64,000 nucleotides of DNA from Euglena gracilis. Taxonomy: Eukaryota. The position numbers and the translations under genes are program-made. Positions 1 to 64,000 of the stretch are shown here, one piece after another. Position 1 is the stretch's first letter. The number at the start of each line of letters is the position of its first letter. The stretch is taken from assembly GCA_039621445.1 (NCBI GenBank), contig CP154954.1, positions 48,463,847 through 48,527,846 of the forward strand. The letters run 5' to 3'. Below the pieces are notes generated by a model. That model saw only the letters and a list, made by a program, of their open reading frames with translations. It was not told the origin of the DNA and searched no databases.

Positions 1-1670
1 GATTTAAAGCTACCCCCTGTAATGGGGGGGGAGGTACACAATGGGGGGGGGTACCCATGTCCCATTCCCAGACCCGACCGAACAGCCCAAAAGGGGTCAT
101 TTTTGGCAACTTTTTGGATGTTTGCAATAAATGGTCAATTTTCAGCACATTTGCCAAATATCACTTTTTGAAAACTTCCCAAAAACGTCGATTTTTGAGC
201 ATTTTTTTTGGGAAATTCTTTAGAAAAAGCGTTGTGATATTGAGCTACCATCCCCCCCCCCATTATGTACCTCCCCCCCAGGGGGTACATAATGGGGGGG
301 TACATAATGGGGGGGGATGGTATGTACCCCCCCATTATGTACCCCCTGGGGGGGGGAGGTATATAATGGGGGGGCATGCACCTGGCCCCAAGAGGAATGC
401 ACCTCGCCCGGCCATCCGCAGGCACGTCCCCCCGTTGTTTTCCTCGCCCCCCCCCCATTGTGTACCTCCCCCCAATTTCGGCCTCCCGGGGGAGGTACAT
501 AATGGGGGGGGGGGTGGATGGTAGTCACCTTTGGGCCCCAAGCAAAAACAATTTTTTCGAAGGGAAATATTTTTCTTTGAAAAAGGGCCGATTTGGGCCG
601 TCAGAATTTTTTGCTGGTTGCTATCCATGAAAAGTGCCCTGGAATGCCCAAAAACAACCTTGAAACCCCCAAGACTTGGGGCAGGGGGCAAAAGTTGGGC
701 ATAAATTGCCCCCCCCCCAAGTACCCCCCTGTTAGTCACCCTTGGCCAAATTCACCTCCCAAGGGGGTGACTAACTGGGGGGGGGGGCACGGTAAGTTAA
801 ATGGTCATAAAAAACCTGATTTTTTCCGAAAAAAATTTTGACCTGATGGGAAAAAGGGTGTAGATCACAAATTTCACACAAAAATTCCCCCCCAAAATGG
901 TGGGGGTGCTATTGAAATTTTGTTTTCCGACCCCCCCCCCAAGTGACCCCCCAAGTGGCCCTCTGGGGCAGGGGTGTAGAAGTAATATTTTCTCGGGGGG
1001 CGAGATCCTTGACAAATGCCTAATGTAACCATTGTTGTTTTTTTTTCGCCGCCCACAGGGCGGCAAGACGGCAGTGCTTTTTTGAAAGATGGCATTGAAT
1101 GTGACAAAAAATGTGGTAATTTCTGTCATGGCACAATCCACCACAATTTCGACTTTCAAGCCGCTCAACGGGCAGCAAGAGACGGTGATGCCTTTTGTGG
1201 GGGTGGTTTGGGGGGAACATCACATTTTTGGTGGCAACATGAGGAATCACCGAGCTGGAATTTTTGGGGGTAAATTCACAAAGTAGGAATCCCCACACCT
1301 GAAATTAGGATTTTGACACCAAATTATAATCACCAAGCCCAAATTTGAAAAATTTACGCCTCAAAATCAAGAATCTGCCTGAGAATTTTATCAAATTAGG
1401 AATCACCGGCCAGAATCTTTCCCCACAAATTTCGTCGAAAAGGGTCCTTGTTCGAGGCACGGGGGGGGGGGGGTCACGGGGGAACACCCCCTGTGTCTTG
1501 GGATTTCCCCAGATTTCAGCCTGAAAACGTATACCTATATGCAACCCTGCGGGGGGGGGGGGGTAAAAAAACCTCCCCAAATTGCCGTTTTGGGCCACAA
1601 AAGCGCGATGACATGGGCTGGCGTGTTGGCGGCCAAAACGGCGAATGGGGGACGACAGAGGGCCTCTATG

Positions 1671-3556
1671 CAGGGCGGGATTGAGGTTGAGGATTTCAAA
1701 AAAAGTTCAACCTCAATGTCAACGACCTCATCCTCAACCTCAACCTCAATGTTACCTCAAACTCAAAAAAAATGAATTCCCAAAAAGCATGGATTGGACC
1801 ATCTCCTCTTCTAAAACCTTCCTCAAAGGCAATTTTGACAGCTTTTATGACAATTTACAACATATGTGGGTGGAAACAAGAAAAAATAGTGGGGTGCCGA
1901 TTAAAAACTTGAAATAAGTGACCAATTGCTATACATACTTTTTGGGGGGGTGGACTGCACGCAATCTGAACAGTGGGGGTGCCCCAGCCCAAAGACTATT
2001 TTTTTAGAAAAAAATTGGACCCTCCCAACCTAACCCACCAACCCTCAATTCAACGATAGTCAGTCGAGCCGGGGGGGCGGGGGCTGCAATCAGCGTAGGC
2101 CCAGTTTTGGGCCACACGTGGTGGCCAGTTTTGTGTCACAGCTGGTGGCCAGCTTTTGGCCATAGCTGCAGGGCTGACGTTTTTTTTTTGTTTTAAAACA
2201 AAGCAAAAAAACTTTCATGCGTAAAAAACGGTTTAAAAACGGTTTTTTGTTTCAAAAAAGAGTGTTTTTTTTTAAATAAAATGCTGCAAATAGGAAAAAA
2301 ACTTGTTTAAAAACACTTGTTTTAAAACAATGCCTCAGCCCTGCATAGCTGGTGGCCAGTTGTGTGCCGAGTTGTCTGCAGAGTCCACAAAATGCAAGTG
2401 TCTTCCGCTGAGCACCAATAATTCTGATGAATTAGGAATACCCAGATTCGCGTTCCGCGATTTTTGAAATTTTCGAAAATTTCGAATTTTTCGAATTTCT
2501 CAATTGAAATGAAAAATTCCCAAAATTTCGAAATTTGCCGAACCTTGCTGTCTCTTTTTCCATATTTTGCACTCTTTTTGAAATCCCTCTGTTTGAAACC
2601 GTGTTTGGGCCGATTTCGAGACTTTAAAAGTCTTAAATCTTCGCCCAAAACACGGTTTCAAACAAGAACAGTGTTTTGGGCCAAGGTTTTAGGGGGGCCC
2701 AGGGGCGACCGCGGCGCCTTCGGCGCCGCGGTCCCTGCCCCTAGGCTCCCCCTAACTCTTGGCCCAAACACAGTTCTTGACACAAAAAACGTGTTCAGCC
2801 CGCCAAATGCCTGCCCTGAAATTCGTGGTCATGAACACGTTTTCAATGAGGGCATCTGTGGCAATGACACGTTTTCGATTAAGGCTGAGTCTGCCTGAGA
2901 TTCGGCCTGAGTCTGCGTTTTGAAACGCAGACTCAGGTCAGAGTCTGCGTTTAAGACGCAGTTCTTGATATAAAGGCATCTGTGTTCAGGCACGTTTTCA
3001 ATTAGGGCATCTGTGGCAACCCTGAGTAAAAAGCAAAAAACGCTGTCATGAAAAATCAGCGGGAGGTTGCGAGGCCGGGTGGTCCTCAATGAGTGAGCCA
3101 AGATTTGCGGCGGCCACCAAAGTATGGCTCGTTTTTGTGTAAAGCGTGTCGTGTTTTGTGATGCCCGCCACTCCGTGTTGTTGTGCTCCAAGGCAACCTA
3201 GCCTTCTGTCGTGTTGTAGAGTGCCCCCGACGAAAATGGTGTTCAGGGGGCCCCCTTCGGGGGCCCCCATGGCACAACCAGGTCTGTAAATGTTTTGGGT
3301 GTTTTTAAACGCTATAAAAGACGAGGCCACCATCCGTGGCACAAATCTGGCCACCAAATGTGGCACAAAACTGGCCACCAGCTGTGGGAATTTGCCTCTC
3401 TTTGTAACACTCTTTTTCAATTCTCTTTGTTGTTGAGTTGTATTCCTTTGGATTTTCGCATTGAGGTGACATTGAGGAAATATGGAGGTTGGAAAACCTC
3501 AACCTCAACCTCAACCTCAACCTCAACCTCAATACCTCAGCCTCAATACAACCTTG
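1671..3556. mobile_element. Degenerate TIR element with (TTGAGG)/(CCTCAA) subterminal repeats, containing nested repeats
   Basis: Left end CAGGGCGGGATTGAGGTTGAGG; right end (CCTCAA)n...CCTCAATACAACCTTG is an imperfect reverse complement; flanks ctctatg/ctctctg. A similar left end starts at ~8998. Confidence 0.4.
2590..2785. repeat. Dispersed repeat with internal hairpin (ttgaaaccgtgttt...aaacacggtttcaa)
   Basis: Near-identical second copy at ~8672-8865. Confidence 0.8.
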
Positions 3557-4794
3557 CTCTCTGGGTGCATTTTGTCTGACCCACAATTCTAGAATTATGG
3601 ATCCTTTGTTCAAAACTGACCGCCTTTGTCCTAAGGCGGGTGGGGGGGGTGGCCGCCTTCGTCCTTCGCTTTGCTCCGGACTCCGGACAAACCATACTTC
3701 GAATCCTGCTAAGTTCAAAAACTGCCAAAATGGTCAAAAAACATCCAAAAGAGCAAAAAAAATGCAATATGACCTTTTTTCACTTTTTTTTGTGGAAGGA
3801 ATTTTTGGCAGAAATGACCCAGAAGTTGCCAAAAATGGTTGAAAATATGAATGGATTCAAAAAATTTTCCGGGCAAAACCTTGTTGGCGTTTTTTTTGTT
3901 TTCTTTTAAAAAGAATTGTCAAAATTAAAAAAAAGCAAAAAACAGCCTCCAAAAAAAACAGGCTGCCAACCATGGGGGGTCGGCACGCCGTGGCGAGCCG
4001 TACGGCTAGGCGAGGGGGTGGAGGGGTGCGCGGGGGTTTTCCAAGAAAATTTTCTTTGGCGCGGCTGACATGGCGGTGCGAGGGGGTCTGAAAAGGGGGG
4101 GAGGGGGCGCCCCCTCCCCCCCCTTTTCAGACCCCCTCGCCACACCATTTTACCCCCCCGGGGGGGGGGGGTAAAATGGCGTGGCGAGGGGGTCGGTGAG
4201 GGGGGGGGGGGGGTGTGCCGACCCCCCTATGTGAGGAGAGCCATTTGGCAACTTTGGGGGGGGGGCACTTTGAGGGGGTGAGGGGAAATTGGACACATGC
4301 ACCGCAAGTTTTCTCACTATGGGTTTATCAATATTGGATCTGAATGAGATACACGCATGTTAATGACACCCCCCCATGGCGGAGGCCAAGTCCCCGGGGA
4401 GGGGTGGCTGGGAGCCCCCCCTGTTCACTCCTTCTTGGAGGGGGGGTCTTCAGATACAAAAATATGAAGGGGTCCTCTGATGCAGCAGCACGTGGAACCT
4501 GAAAGTTGAATGATTCCTTTGTTGCCTTCACGTGATGTCATTTGCTGGGTTTCGCTGTAAATATCATCCCTTTCAGCTTTCATCTTGGTTAATGGGGACT
4601 CTGAACCAATGGATTTACTGGTTGTCGGCCTGAACGAGGCAGGGGGTCGGTTTTCACAAATCACGTGGGTAGTTATGACAAAAAAAATTCAAAAAGGATG
4701 AAATTCAGAAACGTGCAAATTTCACGGTTTTTGTGTAACGTTTCAGCTTTTCGTGAAATTTCCAAAAATTTGGAGGATTTAAAAAAGTTATGCT

Positions 4795-5358
4795 TTGCCT
4801 GTGTGCGAAATGGCACACTTTCCTAATCCTTACTTGGGGCCACTGGCGGTTGACCTCGTGGTGTTCCACCCCCTCCGGAAGGATATGTCTTGGGACGAGA
4901 CCATTGCATTGAAGAACATGGCAGCAGTGGAACACAGAAAGATTACGAAAAACCAACCAGTATGTGAAGCCGCAGGATGGTTATTCAGCCCTCTGTCCTT
5001 CCATCCGTGGTCGGGCCTGGGCCCATTGGGGTCTGGGCTCCTTGGCCGCCTGGTGAAGCAAGCCCTCGGTGACAAACAAGGATGGGCAAGGCAGCACCTG
5101 GCCGCGGACATTTGGCAACGTATATCCGCAACCTTGATGGCCTTTGTGGCCGAACAGCTTTCTGCCACCGAAACAACCAGAGGGCATGATGAGTTACCTC
5201 CAACGGCCACGCCGCAAGAGACGCCGTCGAGAACCAGGAGCATACAAGGAGCCACCGCAGTGGCGGCGGTGGACATGGAAGGATGGCAGAGAGTGCGTCA
5301 GGCCGAGGATGGGACCCTTGTCGGCCCCATTCGCATCCAGTGCACCCGCCCGAGGTGA
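4795..5358 (+). mobile_element. 5'-truncated non-LTR retrotransposon fragment (CRE/SLACS-like), C-terminal restriction-like endonuclease domain
   Basis: Translation LAVDLVVFHP...AAVEHRKITKNQPVCEAAGWLFSPLSFHPWSGLG...IWQRISATLM fits the RLE C-terminus pattern of CRE-clade elements (AxDxxV..P, E..K..K...C...G..F.PL, WQR.S..L). No RT domain upstream. Confidence 0.65.
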
Positions 5359-5580
5359 GAACCCTCGGAAGAGGACATGGTAGCACCATCTCCAACGCAA
5401 AAAAGAATAGAAAAGGGCCCACACCCCTCTGGGTAAGGCCAGCGAGAATCGAAGTGAAACCGCCAAGTGACAGGCGGGTGCAACGGCTCGCGGTGACCCG
5501 TCCCGACGGCAAAGAACAGCACGCCGACACGGGCGACACGCTCGCACGGGCGACGCGCGGACACGACACGCGCGAGACAC

Positions 5581-5636
5581 GTGCGCGCCGTGCCGAGCCG
5601 TGCCGAGCCGTGCCGAGCCGTGCCGAGCCGTGCCGA
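5581..5636. repeat. Decamer tandem repeat (GTGCCGAGCC)n
   Basis: About five consecutive copies visible. Confidence 0.9.
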
Positions 5637-5928
5637 ATCCTTACTTTCTTCTGCACGGAGCCGTCTGTGAACGGTGACATCCATTCAGAAGGCTCTCCTT
5701 CTCACTCTCCCTATTAAAACTAAATGAGCCCCTCATTCAAGGCTGATAACCATGATCAGGAGAACAAAATTCCAAAGTGGCAGGATTGCACCGTCAGGCA
5801 TCCAAAAAACACACACATTAACCTTGGCACAACTCGCCAACACCAACACCCACAGCAGCTTGCCAAATCTCGTGAATCATCCTTAGCCAACCACGTGTCG
5901 AGCAAAGGCGACACACCGCGGACACGGT

Positions 5929-6731
<803 letters not shown>

Positions 6732-6749
6732 CATAGCTGGCACTTCGTT

Positions 6750-8265
6750 TTATATCAAGAAAGACCCCCCCTCCACCGGCTTTGTCCTGAGTCCGGGGGA
6801 GGGGGTCACCGGCTTTGTCCGAAGGACAAGTCGGTGACCCCCCCCGCCGGACTCAGGACAAAGCCGGTGACCCCCTAATGAGGAAAATTATGTTTTTGTT
6901 GTGTGTGCCCTGTTTCCCACAGCCAAGATGATGCCGGCACAGGCCGTTGTCGTTGCTGAGGCTGGCTTGGGACCCACGCCAACCCCAACTGCATTTTTGG
7001 CGAAATTGAAGGACTTCACGGAATCCACTCCAAAGGAGGAATCTGCGGACACAGTCCTTTTTGGGGACATTTTCTCACAATCTGTGCCTCAACCTGATGG
7101 TAGCGCCAAAAACCAGAAAGGAGGTTATGTAGCTCTTGTCAATTTCCAGAAAATTTGTGAGGTGAGAGGCTACAAAACCGATGACTTGGACGAGCACATG
7201 TGCGCTTTTGCGAAGCATGTCCTCTCGGTGTATGCCATGTTCGACACGGAAGCTTCGACACGGAGGCGGTCTTTGCTGCACCGCCGGCACCGGAGGGAGC
7301 TGCCACCTCGGTCGTCATGGATAACCCTTCCTAACCCCTTCCCGGTCATGAAGACATAAACCACTGAGGAGCGCATGCAAGGAAAGCCTTGTGCTCGGTG
7401 TTTTCTGCCTTTGGGCAAGCGAGGCGCCCAATGGATTGCGATTTGTGCCATGAATTTTGGCACCTTGACTGTGCTGGCCGTCCCATGCCCCCTCCCCGCA
7501 ACAGTTGGTGTTGTCCTCGGTGTGATGGCAGGGAGATGCCTCCCATGCCCGTTCGTGTTCTGAACGCGAAGTGCAAGCACTGAGGATTACACCAACTGTC
7601 TGCCTCCATTTTTTTGTCCTGGAACAATCCATTGGCATGACGTTTGCCTGCACCAGGTTTTTTCGGTGGCAGCTCCCATCCTCCCTGTGCTGTGACGGCT
7701 TCTTGCTCTCTTGACAACCATCCAAATGCTGTTTCAGTGTCCCAAATGTGGTTGCAACCATATTCATTTCGGCTGGGTTAAAATTTGGGGTGGTCCACCG
7801 GACTCAAGACAAAGCCGGTGGACCCCCTCCACCGGCTTTGTCACCCCTGAGTACATCGGGTCACCGTCTTTGGAGGCTAGGCACAGTGGGGGGAGGGGGG
7901 GTCCAGTGGGGGGGCGAGCGGCCGCGCGGGCGGCCGCGCGGGGGGGGGGGGGGGGGGGTCCGAGGGCGGCCGCGCGGGCGGAGCGCATCCTAAAATCGGT
8001 GATTTTCGGGTCCAAAACGTGGTCATTTTTTGCCATTTTTGGACCATTTTTGACCAAAAAAGTGCTTTTTTGGCCGCGCGCAGAGCGCGCGGCCCCCAAA
8101 TTTGCCATTTTGTGTCCGAAAATGGCAATTTTTGGTCATTTTTGGCCTCAAAAAATCGCGATTTTTTTCACCAAAAATTTTTTTCTTGGCTATGCTAGGC
8201 ACAGTGGGGGAAGGGGGGGGTTCCAGGGGGGGGGGGGGGGGCGAGGCCGCGCGGCGTCCGCGCAG

Positions 8266-8297
<32 letters not shown>

Positions 8298-8365
8298 TGG
8301 ACCCCCCCCGAGCGGCGCGCCTAGCCTCCTTTGTCCTGAGTCCGGCGGGGTGGGGTCAACGACTT
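6750..8365 (+). mobile_element. Nested insertion with GGCTTTGTCCTGAGTCCGG subterminal motifs and a frameshifted PHD-finger ORF
   Basis: The paralog at 9141-9172 (cacttcgtttaaacgaagtc) lacks it. The motif occurs in both orientations at 6775-6870, 7795-7850 and 8327-8345. Confidence 0.6.
7375..7583 (+). pseudogene. PHD-finger remnant (frameshifted)
   Basis: PCARCFLPLGKRGAQW in one frame, then DCDLCHEFWHLDC...WCCPRC in another; together they form a C4HC3 pattern. Confidence 0.6.
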
Positions 8366-9340
8366 AAAACGAAGTCAAAAAAGACACATTTTTTATGAAA
8401 AAAAAACATGATTTTTTAAAATAAAAAAAACGCCATTGAGGGTCCAGGGCAAAAAAAAATTGCCTTTGATTTTAGCTTTTTTTGCCCATCCTCGGTCAGA
8501 GAAAGACACCAAAAAGCATAGTTAAATTTTGTCTTTTGTTCCCGTGCTCTGTCAAAAAAAGGACCTAGTTTGGAATGGTTTGAGCCAAAATGGCAGAAAA
8601 ATGCCCTATTTTGACCATTCTTGTTGAAGACAGCCAAAAGTATTGGTTTTCAAGTCACCCCCCCCCCTTTATTTGAAACCGTGTTTGGGCCGATTTCGAG
8701 ACTTTAAAAGTCTTAAATCTTCGCCCAAAACACGGTTTCAAACAAGAACAGTGTTTTGGGCCAAGGTTTTAGGGGGGCCCAGGGGCGACCACGGCGCCTT
8801 CGGCGCCGCGGTCCCCGCCCCTGGGCTCCCCCTAACTCTTGGCCCAAACACAGTTCTTGACACAGTTTTTTTTTGCCGTTTTTTTTGCCCGTTTTTTTTT
8901 AATAAAAGACAAAAAAACTTTTTGTTAAAAAAACAAAAAAACGCCAGCTATGAGACGCACACAGACGCACACAGACGCACACGGACGCACACAGACCAGG
9001 GCTGGATGGAGGTAGAGGGATAGAGGTAGAGGTAGAGGTAGAGGTAGAGGTCACCTCTACCTCTACTATCCCTCTATGTCACCTCAATGTCAAACTTCTA
9101 AGGGAAGTGGTTTATCAAAGAAAATTTATGCCGAACGAAGCATAGCTTGCACTTCGTTTAAACGAAGTCAAAAATAAAGGTTTTTTTTTAAAAAAGCATG
9201 CTTTTTTTAAAAAAAACGCCATTGAGGGTCCGGGGCAAAAAAAAATTGCCTTTAATTTTAGCTTTTTTTGCAGAGAAAGACCCGAAAAAGCATAGTTAAA
9301 TTTTGCCTTTTGTTCCCGCGCTCTGCCAAAAAAGGACCTA

Positions 9341-9666
9341 CCGTGCCCCCCCCCCCCCCCTAGTTAGTCACCCCCTTGGGAGGGGAATCTGGCCAAGGGT
9401 GACTAATAGGGGGGGGTGACTAACTCGGGGGTGGGGGGGGGTCAATTTAGACCCAAATTTTTCCCCCCTGCCCCAATTCTTGGGGGTTTCAAGGTTGTTT
9501 TTGGGCCTTCCAGGGCACTTTTCATGGATGGCAACCATCAAAAAAAAATCCGATGGCCAAATTTGGTGTTTTTTTAAAGAAAAACATTTCCCTTCGAAAA
9601 AATTTTTTTGCCTGGGGCCCAAGGGTGACTAATAGGGGGGGGTGACTAACTAGGGGGGGGGCATGG
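9341..9666. mobile_element. Tc1/mariner-pogo-type MITE with TA TSD
   Basis: TA|CCGTGCCCC...GGGGCATGG|TA. Empty paralogous site ggaccTAgtttggaatgg at 8561-8578. Inverted partial copy at ~523-793. Confidence 0.85.
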
Positions 9667-9814
9667 TAGTTTGGAATGGTTTCGAGCCAAAATGGCAGAA
9701 AAATGCCCTATTTTGACCATTCTTGTTGGAGACAACCAAAAGCATTGGTTTTCAAGTCATTTGAGCTAAGATTGGTTCACCCTTGCGGCTCCCGGATTTG
9801 GCTTGGGGGGGGGT

Positions 9815-10200
9815 AGTGGGGGTCGACCGTGGTCAACCCACGGTCGCCTCGGTCGCCCTCGGTCGCTCTCGGTCGGGGGGGGGGGGTACTGGGGGGGGGG
9901 TCGACCGAGGCGACCCTGGGGGTCGACCGAGGGCGACCATGGTCGACACCCACCCCACGACGGGAAACCCCCCCTGGTCGGGGGGCGACCATGGTCGACC
10001 CCCACCACACGACGGGAAACCCCCCCTGGTCGTGGGGAGACCGTGGACGACCCACACCACACGACGGGAAACCCCCCCTGGTCGGGGGGACAACCATGGT
10101 CGACCCCCACCGCACGACGGGAAACACCCCCTGGGGGGGGGGGGGCGACCATGGTCGACCCTCACCCCACGACGGGAAAACCCCCCCTGGGGCAGTGGGG
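9815..10200. repeat. GC-rich minisatellite built on palindromes GGTCGACC/CCATGG
   Basis: About 53-60 bp units; an inverted copy of the same motifs lies at 13620-13740 on the other side of the satellite. Confidence 0.8.
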
Positions 10201-10209
10201 GGGACCTCG

Positions 10210-13200
10210 AAATCCCCTGTTTTGCCGAACTGTTTTGGCAGCGAATTCCTTCTGCTGCTCAACTGTCCCAGGGCCCCAAAATAACAAAATCCCCTGTGTT
10301 GCCGAACCGCTTTGGAAGCGAATCCCTTTTGCTGCTCAACTGTCCCAGGGCCCCAAAATAACAAAATCCCCTGTGTTGCCGAACCGTTTTGGAAGCGAAT
10401 CCCTTTTGCTGCTCAACTGTCCCAGGGCCCCAAAATAACAAAATCCCCTGTGTTGCCGAACCGTTTTGGAAGTGAATCCCTTTTGCTGCTCAACTGTCCC
10501 AGGGCCCCAAAATAACAAAATCCCCTGTGTTGCCGAACCGTTTTGGAAGCGAATCCCTTTTGCTGCTCAACTGTCCCAGGGCCCCAAAATCACAAAATCC
10601 CCTGTGTTGCCGAACCATTTTGGAAGCGAATCCCTTTTGCTGCTCAACTGTCCCGGGGCCCCAAAATAACAAAATCCCCTGTGTCGCCGAACCGTTTTGG
10701 AAGCGAATCCCTTTTGCTGCTCAACTGTCCCAGGGCCCCAAAATAACAAAATCCCCTGTGTCGCCGAACCGTTTTGGAAGCGAATCCCGTTTGCAGCTCA
10801 ACTGTCCCACGGCCCCAAAGTAACAAAACCCCCTGTGTTGCCGAACCTTTTTGGAAGCGAAACCCTTTTGATGCTCAACTGTCCCAGGGCCCCAAAATAA
10901 CAAAACCCCCTGTGTTGCCGAACCGTTTTGGAAGCGAATTCCTTTTGCTGCTCAACTGTCCCAAGGCCCCAAAATAACAAAATCCCCTGTGTTGCCGAAC
11001 CGTTTTGGAAGTGAATCCCTTTTGCTGCTCAACTGTCCCAGGGCCCCAAAATAACAAAATCCCCTGTGTTGCCGAACCATTTTGGAAGCGAATCCCTTTT
11101 GCTGCTCAACTGTCCCAGGGCCCCAAAATAACAAAACCCCATGTGTTGCCGAACCGTTTTGGAAGCGAATTCCTTTTGCTGCTCAACTGTTCCAGGGCCC
11201 CAAAATAACAAAATCCCCTGTGTCGCCAAACCGTTTTGGAACCGAATCCCTTTTGCTGCTCAACTGTCCCAAGGCCCCAAAGTAACAAAATCCCATGTGT
11301 TGCCGAACCGTTTTGGAAGCGAATCCCTTTTGCTGCTCAACTGTCCCAGGGCCACAAAATAACAAAATCTCATGTGTTGCCGAACCGTTTTGGAAGCGTT
11401 GGAAGTGAATTCCTTTTGATGCTCAACTGTCCCAGGGCCCCAAAATAACAAAATCCCCTGTGTCGCCAAACCGTTTTGGAAGCGAATCCCTTTTGCTGCT
11501 CAACTGTCCCAAGGCCCCAAAATAACAAAATCTCCTGTGTTGCCGAACCGCTTTGGAAGCGAATTCCTTTTGCTGCTCAACTGTTCCAGGGCCCCAAAAT
11601 AACAAAATCCCCTGTGTCGCCAAACCGTTTTGGAAGCGAAACCCTTTTGCTGCTCAACTGTCCCAGGGCCCCAAAGTAACAAAATCCCATGTGTTGCCGA
11701 ACCGTTTTGGAAGCGAATCCCTTTTGCTGCTCAACTGTCCCAGGGCCCCAAAATAACAAAATCTCATGTGTTGCCGAACCGTTTTTGGAAGCGAATTCCT
11801 TTTGCTGCTCAACTGTCCCAGGGCCCCAAAATAACAAAATCCCCTGTGTCGCCGAACCGTTTTGGAAGCGAATCCCTTTTGCTGCTCAACTGTCCCAAGG
11901 CCCAAAATAACAAAATCCCCTGTGTTGCCGAACCGTTTTGGAAGCGAATTCCTTTTGCTGCTCAACTGTTCCAGGGCCCCAAAATAACAAAATCCCTTGT
12001 GTCGCCGAACCGTTTTGGAAGCGAATCCCGTTTGCAGCTCAACTGTCCCACGGCCCCAAAGTAACAAAACCCCCTGTGTTGCCGAACCTTTTCGGAAGCG
12101 AAACCCTTTTGATGCTCAACTGTCCCAGGGCCCCAAAATAACAAAACCCCCTGTGTTGCCGAACCGTTTTGGAAGCGAATTCCTTTTGCTGCTCAACTGT
12201 CTCAAGGCCCCAAAATAACAAAATCCCCTGTGTTGCCGAACCGTTTTGGAAGTGAATCCCTTTTGCTGCTCAACTGTCCCAGGGCCCCAAAATAACAAAA
12301 TCCCCTGTGTTGCCGAACCGCTTTGGAAGCGAATCCCTTTTGCTGCTCAACTGTCCCAGGGCCCCAAAATAACAAAACCCCATGTGTTGCCGAACCGTTT
12401 TGGAAGCGAATTCCTTTTGCTGCTCAACTGTTCCAGGGCCCCAAAATAACAAAATCTCATGTGTTGCCGAACCGTTTTGGAAGCGTTGGAAGTGAATTCC
12501 TTTTGTTGCTCAACTGTCCCAGGGCCCCAAAATAACAAAATCCCCTGTGTCGCCAAACCGTTTTGGAAGCGAATCCCTTTTGCTGCTCAACTGTCCCAAG
12601 GCCCCAAAATAACAAAATCTCCTGTGTTGCCGAACCGCTTTGGAAGCGAATTCCTTTTGCTGCTCAACTGTTCCAGGGCCCCAAAATAACAAAATCCCCT
12701 GTGTCGCCAAACCGTTTTGGAAGCGAAACCCTTTTGCTGCTCAACTGTCCCAAGGCCCCAAAATAACAAAATCCCCTGTGTTGCCGAACCGCTTTGGAAG
12801 CGAATCCCTTTTGATGCTCAACTGTCCCAGGGCCCCAAAATAACAAAACCCCCTGTGTTGCCGAACCATTTTGGAAGCGAATCCCTTTTGCTGCTCAACT
12901 GTTCCAGGGCCCCAAAATAACAAAATCCCCTGTGTTGCCGAACCGTTTTGGAAGTGAATCCCTTTTGCTGCTCAGCTGTCCCAGGGCCCCAAAATAACAA
13001 AATCCCCTGTGTTGCCGAACCGTTTTGAAAGTGAATCCCTTTTGCTGCTCAACTGTCCCAGGGCCCCAAAATAACAAAACCCCATGTGTTGCCGAACCGT
13101 TTTGGAAGCGAATTCCTTTTGCTGCTCAACTGTCCCAGGGCCCCAAAATAACAAAATCCCCTGTGTTGCCGAACCATTTTGGAAGCGAATTCCTTTTGCT

Positions 13201-13240
13201 GCTCAACTGTCCCAGGGCCCGAAAATAACAAAACCCCCTA
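10210..13240. repeat. 77-bp tandem satellite (~39 copies)
   Basis: Unit aaatcccctgtgttgccgaaccgttttggaagcgaatcccttttgctgctcaactgtcccagggccccaaaataaca; ORF track shows 77-bp periodicity. Diverged copies at 14200-14320 (inverted) and 14420-14712. Confidence 0.97.
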
Positions 13241-14324
13241 TGTCCCCCTGTGTGGACACAAAAGGGAGCACATTTTTTTCTATGTTTGCATCAACCCATG
13301 TGTTAGATACAAAGGAGGGGATGAAAAAAGAGACATGTTCGCGATTCAAAATGTCGCACAATTTTGCTCGGCCGAGGAGGAACGTACGGTTTCCTTGTAC
13401 CATTGCAAGGTGCGCATGCGTAATGCATGCCTTTGGGTTGCCCACAATTCCCAGCATATTTTTTGGCCTCTTCAGCATCGGCACATGTCACTGGTACATA
13501 GGCAACATGCGCAGTGGCCATGATATCCAAAAAATCTGTTGTGGATGGCGAATAACGTGTTCCTTTGTCGTAGTTGCCTCCAGCAGAACCCCCCCCTTCT
13601 GATTGAGCTTGCAATCCAGAGTTTCCCATGGTCGCCCCTGGAGAGGGGGGGTTTCCCGTCGTGGGGTGGGGGTCGACCATGGTCGCCCCTCGAAATGGGG
13701 GGCGTTCCCGTCATGGGGTGGGGGTCGACCATGGTCACTAGGATGTAGCTACCCCTCCAGCATTGCAATCAAAGGCAAAATTTGGACCGTCATTTTCGGA
13801 ACCTTCACACAGGTGATGGGTTGGTTGTTTTTGCAAACCACCTCCTGGCTCCTGAGGGTGGTTCTGTTAATTCCCCTGCCTGGGTGGCACTGGGTTCAGG
13901 GGGTGGGGTGGGGGGCTGGAAAGAAAGTCGCCTGCTCGCGACACAGCAAATTTCATTTGGCAGGCTTGTGATGTACTTCTCCCAGAGACTTCTTCCGCTC
14001 CCTGGGCGTCACGCACCACCTCAAAATTTGTTCAGGTGCTCGTCCAATTTTTTTTTTACTTTTGCAAGGGGTTTACCTTTTCACCATGGGCCATCCTGCG
14101 CTGACTGCCCCAAAAGGACCTCATGATGCTGCCAGCGAAGCGCCGGGACGAATTTTTTGCTCGTTAGCCGCGCTGGTACAAACTTGTGTGTCACCCGTGT
14201 GAAGCAATTGGGGCCCTCGAACAGTTGAGCAACAAAAGGGATTTGCCCCCAAAACGAGTGGGGAACACATTTTGTTATTTTGGGGCCCTCAAACGGTTAA
14301 GTTAAGCAACAAAAGGGAATACGT

Positions 14325-14382
14325 TGGGGTTAGGGTTAGGGTCAGGGTTGGTTTGGGTTAGGGTTAGGGTTAGGGTTAGGGT
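14325..14382 (+). repeat. Interstitial telomeric-type (TTAGGG)n
   Basis: gggttagggttagggtcagggttggtttgggttagggttagggttagggttaggg. Confidence 0.85.
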
Positions 14383-15135
14383 GACGTTCAAGGTTCAGGT
14401 TTTGCAGTGTACCGGCAAAAAATCCCTTGTGTTTCCCACCCGTTTTGGGGGCAAATCCCTTTTGTTGCTCAACTGTTTTAGGGCCCCAAAATAAAAAAAA
14501 ACCGTTGTAATACCCTGCCGTTTTTGGGGGGCAAAACCCTTTTGTTGCTCAACTTTTTGAGGGTCCCAAAAATAGCAAAATACCCCGTTAACAACCCTTT
14601 TTGGGGCGCAAATCCCTTTTGCTGCTCAGCTTTTTGAGGGCCCCAGAACAACAAAATCCCTTGTCTTTTCAACCCATTTTCGGGGGCAAATCCCTTCTGT
14701 AGCTCAACTGTTCGAGGGCGATGCGTGGTGAAAAGAGTTACTATACCTTTTTGATTATCCCCCCCCCACGGAGCCGGAAACCAGGGGGGGGGGAACAATC
14801 GCCCGGGTCCCCCGCTGCAGGTACTTTGGGGGGTCGGCACACCCCTCCCCCCCCCCCTCACCGACCCCCTCGCCACGCCATTTTACCCCCCCTCCCCCCC
14901 CTTTTCGGACCCCCTCGCCACGCCATGTCAGGCCTGCCAAAGAAAATTTTCTTGGCAAACCCCCGCGCACCCCCCCCCCATCCGGGACCCCCTCGCCACG
15001 CCAAAAAACGCCCAAACCCCCCCCTCCCCCCCCCCCCCTAGCCGGAAACCTCGCCACGGCGTGCCGACCCCCCTTTTGTTATGCCCGTGAAGCCAAGTAT
15101 GAAGGCTGTGAACAAGAAGCGAGGCACATCTGGTG

Positions 15136-15453
15136 CCCGCAATGTAGGTTAGTGGAACAGTGGAAAGTATTGTATTCACAATGCTGGGTTTGTCGCCGCC
15201 ATCTTGAAAGATTACAAGGAACGTGCACATGTCACTGATGCTGGGGGGAAGATTTTGAAGCACAAGCAAATGAGTCAGATTGCATTTGTTGCCGAATGGG
15301 TCAAAAGAACCGGAGAAGAACAGTTGAGCGCACAGCACTTCCGCAAATGGTTGGCCCGAGGGAGTTCTCAGGGGCCCCCAACCGAAGATCCCATTCTGAA
15401 AGCCGGGAGGAGGCGAAATGAGGCACACTTATTTTATTTGGGCTTGAAAAGGG
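15136..15453 (+). pseudogene. Partial inverted copy of the 5' part of the pogo-like transposase at 21.8-22.1 kb
   Basis: ORF 15204 (KDYKERAHVTDAGG...LFYLGLKR) is nearly identical to the N-terminus of ORF 21381-22055(-). Confidence 0.85.
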
Positions 15454-16527
15454 CCCCTATTTTGCTAATGGCCGGGCTCCTTCAGACCCCCAATTAGCCA
15501 ATTAGGGGGGGGGACAATTAGGGGGGGGGCTCGAGGACCCCGACCCCATAATTTTTGACGTGTGCAAAATTGGTCGATTTTTTTGTGCATTTTTGGATTG
15601 GTCATGACTTTTTCTTATCCGGCAAATTTTAACATTTTCGAAACGGACGTTTTTGGAGGTTTTCTGACCCCTTGCCGAAATTGGCCAAAGTTGGCCAAGG
15701 GAACGTCCATTGGCCAATTGGGCTACCCCCCCCCCCCTAATTGGCTAATGGACCTCCCTTAAGGACCCCCCAATTGGCCAATTAGGGGGGGGGGGCAATT
15801 AGGGGGGGGGTGAGGGTACATAAAAAAAAAAGGAAAAACATTTACCCTCACCCCCCCCCTATTTGGCTAATGGCCGGGCTCCTTCAGACCCCCCATTTCA
15901 GAACCCATTAGCCAATTAGGGGGGGGGGCGGCAATGCAAGTAGGGGGGGGGGGGAGGGTGGGGGGGTGAGAGAGAGAGAAGAGATAGAGGAGACAGAGAG
16001 ATAAGATAGATAGAGGACAACAGTACATATTATACATTATCGAGGCGATACTATATATCTATCTATAGAGCTAGAGATATCGAGAGATATATATATCTAT
16101 ATCTGTATGTAATAGAGATGTGAGAGAGCGAGCGAGAGCGAAGATGAGAGGGAGAGAGAGATAGCGAGAGATAGAGGGAGGGAGATGAGAGAGCTGGAGA
16201 GAGTGAGCGAAGAGAGAGAGAGAGATTGATGCAGAGGGCGATCTAGAGAGAGAGATGAGAGAGAGAGAGATAGAGAGAGAGAGATATATAGAGAGGAGAT
16301 AGAGTAGAGAGAGAGAGAGAGAGAGAGAAGAGAGATGATGAGATATAGGAAGAGAGAGAGATAGAGAGATAGAGAGAGAGAGCAGATAGATATGAGAGAG
16401 TAGAGATAGAGAGAGAGAGAGATAGATATATATATATAGAGAGTATATATATAGAGAATATAATGATATATAGCGACGATATATATATATAGATATATAG
16501 AGATTAGTATATATATATATAGATATA

Positions 16528-16568
<41 letters not shown>

Positions 16569-17394
16569 GGGGGGGAGCACACGGCTGGCATGAAGGAGGG
16601 AGCTGCGCCGGCGGCTGGCCGACGGCGTGGACGGAAGACGGCGTCCTGTGCCGTGAGCTTTTGTTGAGTTGCAAATGCCTAATTTGGTGTGCCTGTTCCA
16701 ATTTCTGGAAGGCAGATTCCTAATTTAGTGTGCCAATTCCTAATTTTGAGGTGCAAATTCCTATTTTCATGTGTATATTCCTAATTTTGAGTGGCAATTG
16801 CCTTATTTTGGGTGTAAAGTGCTGATATTTTGAGTGGTAATCCGAAGTTTGGTGTGCCAATGCCTTCTTTTGAGTGGTAAATTCCTAATTAGTGAAAAGG
16901 TTCCAAATTTTTAGCGGATTTGGTGGGCCAATTCCTAACTTTGAGTGATTAATGCCTAACTTGGGGTGCAAAGCCCTACAAGAGGGGTTGCTTTGGGCAA
17001 TTTTTAGTCACTTGAAACCGTTCCACACAAAATTTCAGCCTTTTTTCGTCCATAACAGGTAATTTTTGTCAGTTCGTGGAAAATGGACCACCAACTGAAC
17101 AATTTTTAGTCATTCGAATAATTTGTTGGCAAAATTCCTTCACAATAACTATGGAATGACCCAAGAATCGGCTGAAATGGTCAAAATTGGTCAAAAAAGT
17201 CCAAAAATTGACAAAAATTGACGAAAAATGACTTCAAATGGGCAAAAATGCAGCCTCCACGAACGATGAACATGACCTTGACAGGGGATTGACGGCGAAA
17301 TTGTTTTTGTATTGTCGAGCTATGGCTTGGGTCATTTGTGAGTGCCTGTGAGAGCCTGTGAGTCACACGGCTGGCCGACGGCGTGCTTGTCGAG

Positions 17395-17443
<49 letters not shown>

Positions 17444-18356
17444 GTGTGTGTGTGTGTGTATATATATATATAATATATATAATATACATATAAAGGGAGC
17501 ATATATATATATATACATATATATACATATATAGACATATATATATACATACATAAATATACATATACATATATACATATATATTTATGTGTGTGTGTAT
17601 TATACACACACACACATATATACATATATACACACATATATATATATATACGTATATGTATGTATATGTATATAAATTTGTATATATACACATACATATG
17701 GTAAGGCTAACTCACCGGCACCCCCCCCCCCACCCGGAGGGGTCCCAGTGGTTGGACCTACCGGGGGCTTCGGCCGCCCAGGTGAAACTACTGAACCCCC
17801 CTTGCATTTTCTTTGGGAAACCCACCCCACCGACGGAAACTTTTTTCGCCGGCGGGGGCATTTTGGGGTTATGTTTAGGAATAGGGTTAGGGTTAGGGTT
17901 AGGGATTGCGGTTAGGGTTCAGGTGAGGGTTGGGGTTAGGGGAAATCAGGCGGGGCCGAATTCCGGCTGAATTTCGGATCCAATTTTTTATGTGAATTTC
18001 GACCCGATTTCGGCACAACTTTTTCCCCAACTCGTAACCCTAACTATTCCTATATATATATATGGCAGCTACGGCAGTTACGAGTTGATATTTTGAGTTA
18101 CCACTCAAAATATCAGCACTTTACACCCAAAATTAGGCAATTGCCACTCAAAATTAGGAATATACACATGAAAATAGAAATTTGCACCTCAAAATTAGGA
18201 ATTGGCACACTAAATTAGGAATCTGCCTTCCAGAAATTGGAACAGGCACACCAAATTAGGCATTTGCAACTCAACAAAAGCTCAACGACAGGACCCGGCT
18301 TCCGTCACGCCGTCGGCCAGCCGCCGGCCAGCCGTCAGCCAGCCGTGTGCTCCTCC

Positions 18357-18394
<38 letters not shown>

Positions 18395-19122
18395 TATAAA
18401 TATATATAAATATATATACATATATATACATATATATATATAATAACATATATATAGATATAGATATATATATATATATATATATAATACATATCTCTCC
18501 GCAGGCTCCTCTCTCTCTCGATCTTCTTCGTCTCGCTCTCGTTTCTCTCTTCTCTCGCTCTCGCTCTCCGCTCTCGCCTCCTGTCTGCTGTCTCTCTCTC
18601 TCTCTTCTCTCTCTGTCTATATCATGTATCTACTCTATACCCTCACCCCCCCCCCTAATTGCCCCCCCCCCTAATTTGCTAAATGGGGGGCTGAAGGGGC
18701 CCGGCCATTAACCAAATAGGGGGGGGGGGAGGGGAAATGTTTTTCCTTTTTTTTTATGTACCCTCACCCCCCCCCTAATTGCCCCCCCCCCCCCATTTGG
18801 GCATTTGGGGGGTCTTAAGGGACCCCCCTTAGCCAATAAGGGGGGGGGGGGCCCAATTGGCCAATGGACTTTCCCTTGGCCCACCTTGGCCAATTTCGGC
18901 ACGGGGTCAGAAAACCTCCAAAAACGTCCGTTTCGAAAACGTTAAAATTTGCCGGATAAGAAAAAGTCATGACCAATCCAAAAATGCACAAAAAAATCGA
19001 CCAATTTTGCACACGTCAAAAATTATGGGGTCGGGGTCCTCGAGCCCCCCCCCCCTAATTGTCCCCCCCCCTAATTGGCTAATTGGGGGTCTGAAGGAGC
19101 CCGGCCATTAGCAAAATAGGGG
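15454..19122. repeat. Large fold-back (nested inverted repeat)
   Basis: 15454-15930 is the reverse complement of 18640-19122. AG/TA microsatellite 15965-16565 mirrors TA/CT 18360-18640. 16566-16840 mirrors 18095-18360. Confidence 0.85.
17875..17942 (+). repeat. Degenerate (TTAGGG)n
   Basis: agggttagggttagggttagggattgcggttagggttcagg...ggggttaggg. Confidence 0.7.
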
Positions 19123-19439
19123 GGGGGAGGGTATATATATGTGTATATATATGTATATACATATATATATACATATATATACATATATATACATATACAT
19201 ATACATATAAACCCCCCCCAAACACCCCCCCCCCCCAAATACGACCCCCCCCCCCCAAATAACACACCCCCCCTCGGGGGCCGATTTCGAGCGCCCAAAT
19301 AACACACCCCCCCTGTTTTCCTTTGGTTTTCCATGTAAAAATGACACCCCCCCCAAATAACACACCCCCCCCTGGGGCCCCAGTTCGGGTGCCCAAATAA
19401 CACACCGGGGGGGTGTGTTATTTGGGGGGGGGGTTTATA

Positions 19440-19800
19440 TACCATCCCCCCCATTATGTACCCCCCCATCATGTACCCCCTGGGGGGGAGGTACATAATG
19501 GGGGGGGGGATGGTGGCTCACTATCATAACGCTTTTTCTAAAGAATTTCCCCAAAAATGCTCAAAAATCGACGTTTTTGGGACGTTTTCAAAAAGTGATA
19601 TTTGGCAAATGTGCTGAAAATTGACCAATTATTGCAAACATCCAAAAAGTTGCCAAAAATGACCCCTTTTGGGCTGTTCGGTCGGGTCTGGGAATGGTAC
19701 CTGGGTACCCCCCCATTGTGTACCTCCCCCCCCCCCATTTTGTACCTCCCCCCCAAATTTGGCCTCCCGGGGGGAGGTACATAATGGGGGGGGATGGTAT
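19440..19800 (-). mobile_element. TA-flanked MITE (TACCATCCCC...GGGGATGGTA family), inverted relative of 20-520
   Basis: Core cccattcccagacccgaccgaacagcccaaaagggg is shared in reverse orientation with positions 60-230. Confidence 0.75.
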
Positions 19801-21269
19801 GTGTGTGTGTGTGTGTGTGTGTATTGGTGGGAACTCAGGCTATGTTGACTTTCATCGTGATTTTTGGCACTTTTTCCTGCAGTGCATAGGTTGGAAAGAA
19901 ACTTCGACCCTGGCTTTCTGTCTGCAGAGTTTGGTTGAAAAAGAGAGGGAAAGCCCCAAAATGTGGAAAAGGTAAACACTGCCGGATGACGGGAATTAAA
20001 GGTGCTTACCCACCCACCCCATTCCACCCCAAGCTTCAAGGTTAGCTGTAGGTCCCAACCCCTCATCATAATGTCATAATGATAGGAAAACCTAAGATGC
20101 ATTGTTCGTAATCGTCCAGAACCACCCAGTTTATCGGCAAAAATTGTTTGTGTCAACGTTGATTAAGCAAGCAACCTGAAAAAGAGGGAAAAGTCGGTTT
20201 CAGGTGCTCTCATTCCCATCAAACTCCAAACCAACACCAAAATGGATGTTGTGGAGGTGCCATTTTCAAGCAGGTAAACCAAAAAAAGCTTCATTTTGGC
20301 ACTGTAGGTGGCCTGTTGGGTCTAATTGGTTGGTTAGTTCATCGCCCATGGGAACAGTAAGGGGGAGAAGCTCGTCCCCCCCTTGTTGTTCCTCCCTTGC
20401 CGGTCCCATGGAGGCAAAAATGGGCCACAGGTCGGGTACAGTGGGACAGTGGGGGGGGGGGCATGGTTGTTGGCCATTGGTGTTTTTTTAAATAAACACA
20501 AAACATTTTTTTTTAAAAAAAGCAAAATAAAAAGATGTTTTTTTTTGAAAATGTAAATTTTCTCGTGTTTCCTTGAAAATGGGCCATTTGTTGGGAAAAG
20601 ACATTTGGAGGGCATGGCCCCAGACGGTGGACTTGGGGGGTTCTGGGTCATTGATCGACTTAGTCGATCGAGGTTGATCGACCACCCCCCAAGTCGGTGG
20701 ATCCCAATTTCCGAGGGGGTGGGGTTCTGGGTTGTCTACCCCACTCTAAATGTACCAATGGGGGTGTTCAACCACTTTTTTAAGCACCCCCCCCCCCACA
20801 TAGTGGGCACGCCTGTTTTTTTTTTGACGTTATTTTTTTGTTTTTTTTATTTTTAACAATGTTTTTTTTTAAAAAACAAAAAAAACGCCCACTAGGTTTT
20901 GCAAAGAAAAATTTTTGAATACATATTTTCGGTCATTTTTGCAACTTCTGGGTCCCAAAAACTACCTCCCATAAAAAAATGGAAAAGTAATAAAATTGCA
21001 TTTTTTTCTGCTTTTTTGGATGTTTTCGACCATTTTTGGCACTTTTTTGAACTTAGTAGGATTCAAAGTATGGTTTGGGTGTTTCATAACTAATAAACAT
21101 TTTTTTTTTTTTTTTTTTTGTGTTTTTTTTGTTATGTTTACTAAGTGTTTTTTTTAAAAGAAAAAAAATTGTTTTTTTTGATTTTTTTTTTCGTGTTTTT
21201 TGTAAAGAGAAAAAGTGTTGTAAAAAAAAAATGTTCCTTTCCCGTATTTGTTAATGACTTTTTTGAAAA

Positions 21270-22123
21270 AAATAAATCCGTCCTTTATGTCGATCACCCC
21301 AACGTGAAATACCCCCGTCCATCCCTCCCTCTTTATGTTCAATGTCACAGTTATGCGCTTGTGATCATCAGACCCTGCCGTCAACACCGTTCCCTCATCC
21401 GGGTCGTCAGAGAGCAAAGTTTCCCAAGTGTGGGGGGGTCCTTCCACGTTGGGGTTTGGTCCCAGTTCACCATGACACAATTCTCCCCAAGTAATTTCTG
21501 CACATTGATGATGTACATGCGAAATCGGTCCACTTTCTGGAGCAGGTTGGTTGGGATCTTTTTCTTCAGTGACGTCACAGACTTTAGACGTAGCCCCCAC
21601 CTCAGTCGAAATCTTCTCACCCAGTCGTCACTTACCTTGAATCGTTCCGTCACAGGAACTGTTTGTAGTGTTTCAACTGCTTGCAACCGGAGCATATACG
21701 TTGTTACTTTCAGACCTTGCACACGTCGAGCTATCACCCATTTCCAGATCTCACTTTCGACTTTTTCAAACGGCGAAGCACGTCCCGCACCAGGTCGCTC
21801 AGCATCCCTTTTCAAGCCCAAATAAAATAAGTGTGCCTCATTTCGCCTCCTCCCGGCTTTCAGAATGGGATCTTCGGTTGGGGGCCCCTGAGAACTCCCT
21901 CGGGCCAACCATTTGCGGAAGTGCTGTGCGCTCAACTGTTCTTCTCCGGTTCTTTTGACCCATTCGGCAACAAATGCAATCTGACTCATTTGCTTGTGCT
22001 TCAAAATCTTCCCCCCAGCATCAGTGACATGTACACGTTCCTTGTAATCTTTCAAGATGGCGGCGACAAACCCAGCATTGTGAATACAATACTTTCCACT
22101 GTTCCACTAACCTACATTGCGGG
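21270..22123 (-). pseudogene. Pogo/Tigger-like DDE transposase remnant (CENP-B-type HTH plus start of DDE domain), frameshifted and truncated
   Basis: VESEIWKWVIARRVQGLKVTTYMLRLQA...FKVSDDWVRRFRLRWGL (CENP-B HTH), then NWDQTP; after a frameshift, TVLTAGSDDHKRITVTL. Ends in AT-rich sequence. Confidence 0.85.
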
Positions 22124-22338
22124 CACTATATATGGCATTATATATGGCAGCTCCCGAACGATGATAGAGCGAGAGTGGCCGTATGATAGAAGAGAGAGGA
22201 TTAATATATAATATATAATATTTCTTCGGATAGGTGAGATATGATAAGAGAGAATATATATAGAATCATATATATATATATATAGATATAGATAGATAGA
22301 GTTCTATAAATATTTACATATATAGATATATATATATA

Positions 22339-22373
<35 letters not shown>

Positions 22374-25300
22374 CTCGACATGCTGACCAATTTGGGCAAA
22401 AATTACCACTTTTGGCCTCTTTTTGCCCAAGTTGGTCGGCATGTCGAGGCCATCGCCCCTTAGCCCACGGTGACGGTAAGAGTGGCCCCCCCCCCCCCCC
22501 CCAGGACCCTCCCGGTTTGGCCAACCCCCTCTGCAAAGGCATGCCGAACTGTGCCAATGAACCTCCACGTTCTGCCGTGTCAAAACATTGAGAAAGAAAA
22601 AGAGAAAGAACGAGGATATCAGGAGACACCAACGACACCCTGAGTGGGGCGGATTTTTGCTCGGGAGGAGTGAGGGAGGGGGCAAGTGAACATCACCGAG
22701 GAGATCATTGGTTTTTCTTTTCTTTCTTTTTGGCTTTTGTATGCAACCACAACATGGCGCTTTCACTGATGGGAGTCAGCAATCAGGAGGAATTTTAATG
22801 AGCTGCAACCGAGCAACACCCATTGCGGTTTTGGCCATTGTCCTCATCTTCACTTTCTTCAGATGCCACTCCATCCTGGGCATTGTCTTGCGCATGATTG
22901 TCTTGCGCATTTTGGGTGTTGTCCTGCTGGAAGTGAATCTATTCCGTTTTATGGGCTCTTAGACTGTTTTTATTTTTATTTTGAATTGATGAAAATTTAC
23001 TGATGTCGGATACCGAAACTTGGATTCTGCAAAATGAGCGATAAGAAGAAGAGATGTCTTCGTGCCTGTTTACAGTCGAAGTGTGTGGCCCAATGATACA
23101 AATGGTGATTTCTCAGATGCCTCTGAAGACTGCATATTGCTATTGTTCCTTTTGAGAGGGGAGTGGTTTTTTCCCCAAAAAGTCCGCATTTTTGAAGGAA
23201 AAAAGTAATGACATGCCTGTTTTTAGAAAAACAACAAAAAAGTATTCCCCCACACACCAGTTTCTATGTTCTCCCCAAGAACACAACCCCCCCCCCAAAT
23301 AATATCCCCCCAATAGTATTCCCCCCGGGACCCGACTTCGGCCGCCCAAATAATATTCCCCCATTTTTCACGGACCGCCACAGAAAAACTGAGTTTTCCT
23401 GGAACTATATTTTTTGCAACTTTTGCATGAATTCTACCATGTTTGGATTGAAAACAAATGGAAAATACCAAATTGTATTTTTTTGAAATATAAATTCCAC
23501 CCCCATGTATTTTGATGGTGCCCAACATAGATGAAATGCATTTGAAAATACAAAAAAAGTGCCAAATTATGCTCCCCCTCCCAAATCATATTCCCCCCTG
23601 AGGGTGATTTCGGCTGGCCAAATAGTGTTCCGGGGGGATTTTATGGGGTGTTTATTTTTCAAGAAACAACCTCGCACGTTAAGATGAGGTCAAGAAATGC
23701 TTTGCACCATGATGAAGACTCCCCTTCCATATGGATATCCCCTCCCACCCCCATCCTGAAGTGGGTTCAATGGCTGCTAGCAATCACAATGCCCAGCAAA
23801 TTGTGAACAGCAGCAATTTGCATCTGGGAAAGCCAACGTCTATTCCTCAACGTTTGCAAGATGGTGCTATTCTGTTGTCCAATGCGCCTGCATTGTTTGG
23901 GACACCGCTTCATTCAATTTGACAGCATCAACCCAGAACCCCATTACCTCCCTTTGTGGCTTTGACATTGTGCAACCTAAAATGGTCTTTGCCGTCAATA
24001 AGGCAACTCGCCCCAAAATGCTGTGACACAATTTTTGCATTCCATTTTGATAAAAGTTTTCAAATACTACCAGTTCTGTGTGACTCCTTTTTGGAAGCGA
24101 TGTTGCAATCCCATCTCGATATTTTCATGAGCAAACAATGCCAATCCAATCTTCAACAACCACACACGGAACGAAGGCCAGAAACCAAGAAGCGGTGTGT
24201 TGACTTTTTTCCCCCAAAGAGTTGGGGGGCATCAACCGAAAGTTGCCCACCTGGTGCCGACGTTTTTTGGGGTTTTGGCCAACGAGTTTCCATTGTAATT
24301 GGGGGGGTTAGAAAGTGGGTGACTGGTTTTTGAAAGTGAGTGATTGGTTTTTTGAAAGTGGAACCCCCCGGGGGGCTTTAGCGCCCCCAAGAAGCCTCAG
24401 TGCAACTGAGGGGGGTCAGCAAGCAATGGAATCACCAACACATGGTTCTTGATGGATGTTTTTCCAGTTAAAAAAAAAATCCTGACAACGGTTTTTGGGT
24501 CCTCTGGGGTACGGATTTCTGACAAATTTCGACAAATCCTGACAAATGACAAATCCCGAGAAACCAGTTTTTTTGCAAATGGCATTGCCTCAAAAAGGAA
24601 TGTTTTGATTTGGACAGTGGTTTGCAAAACACCTTTCCAGCTTTTTTTTGCTTTTGTTTTTGGTGAATGGCTGTTTTGAAAAGGAGAGCTCTTTGCTGTT
24701 GGAATTGAAAGAAGTAATCCTGGCCAGTTGCAGGATAGCATTATCTCCAGTGTGTGCACTTTTTTTTTGCCACAACAACAACTATTGTTATATGTTTGAC
24801 CATAGATGCTAATTTCCCTGCTTTTTTGGGGTGGTTGTATTCTTTTGATTTTTCAACAACTCATTCCCCAGCAGCTGGTTGTGATCGTTTCGAAATGATT
24901 TTCCTCCCCCCCCCTTGTCCAACAACTTGGCCCAATGACCCCCCTGTCAGATGCGATCTTTTCCATTCAAAGAGTGTTGAAAATTTGTGTCGGGTTGCGA
25001 CAAACAGTAGAAATTGCTTGTCGGAGACAAAACGTTGGCTGTTTTTGTGACCCCCTCCCTGGTCAGAGACAAACACCAATCCCATAAATTAACTATAAGG
25101 TGGGTCACACGTTGTTTGCTTTGGATCAAATCACCCAAATGATCCGGCTGAACAAATCCTGGCAACAGCACCAAAATACCCAAGTTTCTGGAGGTGCTTG
25201 GTTTCAAGTTTCCTTTGTTAAGCCGACCCATGACCCATGTTCGAGGGGTATCTGTGTGACACTGGTAGCTGAAAAATGTCATTTTTGTGGACCCTTTCCA

Positions 25301-26701
25301 ACCCAAAACAAGCCATATTTGAGCCATAAAATGGTCATGTGTTAGGCAAGAAGTGGAGGAACAGGAAAACCAAAATGAGGGGACTTGGACATGGGGGGGG
25401 GGCTGGATCCCACCCCTGTTCACCTTGGGAACTGAACTGCACAGGGGGGGGGGGGGGAGGGGATCACGGGGTCCCATTTTGATGGCGAAACCAACCCGAC
25501 CAAAATCAGCCCAATACTGACAATTTTTGGGACAAGTTTGGCCAATGTTTGGCCATTTTTCGGTTTGTCCAGATGCCAACCACCCCAAAATATGCCCCCC
25601 AAAAAACCTATTTTGGACCCATTTTGGGAACTCCCATTTTGGCCCTAGTGACCGATTTTCCTTTGGCGGTTGGGTTGGATTGGATATGGGGGGGGGATGG
25701 GGAGGGGGCTCGGAACCCCTCTGTTCACTTGGGGAACTGAACTGCATGGGAGTTCTTATTTGGATGGCCAAGTCCCCTATGGTCAGATTGGGCGTCCCAA
25801 GGGGCTTCGGTTTAGGTTGCCGGACCGTTCCTTTAATTTTGCTTCATTTTTTTTTGCAAAATTTTGAAAGAATTGGATTTTCAACCCAATGGCCCCCCAA
25901 AAAACCCAAAGCAGCAGTCTTGACCAGTTTGGGCCCCTTCTGTTGAATAATTTTGGAACGAAGGTGGATTTATCTGGTGGTGAGATTTTCTCTTCTCCAT
26001 AAAGGGATATGAAAGGGCTCTAAAGAAAGGTCTCTGAGTTCATTAAGGGACAAGTGCTCAGCGACTCCCCCCCCCCCGAATGAACCCCCAAAATGAACCT
26101 TCAGGTGGTCCTTAACCAGCATTTATAGGTCATTTGAGGGAGAACCCCCCGAAAAATAATAACCTGGGTCCATTTCATGGGTCTGTTGCTGGAAAGCCTG
26201 AGGGGGCTCTTATTCATGGGGGGGGTCCATTGCATGTATTTTTTTTCAGGAAATTTTTTGTTTTTGAAAATTATTGCATGATTCCCTTTTGAGCACTTAT
26301 TCTCACGTCATTTTAAAGATATATCCGAGATTGTCCACAAGAAAAAGAGGCCAACACCCTGACCCCAGGGGCCATGCATGCAATAAAGCTGTGCTACTGA
26401 TGATGATCATTAAAAATGTTTTCCTTTCACCTCTTCTTGTCATGCCTTCCTTCAGGCCTCCGGCCATTCCTTTCCCACTTTTATGGAGGGGCCCATTTCA
26501 TAGAAGGGCTTTCTCGGGGCCTTTAGGGCCTTTCTCGCAAGGGCCGGGGGGTCTTATTCATGGGGGTCCATTTCATGGATTTTTGCTCGGAACGTCCAGG
26601 GGGGTCTTATTTTTGGGGGGTTATGCAGATGTAGATGTAGATGTTGGTGAAATGCATCATGCAAATGAAAATACAGTTGCAAAAATTTCATTCTGCCACA
26701 G

Positions 26702-26939
26702 GTGACTGCCCTCGCAATGCCAGGCGCCTTGATTGCTGCTGCCATCGCCCTCTTTGGGGTTTTGATGCAAAGAAACCGCCCCAATGCATCCCGAGCCTAT
26801 CTGATGGCCGCTCTGGAAAGTGATTTCCTGACCGAGGATGCAGTGGCGAAGGGCCATGAAGTGAAAGGTGAGGCGGCTAGTGAGGCAGCTCTGGAGGAGG
26901 GCGAGCTGCCTGATGTTGAACATCCACCAGAGGAAATTG
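26702..26939 (+). CDS. Exon of multi-exon host gene A (unknown product), first recognisable exon
   Basis: ttctgccacag| acceptor; VTALAMPGALIAAAIALFGVLM...PPEEI G; donor |gtgtgc is phase 1 and matches the acceptor at 31441. Confidence 0.65.
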
Positions 26940-27083
26940 GTGTGCTGCTTTTGGCAATATTGCAAAGAGGTTCCTCTTGGACTCAGCAGAATGTCTAAAG
27001 TATGCGTTTTTACATTGCTATGCCCATTTCTCTGCTATTGTACTTTTTTATGTCACCACCATTGGGTTCTCTCAGCCGAGGGG

Positions 27084-28403
27084 CAGGGTTCGATACAAGG
27101 AGGGTGTACGGGGTGGAGTGTTCCCCCCTCCTAAACTGAGGGGGGGAACAAACCACAGAGTCATTTAACACCTGTGTGACCCCACCCCCTGCTGAGAGCG
27201 GGTGGGTGGGTTGGGGGCTCTGGACCCCCCAAACGCATTTTTTCACGAGTTACCCCAATTTGTTTGCATTTTTTGACCATTTTTTTGAAATTTTTGGATT
27301 TTTTTTGAAATTTTCAATTTTTTTTGAAATTTGTCATAATTGCTGATCTTTTGGTGCCGATTTTTTTCAGGGTTTTGGGCAAATTTTTGCATTTTCTTGA
27401 TTTTTGTGCCTTTTCTCTAAGATTTTGAACATTTTTGTGCATTTTTTTTTGAGGCCAGGCTAGTGCATTTCCCCTCCTCGTGGTCAGTTTTTAGGCCAAA
27501 GATCGGGGCCCCCTGGGGGGGGGTGTGGGTGGGTAGGTTTTCAAAAAAGTCGTTGGGTGGGTTTGGGCTTTGGGAAAAGTCCCCCCCCCATGGGTCACTT
27601 AGTGAATCTATTGTGCAGACCACACATTGCTTGCGTGTCCGACCCCCCCCCCCCGGGGGTGACTTATTGGTTTTTTCGGAGTGGCTGACTGGTTTTGGCT
27701 CCACACCTGGTGCCTCAGGTGCCGGAAATTTTTTTGGGATTTTTGGCAAAAAAAATGCATTGATTTTGAGCCATTTTGGCCCGAGGGCCCCAGGGGGGTC
27801 GGAAATGGGTGACTGGTTTTGAAAGTGACCGACTAGGTTTTCTTGAAGTTGACAGTAACCTGCCTCCCCGGGGTTTGGTAGGCAACTGTGTGGTCCAGAC
27901 CATGCCATCTGACCCCCCCAGGTGACTGAGTGGTTTTTTTTTTTGGAGTGATCGACCGGTTCTTTTTTTTTTTGGCTCCGGACCCCCCACCCCTCAAGGG
28001 TGGGGTCAGCCAGATATGGCTGAAAGTGGCCACCCATCGCCGAAGATGCCGTATTTTTTTTTGGTTTTTGCCCAAAATCCTTTGATTTTTGACCATTTTT
28101 GGCTCAGTGGCCAGAGTGACCCCCCCCCCAAGGGGTAGGAAGTTGGAAGTTTCAACAAGTGATTGGCTGGTTTTTTGAAAGTGGAAAGTGACCCCCGTCC
28201 TCCCGGATGAACCCCCCCAGGGGCGGGGCTCCCCCTAAATCGACCAAAAATGCCATTTTGGGCTATTTTTAGAAGAACATTTGTCAAAATCCAAAGCTTT
28301 GGTGAGAAAAAAAATTGACCTTTTGGGTGTTCCAGGCCTGCGGGGAAAGGGGTGTCCTCCACCCCCCCCCTCCCCGACCCCACCTGCCTTTCACCGAACC
28401 CTG
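27084..28403. mobile_element. CAG...CTG TIR element (intronic)
   Basis: CAGGGTTCG...CGAACCCTG; flanks ccgagggg/cccagggc (6/8). Confidence 0.5.
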
Positions 28404-28890
28404 CCCAGGGCCATAATATTTGGGGTTAATCAAACAAATAAGATTAATGCGGCAACAGCATGGCATAGTGACCCTAGCCCTGTGCTTTTGGTGGCTCCAT
28501 GTCTTCAGCAAAGGACCAACTGAGGCATCCCAACTAAGGCATCCCCCCCCCCCCCGCCAGAAGGGGGATACCTAGAAGAAAATTACGCACACATGAGTGA
28601 TTAACTGCTTATGTGTTTTCATATTGGCATATTTCATGTAAAAATATGTGTATTGCGACCCCCCTCTATTTGTGATTTTCCTCTAATTAAAAAAATTGAT
28701 TCCTGAGCCTCTCAGATCTCAGGGGGGGGGCAATTGGTGGTGAGTGCTGATCCCTCCTATTGTCACTTTTTTTTCCTTTGGCCCCTTTTCATTTGGAACC
28801 CCACGCCCTTTTTGCCAGTTTTGGGGATAAGGTGCAGTCATATCGCCGCCCCCCCCTTATTTTCAAGAATATTTTGGAATGGGGCAGGAT

Positions 28891-29187
28891 CAGGCTGCAT
28901 TTTAGTCGGGTGCTGATCCCGGGGGGTGCCTGCCTGGGCAGGCACTCCAAGGCACTCCAAATCCGACCCCCTCCCCCCCGGGGGGGGGGGTAGGGCACAC
29001 GGCCAAAAGTGCCCTATCACAACCCCGGTGCCGAAGGCGCTGGGGAGCCAAAAATGGCCTATTTTCAAAGGAATGTGCCTGGGCACAGGCCGAAATCCGA
29101 CCCCCCGGGGGGGGGGTAGTGCCTGCCTGGGCAGGCACTCACAGGCACTCCGGACCCCCCCCCAGGGTTGGTAAAAAAAACAGCCTG
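28891..29187. mobile_element. hAT-type MITE with perfect 8-bp TSD
   Basis: ggcaggat|CAGGCTG...CAGCCTG|ggcaggat; same family as 47792-48103. Confidence 0.9.
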
Positions 29188-31440
29188 GGCAGGATCTAGG
29201 ACCCCTTGGAGGACCCACTCTTACCGTCACCAAGGAGTTCTGTAGGACCCAAAGGGTAGACAATGGAGAGGGGTGTCACGTTGCACACACACAAACACAC
29301 ACACACAGACACATATGGCAAGTTTAACTCCTGGGAAACAATGTATGTGTGCATATGTAAAAAAATTTACATGTCATACATGTGCGCGTGTGTATGCATA
29401 CATAGATATATGTGTGCTCATGCCCCCCCAAATTGCCCCCACCCCCAAAATTTTTAGCAAAAACCAGAAGATTTTTTAAATCATTTTTTTTTTAGATACC
29501 TGGCCACCAGCGCCCCAAAGGCATACCACCTTTTCAAAAAAAAAATGCCTAAACCACCCCTTGAGGTCGCCCCCCATGACATACCTCCCCCCTCAAAATG
29601 GCTCCTAAAATGAGACAGACACACACATACTCACATAAATAGATCACACATACAACACGCACCCGCATATACGTGAGAATATCTACCATACCTGCCAAGG
29701 TACCCGGCCAGCCCTGTCTGGCCGGCAACACGTGAACGACCCCATGGCTTTTTTTAAGGTCCCAGCAAATTCTTTTACATTTCCCACCGTTTTGAATATA
29801 TTTTTAAAATTTCAATTTTCTGACCATCAAAAATGGCCAAAACGGGCTGTATTTGGGGCCAGGAGGGCAACTGGCCCTGGAGGCCTGGTCACGGTAATAG
29901 AGGGCCCCTGGGGATTTTTTTTTTAGGTCCCTGCTGATTTCTTTTGATTGGTCGTCATTTTGGATATATTTTGAAATTTTTGTGTTTTTTTTTAACCCCG
30001 AAATGGCCAAAGATGGCTAAAAAAAATGTCAGAACAAGCCAAAACGCCCAATATTTGGAGCGAAGCGCCCTTAAAGTGACCCATAACTCCGGCTAGCTGT
30101 GGAGTTATAGAGAAATCAAAATACCGTTGGATGGGGCGTTCCAAGGACTTAATTTTAGGTCTGCGGACATTTCCTTTGATTTTGCTTCATTTCTGAGTTT
30201 TTTTTGGAAACATTTTTTTTGGAAACATCCCCTTTTTTCACCACGAAAACAGCCCAAGATGGTCCCAGAAATGAGCCAAAATGGCCGAAAACTGGCCGTA
30301 AGTTGGGCCACATGAAGTGGGAAAAAAGTTGTTAGGATATTCCAAGGGCTTCATTTTTGGTCTCCGGACATTTCCTTTGGTTTTGCTTCATTGTCAAGCA
30401 ATTTTTTTAAATCGATTTTTTGACCAAATCAGCCAAAAAGACACCCCAAAATGGCTGTCTTGGGCCATAAAAGCGAGCTGGAATGCTGGCAGGCGTGTCG
30501 GCAGCCAAAACGGCGTCTGGGGGATAATAGAGGGTCTCCAGGGGTGCATTTTGTCTGACAGGCCAATTTCGTCTGACAGACACTTTCGGAAGAAATGTAG
30601 ATATTTTATATATTATTTATTTATGTATTTAACACACATATTTTGCATATTATAAAATATATTATATTTTTGAATAAATCTGAAGAGATATGAGCTCAGC
30701 GGACCCCCCCCCCCCCTAGGATTTTTTTTTTGGAAGCTCAACGCACGCAGCCATTTTTCAGAGTTTTGTCTGACCACAACAGTATTTAATTCCACACAGC
30801 AAAAACACCCCAGAAGCTCCAGGCTGGAGTGGCATTCAAATATCTCTTTGATACATCAAAATCATTTTTTTTTGCCCAATTTTGCACATTTTCAATTTTG
30901 CGCCTTTCTTGCGCCTTTTTTGCCCAATTTTGCACATTTTGCCATTTTTGCACATTTTCCACCCAAATCATATGCTCACCGAATTTTGCCCACGTTCAAC
31001 TGACCCATTTCTGTAACCAACGAACCCATTTTCGCATTTTTTTTTTTTGGCCAAAATGCCTTCATTTCAGCTCTTTTTGGTGATCTTGGTTTAATTTTGG
31101 GTTTACTGTTGGAAATTTGTCTAAGTCCTTTTTCCCTTAGGAACGTCACAAACTCAGCGCATTTTTTGCGCATTTTTTTTGCGCATTTTTTGCGCATTTT
31201 TGCGCATTTTTTCTGAGGGCCGTCCAGCGCATCCCCCCCCCCCCCCTGCTGACAAGGAGGCCCAGAAAACCCTGCTTGCGGATGTCCCCCACCCCCAAAT
31301 GCTTTCAAATCCCTCAACTCCACCCGAAAGTTGTTTTTTAAATTCCACTTTTAAACCCGAAACTCACCGAAAATTTTTCAGAATAGGCCTGCAGCTGACC
31401 AACTTTTTTTGCTGTCCTAAACTCCCACCTCTCTTTCCAG

Positions 31441-31551
31441 GTGTATCTTATGATGAGCTTTTGGAAGAATTTCTGGAGTGCTCCGAGGCCAGAGATTGGC
31501 ACATTGCCTATCTTGTGCCAAACTCTGCCAACGGCCCAGTTCCCTTCTTTG
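31441..31551 (+). CDS. Exon of gene A
   Basis: ctctttccag| (G)VSYDELLEEFLECSEARDWHIAYLVPNSANGPVPFF; 3' end uncertain. Confidence 0.65.
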
Positions 31552-31833
31552 GTGGCACGGCACATCGTCCATCTGACACCAGGATTTTTCGGTCGGCTGC
31601 AGGAGAGGCGAATGGCGCTAAGCCCCAATGCACCATGCGCACTTTGTCCCCATACGTGGTGTTTGAACCTCCATTGAGACTCAGCCGAATTATATGTTCC
31701 CTCCATCCATTCCCTGGGTTATTTTTATGGCAATTTTTTGTTTCTCACACAATGGATATGGTTTGAGGTGCGACCAGAAAGTCAACTCCCCTGAGTTTTA
31801 CACAACATTTACACCATCGATTTTTCTTCAAAG

Positions 31834-32003
31834 GATCCAAATACCTTGAGAAATGGGGAACTAGTTTTGAAGCCACCCTGCGGAGCCCTGGCGTTCCATA
31901 ATATGTCAAAAACGACCTGTGTTGTTTTTTATTTGCTCTACACTCCATTCCAGCCTCATCCATCAACACCGTCCAAGGCATATTACCCATTGTGAAACAA
32001 GAC
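31834..32003 (+). CDS. Two possible small exons of gene A (31834-31890 and 31954-32003)
   Basis: Phase-consistent bridge (G)SKYLEKWGTSFEATLRSP(A)SSINTVQGILPIVKQD between 31551 and 34647; needs one GC donor. Confidence 0.3.
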
Positions 32004-32314
32004 GTTTTTGTTTAAGCTTGGCATGATCTCCTGATCTTCTGGGGGATCCTGGTGGGTTTGGGCAGCTGGACATCCCCCCCCGATGTTTTTTTCAGGGATT
32101 TTTGAACCATTTTTTTTGTGGGGTTGGGGGGTGGTCGGGCGGGTGGGATTGACCGCCTGGGAGGTTGTGGGTGGGTTTTCAAATGTGGTTTGGTGGGTTT
32201 CATTTTTTTTAGTCAACACCCCCGGGGGGACCTTCCTGAACCAGAGACAATTCCTGTACCATGTTCTACGTTTTGAATTTCGACTCTTTGCAAGGACGGT
32301 CACAGGGATGGGGG

Positions 32315-34050
32315 CAAGCACCTCTGATGATGCTGGGCGATGCTGGGCGATGCAGGGCGATGCTGGGCGATGCTGGGCGATGCTGGAATTTTGGAGACCA
32401 GAGGTGGGGTTCCGATGCTGGGCGATGCTGGGCGATGCTGGGCGATGCTGGGCGATGCTGGGCGATGCTGGCATTTTTTTTGTACATTTTGAAGAATTAA
32501 ACCCATTTCTGGGATAATTTCCCCACAATTCTCCAGTCTTACACCCATTTTGGCCATTATGGATCAATTTTTGCTAATTTGGGGGTTATTTGTCACTGAG
32601 TTGGCAAATATTAGGCTAATTTGGGTCAATACGAGCATTTTATGGCATTGTGGGCCATTTTGTGCCTTTGTGGTGATTTTGGGTCATTTTCACAATCTTT
32701 TGGCGTTTTTGGGCATTTTTTTTGGTCATTTGAAGCATTTTGGGTCATTTTGGTTGCTTTTTGGGGGCTTTTTGTGGTCAATTTTGGGTTTTTGTGGTCA
32801 TTTTTGGGCTTTTGTGGTTATTTTGGCTAGGTGGCTGGGTGCCAATGGATGAATACTGGACAGACTCTGGACAAGATGCAGATGCTGGACAAGATGCAGC
32901 CGTCGGACAAGATGTACATACCAGACAAGATGCCGATGCTGGGCAAGATGAAGTGGATGCAGATACTGGACAACATGCAGATGGTGGACAAGATGCAGAT
33001 ACTGAATAGATGCCGATGCTGGACAAGGTGCCGATGCTGTACAAGGTGCAGATGCTGGACAAGATGCAAATGCTGGACAACATGCAGATGCTGGACAAGA
33101 TGCAGATGCTGGACAAGAAGCAGATACTGGACAAGATGAAGTGGATGCAGACACCGGACAACGTTGCAGATACTGAGAAGATGCCGATGCTGGACAAGAT
33201 GCAGATGGTGGACAACATGCCGATGCTGGACAAGGTGAAGATGCTGGACAAGATGCAGATGGTGGACAAGGTGCAGATGCTGGACAACGCCCGTTGCAAT
33301 TGCAGGAGTGCCACCCTCCACCCTCCAGCACAACAACTGTTTTGGTCTCTGTTTGTCTGACCAGCAAGGGGCTTGCAACTTGCACTCGACGTTGCCATCT
33401 CATAGGCCTGCACACCACATCTTGTGCTGCCAAAAAGCAGCAAAAGTGGTCAAAAAGTGGTCAAAAAGCAGGCAAAAGTGGGGCAAAGTGGTCAGAAAGC
33501 AGCAAAAGTGGTCAAAAAGCAGGCAAAAGTGGGCAAAGGTGGTCAAATAGCAACAAAGTGGTCAAAAAGCAGCAAAAGTGATCAAAAAGCAGCAACAATG
33601 GCCAAAAGTGGGCAAAAAAGTAGCAAACGTGGGCAAAAGTGGTCAAAAAGCAGCAAAAGTTGTCAAAAGTGGTCAAAAAGCAGGCAAAAGTGGTCAAAAG
33701 TGGTCAAAAAGCAGCAAAAGTGATCAAAAAGCCGCAAAGGTGGTTGGAAATGGGCAAAAGTGGGCAAAAAGCAGTAAAAGTGGTCAAGAAGCAGTCAAAA
33801 TTGGTCAAAAGGCAGCAAATGTGGGCAAAAGTGTTCAAAAAGCAGTCACAGTGGTCAAAAATCAACCAAAGATAGCCAAAAGTAGCCAAAAGTGGGCGAG
33901 AGCGGCAAAAGCAGCAGGCATAAAAGGTACACCTTCAAGGGCTCCAAAGGCGATGCTGGGCGATGCTGGGCGATGCTGGGCGATGCTGAGCGATGCTGGG
34001 CGATGCTGGGCGATGCTGGGCCTAGGGGCATGGATGACCAGAGGTGCTTG
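32315..34050. mobile_element. Non-autonomous hAT element with (GCGATGCTGG)n subterminal arrays and internal minisatellites
   Basis: gatggggg|CAAGCACCTCTG...CAGAGGTGCTTG|gatggggg. Interior has an 18-bp gatgctggacaagatgca array (32845-33290) and an aaaagtggtc array (33430-33900). Confidence 0.9.
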
Positions 34051-34646
34051 GATGGGGGGGGGCAGGGTGTATTTACGGCCAGGGTTTCTTTTTCTCACCA
34101 CGTGAATTAATCCCAGGACCAGTCCCCCAGCCTCGAGAATGCCACGACATTGCTTTTATAAAAACCAACCCTCTCCTAATTTTACCCCCTCCAAATATAA
34201 AGCACACCCGGCTTCGTATTTGGGCAGGATTTCAATACCCTCAGGCGGGCTTTATATTTGGGGGGGCTTTTCAATTTGGGGGCTCAAACTTTTCTGGGCG
34301 ACCTATACAAATTTGGCAGCTTTCAAATACCAATTGCATACCAACATTTGGTTGTGCGCCCCCACATATATATGAAATTTCTGTCCAAAATTCCGGAATT
34401 CTTCTAGAAAATTGTAAAATCCACCAAAATGTTTCTTCTTTTTCCTGAATGATGTATTGGCGAGCATTACATATTGGGGAGCTTTATTTTTGGTTTGCAA
34501 AACCAACCCCCTGGGGGGGGCTTTATATTGTGGGGGGGGGTATGGCATGGTGTCTCGAGGGAGAATATTTAAACTGGATGTCTGCCTTTTGTCTCTTTTT
34601 GTGTGCACTGCAAGTCGCCCTCTAAGGTTCGCCGTGTTTTCCATAG

Positions 34647-34880
34647 CGAGCAAGCGTGATGGGGCTTCCTCTGACGAGCGATGGGGAGGAGAAGGACATG
34701 CTGATGCAGCTGGCCATCCGGATCATCAATGAGATGACCACAGCCAAGTCCCGAATCACCGAAATGTTGGCCAGCCCGTTTCTGCCATGGAATGGCCTTT
34801 GGTTGATGATGTCCAGAAGTGGGCTGTTCATGAATGCTAATGACAAGACAATAGCTGCCCTTCTGGACCTTTGCAAAGAC
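34647..34880 (+). CDS. Exon of gene A
   Basis: ttttccatag| RASVMGLPLTSDGEEKDMLMQLAIRIINE...LLDLCKD |gtatgg; phase 0. Confidence 0.75.
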
Positions 34881-35919
34881 GTATGGCATTTGCCCCTGTG
34901 CTCTTTTGTCTCACCCTCAACACCAAAAAGGAGTTAATATTTGAAATTCCTCTTGTCAATTCGAGCTGTTACATCCTAACTGGAAAGGTATGACTACCAT
35001 ATATAGCCGATGTATCCATATTAATGGATATAACAAACTGTACCATGAATACAGTCACATTTTCTGGGAATATACCGAAGGGACTTTTTTCCGAGGGGCA
35101 TTAATTCACTGGTATTTAAATTGTTTTGACGTCTCTACAAAAATGCCTGGAGGGGCAGCCACCCATTACATTTCATTTTTTTTCTGCAGGGGACATCCCA
35201 GTTTTCAGGGGTCTAATTCTGCGGACTCATTTCTGAGGGTTATGATGCTTCGAATAACAGTCTTGTGGATTCCAGTATCTGCAAATTATATGCGTCAGTT
35301 TGCGGAATTTGCTTGGGGGGGGTCGTCCCGACCACCTGCGAGGACTGGACCCTGAACCCAGCGGAGAAATCGCGAAAGGTGGCCGAAGCTGCAAAGGAAC
35401 CCCAGAGAGGCCTCTGAAGCATCGTTTTCAGTTTCGCCAACTCCTTCCAAAGGAAACGTGTCCTGGCCAAACCGTCGGCTGGGCCCAGCAACACTTCCCT
35501 CCTGGGTCGGCGTGGTGATCAAAAAATTCCCGGTTTTGGGGGAGGGGCAGGTGGGGGAGGGGGTCCACCTGTGCAGGAGGGGGACCCCCCCCTCCTGCTG
35601 GTGGGTCGTTGGGAGTCCGACGATCCCCCCTGCCAGGGCTTTCCCAGCTTTGCCGCGGCGGGGCAGCAGCAACGGTTGGATTTCACTTAAATCGTGGGGA
35701 GGGGCTGCATGGTGGCAGAGGAAAGAAATCCAATGTTTTGCTCACATGTCCCGTGCTTGGGACAAAACAGGCTGGCATCCACGGCGTGCCGACATGCAGT
35801 GCCGGTGATGCTGGCAGTCAGATGCCGGGGCAGGGGAAGAAGTGTGCCCGTAGGGACCCACCGCCCCATTGTGGCCCCTACTCCTACTCAGCCTCGTCTC
35901 CGCCGGTGTCCGCCCGCAG

Positions 35920-36066
35920 GAGGGCGGCCGCCTGCCGGCGGTGCTGGACGCCCCCGCCGTGGCCCGGCTGCGCGGCGGGGTGCGGCGCCAGGTGGCCGCC
36001 CTGCTGGACGACGACGAGCTGGTGGCGGACGTGTTCGTCAGCACGCTGCACAGCTACACCGGCCAG
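35920..36066 (+). CDS. Exon of gene A
   Basis: cccgcag| EGGRLPAVLDAPAVARLRGGVRRQVAALLDDDELVADVFVSTLHSYT(GQ); strong GC3 bias. No GT donor; ends at 36060 or 36066. Confidence 0.8.
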
Positions 36067-36215
36067 GCCGCCGTCTCCCCGGGTCTCCGCCGTGCCCCAG
36101 CCCGATCCTGACCCCCCCCCCCCCGACTCCAGAGCAGGCCGATGAGGGGGGGGGGACTCGCCTTTGCGCCACGCCGGACGCACCACCGCGCCGCGCCTGA
36201 CTCACCACCGCGCAG

Positions 36216-36240
36216 TGGCCACAGTGGCTTCGGAAGGGCG
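36216..36240 (+). CDS. Micro-exon of gene A
   Basis: cctgac...cgcgcag| WPQWLRKG |gtgcac; phase-consistent. Confidence 0.45.
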
Positions 36241-37050
36241 GTGCACGTGGAACATTTTTGCAGAGAACCGCTCCTTAGGTATAAAGTCTGGCGTCAAAAA
36301 GGGTCAAAAAAGTTTTCAGCCATTTTTCCTGCAGATTTTTCGTTGATGTGGTGAAATGCATTTTTTAATGGGATATTTTGGGGATTTTTTTTTTAACGCT
36401 TCAGAACCCGCTACAGCTTCCGAGGGGACGGGGACAAAAACTCGCACAAGCTATTCATGTCTTCATAACTGCTCAAATTCCACGCTCTTCCACTTCTGGG
36501 GGTTCCGGTCCAGAGAGTGCGGCTGTTTACGCTCTGCAAGGCCATATGGGAATCCCCAGAACACTATTGGTGGGCAGGGTCGACCGCCCCGCACCCACCT
36601 GTGTGAGGGTATCTGACCCCCCCACTCCACCTGGCCTTCTTGTATTTCCGGGGGCTCCGATTTATTTTCAGCACCAATAGTGTCAGAGTGTGGAGTTCTC
36701 TTTGCAAGGTTCTGTGCTGGGTGGGGTCGGTCCCCTCAACGTCTGCGTGGGGGTCCGCCCCCCCTCCCCTTAAGTCATTCCTACATAGCCCTGCCCTGTA
36801 TGTGTCTCACCACCATTTCCGGAGTGCAACCTGGGAGGAAAGCCAAAAGTTGATATTTTCTTTCGCCCCCCGAAATGTGGCACCAAGTTTTGATTCCCCC
36901 AGACTTGACCTCTGGGAATATGAAACCAGCCAAAAATGCAGGAGAACCCTGGGCGTGCCCGGCGTGTGGCATCTGCCAGTACCCGGTGTCATTCTGGAGT
37001 AACAGATCTCCCCTTTTGTTTGCTTTCTGACACCTTGCAGCACCCCGCAG

Positions 37051-37102
37051 TGTATTTGAAGTCGGTCACAAAGGAATCTCTTTTCCAGGTAGAAATGGAC
37101 AG
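37051..37102 (+). CDS. Small exon of gene A
   Basis: ccccgcag| (V)YLKSVTKESLFQVEMD(R) |gtcgag; phase 1 in, phase 2 out. Confidence 0.45.
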
Positions 37103-37303
37103 GTCGAGAATTCTGCAAAATATGAATGCTTCCGGACTTCCAGTTCAGTTGTCCCCAACTCACTTCCCTCTTTGGGACACCCTAGCACACCCCAATAAAA
37201 GTATACAGGTTTTTTGATGCCAGGTCTGCTGGTTTTCAAAAGAATACCATTTGCACAACTGGCCCACGCAACTCCGTCCCAACTGCGAGTTTGGTCTCCC
37301 AAG

Positions 37304-37400
37304 ACGGAGGCAGAGGGTTGAGGGACGGCGGAATGACTGGGCGAAGGCGAAGGAGGCGGGCGACATGGAGGTCCAGAGCGCGCTGGAGGTGTTGCTGCAG
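37304..37400 (+). CDS. Exon of gene A
   Basis: cccaag| RRQRVEGRRNDWAKAKEAGDMEVQSALEVLLQ |gtgtgg. Confidence 0.75.
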
Positions 37401-37505
37401 GTGTGGCCCCCACAGTGCTGCCGCGGCCGCTCCCGGTCCCGCCGACCGATTGCCCGGCGGCACGGTTGATGTGTCACTTTGGGATCCTCATTTTTTGCCT
37501 GGCAG

Positions 37506-37585
37506 GTATTTGCCCAGGAAGTGATCCTCCACATGTGCAAGGGAATTGAATGGGACGACGACACCGTGCCCGAGACCTTCATCCT
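37506..37585 (+). CDS. Exon of gene A, 5' half of an exon split by a TIR element
   Basis: ttttttgcctggcag| VFAQEVILHMCKGIEWDDDTVPETFI(L). Confidence 0.7.
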
Positions 37586-37588
37586 GTG

Positions 37589-37859
37589 CAGGGACAGGAA
37601 AGTATTCCGGTGCTAAATGAACCGGAATTAACTGGAATAAAAATTTCTGGAATATCCGGAAAACTCCGGAACATCCGGAATAAAAAGATGAAAATGATGG
37701 AGGGGTTTTGTCGTTTTTATTATGGACTTCCAAGCTTCACTTTCACTGCATGCATGGCCCTGACCTCACTGAGAAAAGAAGGCAGTGATTTTTGTGCCAC
37801 GTAAACTCAGTGCAGTGATTTTTGATGTGTGTTGTGGGTGATTTTTGTGGGTGGTTTTG

Positions 37860-37902
<43 letters not shown>

Positions 37903-40508
37903 GGTGCTTTTTTGGGGGGCTTTTGCGGTGGGGGGGGTTTTGGGGTGGGGTTCCGGCGGTTTGCTTTGTTGGTTGGTGGCAGGCTGTTTCGGGGTTTTGG
38001 TGGTTTTTTTGGGGTTTGGGTCGCCTTCATCAATGATCCAGTCAGATTTTTTTTTTCCACTCTCGCATTTTTGTGCCATTATTTCAAAGGGGTCCATTTC
38101 TCCAAAAACAAAAACTTTCCAGCAACAACCCATAAAATGGACATGAATAAGTCCCCCCTTCGGGCTTTCCAGCAATCGACCCATGAAATGGACCCGGGGT
38201 CTTATTGGGGGGGGGTAGATCAAAAATTTAGTAAGTGCTTTCGGAAATACTTGGCTGACTTTGGTCAATTTGAGCTGACAGCATTATCAGCTGTTTTATG
38301 ACATTTTGGTGGTCACAAGGTTTGAGAGCATTGTTGGCCAGAGAAATGCAGAAAATGCATCGCCCAGCATCCAAACCCCATCTGTGGTCTCCTAAAATAC
38401 AGCATCTCCCAGCATCGCCCGGCATCGCCCAGCATCACCAGAGGTGCCGGGTCCCCATTGATCACTGATGCATGATGATAAAAAGATTTTCCTTTCACCT
38501 CTTCTTTTTGTGCCTTCTTTCAGGCCTCCGGCCATTCCTTTTCCACTTTCATGGGGGGGTCCATTTCATCATCCAAAAATCCATTTCATGTATTTTTTCT
38601 CGGAAGGGCCAGGGGGGGTCTTAATCATGGGGGTCCGTTTCATGGATTTTTGCTCGGAACGTCCAGAGGGGGTCTTATTTTTTGGGGGGGGGTCCATTTT
38701 TATGTGGGGGTCTTATTTTGGGGGGTTGATTACAAAAACCAAATCAGCCAATTACCCAGAAAAATCACAAAATGGTCAAAAGTGGCAAAAATTAAGCCAA
38801 AATGGCCAAAATGGGTGAACATGGCCATTTTGTGTTATATGAGGCCATTTTTCACCTGACACCCAACTTTGTTGCACTTCACCCAGGTTCGTTTGCACTT
38901 CCCGTCAATTTGTTTGCAATTAACCAGAAAACGTTTGCACTTCACCCCATTCGTTCCCACTTTATCACAAAAATATGTGCACACTGTACCAAGATCATTT
39001 GCATTTTTTTTCAGAAAAATTTTGCACTGGATCTGGTGTTTTGCACAGTTGCCCTTTGAAACTCCAGCTGGAATGCATCTTTTTCCATAGATGCAGTGTG
39101 AGGTTTCTTTTCATTGAACAAAATTAAAATAACGGAGGGCAAATTTTCCTGAACAAGTGCAATTACTTTTGGGACGCAATGCAAAAAATTTGCCAGCCGT
39201 GGGAAAATGCATTTGAAGGCCGAGGCAAAAATTCTGACATGGTAGGGCAAATATTTTTGCCAGCCGTGGGCGAAAATTTCTGACGCTAGGTGTAGTTTTG
39301 GGTTTTTTTGTGTCATTTTGGCTAGACTTGTAGGCAATGAATGCGGACACTGGAGTGGATGCCGTAAATGGATGCAGATATTGGAGTGGATGCAGATGCT
39401 GGAGTGGATGGATGCTGGAGTGGATGGAGCAGATGCAGATACTGGACTGGATTGGATGTACTGGAAGCACTGGAGCATGCACGAGTTGGTACAGATAATG
39501 GAATGGGATATACACCGGAGTTGATGCAGTGGATGCAAGTATTTGAATGGATGGAGTGGATGAGAAGATCCTGGAGTTGATAGAAGTACTGGAGTGGATG
39601 CGATGCAAATATTGGAGTGTATGGTGTGGATGTAAATACGGGAGTGGTTGCAGATGATGGATTGTACGGAGGTCATGGAGTGGATGGAGGTATTGAAGTG
39701 GATGGAGGTACAGGAGTTAATGCCCTGGATGCAGGTATTGGAGTTGTCGAAAGTACCAGAGTGGATGAAAACCACTATGAAAGTTTGTGTATTTCGGAGG
39801 AATCCCCAGACAGATGGAAACGTGATCCACTTTGTTTAATGGGATCCCTGCATCCAAAACTGCAGCAGTGTTCACCATTAGTGCCATCTTTGTTCAAATC
39901 CCATTGGAACTGAACTCCCGTTCACATATTCACTGAAAGAGCTGCCAATTGATGAATTATGATCAACGACAAACCCACATTTCAGCTTGTTCAAACTTCC
40001 CTTGGAAGATCTAAACCCGAAATAATTTTCCTGTGTCCTAATTCTTTGCGTACCGAAATTGTTTTGCAGGGGGGAAGGCCAAAAAAGATCGGTCCAAGTT
40101 GTTTTGCCCTCAACAAGGAAAAAAGGGGGGGAATCGATGCATCTTTACACATGTGTGTCTGAGGCACACACACACATTTTTTTTGGATTGGCCAGTGCTC
40201 CTAAATTGACAAATATTACCAATTTGACAAGTTGTTGAACGACCGTGTCAGTGCCACAAAGCAAGCTCTTAACAAAGAAACAGCCGGTTGTTCATTGAAC
40301 GTGATGTTTCATAGTTAAGCTGGGCAACCAAGGAATTAAGTTAAAGTTAAGGAATGGATTCCCGAAACCCGAGAGAAGCTTTCCAAGTCTTTTCTCAGCA
40401 CAAAGTGGCCGGAAATTATTCTGGAACATCTGGAATAAATTCCGGAATATTCCGGATTAACACCCCGAAATAAAAATTTGGACCAACTGGAATATTTTCC
40501 TGTCCCTG
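37589..40508. mobile_element. 2.9-kb TIR element in coding sequence; candidate non-conventional intron
   Basis: tcctgtg|CAGGGACAGGAAAGTATTCC...GGAATATTTTCCTGTCCCTG|tcctgtg (19/20 TIR, 7-bp TSD); clusters of ccggaa motifs at both ends. Confidence 0.88.
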
Positions 40509-40512
40509 TCCT

Positions 40513-40535
40513 GTGGCAGGAGATCCTCATCTCTG
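40513..40535 (+). CDS. Exon of gene A, 3' half of the split exon
   Basis: Continues (L)WQEILIS then |gtcacg in phase 1, matching the acceptor at 42040. Confidence 0.55.
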
Positions 40536-41561
40536 GTCACGACATAATGAACATCAAATTCCAGCAGTGGTTGTTTCACAGCATTTGGGGGCTCAACTTT
40601 TAAGGCAACAGCAAGACAAATTGATATCCGAAAATGATATCCTGGTCCGATGGGGATAGAGGATCAAATACCAGCATTTTTTTTGTCACAAAACCTTATT
40701 GCAGACTGTTGCATTTTCGCATTGTTTCCGTTGCTTTTCTTCCGTTGCTTTTTGTATTTTATGTGTGCCAAGTTGCAGTGGCCAGTACTTTTTTAAAGCA
40801 AAAGGAACAAGCATGGATGTCTATTTCGACAATTAAGCACGACATGCATTTCGACAACCACGATGTCCTGTCATTGTCATATTTGTACCCAGAAGTTTCA
40901 GCCTTTGTAGGGGGGATATTCAGGCCCTGATAAACTGAACCGGAGATTCCCGAAACTCGAATATCCTGAATAACCGTTCTGGACCAATGAAATTTTTGTG
41001 GACACGTAGCAGAAGGAAGGCTGTTGGAAGGGGGGTACGGGAAAATGCAGGCACTTTTTATTGAATTTTGTCTTTTTTTTATGGCAAAGTCTTTTTTCGT
41101 TGTTTTTTTCCGAGTCTTCCAGAAGGAAAAAATGACTAGGAAGCATTTGGCATTTCGCGCCAGACTTGCTCCGTGGCAACATTTTATTTTTTATGTCATT
41201 TTTGAAACCAAAGTGGGAATTTTTGGAATCAAGGATTCCTCAAAATTTTTACAATCAGGCTATTGCTTAAGGGTTCGAAGCACCCCAGGGAGGGGGGAAG
41301 CTGGAATGCAGCTAGTCTAAATTTGGCTGGTGGAAATTCTAGTGAACCCCCCCGGGGGGGGTCCACTACCAGGGCCAGCCAGTGGAATTTTTTTCCAGTG
41401 ACCAGCACAAAGTGCTGAATTTTTTTGGACTCTCAAAACTTGCCACATAATTCCCATTTCTGGCCAACTTTGTTGTTTTTTTTGGATAAAATCAGTCTCA
41501 TTTCCACCTCGGCAAGCAGCGTCGGATGATTTTTTTTTCCAGTCTGGGGGGGACTCCGGAC

Positions 41562-41845
41562 TAGGGGTTGTTTTTTTAGTCTTGGACCCCGGAGGGGGGG
41601 TGGGGGGGTTTGGCTGAGCCCGGGTGGGGGGGTCCCCCTGGGGACCCCCGGCCCCGGAGGGGATATACTTTTCGGCGCCAAAGGCACCGAAATTTTTTTA
41701 ACAAAGGTGCTATTTTGAGCATTTTCGCGATTTTTGACCATTTTCGGGGAAAACTGAGTGGGTCCCCCGGGACCCCCCCCCCTTCCCAGGGGGTGGTGGG
41801 TGGGGGGGACCCCCCTCCCCCCGGTTTTTTTTAAAAAAAACCCTG
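41562..41845. mobile_element. hAT-type MITE with perfect 8-bp TSD
   Basis: ctccggac|TAGGGGTTG...AAACCCTG|ctccggac; same family as 50146-50418 and 57098-57340. Confidence 0.85.
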
Positions 41846-42039
41846 CTCCGGACCCCCCGGGGGGGAGGGGTCTAGCTGGTGGCTTTTGTGTCTAGCAAAA
41901 TGGCTATCCAGTGGAACCCCAGGGTTCCCAAGGAATAGTCTGGTTACAATCATTTTTTTTGAATTCCTGGTGCAACCCCAAAGTGGTTGTTTTGTTTTGT
42001 TGAGAAGCCAAAGAATCTGCTGTCCCAGTTCCCCTTCAG

Positions 42040-42150
42040 TCACTATGCTGTGTGCCGATGAGCGTGGCTGGAAGAAGCTGCTGAAGAAGCATTTGCTCTC
42101 CCCCAACACCAAAGTGACGGCCAAGAGCTTTGTGGAGCTGTTTGAGTACG
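42040..42150 (+). CDS. Exon of gene A
   Basis: ccccttcag| (V)TMLCADERGWKKLLKKHLLSPNTKVTAKSFVELFEY(G) |gtgtgt. Confidence 0.8.
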
Positions 42151-43650
42151 GTGTGTGTCCGGGAGGAAGTTATAGGCGAAGGGACAGTGGCTGGTTCATC
42201 GTTAATTATACTTTGAGGGGGTGGGGGGCCGCCAGTCGAGAAGACCGCCAGCCCCTTATTTCTTTTACTTCTTTGCTGATTTCTTTCTTTGCTTTACTGG
42301 CTTTCCTGACCGGGTTGAAGGGAACCACCCCAACTCGGTGGTGGCGTGCACCAGGTGATCCGGCATAATGTTGTCCAGCTTTGCAAGATCACCTCTGGGT
42401 CGGCATCTTTGCCGGAGGGAGTTAATACAAATTTCCAAGAAAAATGCGGAAACAATTGAAAGACCTCTCCCCACTCCAGGTGCTGAACAGTACAAACATG
42501 TGGCCCATGTGACCCATTTCACCCAATGGCAAAAATTGGTTTTTTCACACAGTTTCAGTCTTTTTGTAACCTGTGTTTTTTTGTGGTTTTTTTATGTTTT
42601 TTTTCCTGGCGATTTTTCGATTCCAGCTGGAATCGAAAAATTCCAGCAGAATCGGGAAAAAAGAATGAAAAATTTTAACCTTGAAAAATTCTGCTCTTTG
42701 AACCCACTTTTCGCTGAAATAAGTTTTTTTTCCATCCTCTGACATTTTTCGAGTGTATTTTTACCAACAAATTGCATTTTTCGAATGAGCCTGTTCCCAA
42801 ATGTTAGCCCAAAAATACATCAAAATGAAATCAACATTTTTTTGCATAATGTGTAGTTGTTTGCAAAATTTGCGGTTTTCCCCTTTGCGTTTTTGTTTGT
42901 CGCGTTTTCGATGGTCTCAGTTAAGCCACCCCCCCCCCCAAGGTTGTGCCGTTCTCTGACTTCTGAGATTGTGGAAACGTGCCTTCGCTGGCAAAAGCTT
43001 CTCGCAGTCAGGGCTCCGCCAAAAGCCTGGACAAGGTAGTGTTGCTTGGCGTCGATTCGTGGCAACCGGACCCCTCCCCCGCCCATGGCGGTGCACCAAA
43101 AATGAATGCACGACCCAGCGCATTGTGCGTTGAAAGGTGTCAGGTGCTCATTCAGATCAATCCAGAATTTGCATTTTTTTGGGGTCTCCGGGTAACGGAA
43201 TCAGCCCCCTTTTTCATTTGGTTTTCGAAGCGATTATTTGGGCAGTCAAATTGACCCTTGCTGAAAACTCGAATTCTTTTTCGGACTGCCTCCGAGAAGT
43301 GTGGCGAAAACGGAGAAGAAAATTCCCTGGCCATGTGTCAGGCCAACCCGCTCCCGGGGGGGGGAGGGTCCCAGCAAATGTGGAATCCTAACTTTTGTAA
43401 CGATGTGCATGTTGCAGTTACCATTTCTTTCAAATCGTCGACATCAAATTAGTCCGTGAATTTGTCCGTGATTTTTTCCCCTCTGTGCAAATGGGCAGAA
43501 AAAAAACGGACAGGTTCTGACAGGTTCGGAAGCAGATGATCTGCCACTGAGTGCAGTCGCCGTGTTTGATATTGAAGAATGTTTCTCTTTATAACACAAA
43601 TAACACAAAAAACACAAATTCCCGTTCAGTTATACGTTCCCAACATTCTC

Positions 43651-43903
43651 CTGCAAAAGTGGTTACCTTAGCCTCCGCGGAGCCTCCTCGGTGCCTCCGC
43701 GGAGGCTGGTTACCCTGAGCCTCCGCGGAGGCTGGTTATTTCAGAGCCTCCGCGGAGGCTGGCGATCTCGGAGCCTCCGCGGAGGCTGGTTACCTTAGCC
43801 TCTGTGGAGGCTGGTTTCCTTTGCCTCTGTGGAGGCTCCGCGGAGACTGGTTACCTTGAGCCTCCGCGGAGGCAACCAAAAAGTTAGGATTCCACTTTTG
43901 CAG
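43651..43903. mobile_element. MITE-like unit filled with an array of palindromes
   Basis: TIR CTGCAAAAGTGG...CCACTTTTGCAG; interior repeats of AGCCTCCGCGGAGGCT at ~26-bp spacing. Confidence 0.75.
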
Positions 43904-44088
43904 CAGACCCCCGGGGGTACACGTCATGGAGGGGGGAGCACGTTGGCCCTGACAGTTTTCTTGGGCCAAGCCACCCAACGAAATTCCTGGAAGGGAAGGG
44001 AGGGGGGCATTTGACCCCAACAAACCAGCTTGGAGGGGGAAGGGGAATACTGCGGGCGCGCCGACGAGTGTGCCCCCGGCCGCCCCAG

Positions 44089-44167
44089 GGGGCGTGGCGG
44101 ACGTGGCCCTCCGCCTGGACACGGGCAGCGCGCTGCAGACGCTGGTGGCGGACTTCGTCTACACCGT
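44089..44167 (+). CDS. Exon of gene A
   Basis: gccccag| (G)GVADVALRLDTGSALQTLVADFVYT(V); phase 1 matches 42150. Confidence 0.8.
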
Positions 44168-44245
44168 GCGCAGGGCATTTCGGAAGCCGGACCCCACTCG
44201 TCCCCCCCGGCCGGGGGGGGGGTCCTTGAGGAATTCCCTGACCGT
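44168..44245 (+). other. Candidate euglenid-type non-conventional intron (78 nt) corresponding to a MITE plus one TSD copy
   Basis: T|gcgCAGGG...CCCTGaccgt|G: CAG at +4..+6 and CTG at -8..-6; flanks accgtgcg/accgtgct; inner ggacccc/ggggtcc stem. Confidence 0.8.
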
Positions 44246-44280
44246 GCTGCGGCGGGTGAACGACCTGACAAAGGAGACCC
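44246..44280 (+). CDS. Exon of gene A
   Basis: LRRVNDLTKET then |gtgggg in phase 1, matching the acceptor at 45672. Confidence 0.65.
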
Positions 44281-45671
44281 GTGGGGAGGACGACACAGTC
44301 CCCACGCACCAGCTCGATGTGGACTAGCGTGGCCCCCCGCAACTCCCTCCAAACCACCCACCACCCACCCGCCATTCGTGATGCCCTCGCCAAGCGATGC
44401 ACTGGACTGTGCATGCGTGACCAGCTTCGAGTCGAGGGTTGTGTTCCTGGTGCATGTGGTGAGACAATGGCAGTGTTCTTCAAGGCCTTCGAGCTTTTGA
44501 CAAGTCGATTGGATTTATTTTTCTTTCTAATCTGAGAATGGTATTTTGACAAGACCACAAAAGCACAAATTGGACCTTTTGAGTCGAACATGAGATTTCG
44601 GTCAGTGTTTGATCCCTCTTGGTGGGTTCTCTTCAGATTTTGGGCTCCAGAATCCCAAGCAGCAGTTAAAGATGAATTTTCGAAGACATCTTCAAAATCA
44701 GCTTCAGCATCAGCTTAGGCATTTGGGTTAGGATTTGTTTGTTTGGTTTTTTTGAAAGTGAAAACAATATCAACAAATTTTTCCTTCAGGCTGTCAGAGA
44801 TGTGACAAGCTTTTTTTGCTGAACCACAGAAGTTCTGAAATCCACAAAGGAATAAACCCCCTCCCAAATTATAACCCCCCTGGGTTATTATTTTTCGCCC
44901 AAAATCCTGGCCCAAGGGGGTATTATTTAGGGGGGGGGTAATAGCACCCCAAATTTTTCGAGATTTTTTGAAGTCCCATAGGATCCAAAATAGCACCCAA
45001 AACCCCCTTTGGTGTCATTTTTTTTGTGCTTTCTCATGAAATTTAGCATTTTAGCAGGCGAGATGATCCAGAAAAATTGATTTGTATTTTATTTGCAATT
45101 TTTTTATTTGTAATTTATCGTCAGCAATTATTATTTTTACCCAAATTCTCAGGGCAAAACCTGGGCCGTCGACCGGAAAATTAGGGGGTATTGCTCGGTC
45201 GGCGAAGTCTGACTCCGACGGGGGGGGGTATTACTTGGGGGGAGGGTTTTCCGAAGTTAGTGGAGACGAAAAAAAATACGTTTACATAACCCAAAGCAAA
45301 TTCGCAAAACGGAAAATGCTGAAAATGCGGATTCTTTTTTTTCTTTGCTCCATGAACACACACACACACACACACACACCCACCCACACACCCACATACA
45401 CACACAAGCACACACGCACACACACAACACACACAAAAGAAAAGCCATTTGGGAGCAATGAAAGAAAATGGCGAATGGTTAACCTCAAGTGTGTAGATTC
45501 TCTGCCCCTGCGCCGGTCAAGGACGTCTCAAAGCGCAGCCCCCCCCCCCCCCCTGGAGGCCGTGGGAACAAGAAAGCAATTTTTTTTGGCTCATTCCAAC
45601 TTGTTTTTTCTGGCGGGGGGCAGTTGGTGCTCCGAGGGACGGGCTGCGGATGCTCTGCGCCTCGTCCCCAG

Positions 45672-45760
45672 CCCGCCTCGACCCCATGCTCTGGCCGCTC
45701 CTCTGCCTCCTCTGCCACCTCCCCGGGCTGTGGGCGGACGGCCAAACCGCCTGCGTCAAG
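45672..45760 (+). CDS. Exon of gene A
   Basis: tccccag| RLDPMLWPLLCLLCHLPGLWADGQTACVK |gtgggg; may extend further. Confidence 0.65.
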
Positions 45761-46795
45761 GTGGGGTACCTGGAGTACGGGTACCCCCACCGGCCGCGCC
45801 TCACGCTGCTTTGGGGACCTCGACTGACGACTCATCAAGCCCCGCTCCCCTCCCCCCACCACCTGCCGCGATTCAGAGCTGATTGATTGGCCGAACCCGA
45901 TGGGCAAACCCCAACCAGGCTGAAGCAAACCTGCGGCTTTACTTGGGGGTTCTGTCAAAGCACACACAGTAGTTGTTCGGTGGGTTCACTGGGCCTGCCC
46001 ACGAGTTGCTTCGATCTGGCCCACAGAATCGATAAGGGCTCATTCTATTGGGTCCAGCCCAGGGAAGGTGAGGCGCAGGCGCAGACAGAGAATGGACGCC
46101 ACAGCGCAACAGTGCCCCCCCCCAAAAGGACTGTTCTGGGGGCTCACCGATGCTTGCTCCAGCGGATCCTCCTGCATTCCCCGGACAGTTTGTGGGTTGT
46201 TTCCATGCGGGAGGGCGTCTTGTCCCCTCCCTTGGTCGTGGCTGAGCGCTGCACAGAATTTCCGCCTGAAAGCCGCTTGGAGCAGTTGTGTTCAGCATCA
46301 GGGATTTTTTTTTTGCAGGTTGCACCCCCGGCTAGGAGGAAGGGGGAATGGGGTGGGTGGTGGCAGATATTGATTTAGTGTGTTGGGGTGGCGACCCTCC
46401 TCCAACCACAGCGCTGGGGTGTGATTCCCTGCCACGCTTTACAGGGCCCAGGCCCACTATGTAGCTGAGGTGTCTAAAGATCTATCCGCTCAGTTGGAAA
46501 TCGCTCAGTTGTAAGATGTCTTACTTATCATATATGTCTGTGAATCGAGTTTTGTGGCCATCAACATTCTTTGTGGACACCAATTTTTTCCCCCTTGTGA
46601 ACCACACTACATGAATGTCTGGTGGGGTGTCCGCCTGACCCTCTACCCCCCACGGGTGGGGTACCCCCAAGAGCTTTGTGGGTGTAAGGAATCCCCCTCG
46701 AACCTTTCTGGACCTTGTCTCAGAAACTGCTCCGCTTCAGAGGTTTAAGGCTGTGTGTTTCTTCCGACGCCCCCCCTCCCCTCGTGGGCGGCCAG

Positions 46796-46933
46796 CGTGG
46801 GATGCGAGCCCAGCAGCTGCTGGAGGAGTACTGCTTCGTCTACATCTGCCTCGGCGGCCAGGACCCGATGCTCAACATGGACTGGTACCCGGACGCCTGC
46901 TGCTACGTCGACACCGCGGCGGCCAACCTGAGC
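46796..46933 (+). CDS. Exon of gene A
   Basis: ggccag| RGMRAQQLLEEYCFVYICLGGQDPMLNMDWYPDACCYVDTAAANLS |gtgtgc; strong GC3 bias. Confidence 0.8.
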
Positions 46934-47095
46934 GTGTGCTGCGCCGAGCGCAAGGCGCACCCGCTCGTTCAGCATGCCGACGCGTTTCGCCTTCCCCGGG
47001 TTGTTGTAACACCTTTCTGTTTCGCAATCTGTGGATGGGACGTTTTTTTTTTCGGGGTACTCTCTCTTCTGAATCGGTGTTGCTGTGGTTTCCAG

Positions 47096-47233
47096 GTGGT
47101 TGCTACCTGGAACCTTTGCTGCCCCCCCTCCCCAATCTCGCCTTGCGTTCGCAAGGGCCCCCCATTGCCTGGCTACTGGAAGGACGTGAACGAGCCACTG
47201 TATTGCAAAAGTGTGCCCCTCATTGGCTGTTGA
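47096..47233 (+). CDS. Possible downstream exon of gene A
   Basis: tttccag| in the same phase; ...GPPLPGYWKDVNEPLYCK; boundaries uncertain. Confidence 0.4.
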   Translation: MVATWNLCCPPSPISPCVRKGPPLPGYWKDVNEPLYCKSVPLIGC

Positions 47234-47791
47234 TGGGGGTCGGGGGCTTTTGCGGCAGTCTCAGGCCCCGCGAAACCACCTAAGGCCAGGTTGGTGAGTA
47301 TGGCTGCCTGAGGCCAAATGCTTGGGCTTTTCTTATGGATATGAAGCCGAGTGCCAAAGCATGTGCCAGTGGTGCATTTTAGCTGGAAACCCTCTTGGTG
47401 TTGTACCTTGGATATCCCCTCGGAGTGGACATCTGCACTTTATTTTAAAAACAGTTGCGCGGATTTCCAGTTTCACCCATAGCCGCCAATAAACATTTGC
47501 GGCAATTTCCATTGCTATTGTTGAGTTATATTCACGCCCCCACCAAGAAGTTGGTCTCCGGTCCCACCCTTGCAAACTTATGCCTCATTGGATTTGGCCT
47601 CGCATTATGGGTGGCCAGATATCATCATGCCACATGTCAATTTCTTCCCCCGGAGTGCACCTATTTTTGGCCAGATATTGCAAGTCCCCCCCCCATTTTT
47701 GACCGATTTTGCTGGACAGCTACAGAAAGGGGATCTGCTATTTAGATTCTTGGCGGGAAACCGAGGGGGGTTCTAGGAGGGGGGTTGTTAT

Positions 47792-48103
47792 CAGGCTGTT
47801 TTTAAGGTGGTGCCGACCCCACTCCGGGGGGGGGGATGCCTGCCTGGGCAGGCACTCCAAGGCACTCCCGATCCGACCCCCCCACCAGGGGGGGAGGTGG
47901 TTAGGGCACACGGCCAAAAGTGCCCTAGAACAGACCCCGGCGCCGAAGGCGCCGGGGAGCCAAAAATGGCCTATCTTCAAAGGAATGTGCCTGGGCGCAG
48001 GCCAAAATCCACCCCCTCCCCCCAGGGGGGGTAGTGCCTGCCTGGGCAGGCACCCCAAGGCACTCCGGACTCCCCCCCCCCGGGATTGGTAAAAAACAGC
48101 CTG
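47792..48103. mobile_element. hAT-type MITE with perfect 8-bp TSD
   Basis: gttgttat|CAGGCTG...CAGCCTG|gttgttat. Confidence 0.9.
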
Positions 48104-48963
48104 GTTGTTATTTGGTCTAAATTTGTTATTTGGTCAGAGGTCTGATTGGTGAGGTTGCTTTTTTGGTGGGGAGGACTTGTGTCGCGCATGGGCTCCTCCC
48201 CAAACCTCCCCACCTGAATAGTTGCACGGCCAAATGACTAATCTTTGGTCCCAAAAATTCCCCAGGATTGGGCGAAAATGCTAATTTGAAGGCATGGCTG
48301 CAGCAAGAGGTCTTATGCTGTTGCGTTGCTCTTTCCCTTCACTCTGTTCTGATGCATTCCCAGTGGAACACCCACTGAGAAAGTTTGATATTCTTTTCCA
48401 TGTGGGAAATTCTAGACCCCATTTGGCCCAAGCCCCCTGAGCTTTCGGCAAACTTTGTGTAGAAAACGCTTAATTTTTCGGTGTGCCAAGTTCCACAAAC
48501 CTTTGACTAATGAGGGGTCCCTGGGTACTCCAGGGACGGTCCAAGCCCTATCCCCCCCTGTGGTACACCCCCCCCCCAAACCCAGACACGGGAGAGACAC
48601 GGGAGAGGTTAGGCACCCTCACAGTTGCGGTTCAGCTTCTGCCGCAGAAGTTCTCTCAAGAAGCACATCTTTGTTGGGAAAACAGGATTGGGGGGTCCCT
48701 CGCCGTTCGGTGCTTCGGCCCCTGCCTCTCCATTGCACTCCAATGTCACTCCCTGCCCTCACAGCCCACACCCCGACCCTCACCCCCACCCCCACCCCCA
48801 CCACCAGCTTGACCCCAACGGCCTCCCTCAGCCCCACAGTCACCAACACCCGCACCGCCTCTTCGGCTGGGGCTCCTCAGGATGTTTGAGGGGGGAATGC
48901 GATACGGCCCGTAAGGCAGGGTTTGCGTTTAGTTTAGTGCCGGTTTGGGACCATTTGGTTGAC

Positions 48964-49355
48964 CAGGGGGTCTCTTAAGCCTGGGGGGGGTAGAGCCAGC
49001 CTTTTTCTTACCAGCAACTCACAGTCGGGCTGCGAACCCCCCCATGGTTCGCTGAAATGAAGTTCAGGCCAGCCCAGCAAAGCCAGGCTGGACCGAAGAA
49101 ATGTCCGGCGCAAAACACCAAAAACTTTGGGGAAAAGGGGGTCAAATGTGGCCCAAAATGGCCCTTTTTGGATTTTGCCTCTAAATTTTGGCCGAAAAAT
49201 GCCAACCCCGCTGGATTTGAGCTTTTGGGGGCATTGTTTTTTGGGCACTCGCCTGGTCCAGCTACCAGACCGGCCGGACCCCCCCCCCCCATCCTGCCAG
49301 CACCTTTTTCCAGCTGGCCTGCAGGACCACCCCCGGGTCCTTAAGAAAACCACTG
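48964..49355. mobile_element. hAT-type MITE
   Basis: tggttgac|CAGGGGG...ggtccttaagaaaacCACTG|ttgttgac (7/8 TSD). Confidence 0.7.
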
Positions 49356-50145
49356 TTGTTGACGTTTTTGGGGGGGGGAAGTCAGCAAACAATGCACCAC
49401 CCGAGCTGGTGTGGTACTTCTTATCGCACACAACAATTGATGAAACGGGGAATGCCAACAGAAATCGTGGTGACAGCGTCCTAGCTTGAGGCTGAGAGTG
49501 AAGGGAGGGGTAGTTCCGCACCTGTACTTGAACTGCTGCGACCTCCCCCTCCTTTATCAATTTAATACATTTCAAGCCACCTTTTGATTAAGAGAATTTG
49601 TCACCCAGTTTTCCGTTTTATTGACATTTTTTTTGCCTATTTCCCCCATAAAAAAAAACGAAACAAATCCTTTTTTTTACCGTTTAGCGTTCCCCCCAAA
49701 AAACAGCCGTATACCCCTGTATCCCTCAACTACAACTGCATCCCCTGGGCGGGGGTTGCGGGTCAGGAAGTCCCCCCCCCCGGTCGGGGGTTGCAGGTGA
49801 CCCCAAATATAATTAAGTCTCCATCAAGAGCTTTGGCACCTGGTTGTGCGACCACACCGTGGTCAGGGATTGGGAGTTGTGCATAGGGGTGCCCCTTTGG
49901 TTGGGGGTTGGGGGAACCCGGTCGTTGCACAAGGGTTACCAAGAGACTCCGTTTCCATTCCCACCTTCCTCTCTGAAACCAGTTCCTGAACAGAAGCCTG
50001 TGCCGGAGGGCCTCCACCGGGGTCACGCACCGAGTCGACAAGCAGGACCCTGACCCAGATCAGGCTTTTGCCAAATTCCGCTGGGGGGGAGGCTGAAATG
50101 CCTTGCCCCTCCTCCCTGGGCCAGTGGAAACCCTCCTCGTCCAAC

Positions 50146-50418
50146 CAGGGGTTTTTTTTAGACCCCCGGGGGGAGGGTGGGATAGGGTGGGTGGGTCCGA
50201 CCAAGCCCCCCTTTGGGGGGGGTTCCCCAGATGGGGGGTTGGGTTACTTTTTGGCGCCAAAGGTGCCGAAATTTTTTGAAAAGGTGCTATTTTTAGCATT
50301 TTCGCGATTTTTGGCCATTTTCGGGGGAAATCGGTTGGTCCCCCGGATCCCCCCCCCCCCGGAGGTGGGTGGGTGGGGGACCCCCCCCTCCCCCCCCGGT
50401 CTTTAAAAAAAGCCCCTG
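50146..50418. mobile_element. hAT-type MITE
   Basis: cgtccaac|CAGGGG...CCCCTG|cgtccgac (7/8 TSD). Confidence 0.85.
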
Positions 50419-51647
50419 CGTCCGACCCCCTCACCCCGCCCAGGTGTGTCAGCAAGCGCCTGACCCCAACGGGCTCCAGAACCAGAACCGAGACCGGAAG
50501 CCAAACCTACACTGCCAGCCGCACCAGGGAGGTCATCACTGCATTTCCGCTGGCAGCGGCTCGTGTCATGAACCCCCCCTTCTGGTTTACCACCACAGCT
50601 TGGTTGCACAGTTGGACAGCTGGGCACGTCCTTGCCAGGGTTGTGCGGGAATCCCCACAACCCTATGGGTGATGACCCACTCCCATCCTGGTGGCAGGCA
50701 ACCCCCCCACCAGGCTTTCCCATATTTTTGGGGGCACTGCTTTTCAGGTCTTTTTCCTTTCTTTAAGAAATACATTTCCTTTGGTGCCTTCAACGCCGAC
50801 GGAGTTTTCTTTTCAGTGATACCATGTTGGGTGGGGGGGTCGACCTACCCCTCACCTCCTGGATGGGGGGGGGTCCGAGCACCCCACGAGGCCTTTTCGT
50901 GCAGCCCTGGTTCTTCTGGCTGCCCTGGCTACAACATCTCGCCTTAAACCAAAGGAAAGGTGAGAACGACGCTTGCAACAGTTTGGCGTTGGGATATTCC
51001 AAGTGTGGAAGTTGTAATGGAGGTTTGCTTTGTGCATTTAACGAATACTCAAAATTTGAAAACAGTCTATGGCTTTTGTTTTTCCTCATCAAGGAAACAA
51101 AAGCAAGGTTTAATGAAGATAAAAGAACTGTCCATGTGTTGCTACAGTCAAATATTTCTTTTTTGATCTGAGAGAGGGACCTCGCATCAGCACACTAACG
51201 CCAACTGTGACACACAGTACAACCTCGTCCTTCACTCGCACCTGTACAGAGTCAGGTTCACGAACCTCAGCTGCGTTCCCATTATGACCCCCCCCGAAAC
51301 CATTGAATAAGATAGCACGCTCTCCATCGGGTTTGGCATGCATCCTTCTGTTACATCCGGCTGGCGAAGCAACGTCTTCCAGTTCCCAAAATTGTGGAAC
51401 CCCCCAATATGATGACGGCGTTATTGGACTTTTAATTTGGTAGTCATCTGGAGGGGGGTCGTTATAAATGGGGTTATACTATCAGAGAGGTCATTCATTC
51501 AGACAACAATCACCAAAAACCTCCCGGGTCTGCCCCAGGGGTTGGTTTGAGGAGGGTGCCACGGCTTTAGGTGGTGGTGGTTTCCCAGCGAAGAGGTTTG
51601 GACCCTCCGCCTGCCAAGGGGGGGTCCGGACCTGGGGGACCCACAAC

Positions 51648-52005
51648 CAAGTACCTATGAAATGACTGGGCATGGCTGGGCGTCCAAAAGTCTAGCAAGG
51701 CCAGTGGAAGTCCAATGGTGGCCAAATGTGGCCGGGTTTTCCAGTCACACCCAGTCATATGCCCAGTCACACCCAGTCACACTTTTTGACCACGTTCGAC
51801 CTTTTTTGGTTTTTTTTTGTCTGCTTCTGGCCCATTCGGATATTATTGGCCGCCAATGTATATTATTGAGTGTTTTTGGCCACTTCAAAAATTGCCAGAA
51901 ATTTTTTTGATATTGGGGGTTCTATGCGATAACTGGTTGTGAGTGAGCGTGACTGGGTGACTGAGGGTGACTGAGTCTGGGATTCTGGATGAACATAGGT
52001 GCTTG
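51648..52005. mobile_element. Short hAT derivative with GACTGGG-type subterminal repeats
   Basis: CAAGTACCTATG...CATAGGTGCTTG; flanks cccacaac/cccatgac (6/8). Confidence 0.7.
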
Positions 52006-53424
52006 CCCATGACCCCAAAAGTCATTTTTCCTCCATGTGGAATTTATTTGGCGATTTAACTTTTTTTTTTACCACAAAACAGTGTCCAAATAACATCTTG
52101 GGTCGATTTTGGCAATAATATTTTTCGTCCTGGTGCGAAGCTCCGGGCCGCACCACTGTTTTACCTCCTGCTGTCCCAGTTTTTTTTTTGCGATCATTCT
52201 TGGTCTTTATTCTTGTTGTTGTTGTTGCTGTTGTTGTTTTTGTTGTTGTTGTTGTTGTTCTTTTTGTTTGTTCCGGCGGCGTTTTTGTGCTTTCTTGTGT
52301 GCCACCTCATTTCTGACTCTTTGGCCCAGTGCTCCTCTCCGGGTCATTTCGTTTGGATTCCCCAATTTTCAGCCCGAAGAAGTTCAACACTCTTTCCACC
52401 AATTTCACAAGACACGCTGCCTCCGTGTGGTTCCAAAAGGAATTCAGATGGAACTTGCATATTGTTTGTGTGCATTTTTACACCTTTTTTTGTGTGCATT
52501 TTGCACATTTTTAAGAGGCGTGTCGCATTCCCCCCATCCCCCTGCTTCAGTTCCACAGGTCCCTTCCATTTCCCCCTGGGGCAAAGATTTTGAGGCTGAT
52601 ATATTAATTTTGTGCCGTCGGTTCTGCTTGCAAAGGAAAACTTGTATGTGGGTTGGAGGTCCCTCTGGGGGTGTCCATTCCCTCCCCCTACTGCACCCTG
52701 TATTGCCTTCCGGGGGCCTGGGCTTGGCCAGGGGTCCATCTTCAACGCACCCATCGGTGGTGCCGTGTGGTGTGGAACAAATGCTGATTTTGGGGACGTA
52801 TGGCGGACCACCACCCGCAGCACCAGTAGCACACCAACCCGCAGCGCCACCACCGAATCCGCCTCTCCTTCCAGAATCCTTCTAAGGTTTTTGCTAATTG
52901 CCGTACAAGCATTTGACGCTTCTGGTTTTATGCATGAGCGGGGTGTTTATGATTGTGGGGGTTATGTTTGTGCTGGATTGAATACACCTTTTTCCCAAAC
53001 AGCAGTGTATGAGTGCCCCTGCTTCGCAATAGGAGGGGTGCATCTCCTGTTGACATGCATGTCCGGTGTCAATGATTCGGTTGCTCGATGCTGGCACAAC
53101 CCTGACACACGTAGAAAGAAATGCAAACTTTTCTGGCCACCCTCTGGAACCGCCTGGAAAGCTTTTCATTGACCTTTTTTTTGACAGCACCTTGCCTCTG
53201 ACACTCTCTAATTCTGGAAAGAGCACCAAAAAAGCCGTTGCGCAGCTCTGTGTCGATTCTTCTGGTTTGTGTCCCAAAGCTGCAAATCCACATCTGACCA
53301 AAGTATTGTGTGGAATCGTTATGCGACAGTGCAAACGTCTCCGGAAGCCATTTCGTGTAGCGCATTTTATGCCCCAAACAAATAGTTTTCCTGTTTCGAA
53401 CAAACACTGTGCGAAGGAGAAGAG

Positions 53425-54325
53425 GAACGACAGCGTCACGAGCAGCGCGACTCCCACCAGAACCCCCACCCGCAGCAACACCGAGAGCCGCACCCGCACT
53501 GCAGCCCGGCCTCCGCTGCCCGTTGTGGGGATACCCGCCAACGTGCTAGGAAGCCTTCCCCCAGAGGAAAAAGATGAATGCAAAGAATCGTCACAGGACA
53601 GGTCATTGGGTTGGAGACAGTTTTCCAGAGGACCGGCTAGCGAATGCAAAATGGACAGTTTCCTGTTGAACGACTTGCGTTTTCCCAACCATGGCCAAGT
53701 TTTCCTGGCTTGTGGCCAGAAATTGGTGAAGAAGGTGCTTTTTCACATTTCTGTGTTGGTCCAGACTGTTTGATTGCCCTCATCTGATCCCACCCCCAGG
53801 AAAACTGGTTTTTGGCCCTTTGCTCGTTAAATTGCATTAGCTGGTCTGGAAATCATTTCTTGGGGGGTTGGCACCCCCGCTGGGAATCGCTGAGATGTGT
53901 GGAGGTGGCGTGCAGGTGACAAAGCTGCTTGCGCCTGTTTAGCTGCGGGGCCTGCGGACGCCGGGGCCCGACACACACCAGGTCGTCGTCGCCCACCACG
54001 AGCGCCACGGGGACGGGCAGCCAGACGGAGAGTGGCAGCGAGAGCGGCACGAGCTCCGCCACCCGCAGCGTGTCCCTCACCTCGACCAGGCTGAATTTTA
54101 TGGCGTGGTCGACCCCACCCAGAGGATAGCAAACAATACCCCCGACTTGCTGTATGGGGGGAAGGGCAGGGAGGCTAAGAATTGCCCCTTTTTTTGGTCT
54201 TCTGGTGCCTTCAGCTGGGGCACCCTCCTCCCACGAATTCAGCCTCATGTCGACCAGCAGCAGGACACAGTCAGTGACGGGCAGTGCCACAGTCTCTCCA
54301 AGTCGCAGCGCTACGGAGACCGCAC
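53425..54325 (+). CDS. Ser/Thr-rich coding-like modules (53425-53500, 53960-54090, 54250-54325); exon boundaries unresolved
   Basis: SVTSSATPTRTPTRSNTESRTRT; GPTHTRSSSPTTSATGTGSQTESGSESGTSSATRSVSLTST; TSSRTQSVTGSATVSPSRSATET. Homologous to modules at 60-64 kb. Confidence 0.5.
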
Positions 54326-54361
54326 CTCCTGCTGGGCGGTGTGGGTGGAGGTGGTGGTGCT

Positions 54362-57014
54362 CAGGCACCTATGGCCGACCAGGGCCGACCAGGGCCGACC
54401 AGGGCCGACCAGGGCCGACTATGATTTTCAGGACCCCCGTAGGTGGGGGTTCCGACCAGGGCCGACCAGGGCCGACCAGGGCCGACCAGGGCCGACCAGG
54501 GCCGACAGGGCCGACCGAAGGGGAATGGATGAAGGAATTCGGCAGCTTTCCCTCTGAACCACCCAAGCTTTGCAAGACACTTGATCACTTTTGTTTGTCT
54601 TTGTCCTCCAGCTTTTCCAATGGCGAAGAATCATGCCTGCACGCGGACTGTGGCCCAATGGGTCGCTTGGGCGGAGGCAGATGGGATGGTCGGCATTGCA
54701 GCGGACAGCAATGATCCAGGTGCGCCAAAGGTAATGCTCTTGTTTCTTGTCTGCTTCTCTGTGTAGGGAAAGTTTATTGCACCGTTTGCGCAAGGTCGTA
54801 TGTACCCACAGCAAGCGCTTTGAAGCAGCATTGCTATGGATATTTCAAAGGAAGTGGGCCAGACAGGCAATTTGTAGAGAGTGAACACTCCAAGAAGGTA
54901 AAAAAACGGAAGGATCGTGAAGAAGCAATGCCTGCTCCGGTTTCTCAAGTCGCTGTGAATTCGGTTCCACAAAACATCATCATCCAGGTGCTATTTTGTG
55001 CAAAAAATAGAAATTGGATATTTTTCCCTCAAGGTTCAAAGTGCTTTGGAAGCAAAACCGCTCACAGATGCTATCGAGACCCCCAAGAAAAAGGCCAAAG
55101 GGACTCTGGACCATTTTGTTTCTAAAGGAAACAAGGAGGATCAATTCAAGAAAGATTTGGTTGCTGCCGCAAATATTCCTCTTGAAAAAGTAAAAACAAA
55201 AGACAACGGTGAAAAAACCTTACTGAGAAAGTTCTTTGAGAAATATGTTCGACTGGATGGCGAAGAAGTTCACCTTCCTGATCCTATCAACCTGCGAGGG
55301 AACCACGTACCCCATGTAATGGCCGATGGTATAACGTTCATTCTTGTGTGATGTCCTTGTTTGTATGTATCCACAGGCGTGCATAAGCTCAGGGACATTA
55401 TCATGAAAGGGTCCTGGTTTGTGGTGATTGAAGCCGACGAAACAGATGATCCACGACCAGATAACCACTATGTTGTTTCTGTCGCCATGACTTTGCTGTC
55501 AAAAGGCGGTGAAGCAGTTGCACCCAAAAAGTTTCATATCAAGTTATTCTACCCAACGAGCGTGGACCAGAAAACTTTGAGCTCCATCATTGACCAGGTG
55601 TTAAGACTCCTTGATTTTCTCCTAATTTACTTTTGTAGGCACTTCGTGAGCTTCACGCGAGAGCATTGCCGGGCTTTATGACCTCATGAAGTCGTCCGCC
55701 AAGACCATCCAAATTCAGTTATGTTTTGTTGTTCAAGCTTTGAAGCCTTTGTACACAGCCATCAAAACATTGCAAAAAGACAGTGGCGGAATTCATGACA
55801 TCTTGGGAGAATTTGCAAGGTTCATCACAATATTTGCCTTGCGGATTCTCTTGTATCGTGCTTTGTACAGGCTAAAGGCAAATTTCCAGGAAATGCAAGA
55901 ACGAGGACAGTGGCCGCCAGAGGTCGAACAACTTCTGGAAAGGCACAGTTCGGATTACATCAACACAATGCAAAAACTGATGAAGGCTTGTTGCAAGGTA
56001 TCTGATTTGTCTAATTTGTGATGCTGTGCTGCATTTTGGGGCGCTTTGGCCCAATCCAAGCCAAAGCCGTTTCCCCCTCGCTCATTATGTTTGCATTGCA
56101 GGCGATCGTTGACAAGATGGACAACATCTTGGTGAAAACCGTGAACGCATTTGCAGACAAGCAAGATGTCGCCCACGAAGGTGATGTGTGAGCGCGTTCC
56201 GCTGGTTAATGCCACAGAGTGGGAACGTTATATCACTCTGCCTTCCCAACAACCTCCACCATCTTCCACAGCTGGTCGCATCAACTGGTGGATGTCACAA
56301 ATTTACCATTCCTTCGTTGGTTTGGAATGAAATGTGGGGTGGTTGTGCATCTCTTGCCAAAGCGGGGTCAGCCATTTTTTTTTGGAATGTGTGGCAAAAT
56401 CACCGCTGGTGATTTAGGGGGCCATTGCGGTTTCAACATTTGGGTTGTGAGCAATGGTTTGGTTCCGCATCGCTGATTTTCCCTCGCTTGCACCCGTTGC
56501 CATGGCCTATCTGCAGGCTCCACGTTCATCTGCTCAAATAGAGCGATATTTCTCACTGCTCGGTCACACAAAAGGCTGGTATGAATGAGGATGCAAATGA
56601 TTGAAATTTTCGATTACGTCAAGAATTGTTTTTCCATTCCAGCTTTTTTTCCATTCAAACATCGGATCGCTTGAATATGTCTGATACGACGCTCACCTCC
56701 TTAGCCTTCATTTATATGAACAAGAGCTTGTTTGACATCTCTGCGTGAAGAGCCGCACTTTCACCTTTGCATTTTTGTTTTGTGCTCTGATGGCTCAGCT
56801 TATGGGGCATTTCCTTTTGATCTTGGCGAGACAAGTCAGAAAATCATTGCATCTCTTCACATTTTTTCTGTGACGGATACCCCCACCTATGGCCGACTAT
56901 TGGCCGACCAGGGCCGACCAGGGCCGACCAGGGCCGACCAGGGCCGACCAGGGCCGACCAGGGCCGACCAGGGCCGACCAGAGCGCCAAAATGGGAAGTG
57001 ACCATAGGTGCCTG
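54362..57014 (+). mobile_element. hAT DNA transposon with (CCGACCAGGG)n subterminal arrays
   Basis: gtggtgct|CAGGCACCTATGG...CCATAGGTGCCTG|gtggtgct: perfect 13-bp TIR and 8-bp TSD; encodes a transposase. Confidence 0.95.
54620..56748 (+). pseudogene. Intron-containing CGGBP-like hAT transposase, probably internally deleted
   Basis: Exons 54620-54719, 54767-54987, 55034-55328 and 55377-55597 splice in phase via GT-AG. Motifs: KVYCTVC...ALKQHC (Zn finger), ANIPLEK (CGGBP-like), ADETDD (first catalytic D), APRSSAQIERYFS (56517-) and RLNMSDTTLTSLAFIYMN (hAT C-terminal dimerisation region). Frame breaks near 55655. Confidence 0.88.
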
Positions 57015-57616
57015 GTGGTGCTGGTGTTGTGGGGGGGGGTGAAAATTGGGGTTTTGGTTGGGTGATGCCGGGCCTCCAAGGGCGGCGGCTGCAGAGGCAG
57101 GGGTTTTTTTTAGTCGTGGATCCCCGGGGGGAGGGGGGGGTTGGGTTGGTGGGTCCGGCCGAGCCCCCCTCCCCCCCCCCAGGGGGGAGGGTCCCCCCGG
57201 AGGGGGGTGGGATATACTTTTCGGCGCCGAAGGCGCCGAAAATTTTTGAAAAAGTGCTATTTTTAGCAATTTTCGTGATTTTTTCGGCCATTTTTTGTGG
57301 GTCCCCTGGGAACCCCCCCCCCGGGGGGGGTGGGTGGGCGGCAGAGGGTGGTGGTGGCGGCGGCGGCGGCGGTGGCGGTGCTTCCCGGGTGTAAGGGACA
57401 AGGGGTCAGGGACCTGGACGATTGGTGAGGTGGGGCACTTTCCGTCCCCTCTCCCCTAATGCGCACCCCTGTCCCCCTCAGCCCCTTGCCAGCTTGCCCC
57501 CTCACCTTTTGCCCCGGCGGCGAACCATCATCCGGGCTTTCCTCCGTGTGTGGGGGATGTCCAGGGTTCTTGGGTCAAGAAGCTTTCCCTTGGGTGCTCC
57601 CATCACCTGTTGAGGT

Positions 57617-57828
57617 CAGGGCGCTGTTAAACAAATTTTGACCCCCCACTTTTGGGGGCTTTTCTGATCTTTGATTTTTTTGCCACCTGGTTCGACCCAG
57701 GTTGGCTTTAGTTCCAGCCCTGGGAAGGGGGGGGGTGTCAGCCAGCAGCCTTTTTCCAGCCACCCCAAGTTTTCCAGCCTCTGAGCTGGACCCCCTGCCC
57801 CCCGGGGGGGTCCTTAAGCAACGCCCTG
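57617..57828. mobile_element. hAT-type MITE related to the 78-nt candidate intron
   Basis: gttgaggt|CAGGGCGCTG...ggtccttaagCAACGCCCTG|gtcgaggt. Confidence 0.85.
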
Positions 57829-59209
57829 GTCGAGGTGGTGTTCTTCAACCCTGCTTGTTATGGTAGTGGCAACACGGGGCAGCCAGCCGGGGTCCGAGGG
57901 GGACGGGCAGCGGCACCCGCAGCGCAACGCCCACCAGAACTCCCACCCGCAGCAGCACCGAGAGCCGCACCCGCACCGCAGCCCGGCCTCCGCCGGCCCT
58001 GGGGACACCCGGCCCCCCCCAAGGGATGCATGGGAAGCCCTGAGGGGTCCGCCCCCCCCCAACACAGAGGGGGAGGTGATCGGATCCTCCGTCTTTCCTG
58101 AAAGCAGCAAAGTGCCCGGGATATTTTCCGTTCTGTGGCCTTGACCGTCCACAGAACCGAGAATTTTCCCGGTCAAAGCAGGGCAGTCCATAAGGGACGG
58201 GAAGTTTTTTCCCCCTTGAGGACTGCCCTTAAGCCCATGGGACGGCCAACAGCCGATCCGGGGATCAACGGGGTCGGAAAATCAATCTGTCGAATAACGC
58301 ATTTTTTGACGTTTTGAGTGGATGGGCGATGGTCAAGGATGCCAGAAATCACTTTTTCCCCCAAAGTCGACCCATTTTTTGCCAAAAGATGGCATTTTCT
58401 TGTCCATTTTTCCTATGATTTTTCATTGAATGTGCTGGGACGGGAAGTTTTTTTCACGTTAATGACCGCACCGGGTCACAGGGCCTGATACGTTGGCCAA
58501 AATTTTTTAATATACCTGATTTTCCTCTGAAAATAAACCCAAAAATGATCATTTTTCGAATTATTTGTCATTTTTTTTCATCTGGAAAACACCAAAACTT
58601 CCTAAAATGCGGAATATGCTGGAATGAAAGGCATTTCATTGCTTTTTTGGTGTGCAGTGCCAAAAAATTTCTCCATTTTTGGAAACTGCCAAGGGGGGTC
58701 TGGACACCCCTTCCTCCCTGGGGAGGCGGCTGTCCAGGGGTGGTTGGGACCCCCCTTCCATCTTCCTCAATACCAATGGGTATCCCTGTCCCCCCAAATA
58801 AGATATTTTTGCTCCTTTGCTGGTGTGTCTCATTCTGTTTTGGTTTCTCATTCGTTTTTTCGGAGGGGGCTATAAAATTGGCCCACCATTAATGATTTTT
58901 TCCATTTCTCCAGTTCCCAAGCAAACAATATTTTTGTGGTGCTTCACACGTGATTGTCTATTTTCAAATTTTGTTTCTAAAATCCAAGAGCAGTCAATAG
59001 TTATTGTCAGTTTGGGCTTGAGAGATGAGAGTCTACTGTTTGAAAAAATGTTTTGAAAAAAATCACCACCCCTTGCATTTCCTACTATCGGGTATCGGGG
59101 GAGAGTTTTAAATATGGGGCAGTCTGGATCTTCGGTGTGTTGGCAATTCGTTTTCAAAACTTATGTTTTGGAGAGGGGTTTGATCAGTGGGATCCCTGAC
59201 CACCAGGCG

Positions 59210-59326
59210 TGCGGACACCGGCGTCCGACCCCCACAGTGTCGGCCTCGCTCACCAAGAGCGTCAGTGCCTCCACCACCTCCAGCGTGACTCTCACCCGCA
59301 GCAGCACCGAGAGCCACACCCGCACC
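59210..59326 (+). CDS. Ser/Thr-rich coding-like module
   Basis: RPTPTVSASLTKSVSASTTSSVTLTRSSTESHTRT. Confidence 0.5.
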
Positions 59327-60539
59327 GCAGCCCGGCCTCCACCGGCCATACGGATCTCTGACCCCACCGTTGGGGGTCGCTGGAGTGGGTGGGCATCGGT
59401 GGAGCCGGATGGAGAGGGTCCCGTCGAGATCGTGGGCGTGTCCGCTTTTAGGCCGGGATGGGGGACTTATGTGCTCAACCCGGGGGCTGGGACAATACAT
59501 TTTTTTAACCATCCCCTGAGGGGAGGGGGTCATTTCCACTCTTCCAAAAACCAGTCAGTGACTTTTATTTGGAAAAATAGTCAGTAGCTACACCCCAAGG
59601 GGGAGATCAGCCACTCAGGGATGCAAAGGAGAACAGACTACAAATGTGAAGATAAAAGGCTATATTCCTGGTACCTTCGGCACTGGAAAATATAAGTGGC
59701 CATTTGCCTTCCGTGGCATTTTAAGAGATTTTTTAAAGGCTTTTTAGGGCATTTTAATGCTTTTTAAGACGTTATTCTGCTGCGTGGTCCTGCATCGAAC
59801 CAACGTTTTTCATTCTTGCATGCGGTCCAAAACCAAAAAGCCAAAAAAATATTTTTTGTTCTTTTGTTGGACTTCCAACGATGCTGGAAATCGTCTTTCT
59901 TCCAGAATTGGGCTGTTTTCCCGAGATGTTGCGATTTCATGTTTTCTGGGTCGAAGAAAATCCTGACGGTCCGATTTTTTAAGGCATTAAAACATTTCAA
60001 GGCGTTGTAAGGTATTATGGACAAATACGCACTATGAGGCATTTTGAGTTTTTAAGGCACCTTTAAAAAATGCGTGGAGGGCAGGGTCAGACCAAAGAAC
60101 AGCCAGTCTGATTAACTGACAGACAAAACAACCAGACAGCAACGCTCCTCCCAACATGCTGGTTCGCCAGATACTATTTGTAGTTCTTCCGCGAAATTTG
60201 TCTAAGCCCCAAAACACTATATTTATCCATATTTTGGTGCAGATGGCGACTGAATCTAGCCTGTGATGTGCCTCATCACACTCATCGCACACATCACACA
60301 ATGACTGGTCAGGGGCTGAATGCGACGACAGTGCCCAGCCGGTCACAGTTCTCCCGTCGGATGCCCTGCCCGGCAACGGCCCCAGTGAAGGGGTGTAGTA
60401 CATAGAATGCTGGGGGGAACCGCGAACATTGGTATGGCCCTGTAGACATCTGTTCTGCTGCTCAGACCAGAGGGAGGAGAGGTCTGAAGAGGACCCCTCT
60501 GCAGGCTGGGATGTTGGCCGCGGGGCCAGCGGACGCCAG

Positions 60540-60743
60540 GGTCCGACCCCCACAGGCTCAGCGTCGCCCACCACGAGCGCCACGGGGACGGACAGCCAGA
60601 CGGAGAGTGGCAGCGAGAGCGGCACAGCCTCCGCCACCCGCAGCGTGACCCTGGCAGCGACCAGCAGCGGGACGCCGACGGTGACGGGTAGCGCCACAGT
60701 CTCCCCGAGCCGCAGTGAGACGCGCACAGCGAGCGTCACGGAG
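60540..60743 (+). CDS. Ser/Thr-rich mucin-like exon B, copy 1
   Basis: gacgccag| GPTPTGSASPTTSATGTDSQTESGSESGTASATRSVTLAATSSGTPTVTGSATVSPSRSETRTASVTE |gccggg. Confidence 0.6.
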
Positions 60744-61467
60744 GCCGGGCGCCTGCTGGCGGAGGCGAGGGTGGGGGTGGCAAGGGGCGGGACCCGGTGA
60801 CTGTGCCTGCTGCGGGTCACCCTCAAGGCAGGCGGTGTACACCTTTGGGGGCTCCAGTGGGTTGTCGGGCCCATCTGCTTGCCTGGGCAGCACCAGATAG
60901 GCCCGAAAGGACTGTGGAACCGGACTGAAACTTCTTTCCAACTTAATCTTGGGGTGCGTGAATGACTGGTCAGGGGCTGAATGCGACGACAGTGCCCAGC
61001 CGGTCACAGTTCTCCCGTCGGATGCCCTGCCCGGCAACGGCCCCAGTGAAGGGGTGTAGTACATAGAATGCTGGGTGGAACCGCGAACATTGGTATGGCC
61101 CAGCGAACTGCGACTCACGTGCGTCGACTGTGTGCCTCAGCCTCAGAAGATCATCCCCATGCACTGTGTGGATTTGGGACCGAAAGACGCTCAGGACATG
61201 CACGCCACAAGCCAAAATCAGTCAGCAAACGGACGGGTTGGCGAGACAGGCACGAGCTACGCGGTGTTTCCACCAACGTCACCCTTCGCTCCGACAACGC
61301 CCTTCACAAAGTCCAAAGTGGCAAATGGGATCGCCGGAGTCATTGGGGTGTGTTCTTTTGGGGCCAAGGAAGGTTTCTCTGGAACATCCATATCCGATCC
61401 CATGCATCTCTGATTTTTCCCGACTTCTTTCTGTTCCTCGGGCTGGACGACACGGGCAGCCAGCCAG

Positions 61468-61554
61468 GGTCCGAGGGGGACAGGCAGCCCCACCCGCAGC
61501 GCAACGCCCACCAGAACCCCCACCCGCAGCAGCACCGAGAGCCGCACCCGCACC
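61468..61554 (+). CDS. Ser/Thr-rich exon A, copy 1
   Basis: gccag| GPRGTGSPTRSATPTRTPTRSSTESRTRT |gcagcc; boundaries inferred. Confidence 0.45.
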
Positions 61555-61795
61555 GCAGCCCGGCCTCCGCCGGCCCTGGGGGCGCCCGTCCTCCACTGCC
61601 GGAGATACCAGGGGTGGAACTCCACCGGGTTAGGGGAGGGAGGGGGGGGGCAGGTAGACAGTCGGCAAGGAGCGGCGTTGGGGCTGGGGGGCCTCCTGGG
61701 ACTGGTTAGGCGGGGATGGGGGCTTTTGTGCTGGGCACGGGGGCTGGGACCCTTCTGCTGGCTGGGAGGCTGGCCGCGGGGCCAGCGGACGCCAG

Positions 61796-61999
61796 GGTCC
61801 GACCCCCACAGGCTCAGCGTCGCCCACCACGAGCGCCACGGGGACGGACAGCCAGACGGAGAGTGGCAGCGAGAGCGGCACAGCCTCCGCCACCCGCAGC
61901 GTGACCCTGGCAGCGACCAGCAGCGGGACGCCGACGGTGACGGGTAGCGCCACAGTCTCCCCGAGCCGCAGTGAGACGCGCACAGCGAGCGTCACGGAG
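61796..61999 (+). CDS. Ser/Thr-rich exon B, copy 2
   Basis: Matches 60540-60743. Confidence 0.6.
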
Positions 62000-62721
62000 G
62001 CCGGGCGCCTGCTGGCGGAGGCGAGGGTGGGGGTGGCAAGGGGCGGGACCCGGTGACTGTGCCTGCTGCGGGTCACCCTCAAGGCAGGCGGTGTACACCT
62101 TTGGGGGCTCCAGTGGGTTGTCGGGCCCATCTGCTTGCCTGGGCAACACCAGATAGGCCCGAAAGGACTGTGGAACCGGACTGAAACTTCTTTCCAACTT
62201 AATCTTGGGGTGCGTGAATGACTGGTCAGGGGCTGAATGCGACGACAGTGCCCAGTCGGTCACAGTTCTCCCGTCGGATGCCCTGCCCGGCAACGGCCCC
62301 AGTGAAGGGGTGTAGTACATAGAATGCTGGGTGGAACCGCGAACATTGGTATGGCCCAGCGAACTGCGACTCACGTGCGTCGACTGTGTGCCTCAGCATC
62401 AGATCATCCCCCATGTACTGTGTGGATTTGGGACCGAAAGACGCTCAGGACATGCACGCCACAAGCCAAAATCAGTCAGCAAACGGACGGGTTGGCGAGA
62501 CAGGCACGAGCTACGCGGTGTTTCCACCAACGTCACCCTTCGCTCCAACAACGCCCTTCACAAAGTCCAAAGTGGCAAATGGGATCGCCGGAGTCATTGG
62601 GGTGTGTTCTTTTGGGGCCAAGGAAGGTTTCTCTGGAACATCCATATCCGATCCCATGCATCTCTGATTTTTCCCGACTTCTTTCTACCCATTTGGGTGG
62701 ACGACACGGGCAGCCAGCCAG

Positions 62722-62808
62722 GGTCCGAGGGGGACAGGCAGCCCCACCCGCAGCGCAACGCCCACCAGAACCCCCACCCGCAGCAGCACCGAGAGCCGCA
62801 CCCGCACC
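62722..62808 (+). CDS. Ser/Thr-rich exon A, copy 2
   Basis: Matches 61468-61554. Confidence 0.45.
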
Positions 62809-63052
62809 GCAGCCCGGCCTCCGCCGGCCCTGGGGGCGCCCGTCCTCCACTGCCGGAGATACCAGGGGTGGAACTCCACCGGGTTAGGGGAGGGAGGGGG
62901 GGGGGGGCAGGTAGACAGTCGGCAAGGAGCGGCGTTGGGGCTGGGGGGCCTCCTGGGACTGGTTAGGCGGGGATGGGGGCTTTTGTGCTGGGCACGGGGG
63001 CTGGGACCCTTCTGCTGGCTGGGAGGCTGGCCGCGGGGCCAGCGGACGCCAG

Positions 63053-63253
63053 GGTCCGACCCCCACAGGCTCAGCGTCGCCCACCACGAGCGCCACGGGG
63101 ACGGACAGCCAGACGGAGAGTGGCAGCGAGAGCACAGCCTCCGCCACCCGCAGCGTGACCCTGGCAGCGACCAGCAGCGGGACGCCGACGGTGACGGGTA
63201 GCGCCACAGTCTCCCCGAGCCGCAGTGAGACGCGCACAGCGAGCGTCACGGAG
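63053..63253 (+). CDS. Ser/Thr-rich exon B, copy 3
   Basis: Matches copy 2 apart from an in-frame 3-nt deletion near 63132. Confidence 0.6.
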
Positions 63254-64000
63254 GCCGGGCGCCTGCTGGCGGAGGCGAGGGTGGGGGTGGCAAGGGGCGG
63301 GACCCGGTGACTGTGCCTGCTGCGGGTCACCCTCAAGGCAGGCGGTGTACACCTTTGGGGGCTCCAGTGGGTTGTCGGGCCCATCTGCTTGCCTGGGCAA
63401 CACCAGATAGGCCCGAAAGGACTGTGGAACCGGACTGAAACTTCTTTCCAACTTAATCTTGGGGTGCGTGAATGACTGGTCAGGGGCTGAATGCGACGAC
63501 AGTGCCCAGTCGGTCACAGTTCTCCCGTCGGATGCCCTGCCCGGCAACGGCCCCAGTGAAGGGGTGTAGTACATAGAATGCTGGGTGGAACCGCGAACAT
63601 TGGTATGGCCCAGCGAACTGCGACTCACGTGCGTCGACTGTGTGCCTCAGCATCAGATCATCCCCATGTACTGTGTGGATTTGGGACCGAAAGACGCTCA
63701 GGACATGCACGCCACAAGCCAAAATCAGTCAGCAAACGGACGGGTTGGCGAGACAGGCACGAGCTACGCGGTGTTTCCACCAACGTCACCCTTCGCTCCA
63801 ACAACGCCCTTCACAAAGTCCAAAGTGGCAAATGGGATCGCCGGAGTCATTGGGGTGTGTTCTTTTGGGGCCAAGGAAGGTTTCTCTGGAACATCCATAT
63901 CCGATCCCATGCATCTCTGATTTTTCCCGACTTCTTTCTACCCATTTGGGTGGACGACACGGGCAGCCAGCCAGGGTCCGAGGGGGACAGGCAGCCCCAC

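Follow-up and report, generated by a model that had tools for sequence, protein, structure and literature searches.

Candidate hAT-type elements at a Euglena gracilis locus and the loss from RNA of an exonic 70-bp copy together with one 8-bp flanking repeat

Euglenid genes carry non-conventional (NC) introns that lack GT-AG borders, and a locus of Euglena gracilis at which transposon-like units lie both within introns and inside a coding exon raises the question of where such introns come from and why they are cut where they are. The window examined in this study is the whole stretch of 64,000 nucleotides of contig CP154954.1 (assembly GCA_039621445.1, positions 48,463,847 to 48,527,846). According to the accessible portions of the literature, a MITE origin of NC introns has been published, as have their spacers of 3 nt and 5 nt, whereas no paper was found that names hAT for NC introns or ties 3 + 5 to an 8-bp duplication. 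The original prediction, made from the letters of this DNA, did both, in that 3 nt before a CAG end and 5 nt after a CTG end add up to one copy of the 8-bp duplication left by a hAT insertion. Our main reading, to which we give a probability of roughly 0.8, is that this is nuclear DNA with euglenid-type NC splicing and hAT-type transposons, in which an exonic insertion is spliced out together with one copy of its 8-bp duplication.

All ten start coordinates given in the original prediction proved right, and each of these elements has inverted ends (CAG, CAA or TAG ... CTG or TTG) and 8-bp flanking repeats, five of them perfect, four matching at 7/8 and one at 6/8. Three further units were found beyond that list, at 2169-2343 (8/8), 41256-41942 (7/8) and 37589-40508 (a 7-nt repeat). 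With the exception of the last, which is described below with the intron that it fills, the elements are the following.

2169-2343, no strand assigned: 175-bp inverted-end element; flank repeat CATAGCTG, 8/8
28891-29187, no strand assigned: 297-bp MITE; ends CAGGCTG...CAGCCTG; flank repeat GGCAGGAT, 8/8
32315-34050, no strand assigned: 1736-bp non-coding element; perfect 12-bp ends CAAGCACCTCTG; flank repeat GATGGGGG, 8/8
41256-41942, no strand assigned: 687-bp element, intronic, enclosing 41562-41845; flank repeat TTTACAAT/GTTACAAT, 7/8
41562-41845, no strand assigned: 284-bp MITE nested in 41256-41942; ends TAGGGG.../CAGGGT...; flank repeat CTCCGGAC, 8/8
44171-44240, no strand assigned: 70-bp MITE in a coding exon; flank repeat ACCGTGCG/ACCGTGCT, 7/8
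47792-48103, no strand assigned: 312-bp MITE; flank repeat GTTGTTAT, 8/8
48964-49355, no strand assigned: 392-bp MITE; flank repeat TGGTTGAC/TTGTTGAC, 7/8
50146-50418, no strand assigned: 273-bp MITE; flank repeat CGTCCAAC/CGTCCGAC, 7/8
51648-52005, no strand assigned: 358-bp element; ends CAAGTACCTATG/CAAGCACCTATG; flank repeat 6/8
54362-57014, forward strand: 2653-bp element with a hAT transposase remnant; 13-bp ends CAGGCACCTATGG; flank repeat GTGGTGCT, 8/8
57617-57828, no strand assigned: 212-bp MITE; flank repeat GTTGAGGT/GTCGAGGT, 7/8

The terminal inverted repeats of hAT elements have the consensus YARNG. At the 26 ends of the 13 units the first three letters are CAG (21), CAA (4) or TAG (1), so that all 26 begin YAR, and a G stands at the fifth position in part of the ends only. 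As a chance control, we collected 561 YAR...YTR inverted-end pairs (12-nt ends with no more than 2 mismatches, separated by 50-4000 bp) and compared their flanks. Identity of 7/8 or better was found for nine pairs in register versus one or two at each of eight shifted registers, and identity of 6/8 or better for 16 pairs versus three to seven. The elements at 28891-29187 and 47792-48103 are members of one family (86.5% over 275 nt) with flanks that differ between the copies, and those at 41562-41845 and 50146-50418 are 82% alike over 180 nt; transposition presumably made these copies. Judged by their letters, the elements appear to form two end groups, namely a family with CARGYACCTMTG, to which the 2.65-kb copy belongs, and the MITE families of 70-690 bp that share CAGGGnnTTTTTTAAGGACCCC. 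Short arrays lie close to both ends of 32315-34050 (10 nt) and of 54362-57014 (11 nt), and the ends of these two elements resemble those of 51648-52005.

The transposase was expected to be encoded by one of the elements, and what we found is a decayed remnant that is assigned to hAT through its relatives; the gene is not intact and its own frames have no Pfam match.

55650-56576, forward strand: decayed frame of a hAT transposase, covering its central and C-terminal parts

When the read-through frame 55650-56699, which holds nine in-frame stops within 350 codons, was used as a phmmer query, it retrieved 66 relatives at E up to 0.001 (top E 1.2e-30). PF05699 (Dimer_Tnp_hAT) occurs in 31 of these 66, with no second Pfam family among them, and their profile matches the C-terminus of the Hermes transposase (residues 541-603) at E 2.3e-9. 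Within the window, tblastn of the relatives gave matches inside 54362-57014 only. The window's frame retains the ...SSAQIERYFSLLGH stretch, carries 162 extra nt at 56304-56465 compared with the relatives, and has its upstream parts in other frames. No hAT match was obtained from Pfam for eight ORFs and all six read-through frames of 54362-57014, no tool recognized a BED zinc finger or an RNase-H-like DDE core, and frame 54959-55681 had no match in PDB or Pfam. One relative, P0001, gave nothing useful with phmmer against PDB; no relative of full or similar length was found for it besides P0001 itself, which is weak evidence, and its Atlas neighbours include hAT-like RNase-H and ZBED1 clusters (scores 0.83-0.90) that we treat as leads only. 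Similarity of RNA and DNA reads stops exactly at 57014, the end of the element, and other copies of it carry a nested element after 54556. The copy in the window is dead and non-autonomous. Because its ends CARGYACCTMTG differ from CAGGGnnTTTTTTAAGGACCCC, a role for it as mobilizer of the small MITEs is unsupported. Of the proposed assembly of mobilizer, intronic and exon-splitting MITEs in one window, the intronic (41256-41942, 41562-41845) and exon-splitting copies hold, whereas the transposase is dead and the ends differ.

The elements share with the hAT superfamily (hobo, Ac, Tam3 and Hermes, the one with a solved structure) and its MITEs the 8-bp duplications, short inverted CAG/TAG ends and short arrays close to the ends; the C-terminal dimerization domain is seen among the relatives of the remnant. 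In contrast to those systems, the coding copy here is decayed and has no recognized N-terminal BED finger or catalytic core. It is conceivable, though quite unlikely, that the small MITEs belong to another superfamily with 8-bp duplications, such as Merlin or P, and that the hAT remnant is an unrelated neighbour. Merlin families with 8-bp duplications are known from E. gracilis (PMC8101967), no intact transposase is tied to the small MITEs, and CAGG is all that their ends have in common with those of the element carrying the transposase remnant. However, the reported Merlin ends all begin GG and their transposase has a DDE_Tnp_IS1595 domain (PMC8101967), whereas none of the 26 ends here begins GG, and the sole transposase-like frame found within an 8-bp-flanked CAG...CTG unit is hAT. 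Seven of the 12 flank repeats begin GT or finish AC, for a chance of 0.10 to 0.17 per site in a test picked post hoc. Such GT/AC flanks are the target preference of hobo and Hermes. We therefore keep to hAT, which probably mobilized the small MITEs.

How the transcripts treat these elements could be followed in a 20-kb stretch of the window, which leaves aside the elements at 28891 and 32315; RNA depth is close to zero at 47792, 48964, 50146 and 51648. RNA is represented by two raw-read runs chosen by their species label and one further run presumed to be RNA, from studies that differ from that of the DNA run, X15. At the exonic 70-bp MITE, RNA joins 44162 to 44241 and skips 78 nt, which is the 70-bp element plus one 8-bp flank copy, with seven letters shared at the joint. 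This joint is present in a contig of X17 (depth 104.5) and in 18 reads of X21 from 16 starts, and occurs in none of the contigs of X15 and nowhere in X24. The gap can be placed at eight equivalent cut positions, none of which is GT-AG. One of them, 44168/44245, has the published 3-nt/5-nt geometry, GCG-CAG...CTG-ACCGT followed by an exon that starts with a purine (G at 44246); the published rule places the intron at 44168-44245. It was predicted that retention of exonic elements in mRNA, or their removal at ordinary GT-AG sites, would speak against scarless splicing; on the one element for which this was run, 44171-44240, the element was lost from RNA and no GT-AG cut was available.

The intron 44168-44245 agrees with the euglenid NC introns described earlier (Milanowski 2014, 2016; PNAS 2025, on the splicing code of E. 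agilis and E. gracilis) in its non-GT/AG borders, in a CAG at positions +4 to +6 that pairs with a CTG at -8 to -6, in fitting spacers and acceptor purine, and in direct repeats that make the borders slidable. In the portions available of the knock-in report (PMC12501133), spacers of 3 nt and 5-6 nt, the CAG/CTG requirement and the acceptor purine are demonstrated experimentally. In the centroid fold of 44168-44245 alone, CAGGG is base-paired to CCCUG while 3 and 5 nt stay free, at an energy no better than that of shuffles (z -0.33, -0.90); with flanks included, exon paired with exon and the fold was uninformative. Since 78 nt is in frame and stop-free, the reading frame alone cannot prove removal, and we did not rely on the continuity of open frames across excised elements, as long open frames occur everywhere in G+C-rich DNA. 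The claim that any such insertion would be spliced without a scar stands for one exonic MITE lost with exactly 8 nt, but it is too wide, because the elements with CAA...TTG ends do not fit the published CDG-CHG code.

An RNA gap of this kind might also reflect an allele, paralogue or strain without the 70-bp element, i.e., an empty site with a single ACCGTGCT, rather than splicing. Filled and empty sites would be distinguished by precisely the element and 8 nt, and introns of this kind are on record as present in some strains and absent from others in the accessible part of PMC4770533. At 54 nt downstream, about 12 of the 28 reads of X21, together with the X17 contig, carry the two variants 44295 A>G and 44297 A>C, both absent from the DNA run X15, from which it follows that a second allele or paralogue is expressed. 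That no DNA contig shows the joint carries little weight, because contigs can lose rare variants. Against this, the X15 DNA contig over 43880-44879 contains the element and no joined DNA form is listed, the intron 44168-44245 satisfies every item of the published splicing code, and two more non-GT/AG introns are spliced from the same transcripts. Moreover, the 18 X21 reads across the element joint are close to the 19 across the neighbouring GT-AG intron, which indicates that removal of the element is about as complete as that of the ordinary intron; with the variant letters in 12 of 28 reads only, these counts imply that transcripts with the window's own letters must lack the element too. We thus regard an empty site as very unlikely and splicing as the preferred reading of the gap.

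The host gene offers further introns for comparison.

37582-40508, forward strand: non-GT/AG intron of 2927 nt, RNA-defined; element 37589-40508 plus the 7-nt direct repeat TCCTGTG
40535-42056, forward strand: non-GT/AG intron of 1522 nt, RNA-defined; contains the nested elements 41256-41942 and 41562-41845
42150-44087, forward strand: ordinary GT-AG intron, internal comparison; X17 contig and 19 X21 reads
44246-44327, forward strand: last coding exon, with the stop TAG at 44325-44327

The reading frame is continuous through all four joints to the stop. The exons of the gene are 26-93 nt long. The element 37589-40508 has perfect 13-bp inverted ends, CAGGGACAGGAAA, which lie exactly at the RNA-defined borders of the first of these introns, where the RNA shows a loose end before 40509 (X17, 16 reads of X21 and five of X24). 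Its spacers amount to 7 nt, as 3 + 4 or 2 + 5, and if the 3 + 4 cut is taken the acceptor exon starts with G at 40513. The intron 40535-42056 is supported by an X17 contig, 23 X21 reads and five X24 reads, with none in the DNA run X15; it carries CAC in positions +4 to +6 and a CTG with 6 nt after it, for spacers of 3 + 6 = 9 nt, and its acceptor exon starts with G at 42057. Of the three NC introns that RNA defines in the gene, two have their borders exactly at inverted-end elements flanked by 7-8-nt repeats. Because 7 and 9 nt of spacer are lost with the two NC introns other than 44168-44245, a spacer sum of 8 nt is not universal, and the general claim that the element leaves together with 8 nt rests on a single clean case (n = 1).

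These sums bear on the alternative that the match between spacers and duplication is a coincidence or the result of a filter, with NC introns arising mainly by other routes, e.g., double-strand-break repair, and CAG...CTG MITEs merely being tolerated in exons. Sums of 7 and 9 in two of three introns, one of them without a remaining flank repeat, count in favour of this alternative. In the parts of these sources at hand, the 2016 paper took 8-nt repeats as repair scars, and synthetic introns without any repeat were spliced (PMC12501133). Repair scars, however, would not yield families sharing ends, and the ends of the spliced 70-bp unit are common to multi-copy MITEs elsewhere in the window; two of the three introns coincide with inverted-end elements carrying 7-8-nt repeats. 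The available literature text also gives 69.1% of E. agilis NC introns as slidable, i.e., flanked by direct repeats. In favour of the main reading, an intron gained recently by a single strain of E. agilis has eight-nucleotide direct repeats (PMC4770533). On balance, we consider coincidence or a filter unlikely and favour insertion of hAT-type elements as the source of the repeats.

Taken with what was observed here, namely the inverted ends, their 8-bp flanking repeats, a coding remnant of hAT identity and the loss from RNA of an exonic MITE with 8 further nt at borders that are not GT-AG, the 3/5 cutting rule from print suggests a simple course of events. Each insertion would have duplicated 8 bp of target, and in a transcribed exon the pre-mRNA would then read flank copy, CAG...CTG, flank copy. 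The inverted ends may pair in the pre-mRNA, and the NC splicing machinery would cut 3 nt ahead of CAG and about 5 nt past CTG. What is removed would be the element and 8 nt, one duplication copy, and the mRNA would therefore regain its pre-insertion sequence in either orientation. The 3 + 5 rule may thus exist because the duplication is 8 bp. A wider version, for which we would put the chances slightly short of even, is that most euglenid NC introns are fossil hAT MITE insertions and that the NC code is a precise excision at the RNA level tuned to hAT ends and the 8-bp duplication, with exonic insertions of the superfamily phenotypically silent whichever way they lie and the genes flooded as a result.

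Loss of an exonic hAT-family element from transcripts has a parallel in maize, where Giroux in 1994 (cited in PMC3935182) reportedly described Ds/Ac exon insertions that are spliced out. Maize Ds is removed by the normal spliceosome, which uses cryptic GT-AG sites and is usually imprecise, in contrast to the non-GT/AG borders and the exactly restored target seen here. Introns derived from introners or MITEs have been described in Micromonas, Aureococcus, dinoflagellates and Fritillaria (PMC11282704); there too, as far as the accessible text goes, DNA transposons with inverted ends and duplications make introns throughout the genome, with part of the splice geometry provided by the duplication. 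Those introns are removed by a canonical or relaxed spliceosome, whereas the euglenid system keys on paired transposon ends, and the same partial source gives release of NC introns as circular RNA, after the conventional introns. A spliceosomal introner identity with GT/GC-AG excision does not fit the 78-nt intron, which has no GT-AG option.

In the available text of papers from 2024 and 2025, the source of NC introns is still given only as 'MITE-like' and their origin as unclear, whereas the window provides concrete multi-copy families with 8-bp duplications, a superfamily assignment from the hAT remnant alongside and one RNA-verified case. Reading the spacer sum of 3 + 5 as one 8-bp hAT duplication would explain a splicing code that was measured experimentally, and it leads to a countable genome-wide prediction. 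If true, a host RNA-processing pathway neutralizes one transposon superfamily, which would also explain a genome with more non-canonical than canonical introns; accessible portions of the literature put NC introns at about 70% of all introns in E. agilis.

A metagenome scan with the 32-nt stretch common to the elements at 28891 and 47792 returned 0 matches, Rfam had no match in the window, and TRF, with a period limit of 500, found no array at 58-64 kb. With the complexity filter off, (AT)n dominates the repeat scan. In the DNA run, the summed contig depth over 47792-48103 is far greater than in the adjacent bins.

All ten element coordinates in the original prediction mark the first base of an inverted-end unit, and the flanks of these units repeat perfectly over 8 bp in five cases, at 7/8 in four and at 6/8 in one. 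Three units lie beyond that list.

Inverted-end units and their flanks
2169-2343, beyond the ten, flank repeat 8/8
28891-29187, pairing ends, perfect 8-mer on both sides
32315-34050, pairing ends, perfect 8-mer on both sides
37589-40508, beyond the ten, inverted ends
41256-41942, beyond the ten, flank repeat 7/8, encloses 41562-41845
41562-41845, pairing ends, perfect 8-mer on both sides
44171-44240, flank repeat 7/8
47792-48103, pairing ends, perfect 8-mer on both sides
48964-49355, flank repeat 7/8
50146-50418, flank repeat 7/8
51648-52005, flank repeat 6/8
54362-57014, pairing ends, perfect 8-mer on both sides
57617-57828, flank repeat 7/8

The 26 ends of these 13 units start with CAG (21), CAA (4) or TAG (1). 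As a chance control that preserves the repeats of the sequence, we took all 561 YAR...YTR inverted-end pairs in the window (12-nt ends, at most two mismatches, 50-4000 bp apart) and matched the outer 8-nt flanks of each pair against each other. Flank identity of at least 7/8 was found in 9 pairs in register versus 1-2 at each of eight shifted registers, and of at least 6/8 in 16 versus 3-7. The 8-bp flank repeat is real, and the predicted inverted ends and flanks are thus confirmed. Seven of 12 flank repeats begin with GT or finish with AC (expected, 0.10-0.17 per site), in a small sample and by a test picked after the data had been seen. A target starting with GT or ending with AC is the preference of hobo/Hermes.

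Reads aligned to 39000-58999 came from X17 (contigs of a run guessed to be RNA), X21 and X24 (RNA-seq raw reads, about 5-6% of each run sampled) and X15 (contigs of a DNA run). RNA defines four introns in one plus-strand gene, whose open frame is continuous across the four joints to a TAG at 44325-44327.

Introns of the host gene
(a) 37582-40508, plus strand, loose end before 40509 (X17; 16 X21 and 5 X24 reads)
(b) joint 40534 to 42057, plus strand, ends GG..CC (X17; 23 X21 and 5 X24 reads; 0 in DNA)
(c) joint 42149 to 44088, plus strand, ends GT..AG (X17; 19 X21 reads)
(d) joint 44162 to 44241, plus strand, skips 78 nt, 7 letters shared

The borders of intron (a) follow from the sequence beyond the loose end at 40509, which is a 30-mer located at 37552-37581. 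Exactly within these borders lie 13-bp perfect inverted ends (CAGGGACAGGAAA); the repeat, TCCTGTG, is 7 nt long, and the spacer sum is therefore 7. Intron (b) reads CAC...CTG with spacers of 3 and 6, its repeat is no longer present, and it contains two nested MITEs (small inverted-end elements). The predicted co-occurrence of exon-splitting and intronic MITEs holds within this single gene, together with an inverted-end element as intron and one ordinary intron. The GT-AG intron also contains a palindromic GCCTCCGCGGAGGC-type array (43680-43880) with high summed DNA depth.

The key case is intron (d), in which the 78 nt missing from RNA are the predicted 70-bp element 44171-44240 plus 8 nt. The joint is supported by an X17 contig of depth 104.5 and by 18 X21 reads with 16 starts, with none in X24 or in DNA. 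Eight equivalent cuts give an identical mRNA, and none is GT-AG; an intact left flank copy would leave another letter in the mRNA than the one observed. Retained, the 78 nt would keep the frame open and add no stop, so the reads alone show removal. Cut at 44168/44245, the intron reads GCG-CAG...CTG-ACCGT before an exon starting with G, which is the published nonconventional (NC, non-GT/AG) geometry: PMC12501133 reports that CAG and CTG are each required, that 3 nt before CAG is strict and 5-6 nt after CTG preferred, and that the acceptor exon starts with a purine. Folded alone, the intron pairs CAGGG with CCCUG and leaves 3 and 5 nt unpaired; its fold energy is no better than that of shuffles.

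At two positions 54 nt downstream, 12 of 28 X21 reads and the X17 contig differ from the window (44295 A>G, 44297 A>C) and X15 shows neither change, a sign that the host gene has a second expressed allele or paralogue. Were the element absent only from the variant copy's DNA, well under half as many reads would be expected at the joint as at the GT-AG joint next to it. The X21 counts are 18 versus 19, suggesting removal from transcripts of both forms; the DNA compared is that of X15, which comes from a different study than the RNA runs. The one feasible test, on RNA, supports the proposal that such insertions are spliced out, with clear limits on how far this generalises.

The general idea of transposon-derived NC introns is already published, and our case is a variation on two known kinds, transposon-derived introns and euglenid nonconventional introns. 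MITE-like insertion was proposed in 2014, in a paper stating that no euglenid transposable element had yet been identified (PMC3935182); an intron newly gained in one E. agilis strain had eight-nucleotide direct repeats, interpreted as a repair scar (PMC4770533, 2016); a 2024 review equated 'TIR' with CAG/CTG and 'TSD-like' with the repeats (PMC11282704); and in 2025 NC intron origin 'remains unclear', MITE-like elements being suggested, with 71.8% of E. agilis introns nonconventional and 69.1% of NC introns slidable owing to direct repeats (PMC12501133). Literature searches for MITEs, introners, transposons and target-site duplications led to just these four papers, and full-text searches combining hAT, Euglena or euglenids and NC introns gave no relevant paper, most subscription journals lying outside the coverage of both. 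Within that coverage, four things did not turn up in print: an assignment to hAT, real families that include a coding remnant, a family member verified by RNA, and a reading of the 3+5 spacing as one 8-bp duplication. The result makes an old question countable.

The 2.65-kb unit 54362-57014 contains a broken reading frame. Pfam searched directly on its frames gave no match. A phmmer search of 1.84 billion representatives with frame 55650-56699, read through its stops, gave 66 relatives (22 at E <=1e-10; best E 1.2e-30), and tblastn of these relatives matched the window only within this element. PF05699, the hAT C-terminal dimerisation region, is present in 31 of the 66, above the curated cut-off in 6 of the first 10, and no other Pfam family occurs among them. 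A profile built from the 66 matched the Hermes transposase C-terminus (E 2.3e-9), and in the Atlas the best relative has hAT-domain clusters as its neighbours, a lead only. Judged from its reading frame, with 9 in-frame stops in 350 codons and upstream portions in other frames, this transposase copy is dead. A stretch of 162 nt at 56304-56465 that relatives such as P0002 lack is in frame and contains stops; it may be an intron or insertion within the transposase gene itself. None of the relatives found exceeds 327 aa, all being fragments, and searches for a full-length form gave none. E. gracilis Merlin elements likewise make 8-bp duplications, but their ends, as described in PMC8101967, start with GG, as do none of the 26 ends here.

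Two groups of elements are told apart by end sequence. Elements 32315, 51648 and 54362 share the end form CARGYACCTMTG, with 10-11-nt arrays close to both ends, and the short elements (70-690 bp) share the longer consensus CAGGGnnTTTTTTAAGGACCCCGGGGGG (20 ends aligned; A2 and G3 invariant). Identity is 86.5% across 275 nt between 28891 and 47792 and 82% across 180 nt between 41562 and 50146. At 47671-48337 and at both ends of 54362-57014, summed contig depth in the DNA run exceeds that of neighbouring bins by a factor of thousands, and in the interior of 54362-57014 by just a few-fold; such depth is not copy number and is taken only as evidence of many copies. Similarity of reads stops exactly at the element end 57014. 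Past 54556, where 8 X21 and 4 X24 RNA reads and 4 DNA contigs depart from the window, other copies of the 54362 family run into the 5' end of the 32315 family and thus carry a nested insertion. Both breaks fit mobile units with nested insertions.

Elsewhere, (AT)n-rich DNA lies between two inverted repeat arms of 329 nt (15125-15453 and 21806-22134), which are 99% complementary and separated by 6.35 kb. The minus-strand ORF 21384-22106, repeated in part at 15153-15494, matches Pfam HTH_Tnp_Tc5 (E 1.2e-9) and is a putative pogo/Tc5-like transposase remnant. Pfam gave no match on 60035-61003 (minus strand). The surrounding 60000-64000 has about 63% G+C and the same open-frame sets recurring about every 1.25 kb, and looks like a long-period tandem repeat with a period beyond the TRF limit. 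At 5760-6850 and 16070-19200, long tracts of simple sequence, (CA)n/(TG)n-like and (AT)n-rich, swamp naive repeat scans.

What the first reader, a model, noticed from the sequence alone, without database searches (positions are those of the whole stretch)
37582..40515. 2.9-kb TIR element splitting an exon; precise removal restores the frame (7-bp TSD variant)
Seen: ~20-bp TIRs and a perfect tcctgtg duplication. Deleting the element plus one TSD joins ...TVPETFIL-WQEILIS, and the next donor is in phase with exon 42040. The obvious GT(37586)-AG(40519) alternative shifts the frame. Inference: a very long non-conventional intron that has itself gained nested insertions. Its 3+4 spacing implies tolerance of a 7-bp-TSD family, departing from the usual 3+5 rule.
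Basis: partly seen in the sequence, partly recalled or inferred. Interest (0 to 1): 0.82.

Follow-up and report, generated by a model that had tools for sequence, protein, structure and literature searches.

The report
Transposon-made nonconventional intron, RNA-confirmed
A 2.9-kb transposon-like insert sits inside a coding exon of a Euglena-type genome and is cut out of the RNA exactly, restoring the uninterrupted gene: a clear, slightly off-rule example of an already described kind of intron.

Summary
A 2,920-bp element (37589-40508) has 23-nt inverted ends (21 of 23 complementary) and a perfect 7-bp duplication TCCTGTG on both sides. It has 17 raw RNA-seq reads at 16 starts, plus one contig in each of two other runs, and none in the DNA-like run. 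With the other RNA-supported junctions the frame stays open for 183 codons.

It is a euglenid-type nonconventional intron made by a non-coding TIR transposon. The paired ends (-45.9 kcal/mol) define the cuts. CAG...CTG plus 7 bases are removed, not the usual 8 (3+5).

Elsewhere in the window, four similar CAGG-ended elements have exact 8-bp duplications, so this is a single 7-bp exception. No 7-bp family was shown.

The published Euglena splicing code (PMC12501133) already records partial tolerance of a 4-nt 3' spacer.

Verdict: a new member of a known kind, of moderate interest.

The parts
37582..37588 (+). left copy of the 7-bp target-site duplication TCCTGTG (exonic/spacer)
   Evidence: the RNA joint is slidable by 7
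37589..40508 (+). 2,920-bp non-coding TIR element (CAGGG...CCCTG)
   Evidence: The longest internal ORF is a low-complexity frame over an 18-nt tandem repeat. No Pfam scan of the element's own ORFs was run
37589..37611 (+). left terminal inverted repeat
   Evidence: I3: 23 nt, 91% complementary
37605..37680 (+). left subterminal cluster of 7 CYGGAA motifs
37943..39437 (.). interior mosaic of high-copy repeats. 38103-38698 resembles 26155-26620. The minisatellite 38357-38439 resembles 32346-32470 and 33949-34020
   Evidence: X20 depth 933 to 66,700 against about 45 in the flanks
39336..39769 (.). degenerate 18-nt tandem repeat inside the element
   Evidence: D1, D2, D6; weak match to 33082-33159
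40409..40492 (+). right subterminal cluster of 7 CYGGAA motifs
40486..40508 (+). right terminal inverted repeat
40509..40515 (+). right copy of the TSD TCCTGTG
37586..40512 (+). the intron as most likely cut (3 nt before CAG, 4 nt after CTG, next exon starts with G). The register is inferred; any of 8 registers gives the same mRNA
   Evidence: joint 37581>40509, both=7; register from the published code
37502..37581 (+). upstream exon part, preceded by a GT-AG intron of 105 nt
   Evidence: joints
40509..40534 (+). 26-nt exon between the focal intron and the next nonconventional intron (40535-42056)
   Evidence: joints
34659..44440 (+). host gene. Exons: 34659?-34880, 35920-36060, 37341-37396, 37502-37581, 40509-40534, 42057-42149, 44088-44162, 44241-44440. 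Stop at 44325-44327; poly(A) near 44440
   Evidence: joints and loose ends. The start codon is inferred only

Best explanation
A non-autonomous class II (TIR) transposon inserted into a coding exon and duplicated 7 bp of target. In the pre-mRNA its inverted ends pair into a long stem that brings the two exon ends together. The euglenid nonconventional-intron pathway, whose machinery is unknown, then removes the stem-bounded RNA plus 7 flanking bases. The most likely cuts are 3 nt before CAG and 4 nt after CTG, in front of a purine. The mRNA therefore equals the pre-insertion sequence. Shown: the TIRs, the TSD, the subterminal repeats, exact removal in RNA, and the restored frame. Inferred: the cut register (3+4), transposition as the origin, and the pathway. 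I infer a euglenid from the intron code only; the run labels are coded ('organism A').
For: TIR and TSD. Subterminal motif clusters at both ends. RNA joint 37581>40509 (2,927 skipped, slidable by 7): 17 raw RNA-seq reads at 16 starts in X21, one contig each in X1 and X8, none in X20. None of the 8 possible registers has GT/GC..AG borders (read). The frame is open for 183 codons across all RNA-supported junctions and the other two frames are closed. End duplex -45.9 kcal/mol, against -17.0 (sd 3.2) for 300 shuffles. Junction read count (17) is in the range of the gene's other five junctions (6-23). Depth inside the intron is about 0.5 against about 19 in the last exon. The same window holds four CAGG-ended TIR elements with exact 8-bp TSDs, where 0.045-0.22 are expected. 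Two of them are copies of one ~300-bp MITE, 89% identical, with homology ending at the TIRs and different TSDs. So such elements did transpose in this genome. Intron 44163-44240 of the same gene is a 70-nt CAG..CTG element with a 7-of-8 TSD, removed with 8 extra bases. The published code N3-CDG...CH'G-N5-6|R, a strict 5' spacer, and about 20% activity with a 4-nt 3' spacer come from PMC12501133 (abstract, sections 8 and 11).
Against: The CTG lies 4 nt, not 5-6 nt, from the exon under the only register with a 3-nt 5' spacer, so the strict published code is not met. The knock-in assay gave only about 20% transcript for such a spacer, yet I see no sign of poor removal here. No other copy of this element and no transposase for it were found: there is no genome, and the only transposase-like Pfam hit in the window is a Tc5-type HTH. 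X1 and X8 are only guessed to be RNA. Two expressed haplotypes exist (44295/44297: 12 of 28 X21 reads carry other letters), and short reads do not link the junction to the window's own haplotype.
Confidence: 0.88

Rival explanations
1. The duplication was the usual 8 bp, and one base next to a TIR end was later lost, or an end base of the element was lost. The intron now works with a shortened 3' spacer; there was never a 7-bp-cutting event.
For: Four of the 5 exact-TSD elements in the window have 8 bp. Three more have 7 of 8. An 8-nt direct repeat at a recently gained intron is in print (PMC4770533, passages). The intronic spacer bases are free to change.
Against: The two copies are identical over all 7 bases. 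In the 8-bp register the flanks do not match (read). Such a deletion needs an immediate shift of the 3' cut to keep the frame. Intron 40535-42056 of the same gene also has a spacer sum of 7.
Confidence: 0.2
2. The junction reads come from an allele or paralogue that never received the element. The window's allele is interrupted and not spliced.
For: Two haplotypes are expressed (places 35995, 44295, 44297). Contigs can hide rare variants.
Against: No joined form in the DNA-like run X20 (0 contigs), and its depth does not drop across the left junction (44.8, 46.0, 58.5). A second version of the element interior exists (X1 contig 39038-40420, 11 differences). A contig runs from the element's right end through the exon into the next intron carrying other letters that X20 also holds (40391-41155), so both versions appear to carry the element. 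Junction counts are not halved, and intron depth is about 3% of exon depth.
Confidence: 0.04
3. The direct repeat and the insert arose through double-strand-break repair (filler DNA with microhomology), as proposed for a recently gained Euglena intron, and not through transposition.
For: PMC4770533 (passages) offers this reading for 8-nt repeats. The interior is a patchwork of repeats.
Against: Filler DNA does not explain 23-nt inverted ends, matched clusters of 7 subterminal motifs at both ends, or a MITE family with the same kind of ends and different 8-bp TSDs in the same window.
Confidence: 0.05
4. It is removed by the ordinary spliceosome at cryptic sites.
For: A pyrimidine-rich run and CAG|G lie at the 3' end, and a GT at 37586.
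Against: The observed skip is 2,927, not 2,934. No register of the observed junction has GT/GC..AG. GT..AG use would shift the frame.
Confidence: 0.03

Closest known systems
Nonconventional introns of euglenids (Milanowski et al. 2014, 2016; Nomura et al. 2025, PMC12501133)
   Same: Non-GT-AG borders, CAG near the 5' end and CTG near the 3' end, ends that pair, direct repeats that make the border 'slidable', a purine at the start of the next exon, and coexistence with GT-AG introns in one gene. Lengths up to several thousand nt are reported (PMC11282704, passages).
   Different: The CTG is 4 nt rather than 5-6 nt from the exon, so the removed flank is 7 rather than 8 bases. Transposon hallmarks are unusually intact: 23-nt TIR, subterminal repeats, perfect TSD. 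The length is 2.9 kb, against an E. gracilis mean given as slightly over 500 bp (PMC11170887, passage).
MITE-like origin hypothesis for these introns, and the 8-nt direct repeat at a recently gained gapC intron of E. agilis (PMC3935182, PMC4770533; passages)
   Same: Inverted ends plus a flanking direct repeat at an intron absent from the mature RNA.
   Different: Here the repeat is 7 bp, and the element is long, low-copy and carries subterminal repeats. The window also supplies a two-copy MITE with 8-bp TSDs as direct evidence of mobility.
Introner elements (Micromonas, Aureococcus, dinoflagellates; summarised in PMC11282704)
   Same: A DNA transposon whose insertion creates an intron, with the TSD contributing to exact restoration of the message.
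   Different: Introners supply or co-opt GT/AG sites for the spliceosome. Here no canonical sites are used and the TIR stem sets the cuts.
hAT-type DNA transposons and the maize Ds element acting as an intron (Giroux et al. 1994, seen only as a reference; hAT features recalled, not tested)
   Same: Short TIRs, subterminal repeats, and 8-bp TSDs in the sister elements of this window.
   Different: No transposase found. The focal TSD is 7 bp. Ds is removed by the spliceosome at cryptic sites and usually imprecisely (recalled).

Membership tests
Euglenid nonconventional intron (broad definition) | Absent from mature RNA, with no GT/GC..AG borders in any compatible register | tested here: met
   Joint 37581>40509. 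The 8 registers read TC..TG, CC..GT, CT..TC, TG..CC, GT..CT, TG..TG, GC..GT, CA..TG.
Euglenid nonconventional intron (broad definition) | Intron ends pair into a stable stem that brings the junctions together | tested here: met
   -45.9 kcal/mol against a shuffled mean of -17.0, sd 3.2; run of 23 pairs including G-U.
Euglenid nonconventional intron (broad definition) | Excised as a circular RNA, after the conventional introns, by a non-spliceosomal route | not testable with these tools
   No back-joined reads were listed; 74 joints were not shown. The circle junction would in any case be register-ambiguous.
Strict noncanonical splicing code N3-CDG...CH'G-N5-6|R (PMC12501133) | CDG at +4..+6 after a 3-nt spacer | tested here: met
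   GTG + CAG at 37586-37591 in the 3+4 register.
Strict noncanonical splicing code N3-CDG...CH'G-N5-6|R (PMC12501133) | Complementary CH'G followed by a 5- or 6-nt spacer | tested here: not met
   CTG at 40506-40508 is followed by 4 nt before the exon if the 5' spacer is 3; the sum is fixed at 7 by the RNA joint. By my reading it would fall in that paper's 'CAG-nnn' class, 42,699 of 649,158 E. agilis introns (Dataset S7).
Strict noncanonical splicing code N3-CDG...CH'G-N5-6|R (PMC12501133) | Purine at the first base of the downstream exon | tested here: met
   G at 40513 in the 3+4 register. The 2+5 register would give T.
Class II TIR transposon (non-autonomous) | Terminal inverted repeats directly flanked by a target-site duplication | tested here: met
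Class II TIR transposon (non-autonomous) | Further copies at other sites with other TSDs | not testable with these tools
   No genome held. No second copy in the window. End depth in X20 suggests one to a few copies. Met for a sister MITE family.
hAT superfamily (features recalled) | 8-bp TSD | tested here: not met
   7 bp at the focal element. 8 bp at four other CAGG-ended elements in the window.
hAT superfamily (features recalled) | A cognate hAT transposase | tested here: inconclusive
   I gave Pfam 14 translated stretches: 12 picked from the 66 ORFs of 170 aa or more, plus 2 host-gene exons. Only one hit, a Tc5-type HTH at 21381-22103(-). The window is a tiny sample of the genome.

The most novel reading that the evidence does not exclude
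The 3+5 spacer rule of Euglena nonconventional splicing is the RNA image of the 8-bp duplication made by one transposon superfamily with CAGG ends. The focal intron, and the degenerate 3+4 intron 40535-42056 next to it, would then show a natural subclass that descends from 7-bp duplications and is removed efficiently in vivo. That would mean the 3' cut is not measured as a fixed 5-6 nt from the stem but is set so that exactly one duplication copy remains.
Probability: 0.2. Interest if true: 0.55.

Novelty: new member of a known kind. Interest (0 to 1): 0.35.

Why it matters
The origin of euglenid nonconventional introns is still called unclear in the papers I read, with 'MITE-like elements' as a hypothesis. 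This locus shows the full transposon signature (TIRs, subterminal repeats, intact duplication) on an intron whose exact removal is seen in RNA. It lies beside mobile sister elements with 8-bp duplications that match the 3+5 spacer rule. It is also a natural, apparently efficient intron with a 4-nt 3' spacer, a configuration that gave about 20% activity in the published knock-in assay. It is therefore a ready test case for what sets the 3' cut. It does not change the picture of this intron class.

Tried and rejected
**Searches that gave nothing**
- Whole-genome search for other copies: no genome is held for this window.
- RNA holders by index: no listed holder is on record as RNA. The evidence comes from laying reads.
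- Host gene identity: word-seeded searches with single exons (35920-36060; 34659-34880; 'longer' lengths) found nothing at E <= 0.01. Pfam on two exons found nothing. This is weak evidence because the pieces are 31-74 aa. I did not hand in the joined protein, and I did not run the HMMER representative search or the Atlas.
- Rfam at gathering thresholds: 0 matches in the window.

**Analyses that did not help**
- A first TIR+TSD scan without end constraints was swamped by AT microsatellites and by long palindromes whose flanks mimic even-length duplications. It was replaced by the constrained scans.
- Discrete nested insertions with their own ends: the inverted pairs 37838-37872/38734-38768 and 38183-38195/38557-38569 have no flanking duplication that I could see. 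Left open.
- Open frames across the empty sites of the other elements were uninformative, because long chance frames are common in this G+C-rich DNA.

**Literature**
- Frequency of 4-nt spacers in nature: Datasets S7 and S8 of PMC12501133 do not give spacer lengths. The SI appendix is a PDF and could not be read, so it may hold this.
- Four literature searches returned no paper that assigns these introns to a named transposon superfamily. One search, which included the term 'hAT', returned 5 papers; I read passages of only one of them (PMC12621601), which speaks only of MITE-like transposons.
- None of the passages I read states a 7-bp duplication. That is all I can say about what is in print.

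Full report
**Observation.** The sequence is as described. A 2,920-bp stretch (37589-40508) begins CAGGGACAGGAAA and ends with its reverse complement. The inverted arms run 23 nt with 21 matches (37589-37611 / 40486-40508). The 13-nt core occurs nowhere else in the window at up to one mismatch. Directly outside the arms lies TCCTGTG on both sides (37582-37588, 40509-40515). I scanned the window for inverted pairs that start C[A/G/T]G and end with the complement. Of 479 pairs with at least 10 of 12 matches, one had an exact 7-bp flank repeat (this one; 0.135 expected when flanks are re-dealt), four had exact 8-bp repeats (0.045 expected) and one a 5-bp repeat (0.635 expected). Each terminal 112 bp also holds seven CYGGAA motifs, 62.5 per kb against 1.66 per kb in the window; no other 112-bp window has more than three. 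The two ends therefore belong to one element of transposon build.

**RNA evidence.** No whole genome is held, but public runs of the same coded organism could be laid on 35850-44800.
- The raw RNA-seq run X21 (about 5% of it read) shows a joint from 37581 to 40509 that skips 2,927 bases, with 7 letters fitting either side. It has 10+7 reads at 16 start places.
- Two contig sets guessed to be RNA (X1, X8) each have one contig with the same joint.
- The DNA-like set X20 has none, and it has a contig running through the filled left junction (37088-37790).

The same data give the gene's other junctions:

| Junction | Skipped | Type | X21 reads |
|---|---|---|---|
| 36060>37341 | 1,280 | non-canonical | 13 |
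| 37396>37502 | 105 | GT..AG | 6 |
| 40534>42057 | 1,522 | non-canonical | 23 |
| 42149>44088 | 1,938 | GT..AG | 19 |
| 44162>44241 | 78 | slidable by 7 | 18 |

Joined by these coordinates, the exons give one frame open for 183 codons up to the stop at 44325-44327. The other two frames are closed. An upstream exon ends at 34880 and is followed by a GT..AG intron. A poly(A) tail starts near 44440.

**Efficiency.** In X21 the nine bins wholly inside the element have a mean depth of about 0.5. The bin holding the last exon has 12.6 over 200 exonic of 299 bases, about 19 (my arithmetic). The other introns' bins lie at about 0.05-0.3. The focal junction count (17) is within the range of the others (6-23). 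I see no sign of poor removal, though these are small numbers from steady-state RNA.

**Is an empty allele the source?** Two versions of the gene are expressed: at 44295 and 44297, 12 of 28 X21 reads carry other letters. However:
- X20 shows no joined form and no drop in depth across the junction.
- A second version of the element's single-copy interior exists (X1 contig 39038-40420, 11 differences).
- An X1 contig runs from the element's right end through the 26-nt exon into the next intron (40391-41155). It carries letters that X20 also holds as a minority.

Both versions therefore appear to carry the element. Contigs can switch between haplotypes, so I keep a small probability for this rival.

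**Anatomy of the element.**
- It has no credible coding capacity. The longest frame lies over an 18-nt tandem repeat.
- Its middle (about 37943-39437) consists of very high-copy repeats, with X20 depth 933 to 66,700 against about 45 in the flanks. Relatives lie at 26155-26620, 32346-32580 and 33082-34020 in the window.
- I could not delimit nested elements with their own duplications, so 'nested insertions' remains plausible but unshown.
- The end regions sit at 46-170 in X20, so the element itself is single- or low-copy.

**Context in the window.** Four other elements have CAGG-type inverted ends and exact 8-bp duplications: 2169-2343, 28891-29187, 47792-48103 and 54362-57014. At a looser threshold (2,967 pairs with at least 9 of 12 matches), four more pairs have 7 of 8 matching, against 1.8 expected. 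These are 41256-41942 (inside the next intron), 44171-44240 (the 78-nt intron), 57617-57828, and a CTG-ended pair at 15396-15901 that may be chance. The elements at 28891 and 47792 are 89% identical over about 300 bp. Their homology stops at the inverted ends and their duplications differ, so this is a mobile MITE family.

Among the four RNA-verified non-canonical introns of this gene, the best end-pairing register gives these flank sums:

| Intron | Flank sum | Ends |
|---|---|---|
| 36061-37340 | 3+5 = 8 | CAG..ATG |
| 44163-44240 | 8 | CAG..CTG |
| Focal intron | 7 | CAG..CTG |
| 40535-42056 | 3+4 = 7 | CAC..GTG, 11 of 14 pairs |

Eight is thus the norm among young elements here. The focal element is the only intact 7-bp case. 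A second, old intron with a sum of 7 hints that 7 is not unique.

**Mechanism.** The ends form a duplex of -45.9 kcal/mol (shuffled mean -17.0, sd 3.2). The published code for Euglena (PMC12501133: abstract and sections 5, 8, 11, 12 read) is N3-CDG...CH'G-N5-6|R. In that work:
- Changing the 5' spacer by one base in either direction abolished splicing.
- A 3' spacer shortened to 4 nt left about 20% of the transcript.
- A purine is preferred at the start of the next exon.

Only the 3+4 register of the focal intron has a 3-nt 5' spacer and a purine (G at 40513). The cuts cannot be read from the products, because all eight registers give the same mRNA and would give the same circle. So the steps are inferred as follows: transposon insertion with a 7-bp staggered cut (or 8 bp with later loss of one base), stem formation, and cuts at 37585|37586 and 40512|40513.

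**Comparison with what is known.**
- Reviews and primary papers already describe these introns as having inverted ends (CAG at +4..+6, CTG at -8..-6), frequent TSD-like direct repeats, lengths from dozens to several thousand nt, and a proposed MITE-like origin (PMC11282704, PMC3935182; passages).
- An 8-nt direct repeat at a recently gained intron is reported and read as possible break repair (PMC4770533; passages).
- 'Slidable' introns are the majority in E. agilis.
- In E. gracilis a CCAGG motif at the 5' end and a mean intron length slightly above 500 bp are reported (PMC11170887; passages).
- Four searches returned no paper that names a transposon superfamily for these introns. One search included the term 'hAT' and returned 5 papers, of which I read passages of only one (PMC12621601); it speaks only of MITE-like transposons. 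None of the passages I read reports a 7-bp duplication.
- Datasets S7 and S8 of PMC12501133 do not list spacer lengths, and its SI PDF could not be read.
- From memory, 8-bp duplications with short TIRs and subterminal repeats fit hAT-type elements. I found no such transposase. Of 14 translated stretches scanned against Pfam (12 chosen from the 66 long ORFs, plus 2 host exons), one matched a Tc5-type HTH.

**Verdict.** The observation and the predicted junction are confirmed by RNA. The thing is a well-preserved member of a known class, with a one-base departure from the usual flank length that published experiments already show to be tolerated in part. A '7-bp family' is not shown. Interest is moderate. 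It is a clean natural test case for what sets the 3' cut, and a good illustration of the transposon origin, not a new kind of system.

**Limits.**
- The organism is coded; I infer a euglenid from the intron code only.
- The host protein has no detected relatives (short queries, weak evidence).

Noticed in passing
window 2169-2343; 28891-29187; 47792-48103; 54362-57014: Four elements with CAGG-type inverted ends and exact 8-bp target duplications (CATAGCTG, GGCAGGAT, GTTGTTAT, GTGGTGCT). 0.045-0.22 are expected by chance. The second and third are two copies of one ~300-bp MITE, 89% identical.
   Followed up: partly
window 40535-42056: The next intron is also nonconventional, with degenerate CAC..GTG inverted ends and a 3+4 flank sum. 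A GT(40536)..AG(42039) alternative would be in frame, adding 18 nt. It is not among the listed RNA joints.
   Followed up: partly
window 41256-41942: A 687-bp CAGG-ended element with a 7-of-8 duplication (TTTACAAT / GTTACAAT) sits inside that next intron: a nested insertion in an intron.
   Followed up: no
window 44163-44240: A 78-nt nonconventional intron in the last coding exon: a 70-nt CAG..CTG element with a 7-of-8 duplication, removed in RNA (18 reads in X21).
   Followed up: partly
window 35995, 44295, 44297: Two expressed versions of the host gene. 12 of 28 X21 reads carry other letters at 44295/44297, and 3 of 26 at 35995. The DNA-like contigs show only the window's letters there.
   Followed up: partly
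window 21381-22103 (-): A 240-aa open frame with a Tc5-type transposase DNA-binding domain (PF03221, E 1.2e-09): a pogo/Tc5-like transposon remnant.
   Followed up: no
window about 15470-19100: A large inverted-repeat structure. Arms are perfect or near-perfect over up to 148 nt (e.g. 16693... / ...18245) around AT/TG microsatellites.
   Followed up: no
window 43651-43903: Inverted 12-mers enclose tandem GCCTCCGCGGAGGCTGG-type units. DNA depth is 4,200-6,900 against about 45, so this is a high-copy repeat inside the GT-AG intron.
   Followed up: no
window about 60000-64000: Near-identical long open frames recur at about 1,255-bp spacing (e.g. 61630-62259 and 62884-63513 on the minus strand), which suggests a tandem repeat of about 1.25 kb.
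   Followed up: no
window 54362-57014: Removing this 2.65-kb element plus one duplication copy leaves a frame open across all 900 bases examined on the minus strand (294 aa). It may be another exon-splitting element, but long chance frames are common here.
   Followed up: no

Follow-up and report, generated by a model that had tools for sequence, protein, structure and literature searches.

Non-conventional (NC) introns of euglenids are the closest described counterpart of the feature analysed here. They form a very large class, with about 16,150 of the 28,337 identified introns of Euglena gracilis (summed from Table 1 of PMC11170887) and 71.8% of the introns of E. agilis as reported in PMC12501133. 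In E. gracilis, a minimum length of 30-36 nt and a mean of about 520 nt were given (PMC11170887). These introns carry CAG at +4 to +6 and CTG at -8 to -6, with pyrimidine-purine junctions (PMC11282704, PMC6221363), and knock-in genetics yielded the code 5'-N3-CDG-/-CH'G-N5-6 with the junction before R (PMC12501133). They are described as excised after the conventional introns, and as circles (PMC11282704). A MITE origin of euglenid NC introns and their TSD-like repeats have already been proposed (PMC3935182, PMC4770533, PMC11282704, PMC12501133).

We analysed a 78-nt intron in a 64,000-nt stretch of E. gracilis DNA, hereafter the window. As in the NC introns described from E. gracilis and E. 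agilis (PMC3935182, PMC4770533, PMC11170887, PMC12501133), it has no GT/GC-AG borders, and CAG at +4 to +6 and CTG at -8 to -6 leave spacers of 3 nt and 5 nt. It also has the downstream purine, the pyrimidine-purine junctions and the terminal pairing, and its direct repeats likewise make the intron "slidable". The length of 78 nt is within the range of the class but short, and the intron contains little beyond two inverted arms. A near-intact 8-nt repeat is likewise found at a gapC intron that E. agilis ACOI 323 gained recently (PMC4770533). Nothing essential differs from euglenid NC introns, and at this locus recognisable relatives lie nearby.

Two further systems are comparable. The target duplications of hAT elements such as Ac/Ds are 8 bp long, and their ends have the form C/TAGGG (PMC3260210). 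As at this locus, non-autonomous hAT elements such as maize Ds combine an 8-bp TSD with short C/TAGGG inverted repeats, short non-coding derivatives occur beside transposase-bearing elements, and the long element has subterminal repeats (PMC3260210). Unlike Ds, the intron element here is without a transposase partner of matching inverted repeats within the window, and its removal at the RNA level is precise, by a dedicated code of non-spliceosomal appearance. Ds acting as an intron is said, in work of Giroux from 1994, to use cryptic spliceosomal sites. In the introners, MITE-derived spliceosomal introns known from Micromonas, Aureococcus and dinoflagellates, and in the non-canonical TIR and TSD introns of Amoebophrya, a DNA transposon with its duplication has also been turned into an intron, bordered by inverted repeats and TSDs (PMC11282704). 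As described there, introners take GT/AG from the element or the TSD and their removal is spliceosomal, whereas here CAG and CTG stand at fixed distances; the TSD of the Amoebophrya introns is 3-5 nt, whereas the duplication here is 8 nt.

Host gene and structure of the insert

Reads and contigs were compared over positions 43900-44800 of the window, using X21 (raw RNA reads), X15 (contigs, taken as RNA by guess) and X5 (DNA contigs). The gene was laid out as follows.

42040..42150, plus strand: coding exon further upstream in this gene; 3' end from RNA, 5' end predicted
42151..44088, plus strand: conventional GT-AG intron, 1938 nt, with a GTGTGTG start and a C-rich tract and CAG at its end
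44089..44167, plus strand: last coding exon as far as the code-predicted 5' junction T44167-G44168
44168..44245, plus strand: non-conventional intron, 78 nt, skipped in RNA; register chosen by the published code
44246..44327, plus strand: coding remainder, with the purine G44246 as first base and the stop codon TAG at 44325-44327
44328..44455, plus strand: 3' untranslated region; transcript end near 44455

RNA coverage of the last exon started at 44088/44089, and its frame is continuous with that of the upstream exon. A 30-nt loose end before 44088, present in 19 RNA reads and in the X15 contig, had a unique match at 42120-42149, indicating that the upstream exon ends at 42150. The 5' end of this exon at 42040 was placed solely by a cag acceptor-like site. 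The signals of the conventional intron between the two exons agree with the consensus given for E. gracilis, with GTGTG as the 5' motif and a 3' end formed by a C-rich tract and CAG (PMC11170887). A 27-nt tandem repeat was also observed inside this conventional intron. On the downstream side, the X15 contig ended at 44455 and X21 depth was 0 beyond 44457.

Searches with the host protein gave little. Pfam on the last exon returned only a chance-level holin match (E 0.074), and no homologue was found at E <= 0.1 among 236 candidates, which were longer proteins. Rfam over the whole window gave 0 matches.

Within the last exon, the insert consists of three parts.

44163..44170, no strand assigned: left TSD-like 8-nt repeat, ACCGTGCG
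44171..44240, no strand assigned: foldback MITE-like element, 70 nt, with CAGGG...CCCTG ends, inverted arms and matching X5 contigs
44241..44248, no strand assigned: right 8-nt repeat, ACCGTGCT; the copy retained in mRNA

The 70-nt element starts with CAGGGCATTTC, ends with GAATTCCCTG, and is abutted on both sides by the 8-nt direct repeats, which are identical at 7/8 positions with the mismatch at 44170/44248. Its terminal inverted repeat matches at 9/11 positions without gaps. The foldback extends over the whole element, with inner arms at 44189-95/44219-25 and 44202-10/44211-19, and there is no internal sequence apart from the two inverted arms. The element and one copy of the repeat together make 78 nt, in frame and stop-free, and GC3 of the unspliced ORF 43953-44327 was 0.79. 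The initial annotation of this DNA had described the element as flanked by these repeats inside GC3-rich coding sequence, and both its coordinates and its letters were correct.

Removal of 78 nt from the mRNA

In X21, 18 of 47 reads contained a joint 44162>44241 that skips 78 nt (8 and 10 reads on the two strands, with 16 start places). The joint has 7 ambiguous letters, which fit either side. Three further reads stopped at 44241, each leaving a loose end of 17 nt that matched the upstream exon side. X21 depth outside the insert was 23.8 (11.5 and 12.3 by strand) at 44117-44147 and 22.9 at 44241-44271, and inside the insert it was 0 and 0.58 at 44179-44209 and 0 and 1 at 44210-44240. The depth inside corresponds to about one unspliced read, a deficit of about 20-fold relative to the flanks. 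An 800-nt contig of X15 had 0 mismatches over 290 nt and the identical 78-nt joint. In the X5 DNA, the whole stretch was contained in one contig, with the insert present and no joint.

A second raw RNA run, X24, gave 0 reads at the locus; the evidence is that of X21 and X15. The runs X16-X19, guessed to be RNA, had 0.56-0.58 of the sampled words present and were kept outside the joint counts. No back-joints were found among the reads placed on 43900-44800. The RNA reads had variant letters at 44150, 44293, 44295, 44297 and 44320, indicating expression from at least two alleles or paralogues.

The 78 nt is removed from the mature mRNA, and the uninterrupted reading frame is restored. This is what had been predicted from the DNA: the 18 X21 reads and the X15 contig lack exactly 78 nt, and neither retention of the 78 nt nor splicing from the GT at 44166 to a downstream AG was what the RNA contained. 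The single mismatch between the repeats, at 44170, had been assigned to the intronic portion. With T (44248) as the RNA base after the ambiguous heptamer, the removal of G44170 is certain, and that assignment holds. The initial annotation had also cautioned that a stop-free insert of this length in frame could formally be read through; the insert is indeed in frame and stop-free, and read-through is contradicted by a depth of 0 to 1 inside the insert against about 23 outside.

Splice register and terminal pairing

Eight registers, from 44163-44240 to 44170-44247, are compatible with the RNA. Their ends are AC..TG, CC..GA, CG..AC, GT..CC, TG..CG, GC..GT, CG..TG and GC..GC, so that GT/GC-AG or AT-AC borders occur in 0/8 registers. 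The 78-nt intron is not spliceosomal. The eight registers are equivalent in RNA, and the 3/5 cut positions used here come from published work on other introns. GCG-CAG (44168-73) and CTG-ACCGT (44238-45) before G44246 fit exactly to the code reported in PMC12501133. From this fit to N3-CAG and CTG-N5 before R, we chose the register 44168-44245, with T before and G after the cut at both junctions. Thus, of the earlier proposal, the removal of 78 nt is carried by the RNA and the exact borders 44168-44245 by the published code.

The ends of the intron pair with each other, 44168-75 with 44236-45, with a 2-nt bulge. We scored this pairing by the 10 + U7 + 10 design described in PMC11170887, with random end pairs drawn from the window. 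The energy was -6.8 kcal/mol against a random-pair mean of -1.85 (n=2000), and 4.45% of the random pairs were as good; the conventional intron 42151-44088 gave -1.0 kcal/mol in the same test. The energy of the 86-nt hairpin was ordinary when compared with composition-matched shuffles (z -0.90; 38/200 shuffles as good), and no argument is therefore based on total stability. Terminal pairing alone stands out, and modestly. RNA folding had been suggested earlier as a check on the intron: the pairing of its ends agrees with expectation, and the stability of the whole hairpin does not distinguish it. Taken as the interval 44168-44245, the intron is an ordinary member of the known NC class.

Related elements in the window

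A scan of the window for CAG...CTG pairs separated by 40-3000 nt, with 9/11 or more inverted-repeat matches, gave 378 candidates. In exact register, eight of them were flanked by an 8-nt repeat with no more than one mismatch, and in four the repeat was perfect. Each of 14 out-of-register controls gave 0-5 candidates, and over 40 Markov shuffles the mean was 0.10, with never more than 1. The result was specific to the length of the repeat: 9-12 nt gave 0, 7 nt gave 1 and 8 nt gave 8. The eight elements, each with an inverted repeat and an 8-nt repeat, and one further relative are listed below; no strand is assigned except where given.

2169..2343: inverted repeat and 8-nt repeat
28891..29187: inverted repeat and 8-nt repeat
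41256..41942: 687-nt CAGG...CCTG element, TSD TTTACAAT/GTTACAAT, upstream of the exon at 42040
44171..44240: the intron element
47792..48103: inverted repeat and 8-nt repeat
50146..50418: inverted repeat and 8-nt repeat
54362..57014, plus strand: putative hAT-type transposon, 2653 nt, inverted repeat CAGGCACCTATGG, TSD GTGGTGCT, transposase remnant
57617..57828: 212-nt relative, TSD GTTGAGGT/GTCGAGGT, 3' end motif as in 44171-44240
48964..49355: further relative, 392 nt, TSD TGGTTGAC/TTGTTGAC (7/8), 3' end motif as in 44171-44240

The inverted repeat of 48964-49355 is weaker, and the CAG...CTG scan missed this element. The 687-nt element presumably lies within the preceding intron of the host gene. 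Its 5' end carries the motif TTGCTTAAGG, which is also present in an end of the 57617 element.

The initial annotation had noted that the intron element's 3' end resembles those of 57617-57828 and 48964-49355. The likeness was confirmed: the window contains GGTCCTTRAG-N7-CTG 3 times, each time as the 3' end of the 44171, 48964 or 57617 element, and 0/100 shuffles reached this number. The 5' ends of the three elements align too. In the X5 DNA, five extra contigs of 31-32 nt matched 44213-44241 with one mismatch each, indicating further occurrences of the element's 3' end elsewhere in the genome. The architecture also extends beyond coding exons, as three elements are in places without an open frame on either strand. 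The 70-nt element itself had no other full copy in the window. At the other eight elements, the flanks gave no clear GC3-rich frame restored by excision, and we therefore make no claim that those are introns.

From the inverted repeat, the 8-nt duplication, the relatives in the window and the five X5 contigs, which together support the earlier proposal, we infer that 44171-44240 is MITE-derived.

Matches to the 20-nt 3' end of the element were also obtained at 2 metagenome loci, which had no G-run or inverted repeat and were rejected as chance. By eye, both loci looked like bacterial coding sequence.

A probable decayed hAT-type element of 2.65 kb

The longest of the eight elements, 54362-57014, has a perfect 13-nt inverted repeat, found within the window only at its two ends, a perfect 8-nt TSD and 16 subterminal copies of GGCCGACCAG. 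Its transposase gene is frameshifted and internally deleted and appears as a string of ORFs. Pfam gave nothing on nine ORFs of the element and nothing relevant on 11 homologues. The sole Pfam match of ORF 56451-56585 was Dimer_Tnp_hAT, at E 0.0071 and below the cut-off.

More was obtained through relatives. Of 1.84 billion representatives searched, 30 were related to ORF 55352-55678 at E <= 1e-3. One of them is P0020 (476 aa), to which P0032 is 46% identical, and P0032 scored 28.6 bits with Pfam Dimer_Tnp_hAT (PF05699), for which 21.4 is the cut-off (E 1.2e-6). By tblastn, these proteins were collinear on the plus strand of 54362-57014: P0028 matched 54620-55600 (4e-30), P0005 matched 55085-55600 (7e-52), residues 163-334 of P0032 matched 55665-56300 (2e-15), and its hAT-domain residues 328-395 matched 56454-56736. 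Weaker leads pointed the same way: in the Atlas, 9 of the 10 top-ranking named clusters for P0020 were hAT families, with scores of 0.88-0.89. P0021 had a weak DUF659 match at E 0.076.

Structural searches with P0020 used a model of low confidence (mean pLDDT 58.5, pTM 0.36); Foldseek placed Hermes first in the PDB, a weak match (E 7.3e-3, TM 0.16), and gave no match at E <= 0.001. Sequence searches of the PDB with P0020 and with profile A3 gave nothing. For the 109-aa ORF of the element, the Atlas gave only weak RNase_T-like leads. A search for an empty site of the hAT element, by comparison with 1255-nt tandem-repeat paralogues, stopped short of the insertion point.

We consider with fair confidence that 54362-57014 is a decayed hAT element. 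The intron element and this element have CAGG and the TSD length in common, and no longer inverted repeat common to both was found. For the short elements with CAGG and an 8-bp TSD, the intron among them, we can only infer that they are hAT-like; the CAGG-terminated elements with 8-bp TSD are probably non-autonomous derivatives of the hAT superfamily.

Alternative explanations

The feature is, with high probability, a genuine NC intron of the euglenid type, with a miniature foldback DNA transposon as its source. Three of the other accounts that we weighed concern the RNA. RNA lacking the 78 nt could be transcribed from an allele or paralogue free of the insert, with no splicing and with the insert-bearing copy silent or read through. 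The variants at five positions, with more than one copy expressed, speak for this account, and contigs demonstrate the presence of variants, not their absence. However, the X15 contig lacks the insert although its 290 nt of exon match the locus without a difference, and the X5 DNA contig is unbranched across the site, with the insert kept and no joint. Reads from the insert are about 20-fold under-represented, and the roughly one RNA read inside it indicates that the strain sampled for RNA does carry the insert. The borders also match a genetically defined splicing code, and we regard an insert-free source of the RNA as very unlikely. Template-switching artefacts of reverse transcriptase exist at direct repeats flanking hairpins, and switching between the 7-nt repeats across the G/C-rich hairpin could mimic an intron; the geometry is the classic one, with a foldback of -38.2 kcal/mol between perfect 7-nt repeats. 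An artefact of this type is nevertheless extremely improbable, as the skip is near-complete (18 reads with the joint, about 1 inside the insert) and appears in two libraries, randomly primed fragments would still begin within a retained hairpin, and the intron class was validated in knock-ins by phenotype as well as cDNA (PMC12501133). Finally, the 78 nt could be read through as a 26-residue coding insert, or belong to a conventional intron using a cryptic site, given an insert that is in frame and stop-free and a GT at 44166. This is scarcely credible with a depth of 0 to 1 inside against about 23 outside and a sole joint that skips exactly 78 nt, and for cryptic conventional splicing no register ends in AG as a spliceosomal pair.

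The remaining account keeps the NC intron and replaces its origin: the 8-nt repeat would come from double-strand-break repair or another route of intron gain, and the inverted termini would be there for splicing. Double-strand-break repair was proposed by Milanowski et al. 2016 for the new gapC intron with its 8-nt direct repeats (PMC4770533), and the window lacks a second full copy of the 70-nt element. This origin is improbable against an architecture of inverted repeat and 8-nt repeat that occurs 8 times in 64 kb where 0.10 is expected, three such elements where neither strand has an open frame, and a terminal 20-nt pattern common to three elements. A hAT-type transposase remnant in one element with equal hallmarks, and five more DNA contexts in X5 for the 3' end of the element, also argue against it.

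A model for the origin and removal of the intron

As an NC intron derived from a foldback transposon, the feature could have arisen as follows. The 70-nt CAGGG...CCCTG element would have inserted into the last coding exon, duplicating the 8-bp target ACCGTGCT, and one copy of the duplication would have mutated later, at 44170. In the pre-mRNA, CAG at 44171-73 would pair with CTG at 44238-40, bringing the junctions together. By analogy with the published introns, the NC machinery would then cut 3 nt before CAG (T44167-G44168) and 5 nt past CTG (T44245-G44246), probably once the adjacent conventional intron had been spliced out, and the NC intron would probably come free as a circle.

The class of introns and the MITE and TSD hypothesis are already known, and the less worn part of this analysis is that the 3 + 5-nt register equals the 8-bp duplication of hAT elements. 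Since 3 + 5 = 8 is the length of the duplication, such a cut would erase the insertion precisely and restore ACCGTGCT. The 3/5 register may be fixed because NC introns descend from hAT-type elements with an 8-bp TSD and CAGG...CCTG ends. This idea is tentative, and we would lean slightly against it. A published link of Euglena NC introns to hAT elements or to an 8-bp rule was not found, and no superfamily is named in the main text of PMC12501133 (supplements aside) or in the portions of PMC11282704, PMC3935182 and PMC4770533 drawn on here.

The locus bears on how euglenid NC introns arose and on what removes them, a subject treated by Gumińska et al. (PMC6221363). A single intron is insufficient for the question of origin. 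It is a clean exemplar that makes a genome-wide test concrete, with RNA-verified removal, fit to the code, a near-intact 8-nt duplication, relatives, and a hAT-type remnant 10 kb away. If the idea is true, the window would hold a series from the hAT element 54362-57014 through non-autonomous derivatives of 175-687 nt to the 70-nt intron foldback, and NC introns would be a device of the host, or of the element, that makes exonic insertions of hAT MITEs invisible. A machinery cutting at fixed distances would hide only elements whose duplication equals the sum of the spacers, which is the hAT value, and the otherwise arbitrary 3/5-nt spacer rule would thereby be given a reason.

Probable transposable elements in the window

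The hAT-type transposon at 54362-57014 (2.65 kb) was bounded by a perfect 13-nt inverted repeat and flanked by a perfect 8-nt target site duplication (TSD), GTGGTGCT. The sequence GGCCGACCAG was present subterminally in 16 direct copies, eight close to the left end and eight close to the right. The transposase gene was frameshifted and carried an internal deletion. Its search gave 30 relatives at E <= 1e-3, most of them without Pfam annotation, and a DETDDPRP motif was common to these relatives.

Five further inverted-repeat elements with CAGG...CCTG ends, 175-687 nt in size, were each associated with an 8-nt duplication, which was perfect in three of the five:

2169-2343, CAGG...CCTG element
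28891-29187, CAGG...CCTG element
41256-41942, CAGG...CCTG element
47792-48103, CAGG...CCTG element
50146-50418, CAGG...CCTG element

The elements at 28891-29187 and 47792-48103 had CAGGCTG...TTTT ends in common.

The 20-nt 3' end of the foldback element in the 78-nt intron (element 44171-44240) matched two metagenome contigs exactly, L001 at 2120-2139 and L002 at 706-725. Since neither match had an adjoining G-run or inverted repeat, and the surroundings of both resembled bacterial coding sequence when judged by eye, we took both to be chance.

RNA variants around the 78-nt intron

At positions 44150, 44293, 44295, 44297, 44320 and 44333, reads of the raw RNA run X21 showed variants: alternative letters, which fell into two linked groups, and a 1-nt deletion. 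The contig from the DNA run X5 had none of these variants. The variants suggest either that a second allele or paralogue, and perhaps a third, is expressed or that the strains differ.

Tandem repeats and low-complexity tracts

Repeats of several kinds were found:

60300-64000, tandem array of a ~1255-nt unit, at least 3 copies, continuing past the window end
53431-53516, 53942-54308 and 57872-58017, diverged pieces of this unit
43693-43837, tandem repeat with a 27-nt unit in 5.6 copies (matches 82%), within the conventional intron 42151-44088
5876-6834, 16074-17711 and 45260-45500, long tracts of microsatellite sequence, CA/TG-type and TA-rich, noticed through their translations

Copies in the array were 98.4-99.8% identical, and both strands contained GC3-rich ORFs (GC3 0.75-0.83); a Pfam search of the array returned zero matches. 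The 27-nt unit included the palindrome GCCTCCGCGGAGGC. G-runs and C-runs resembling GGGGGGTCC and GGACCCCCC were dispersed across the entire window.
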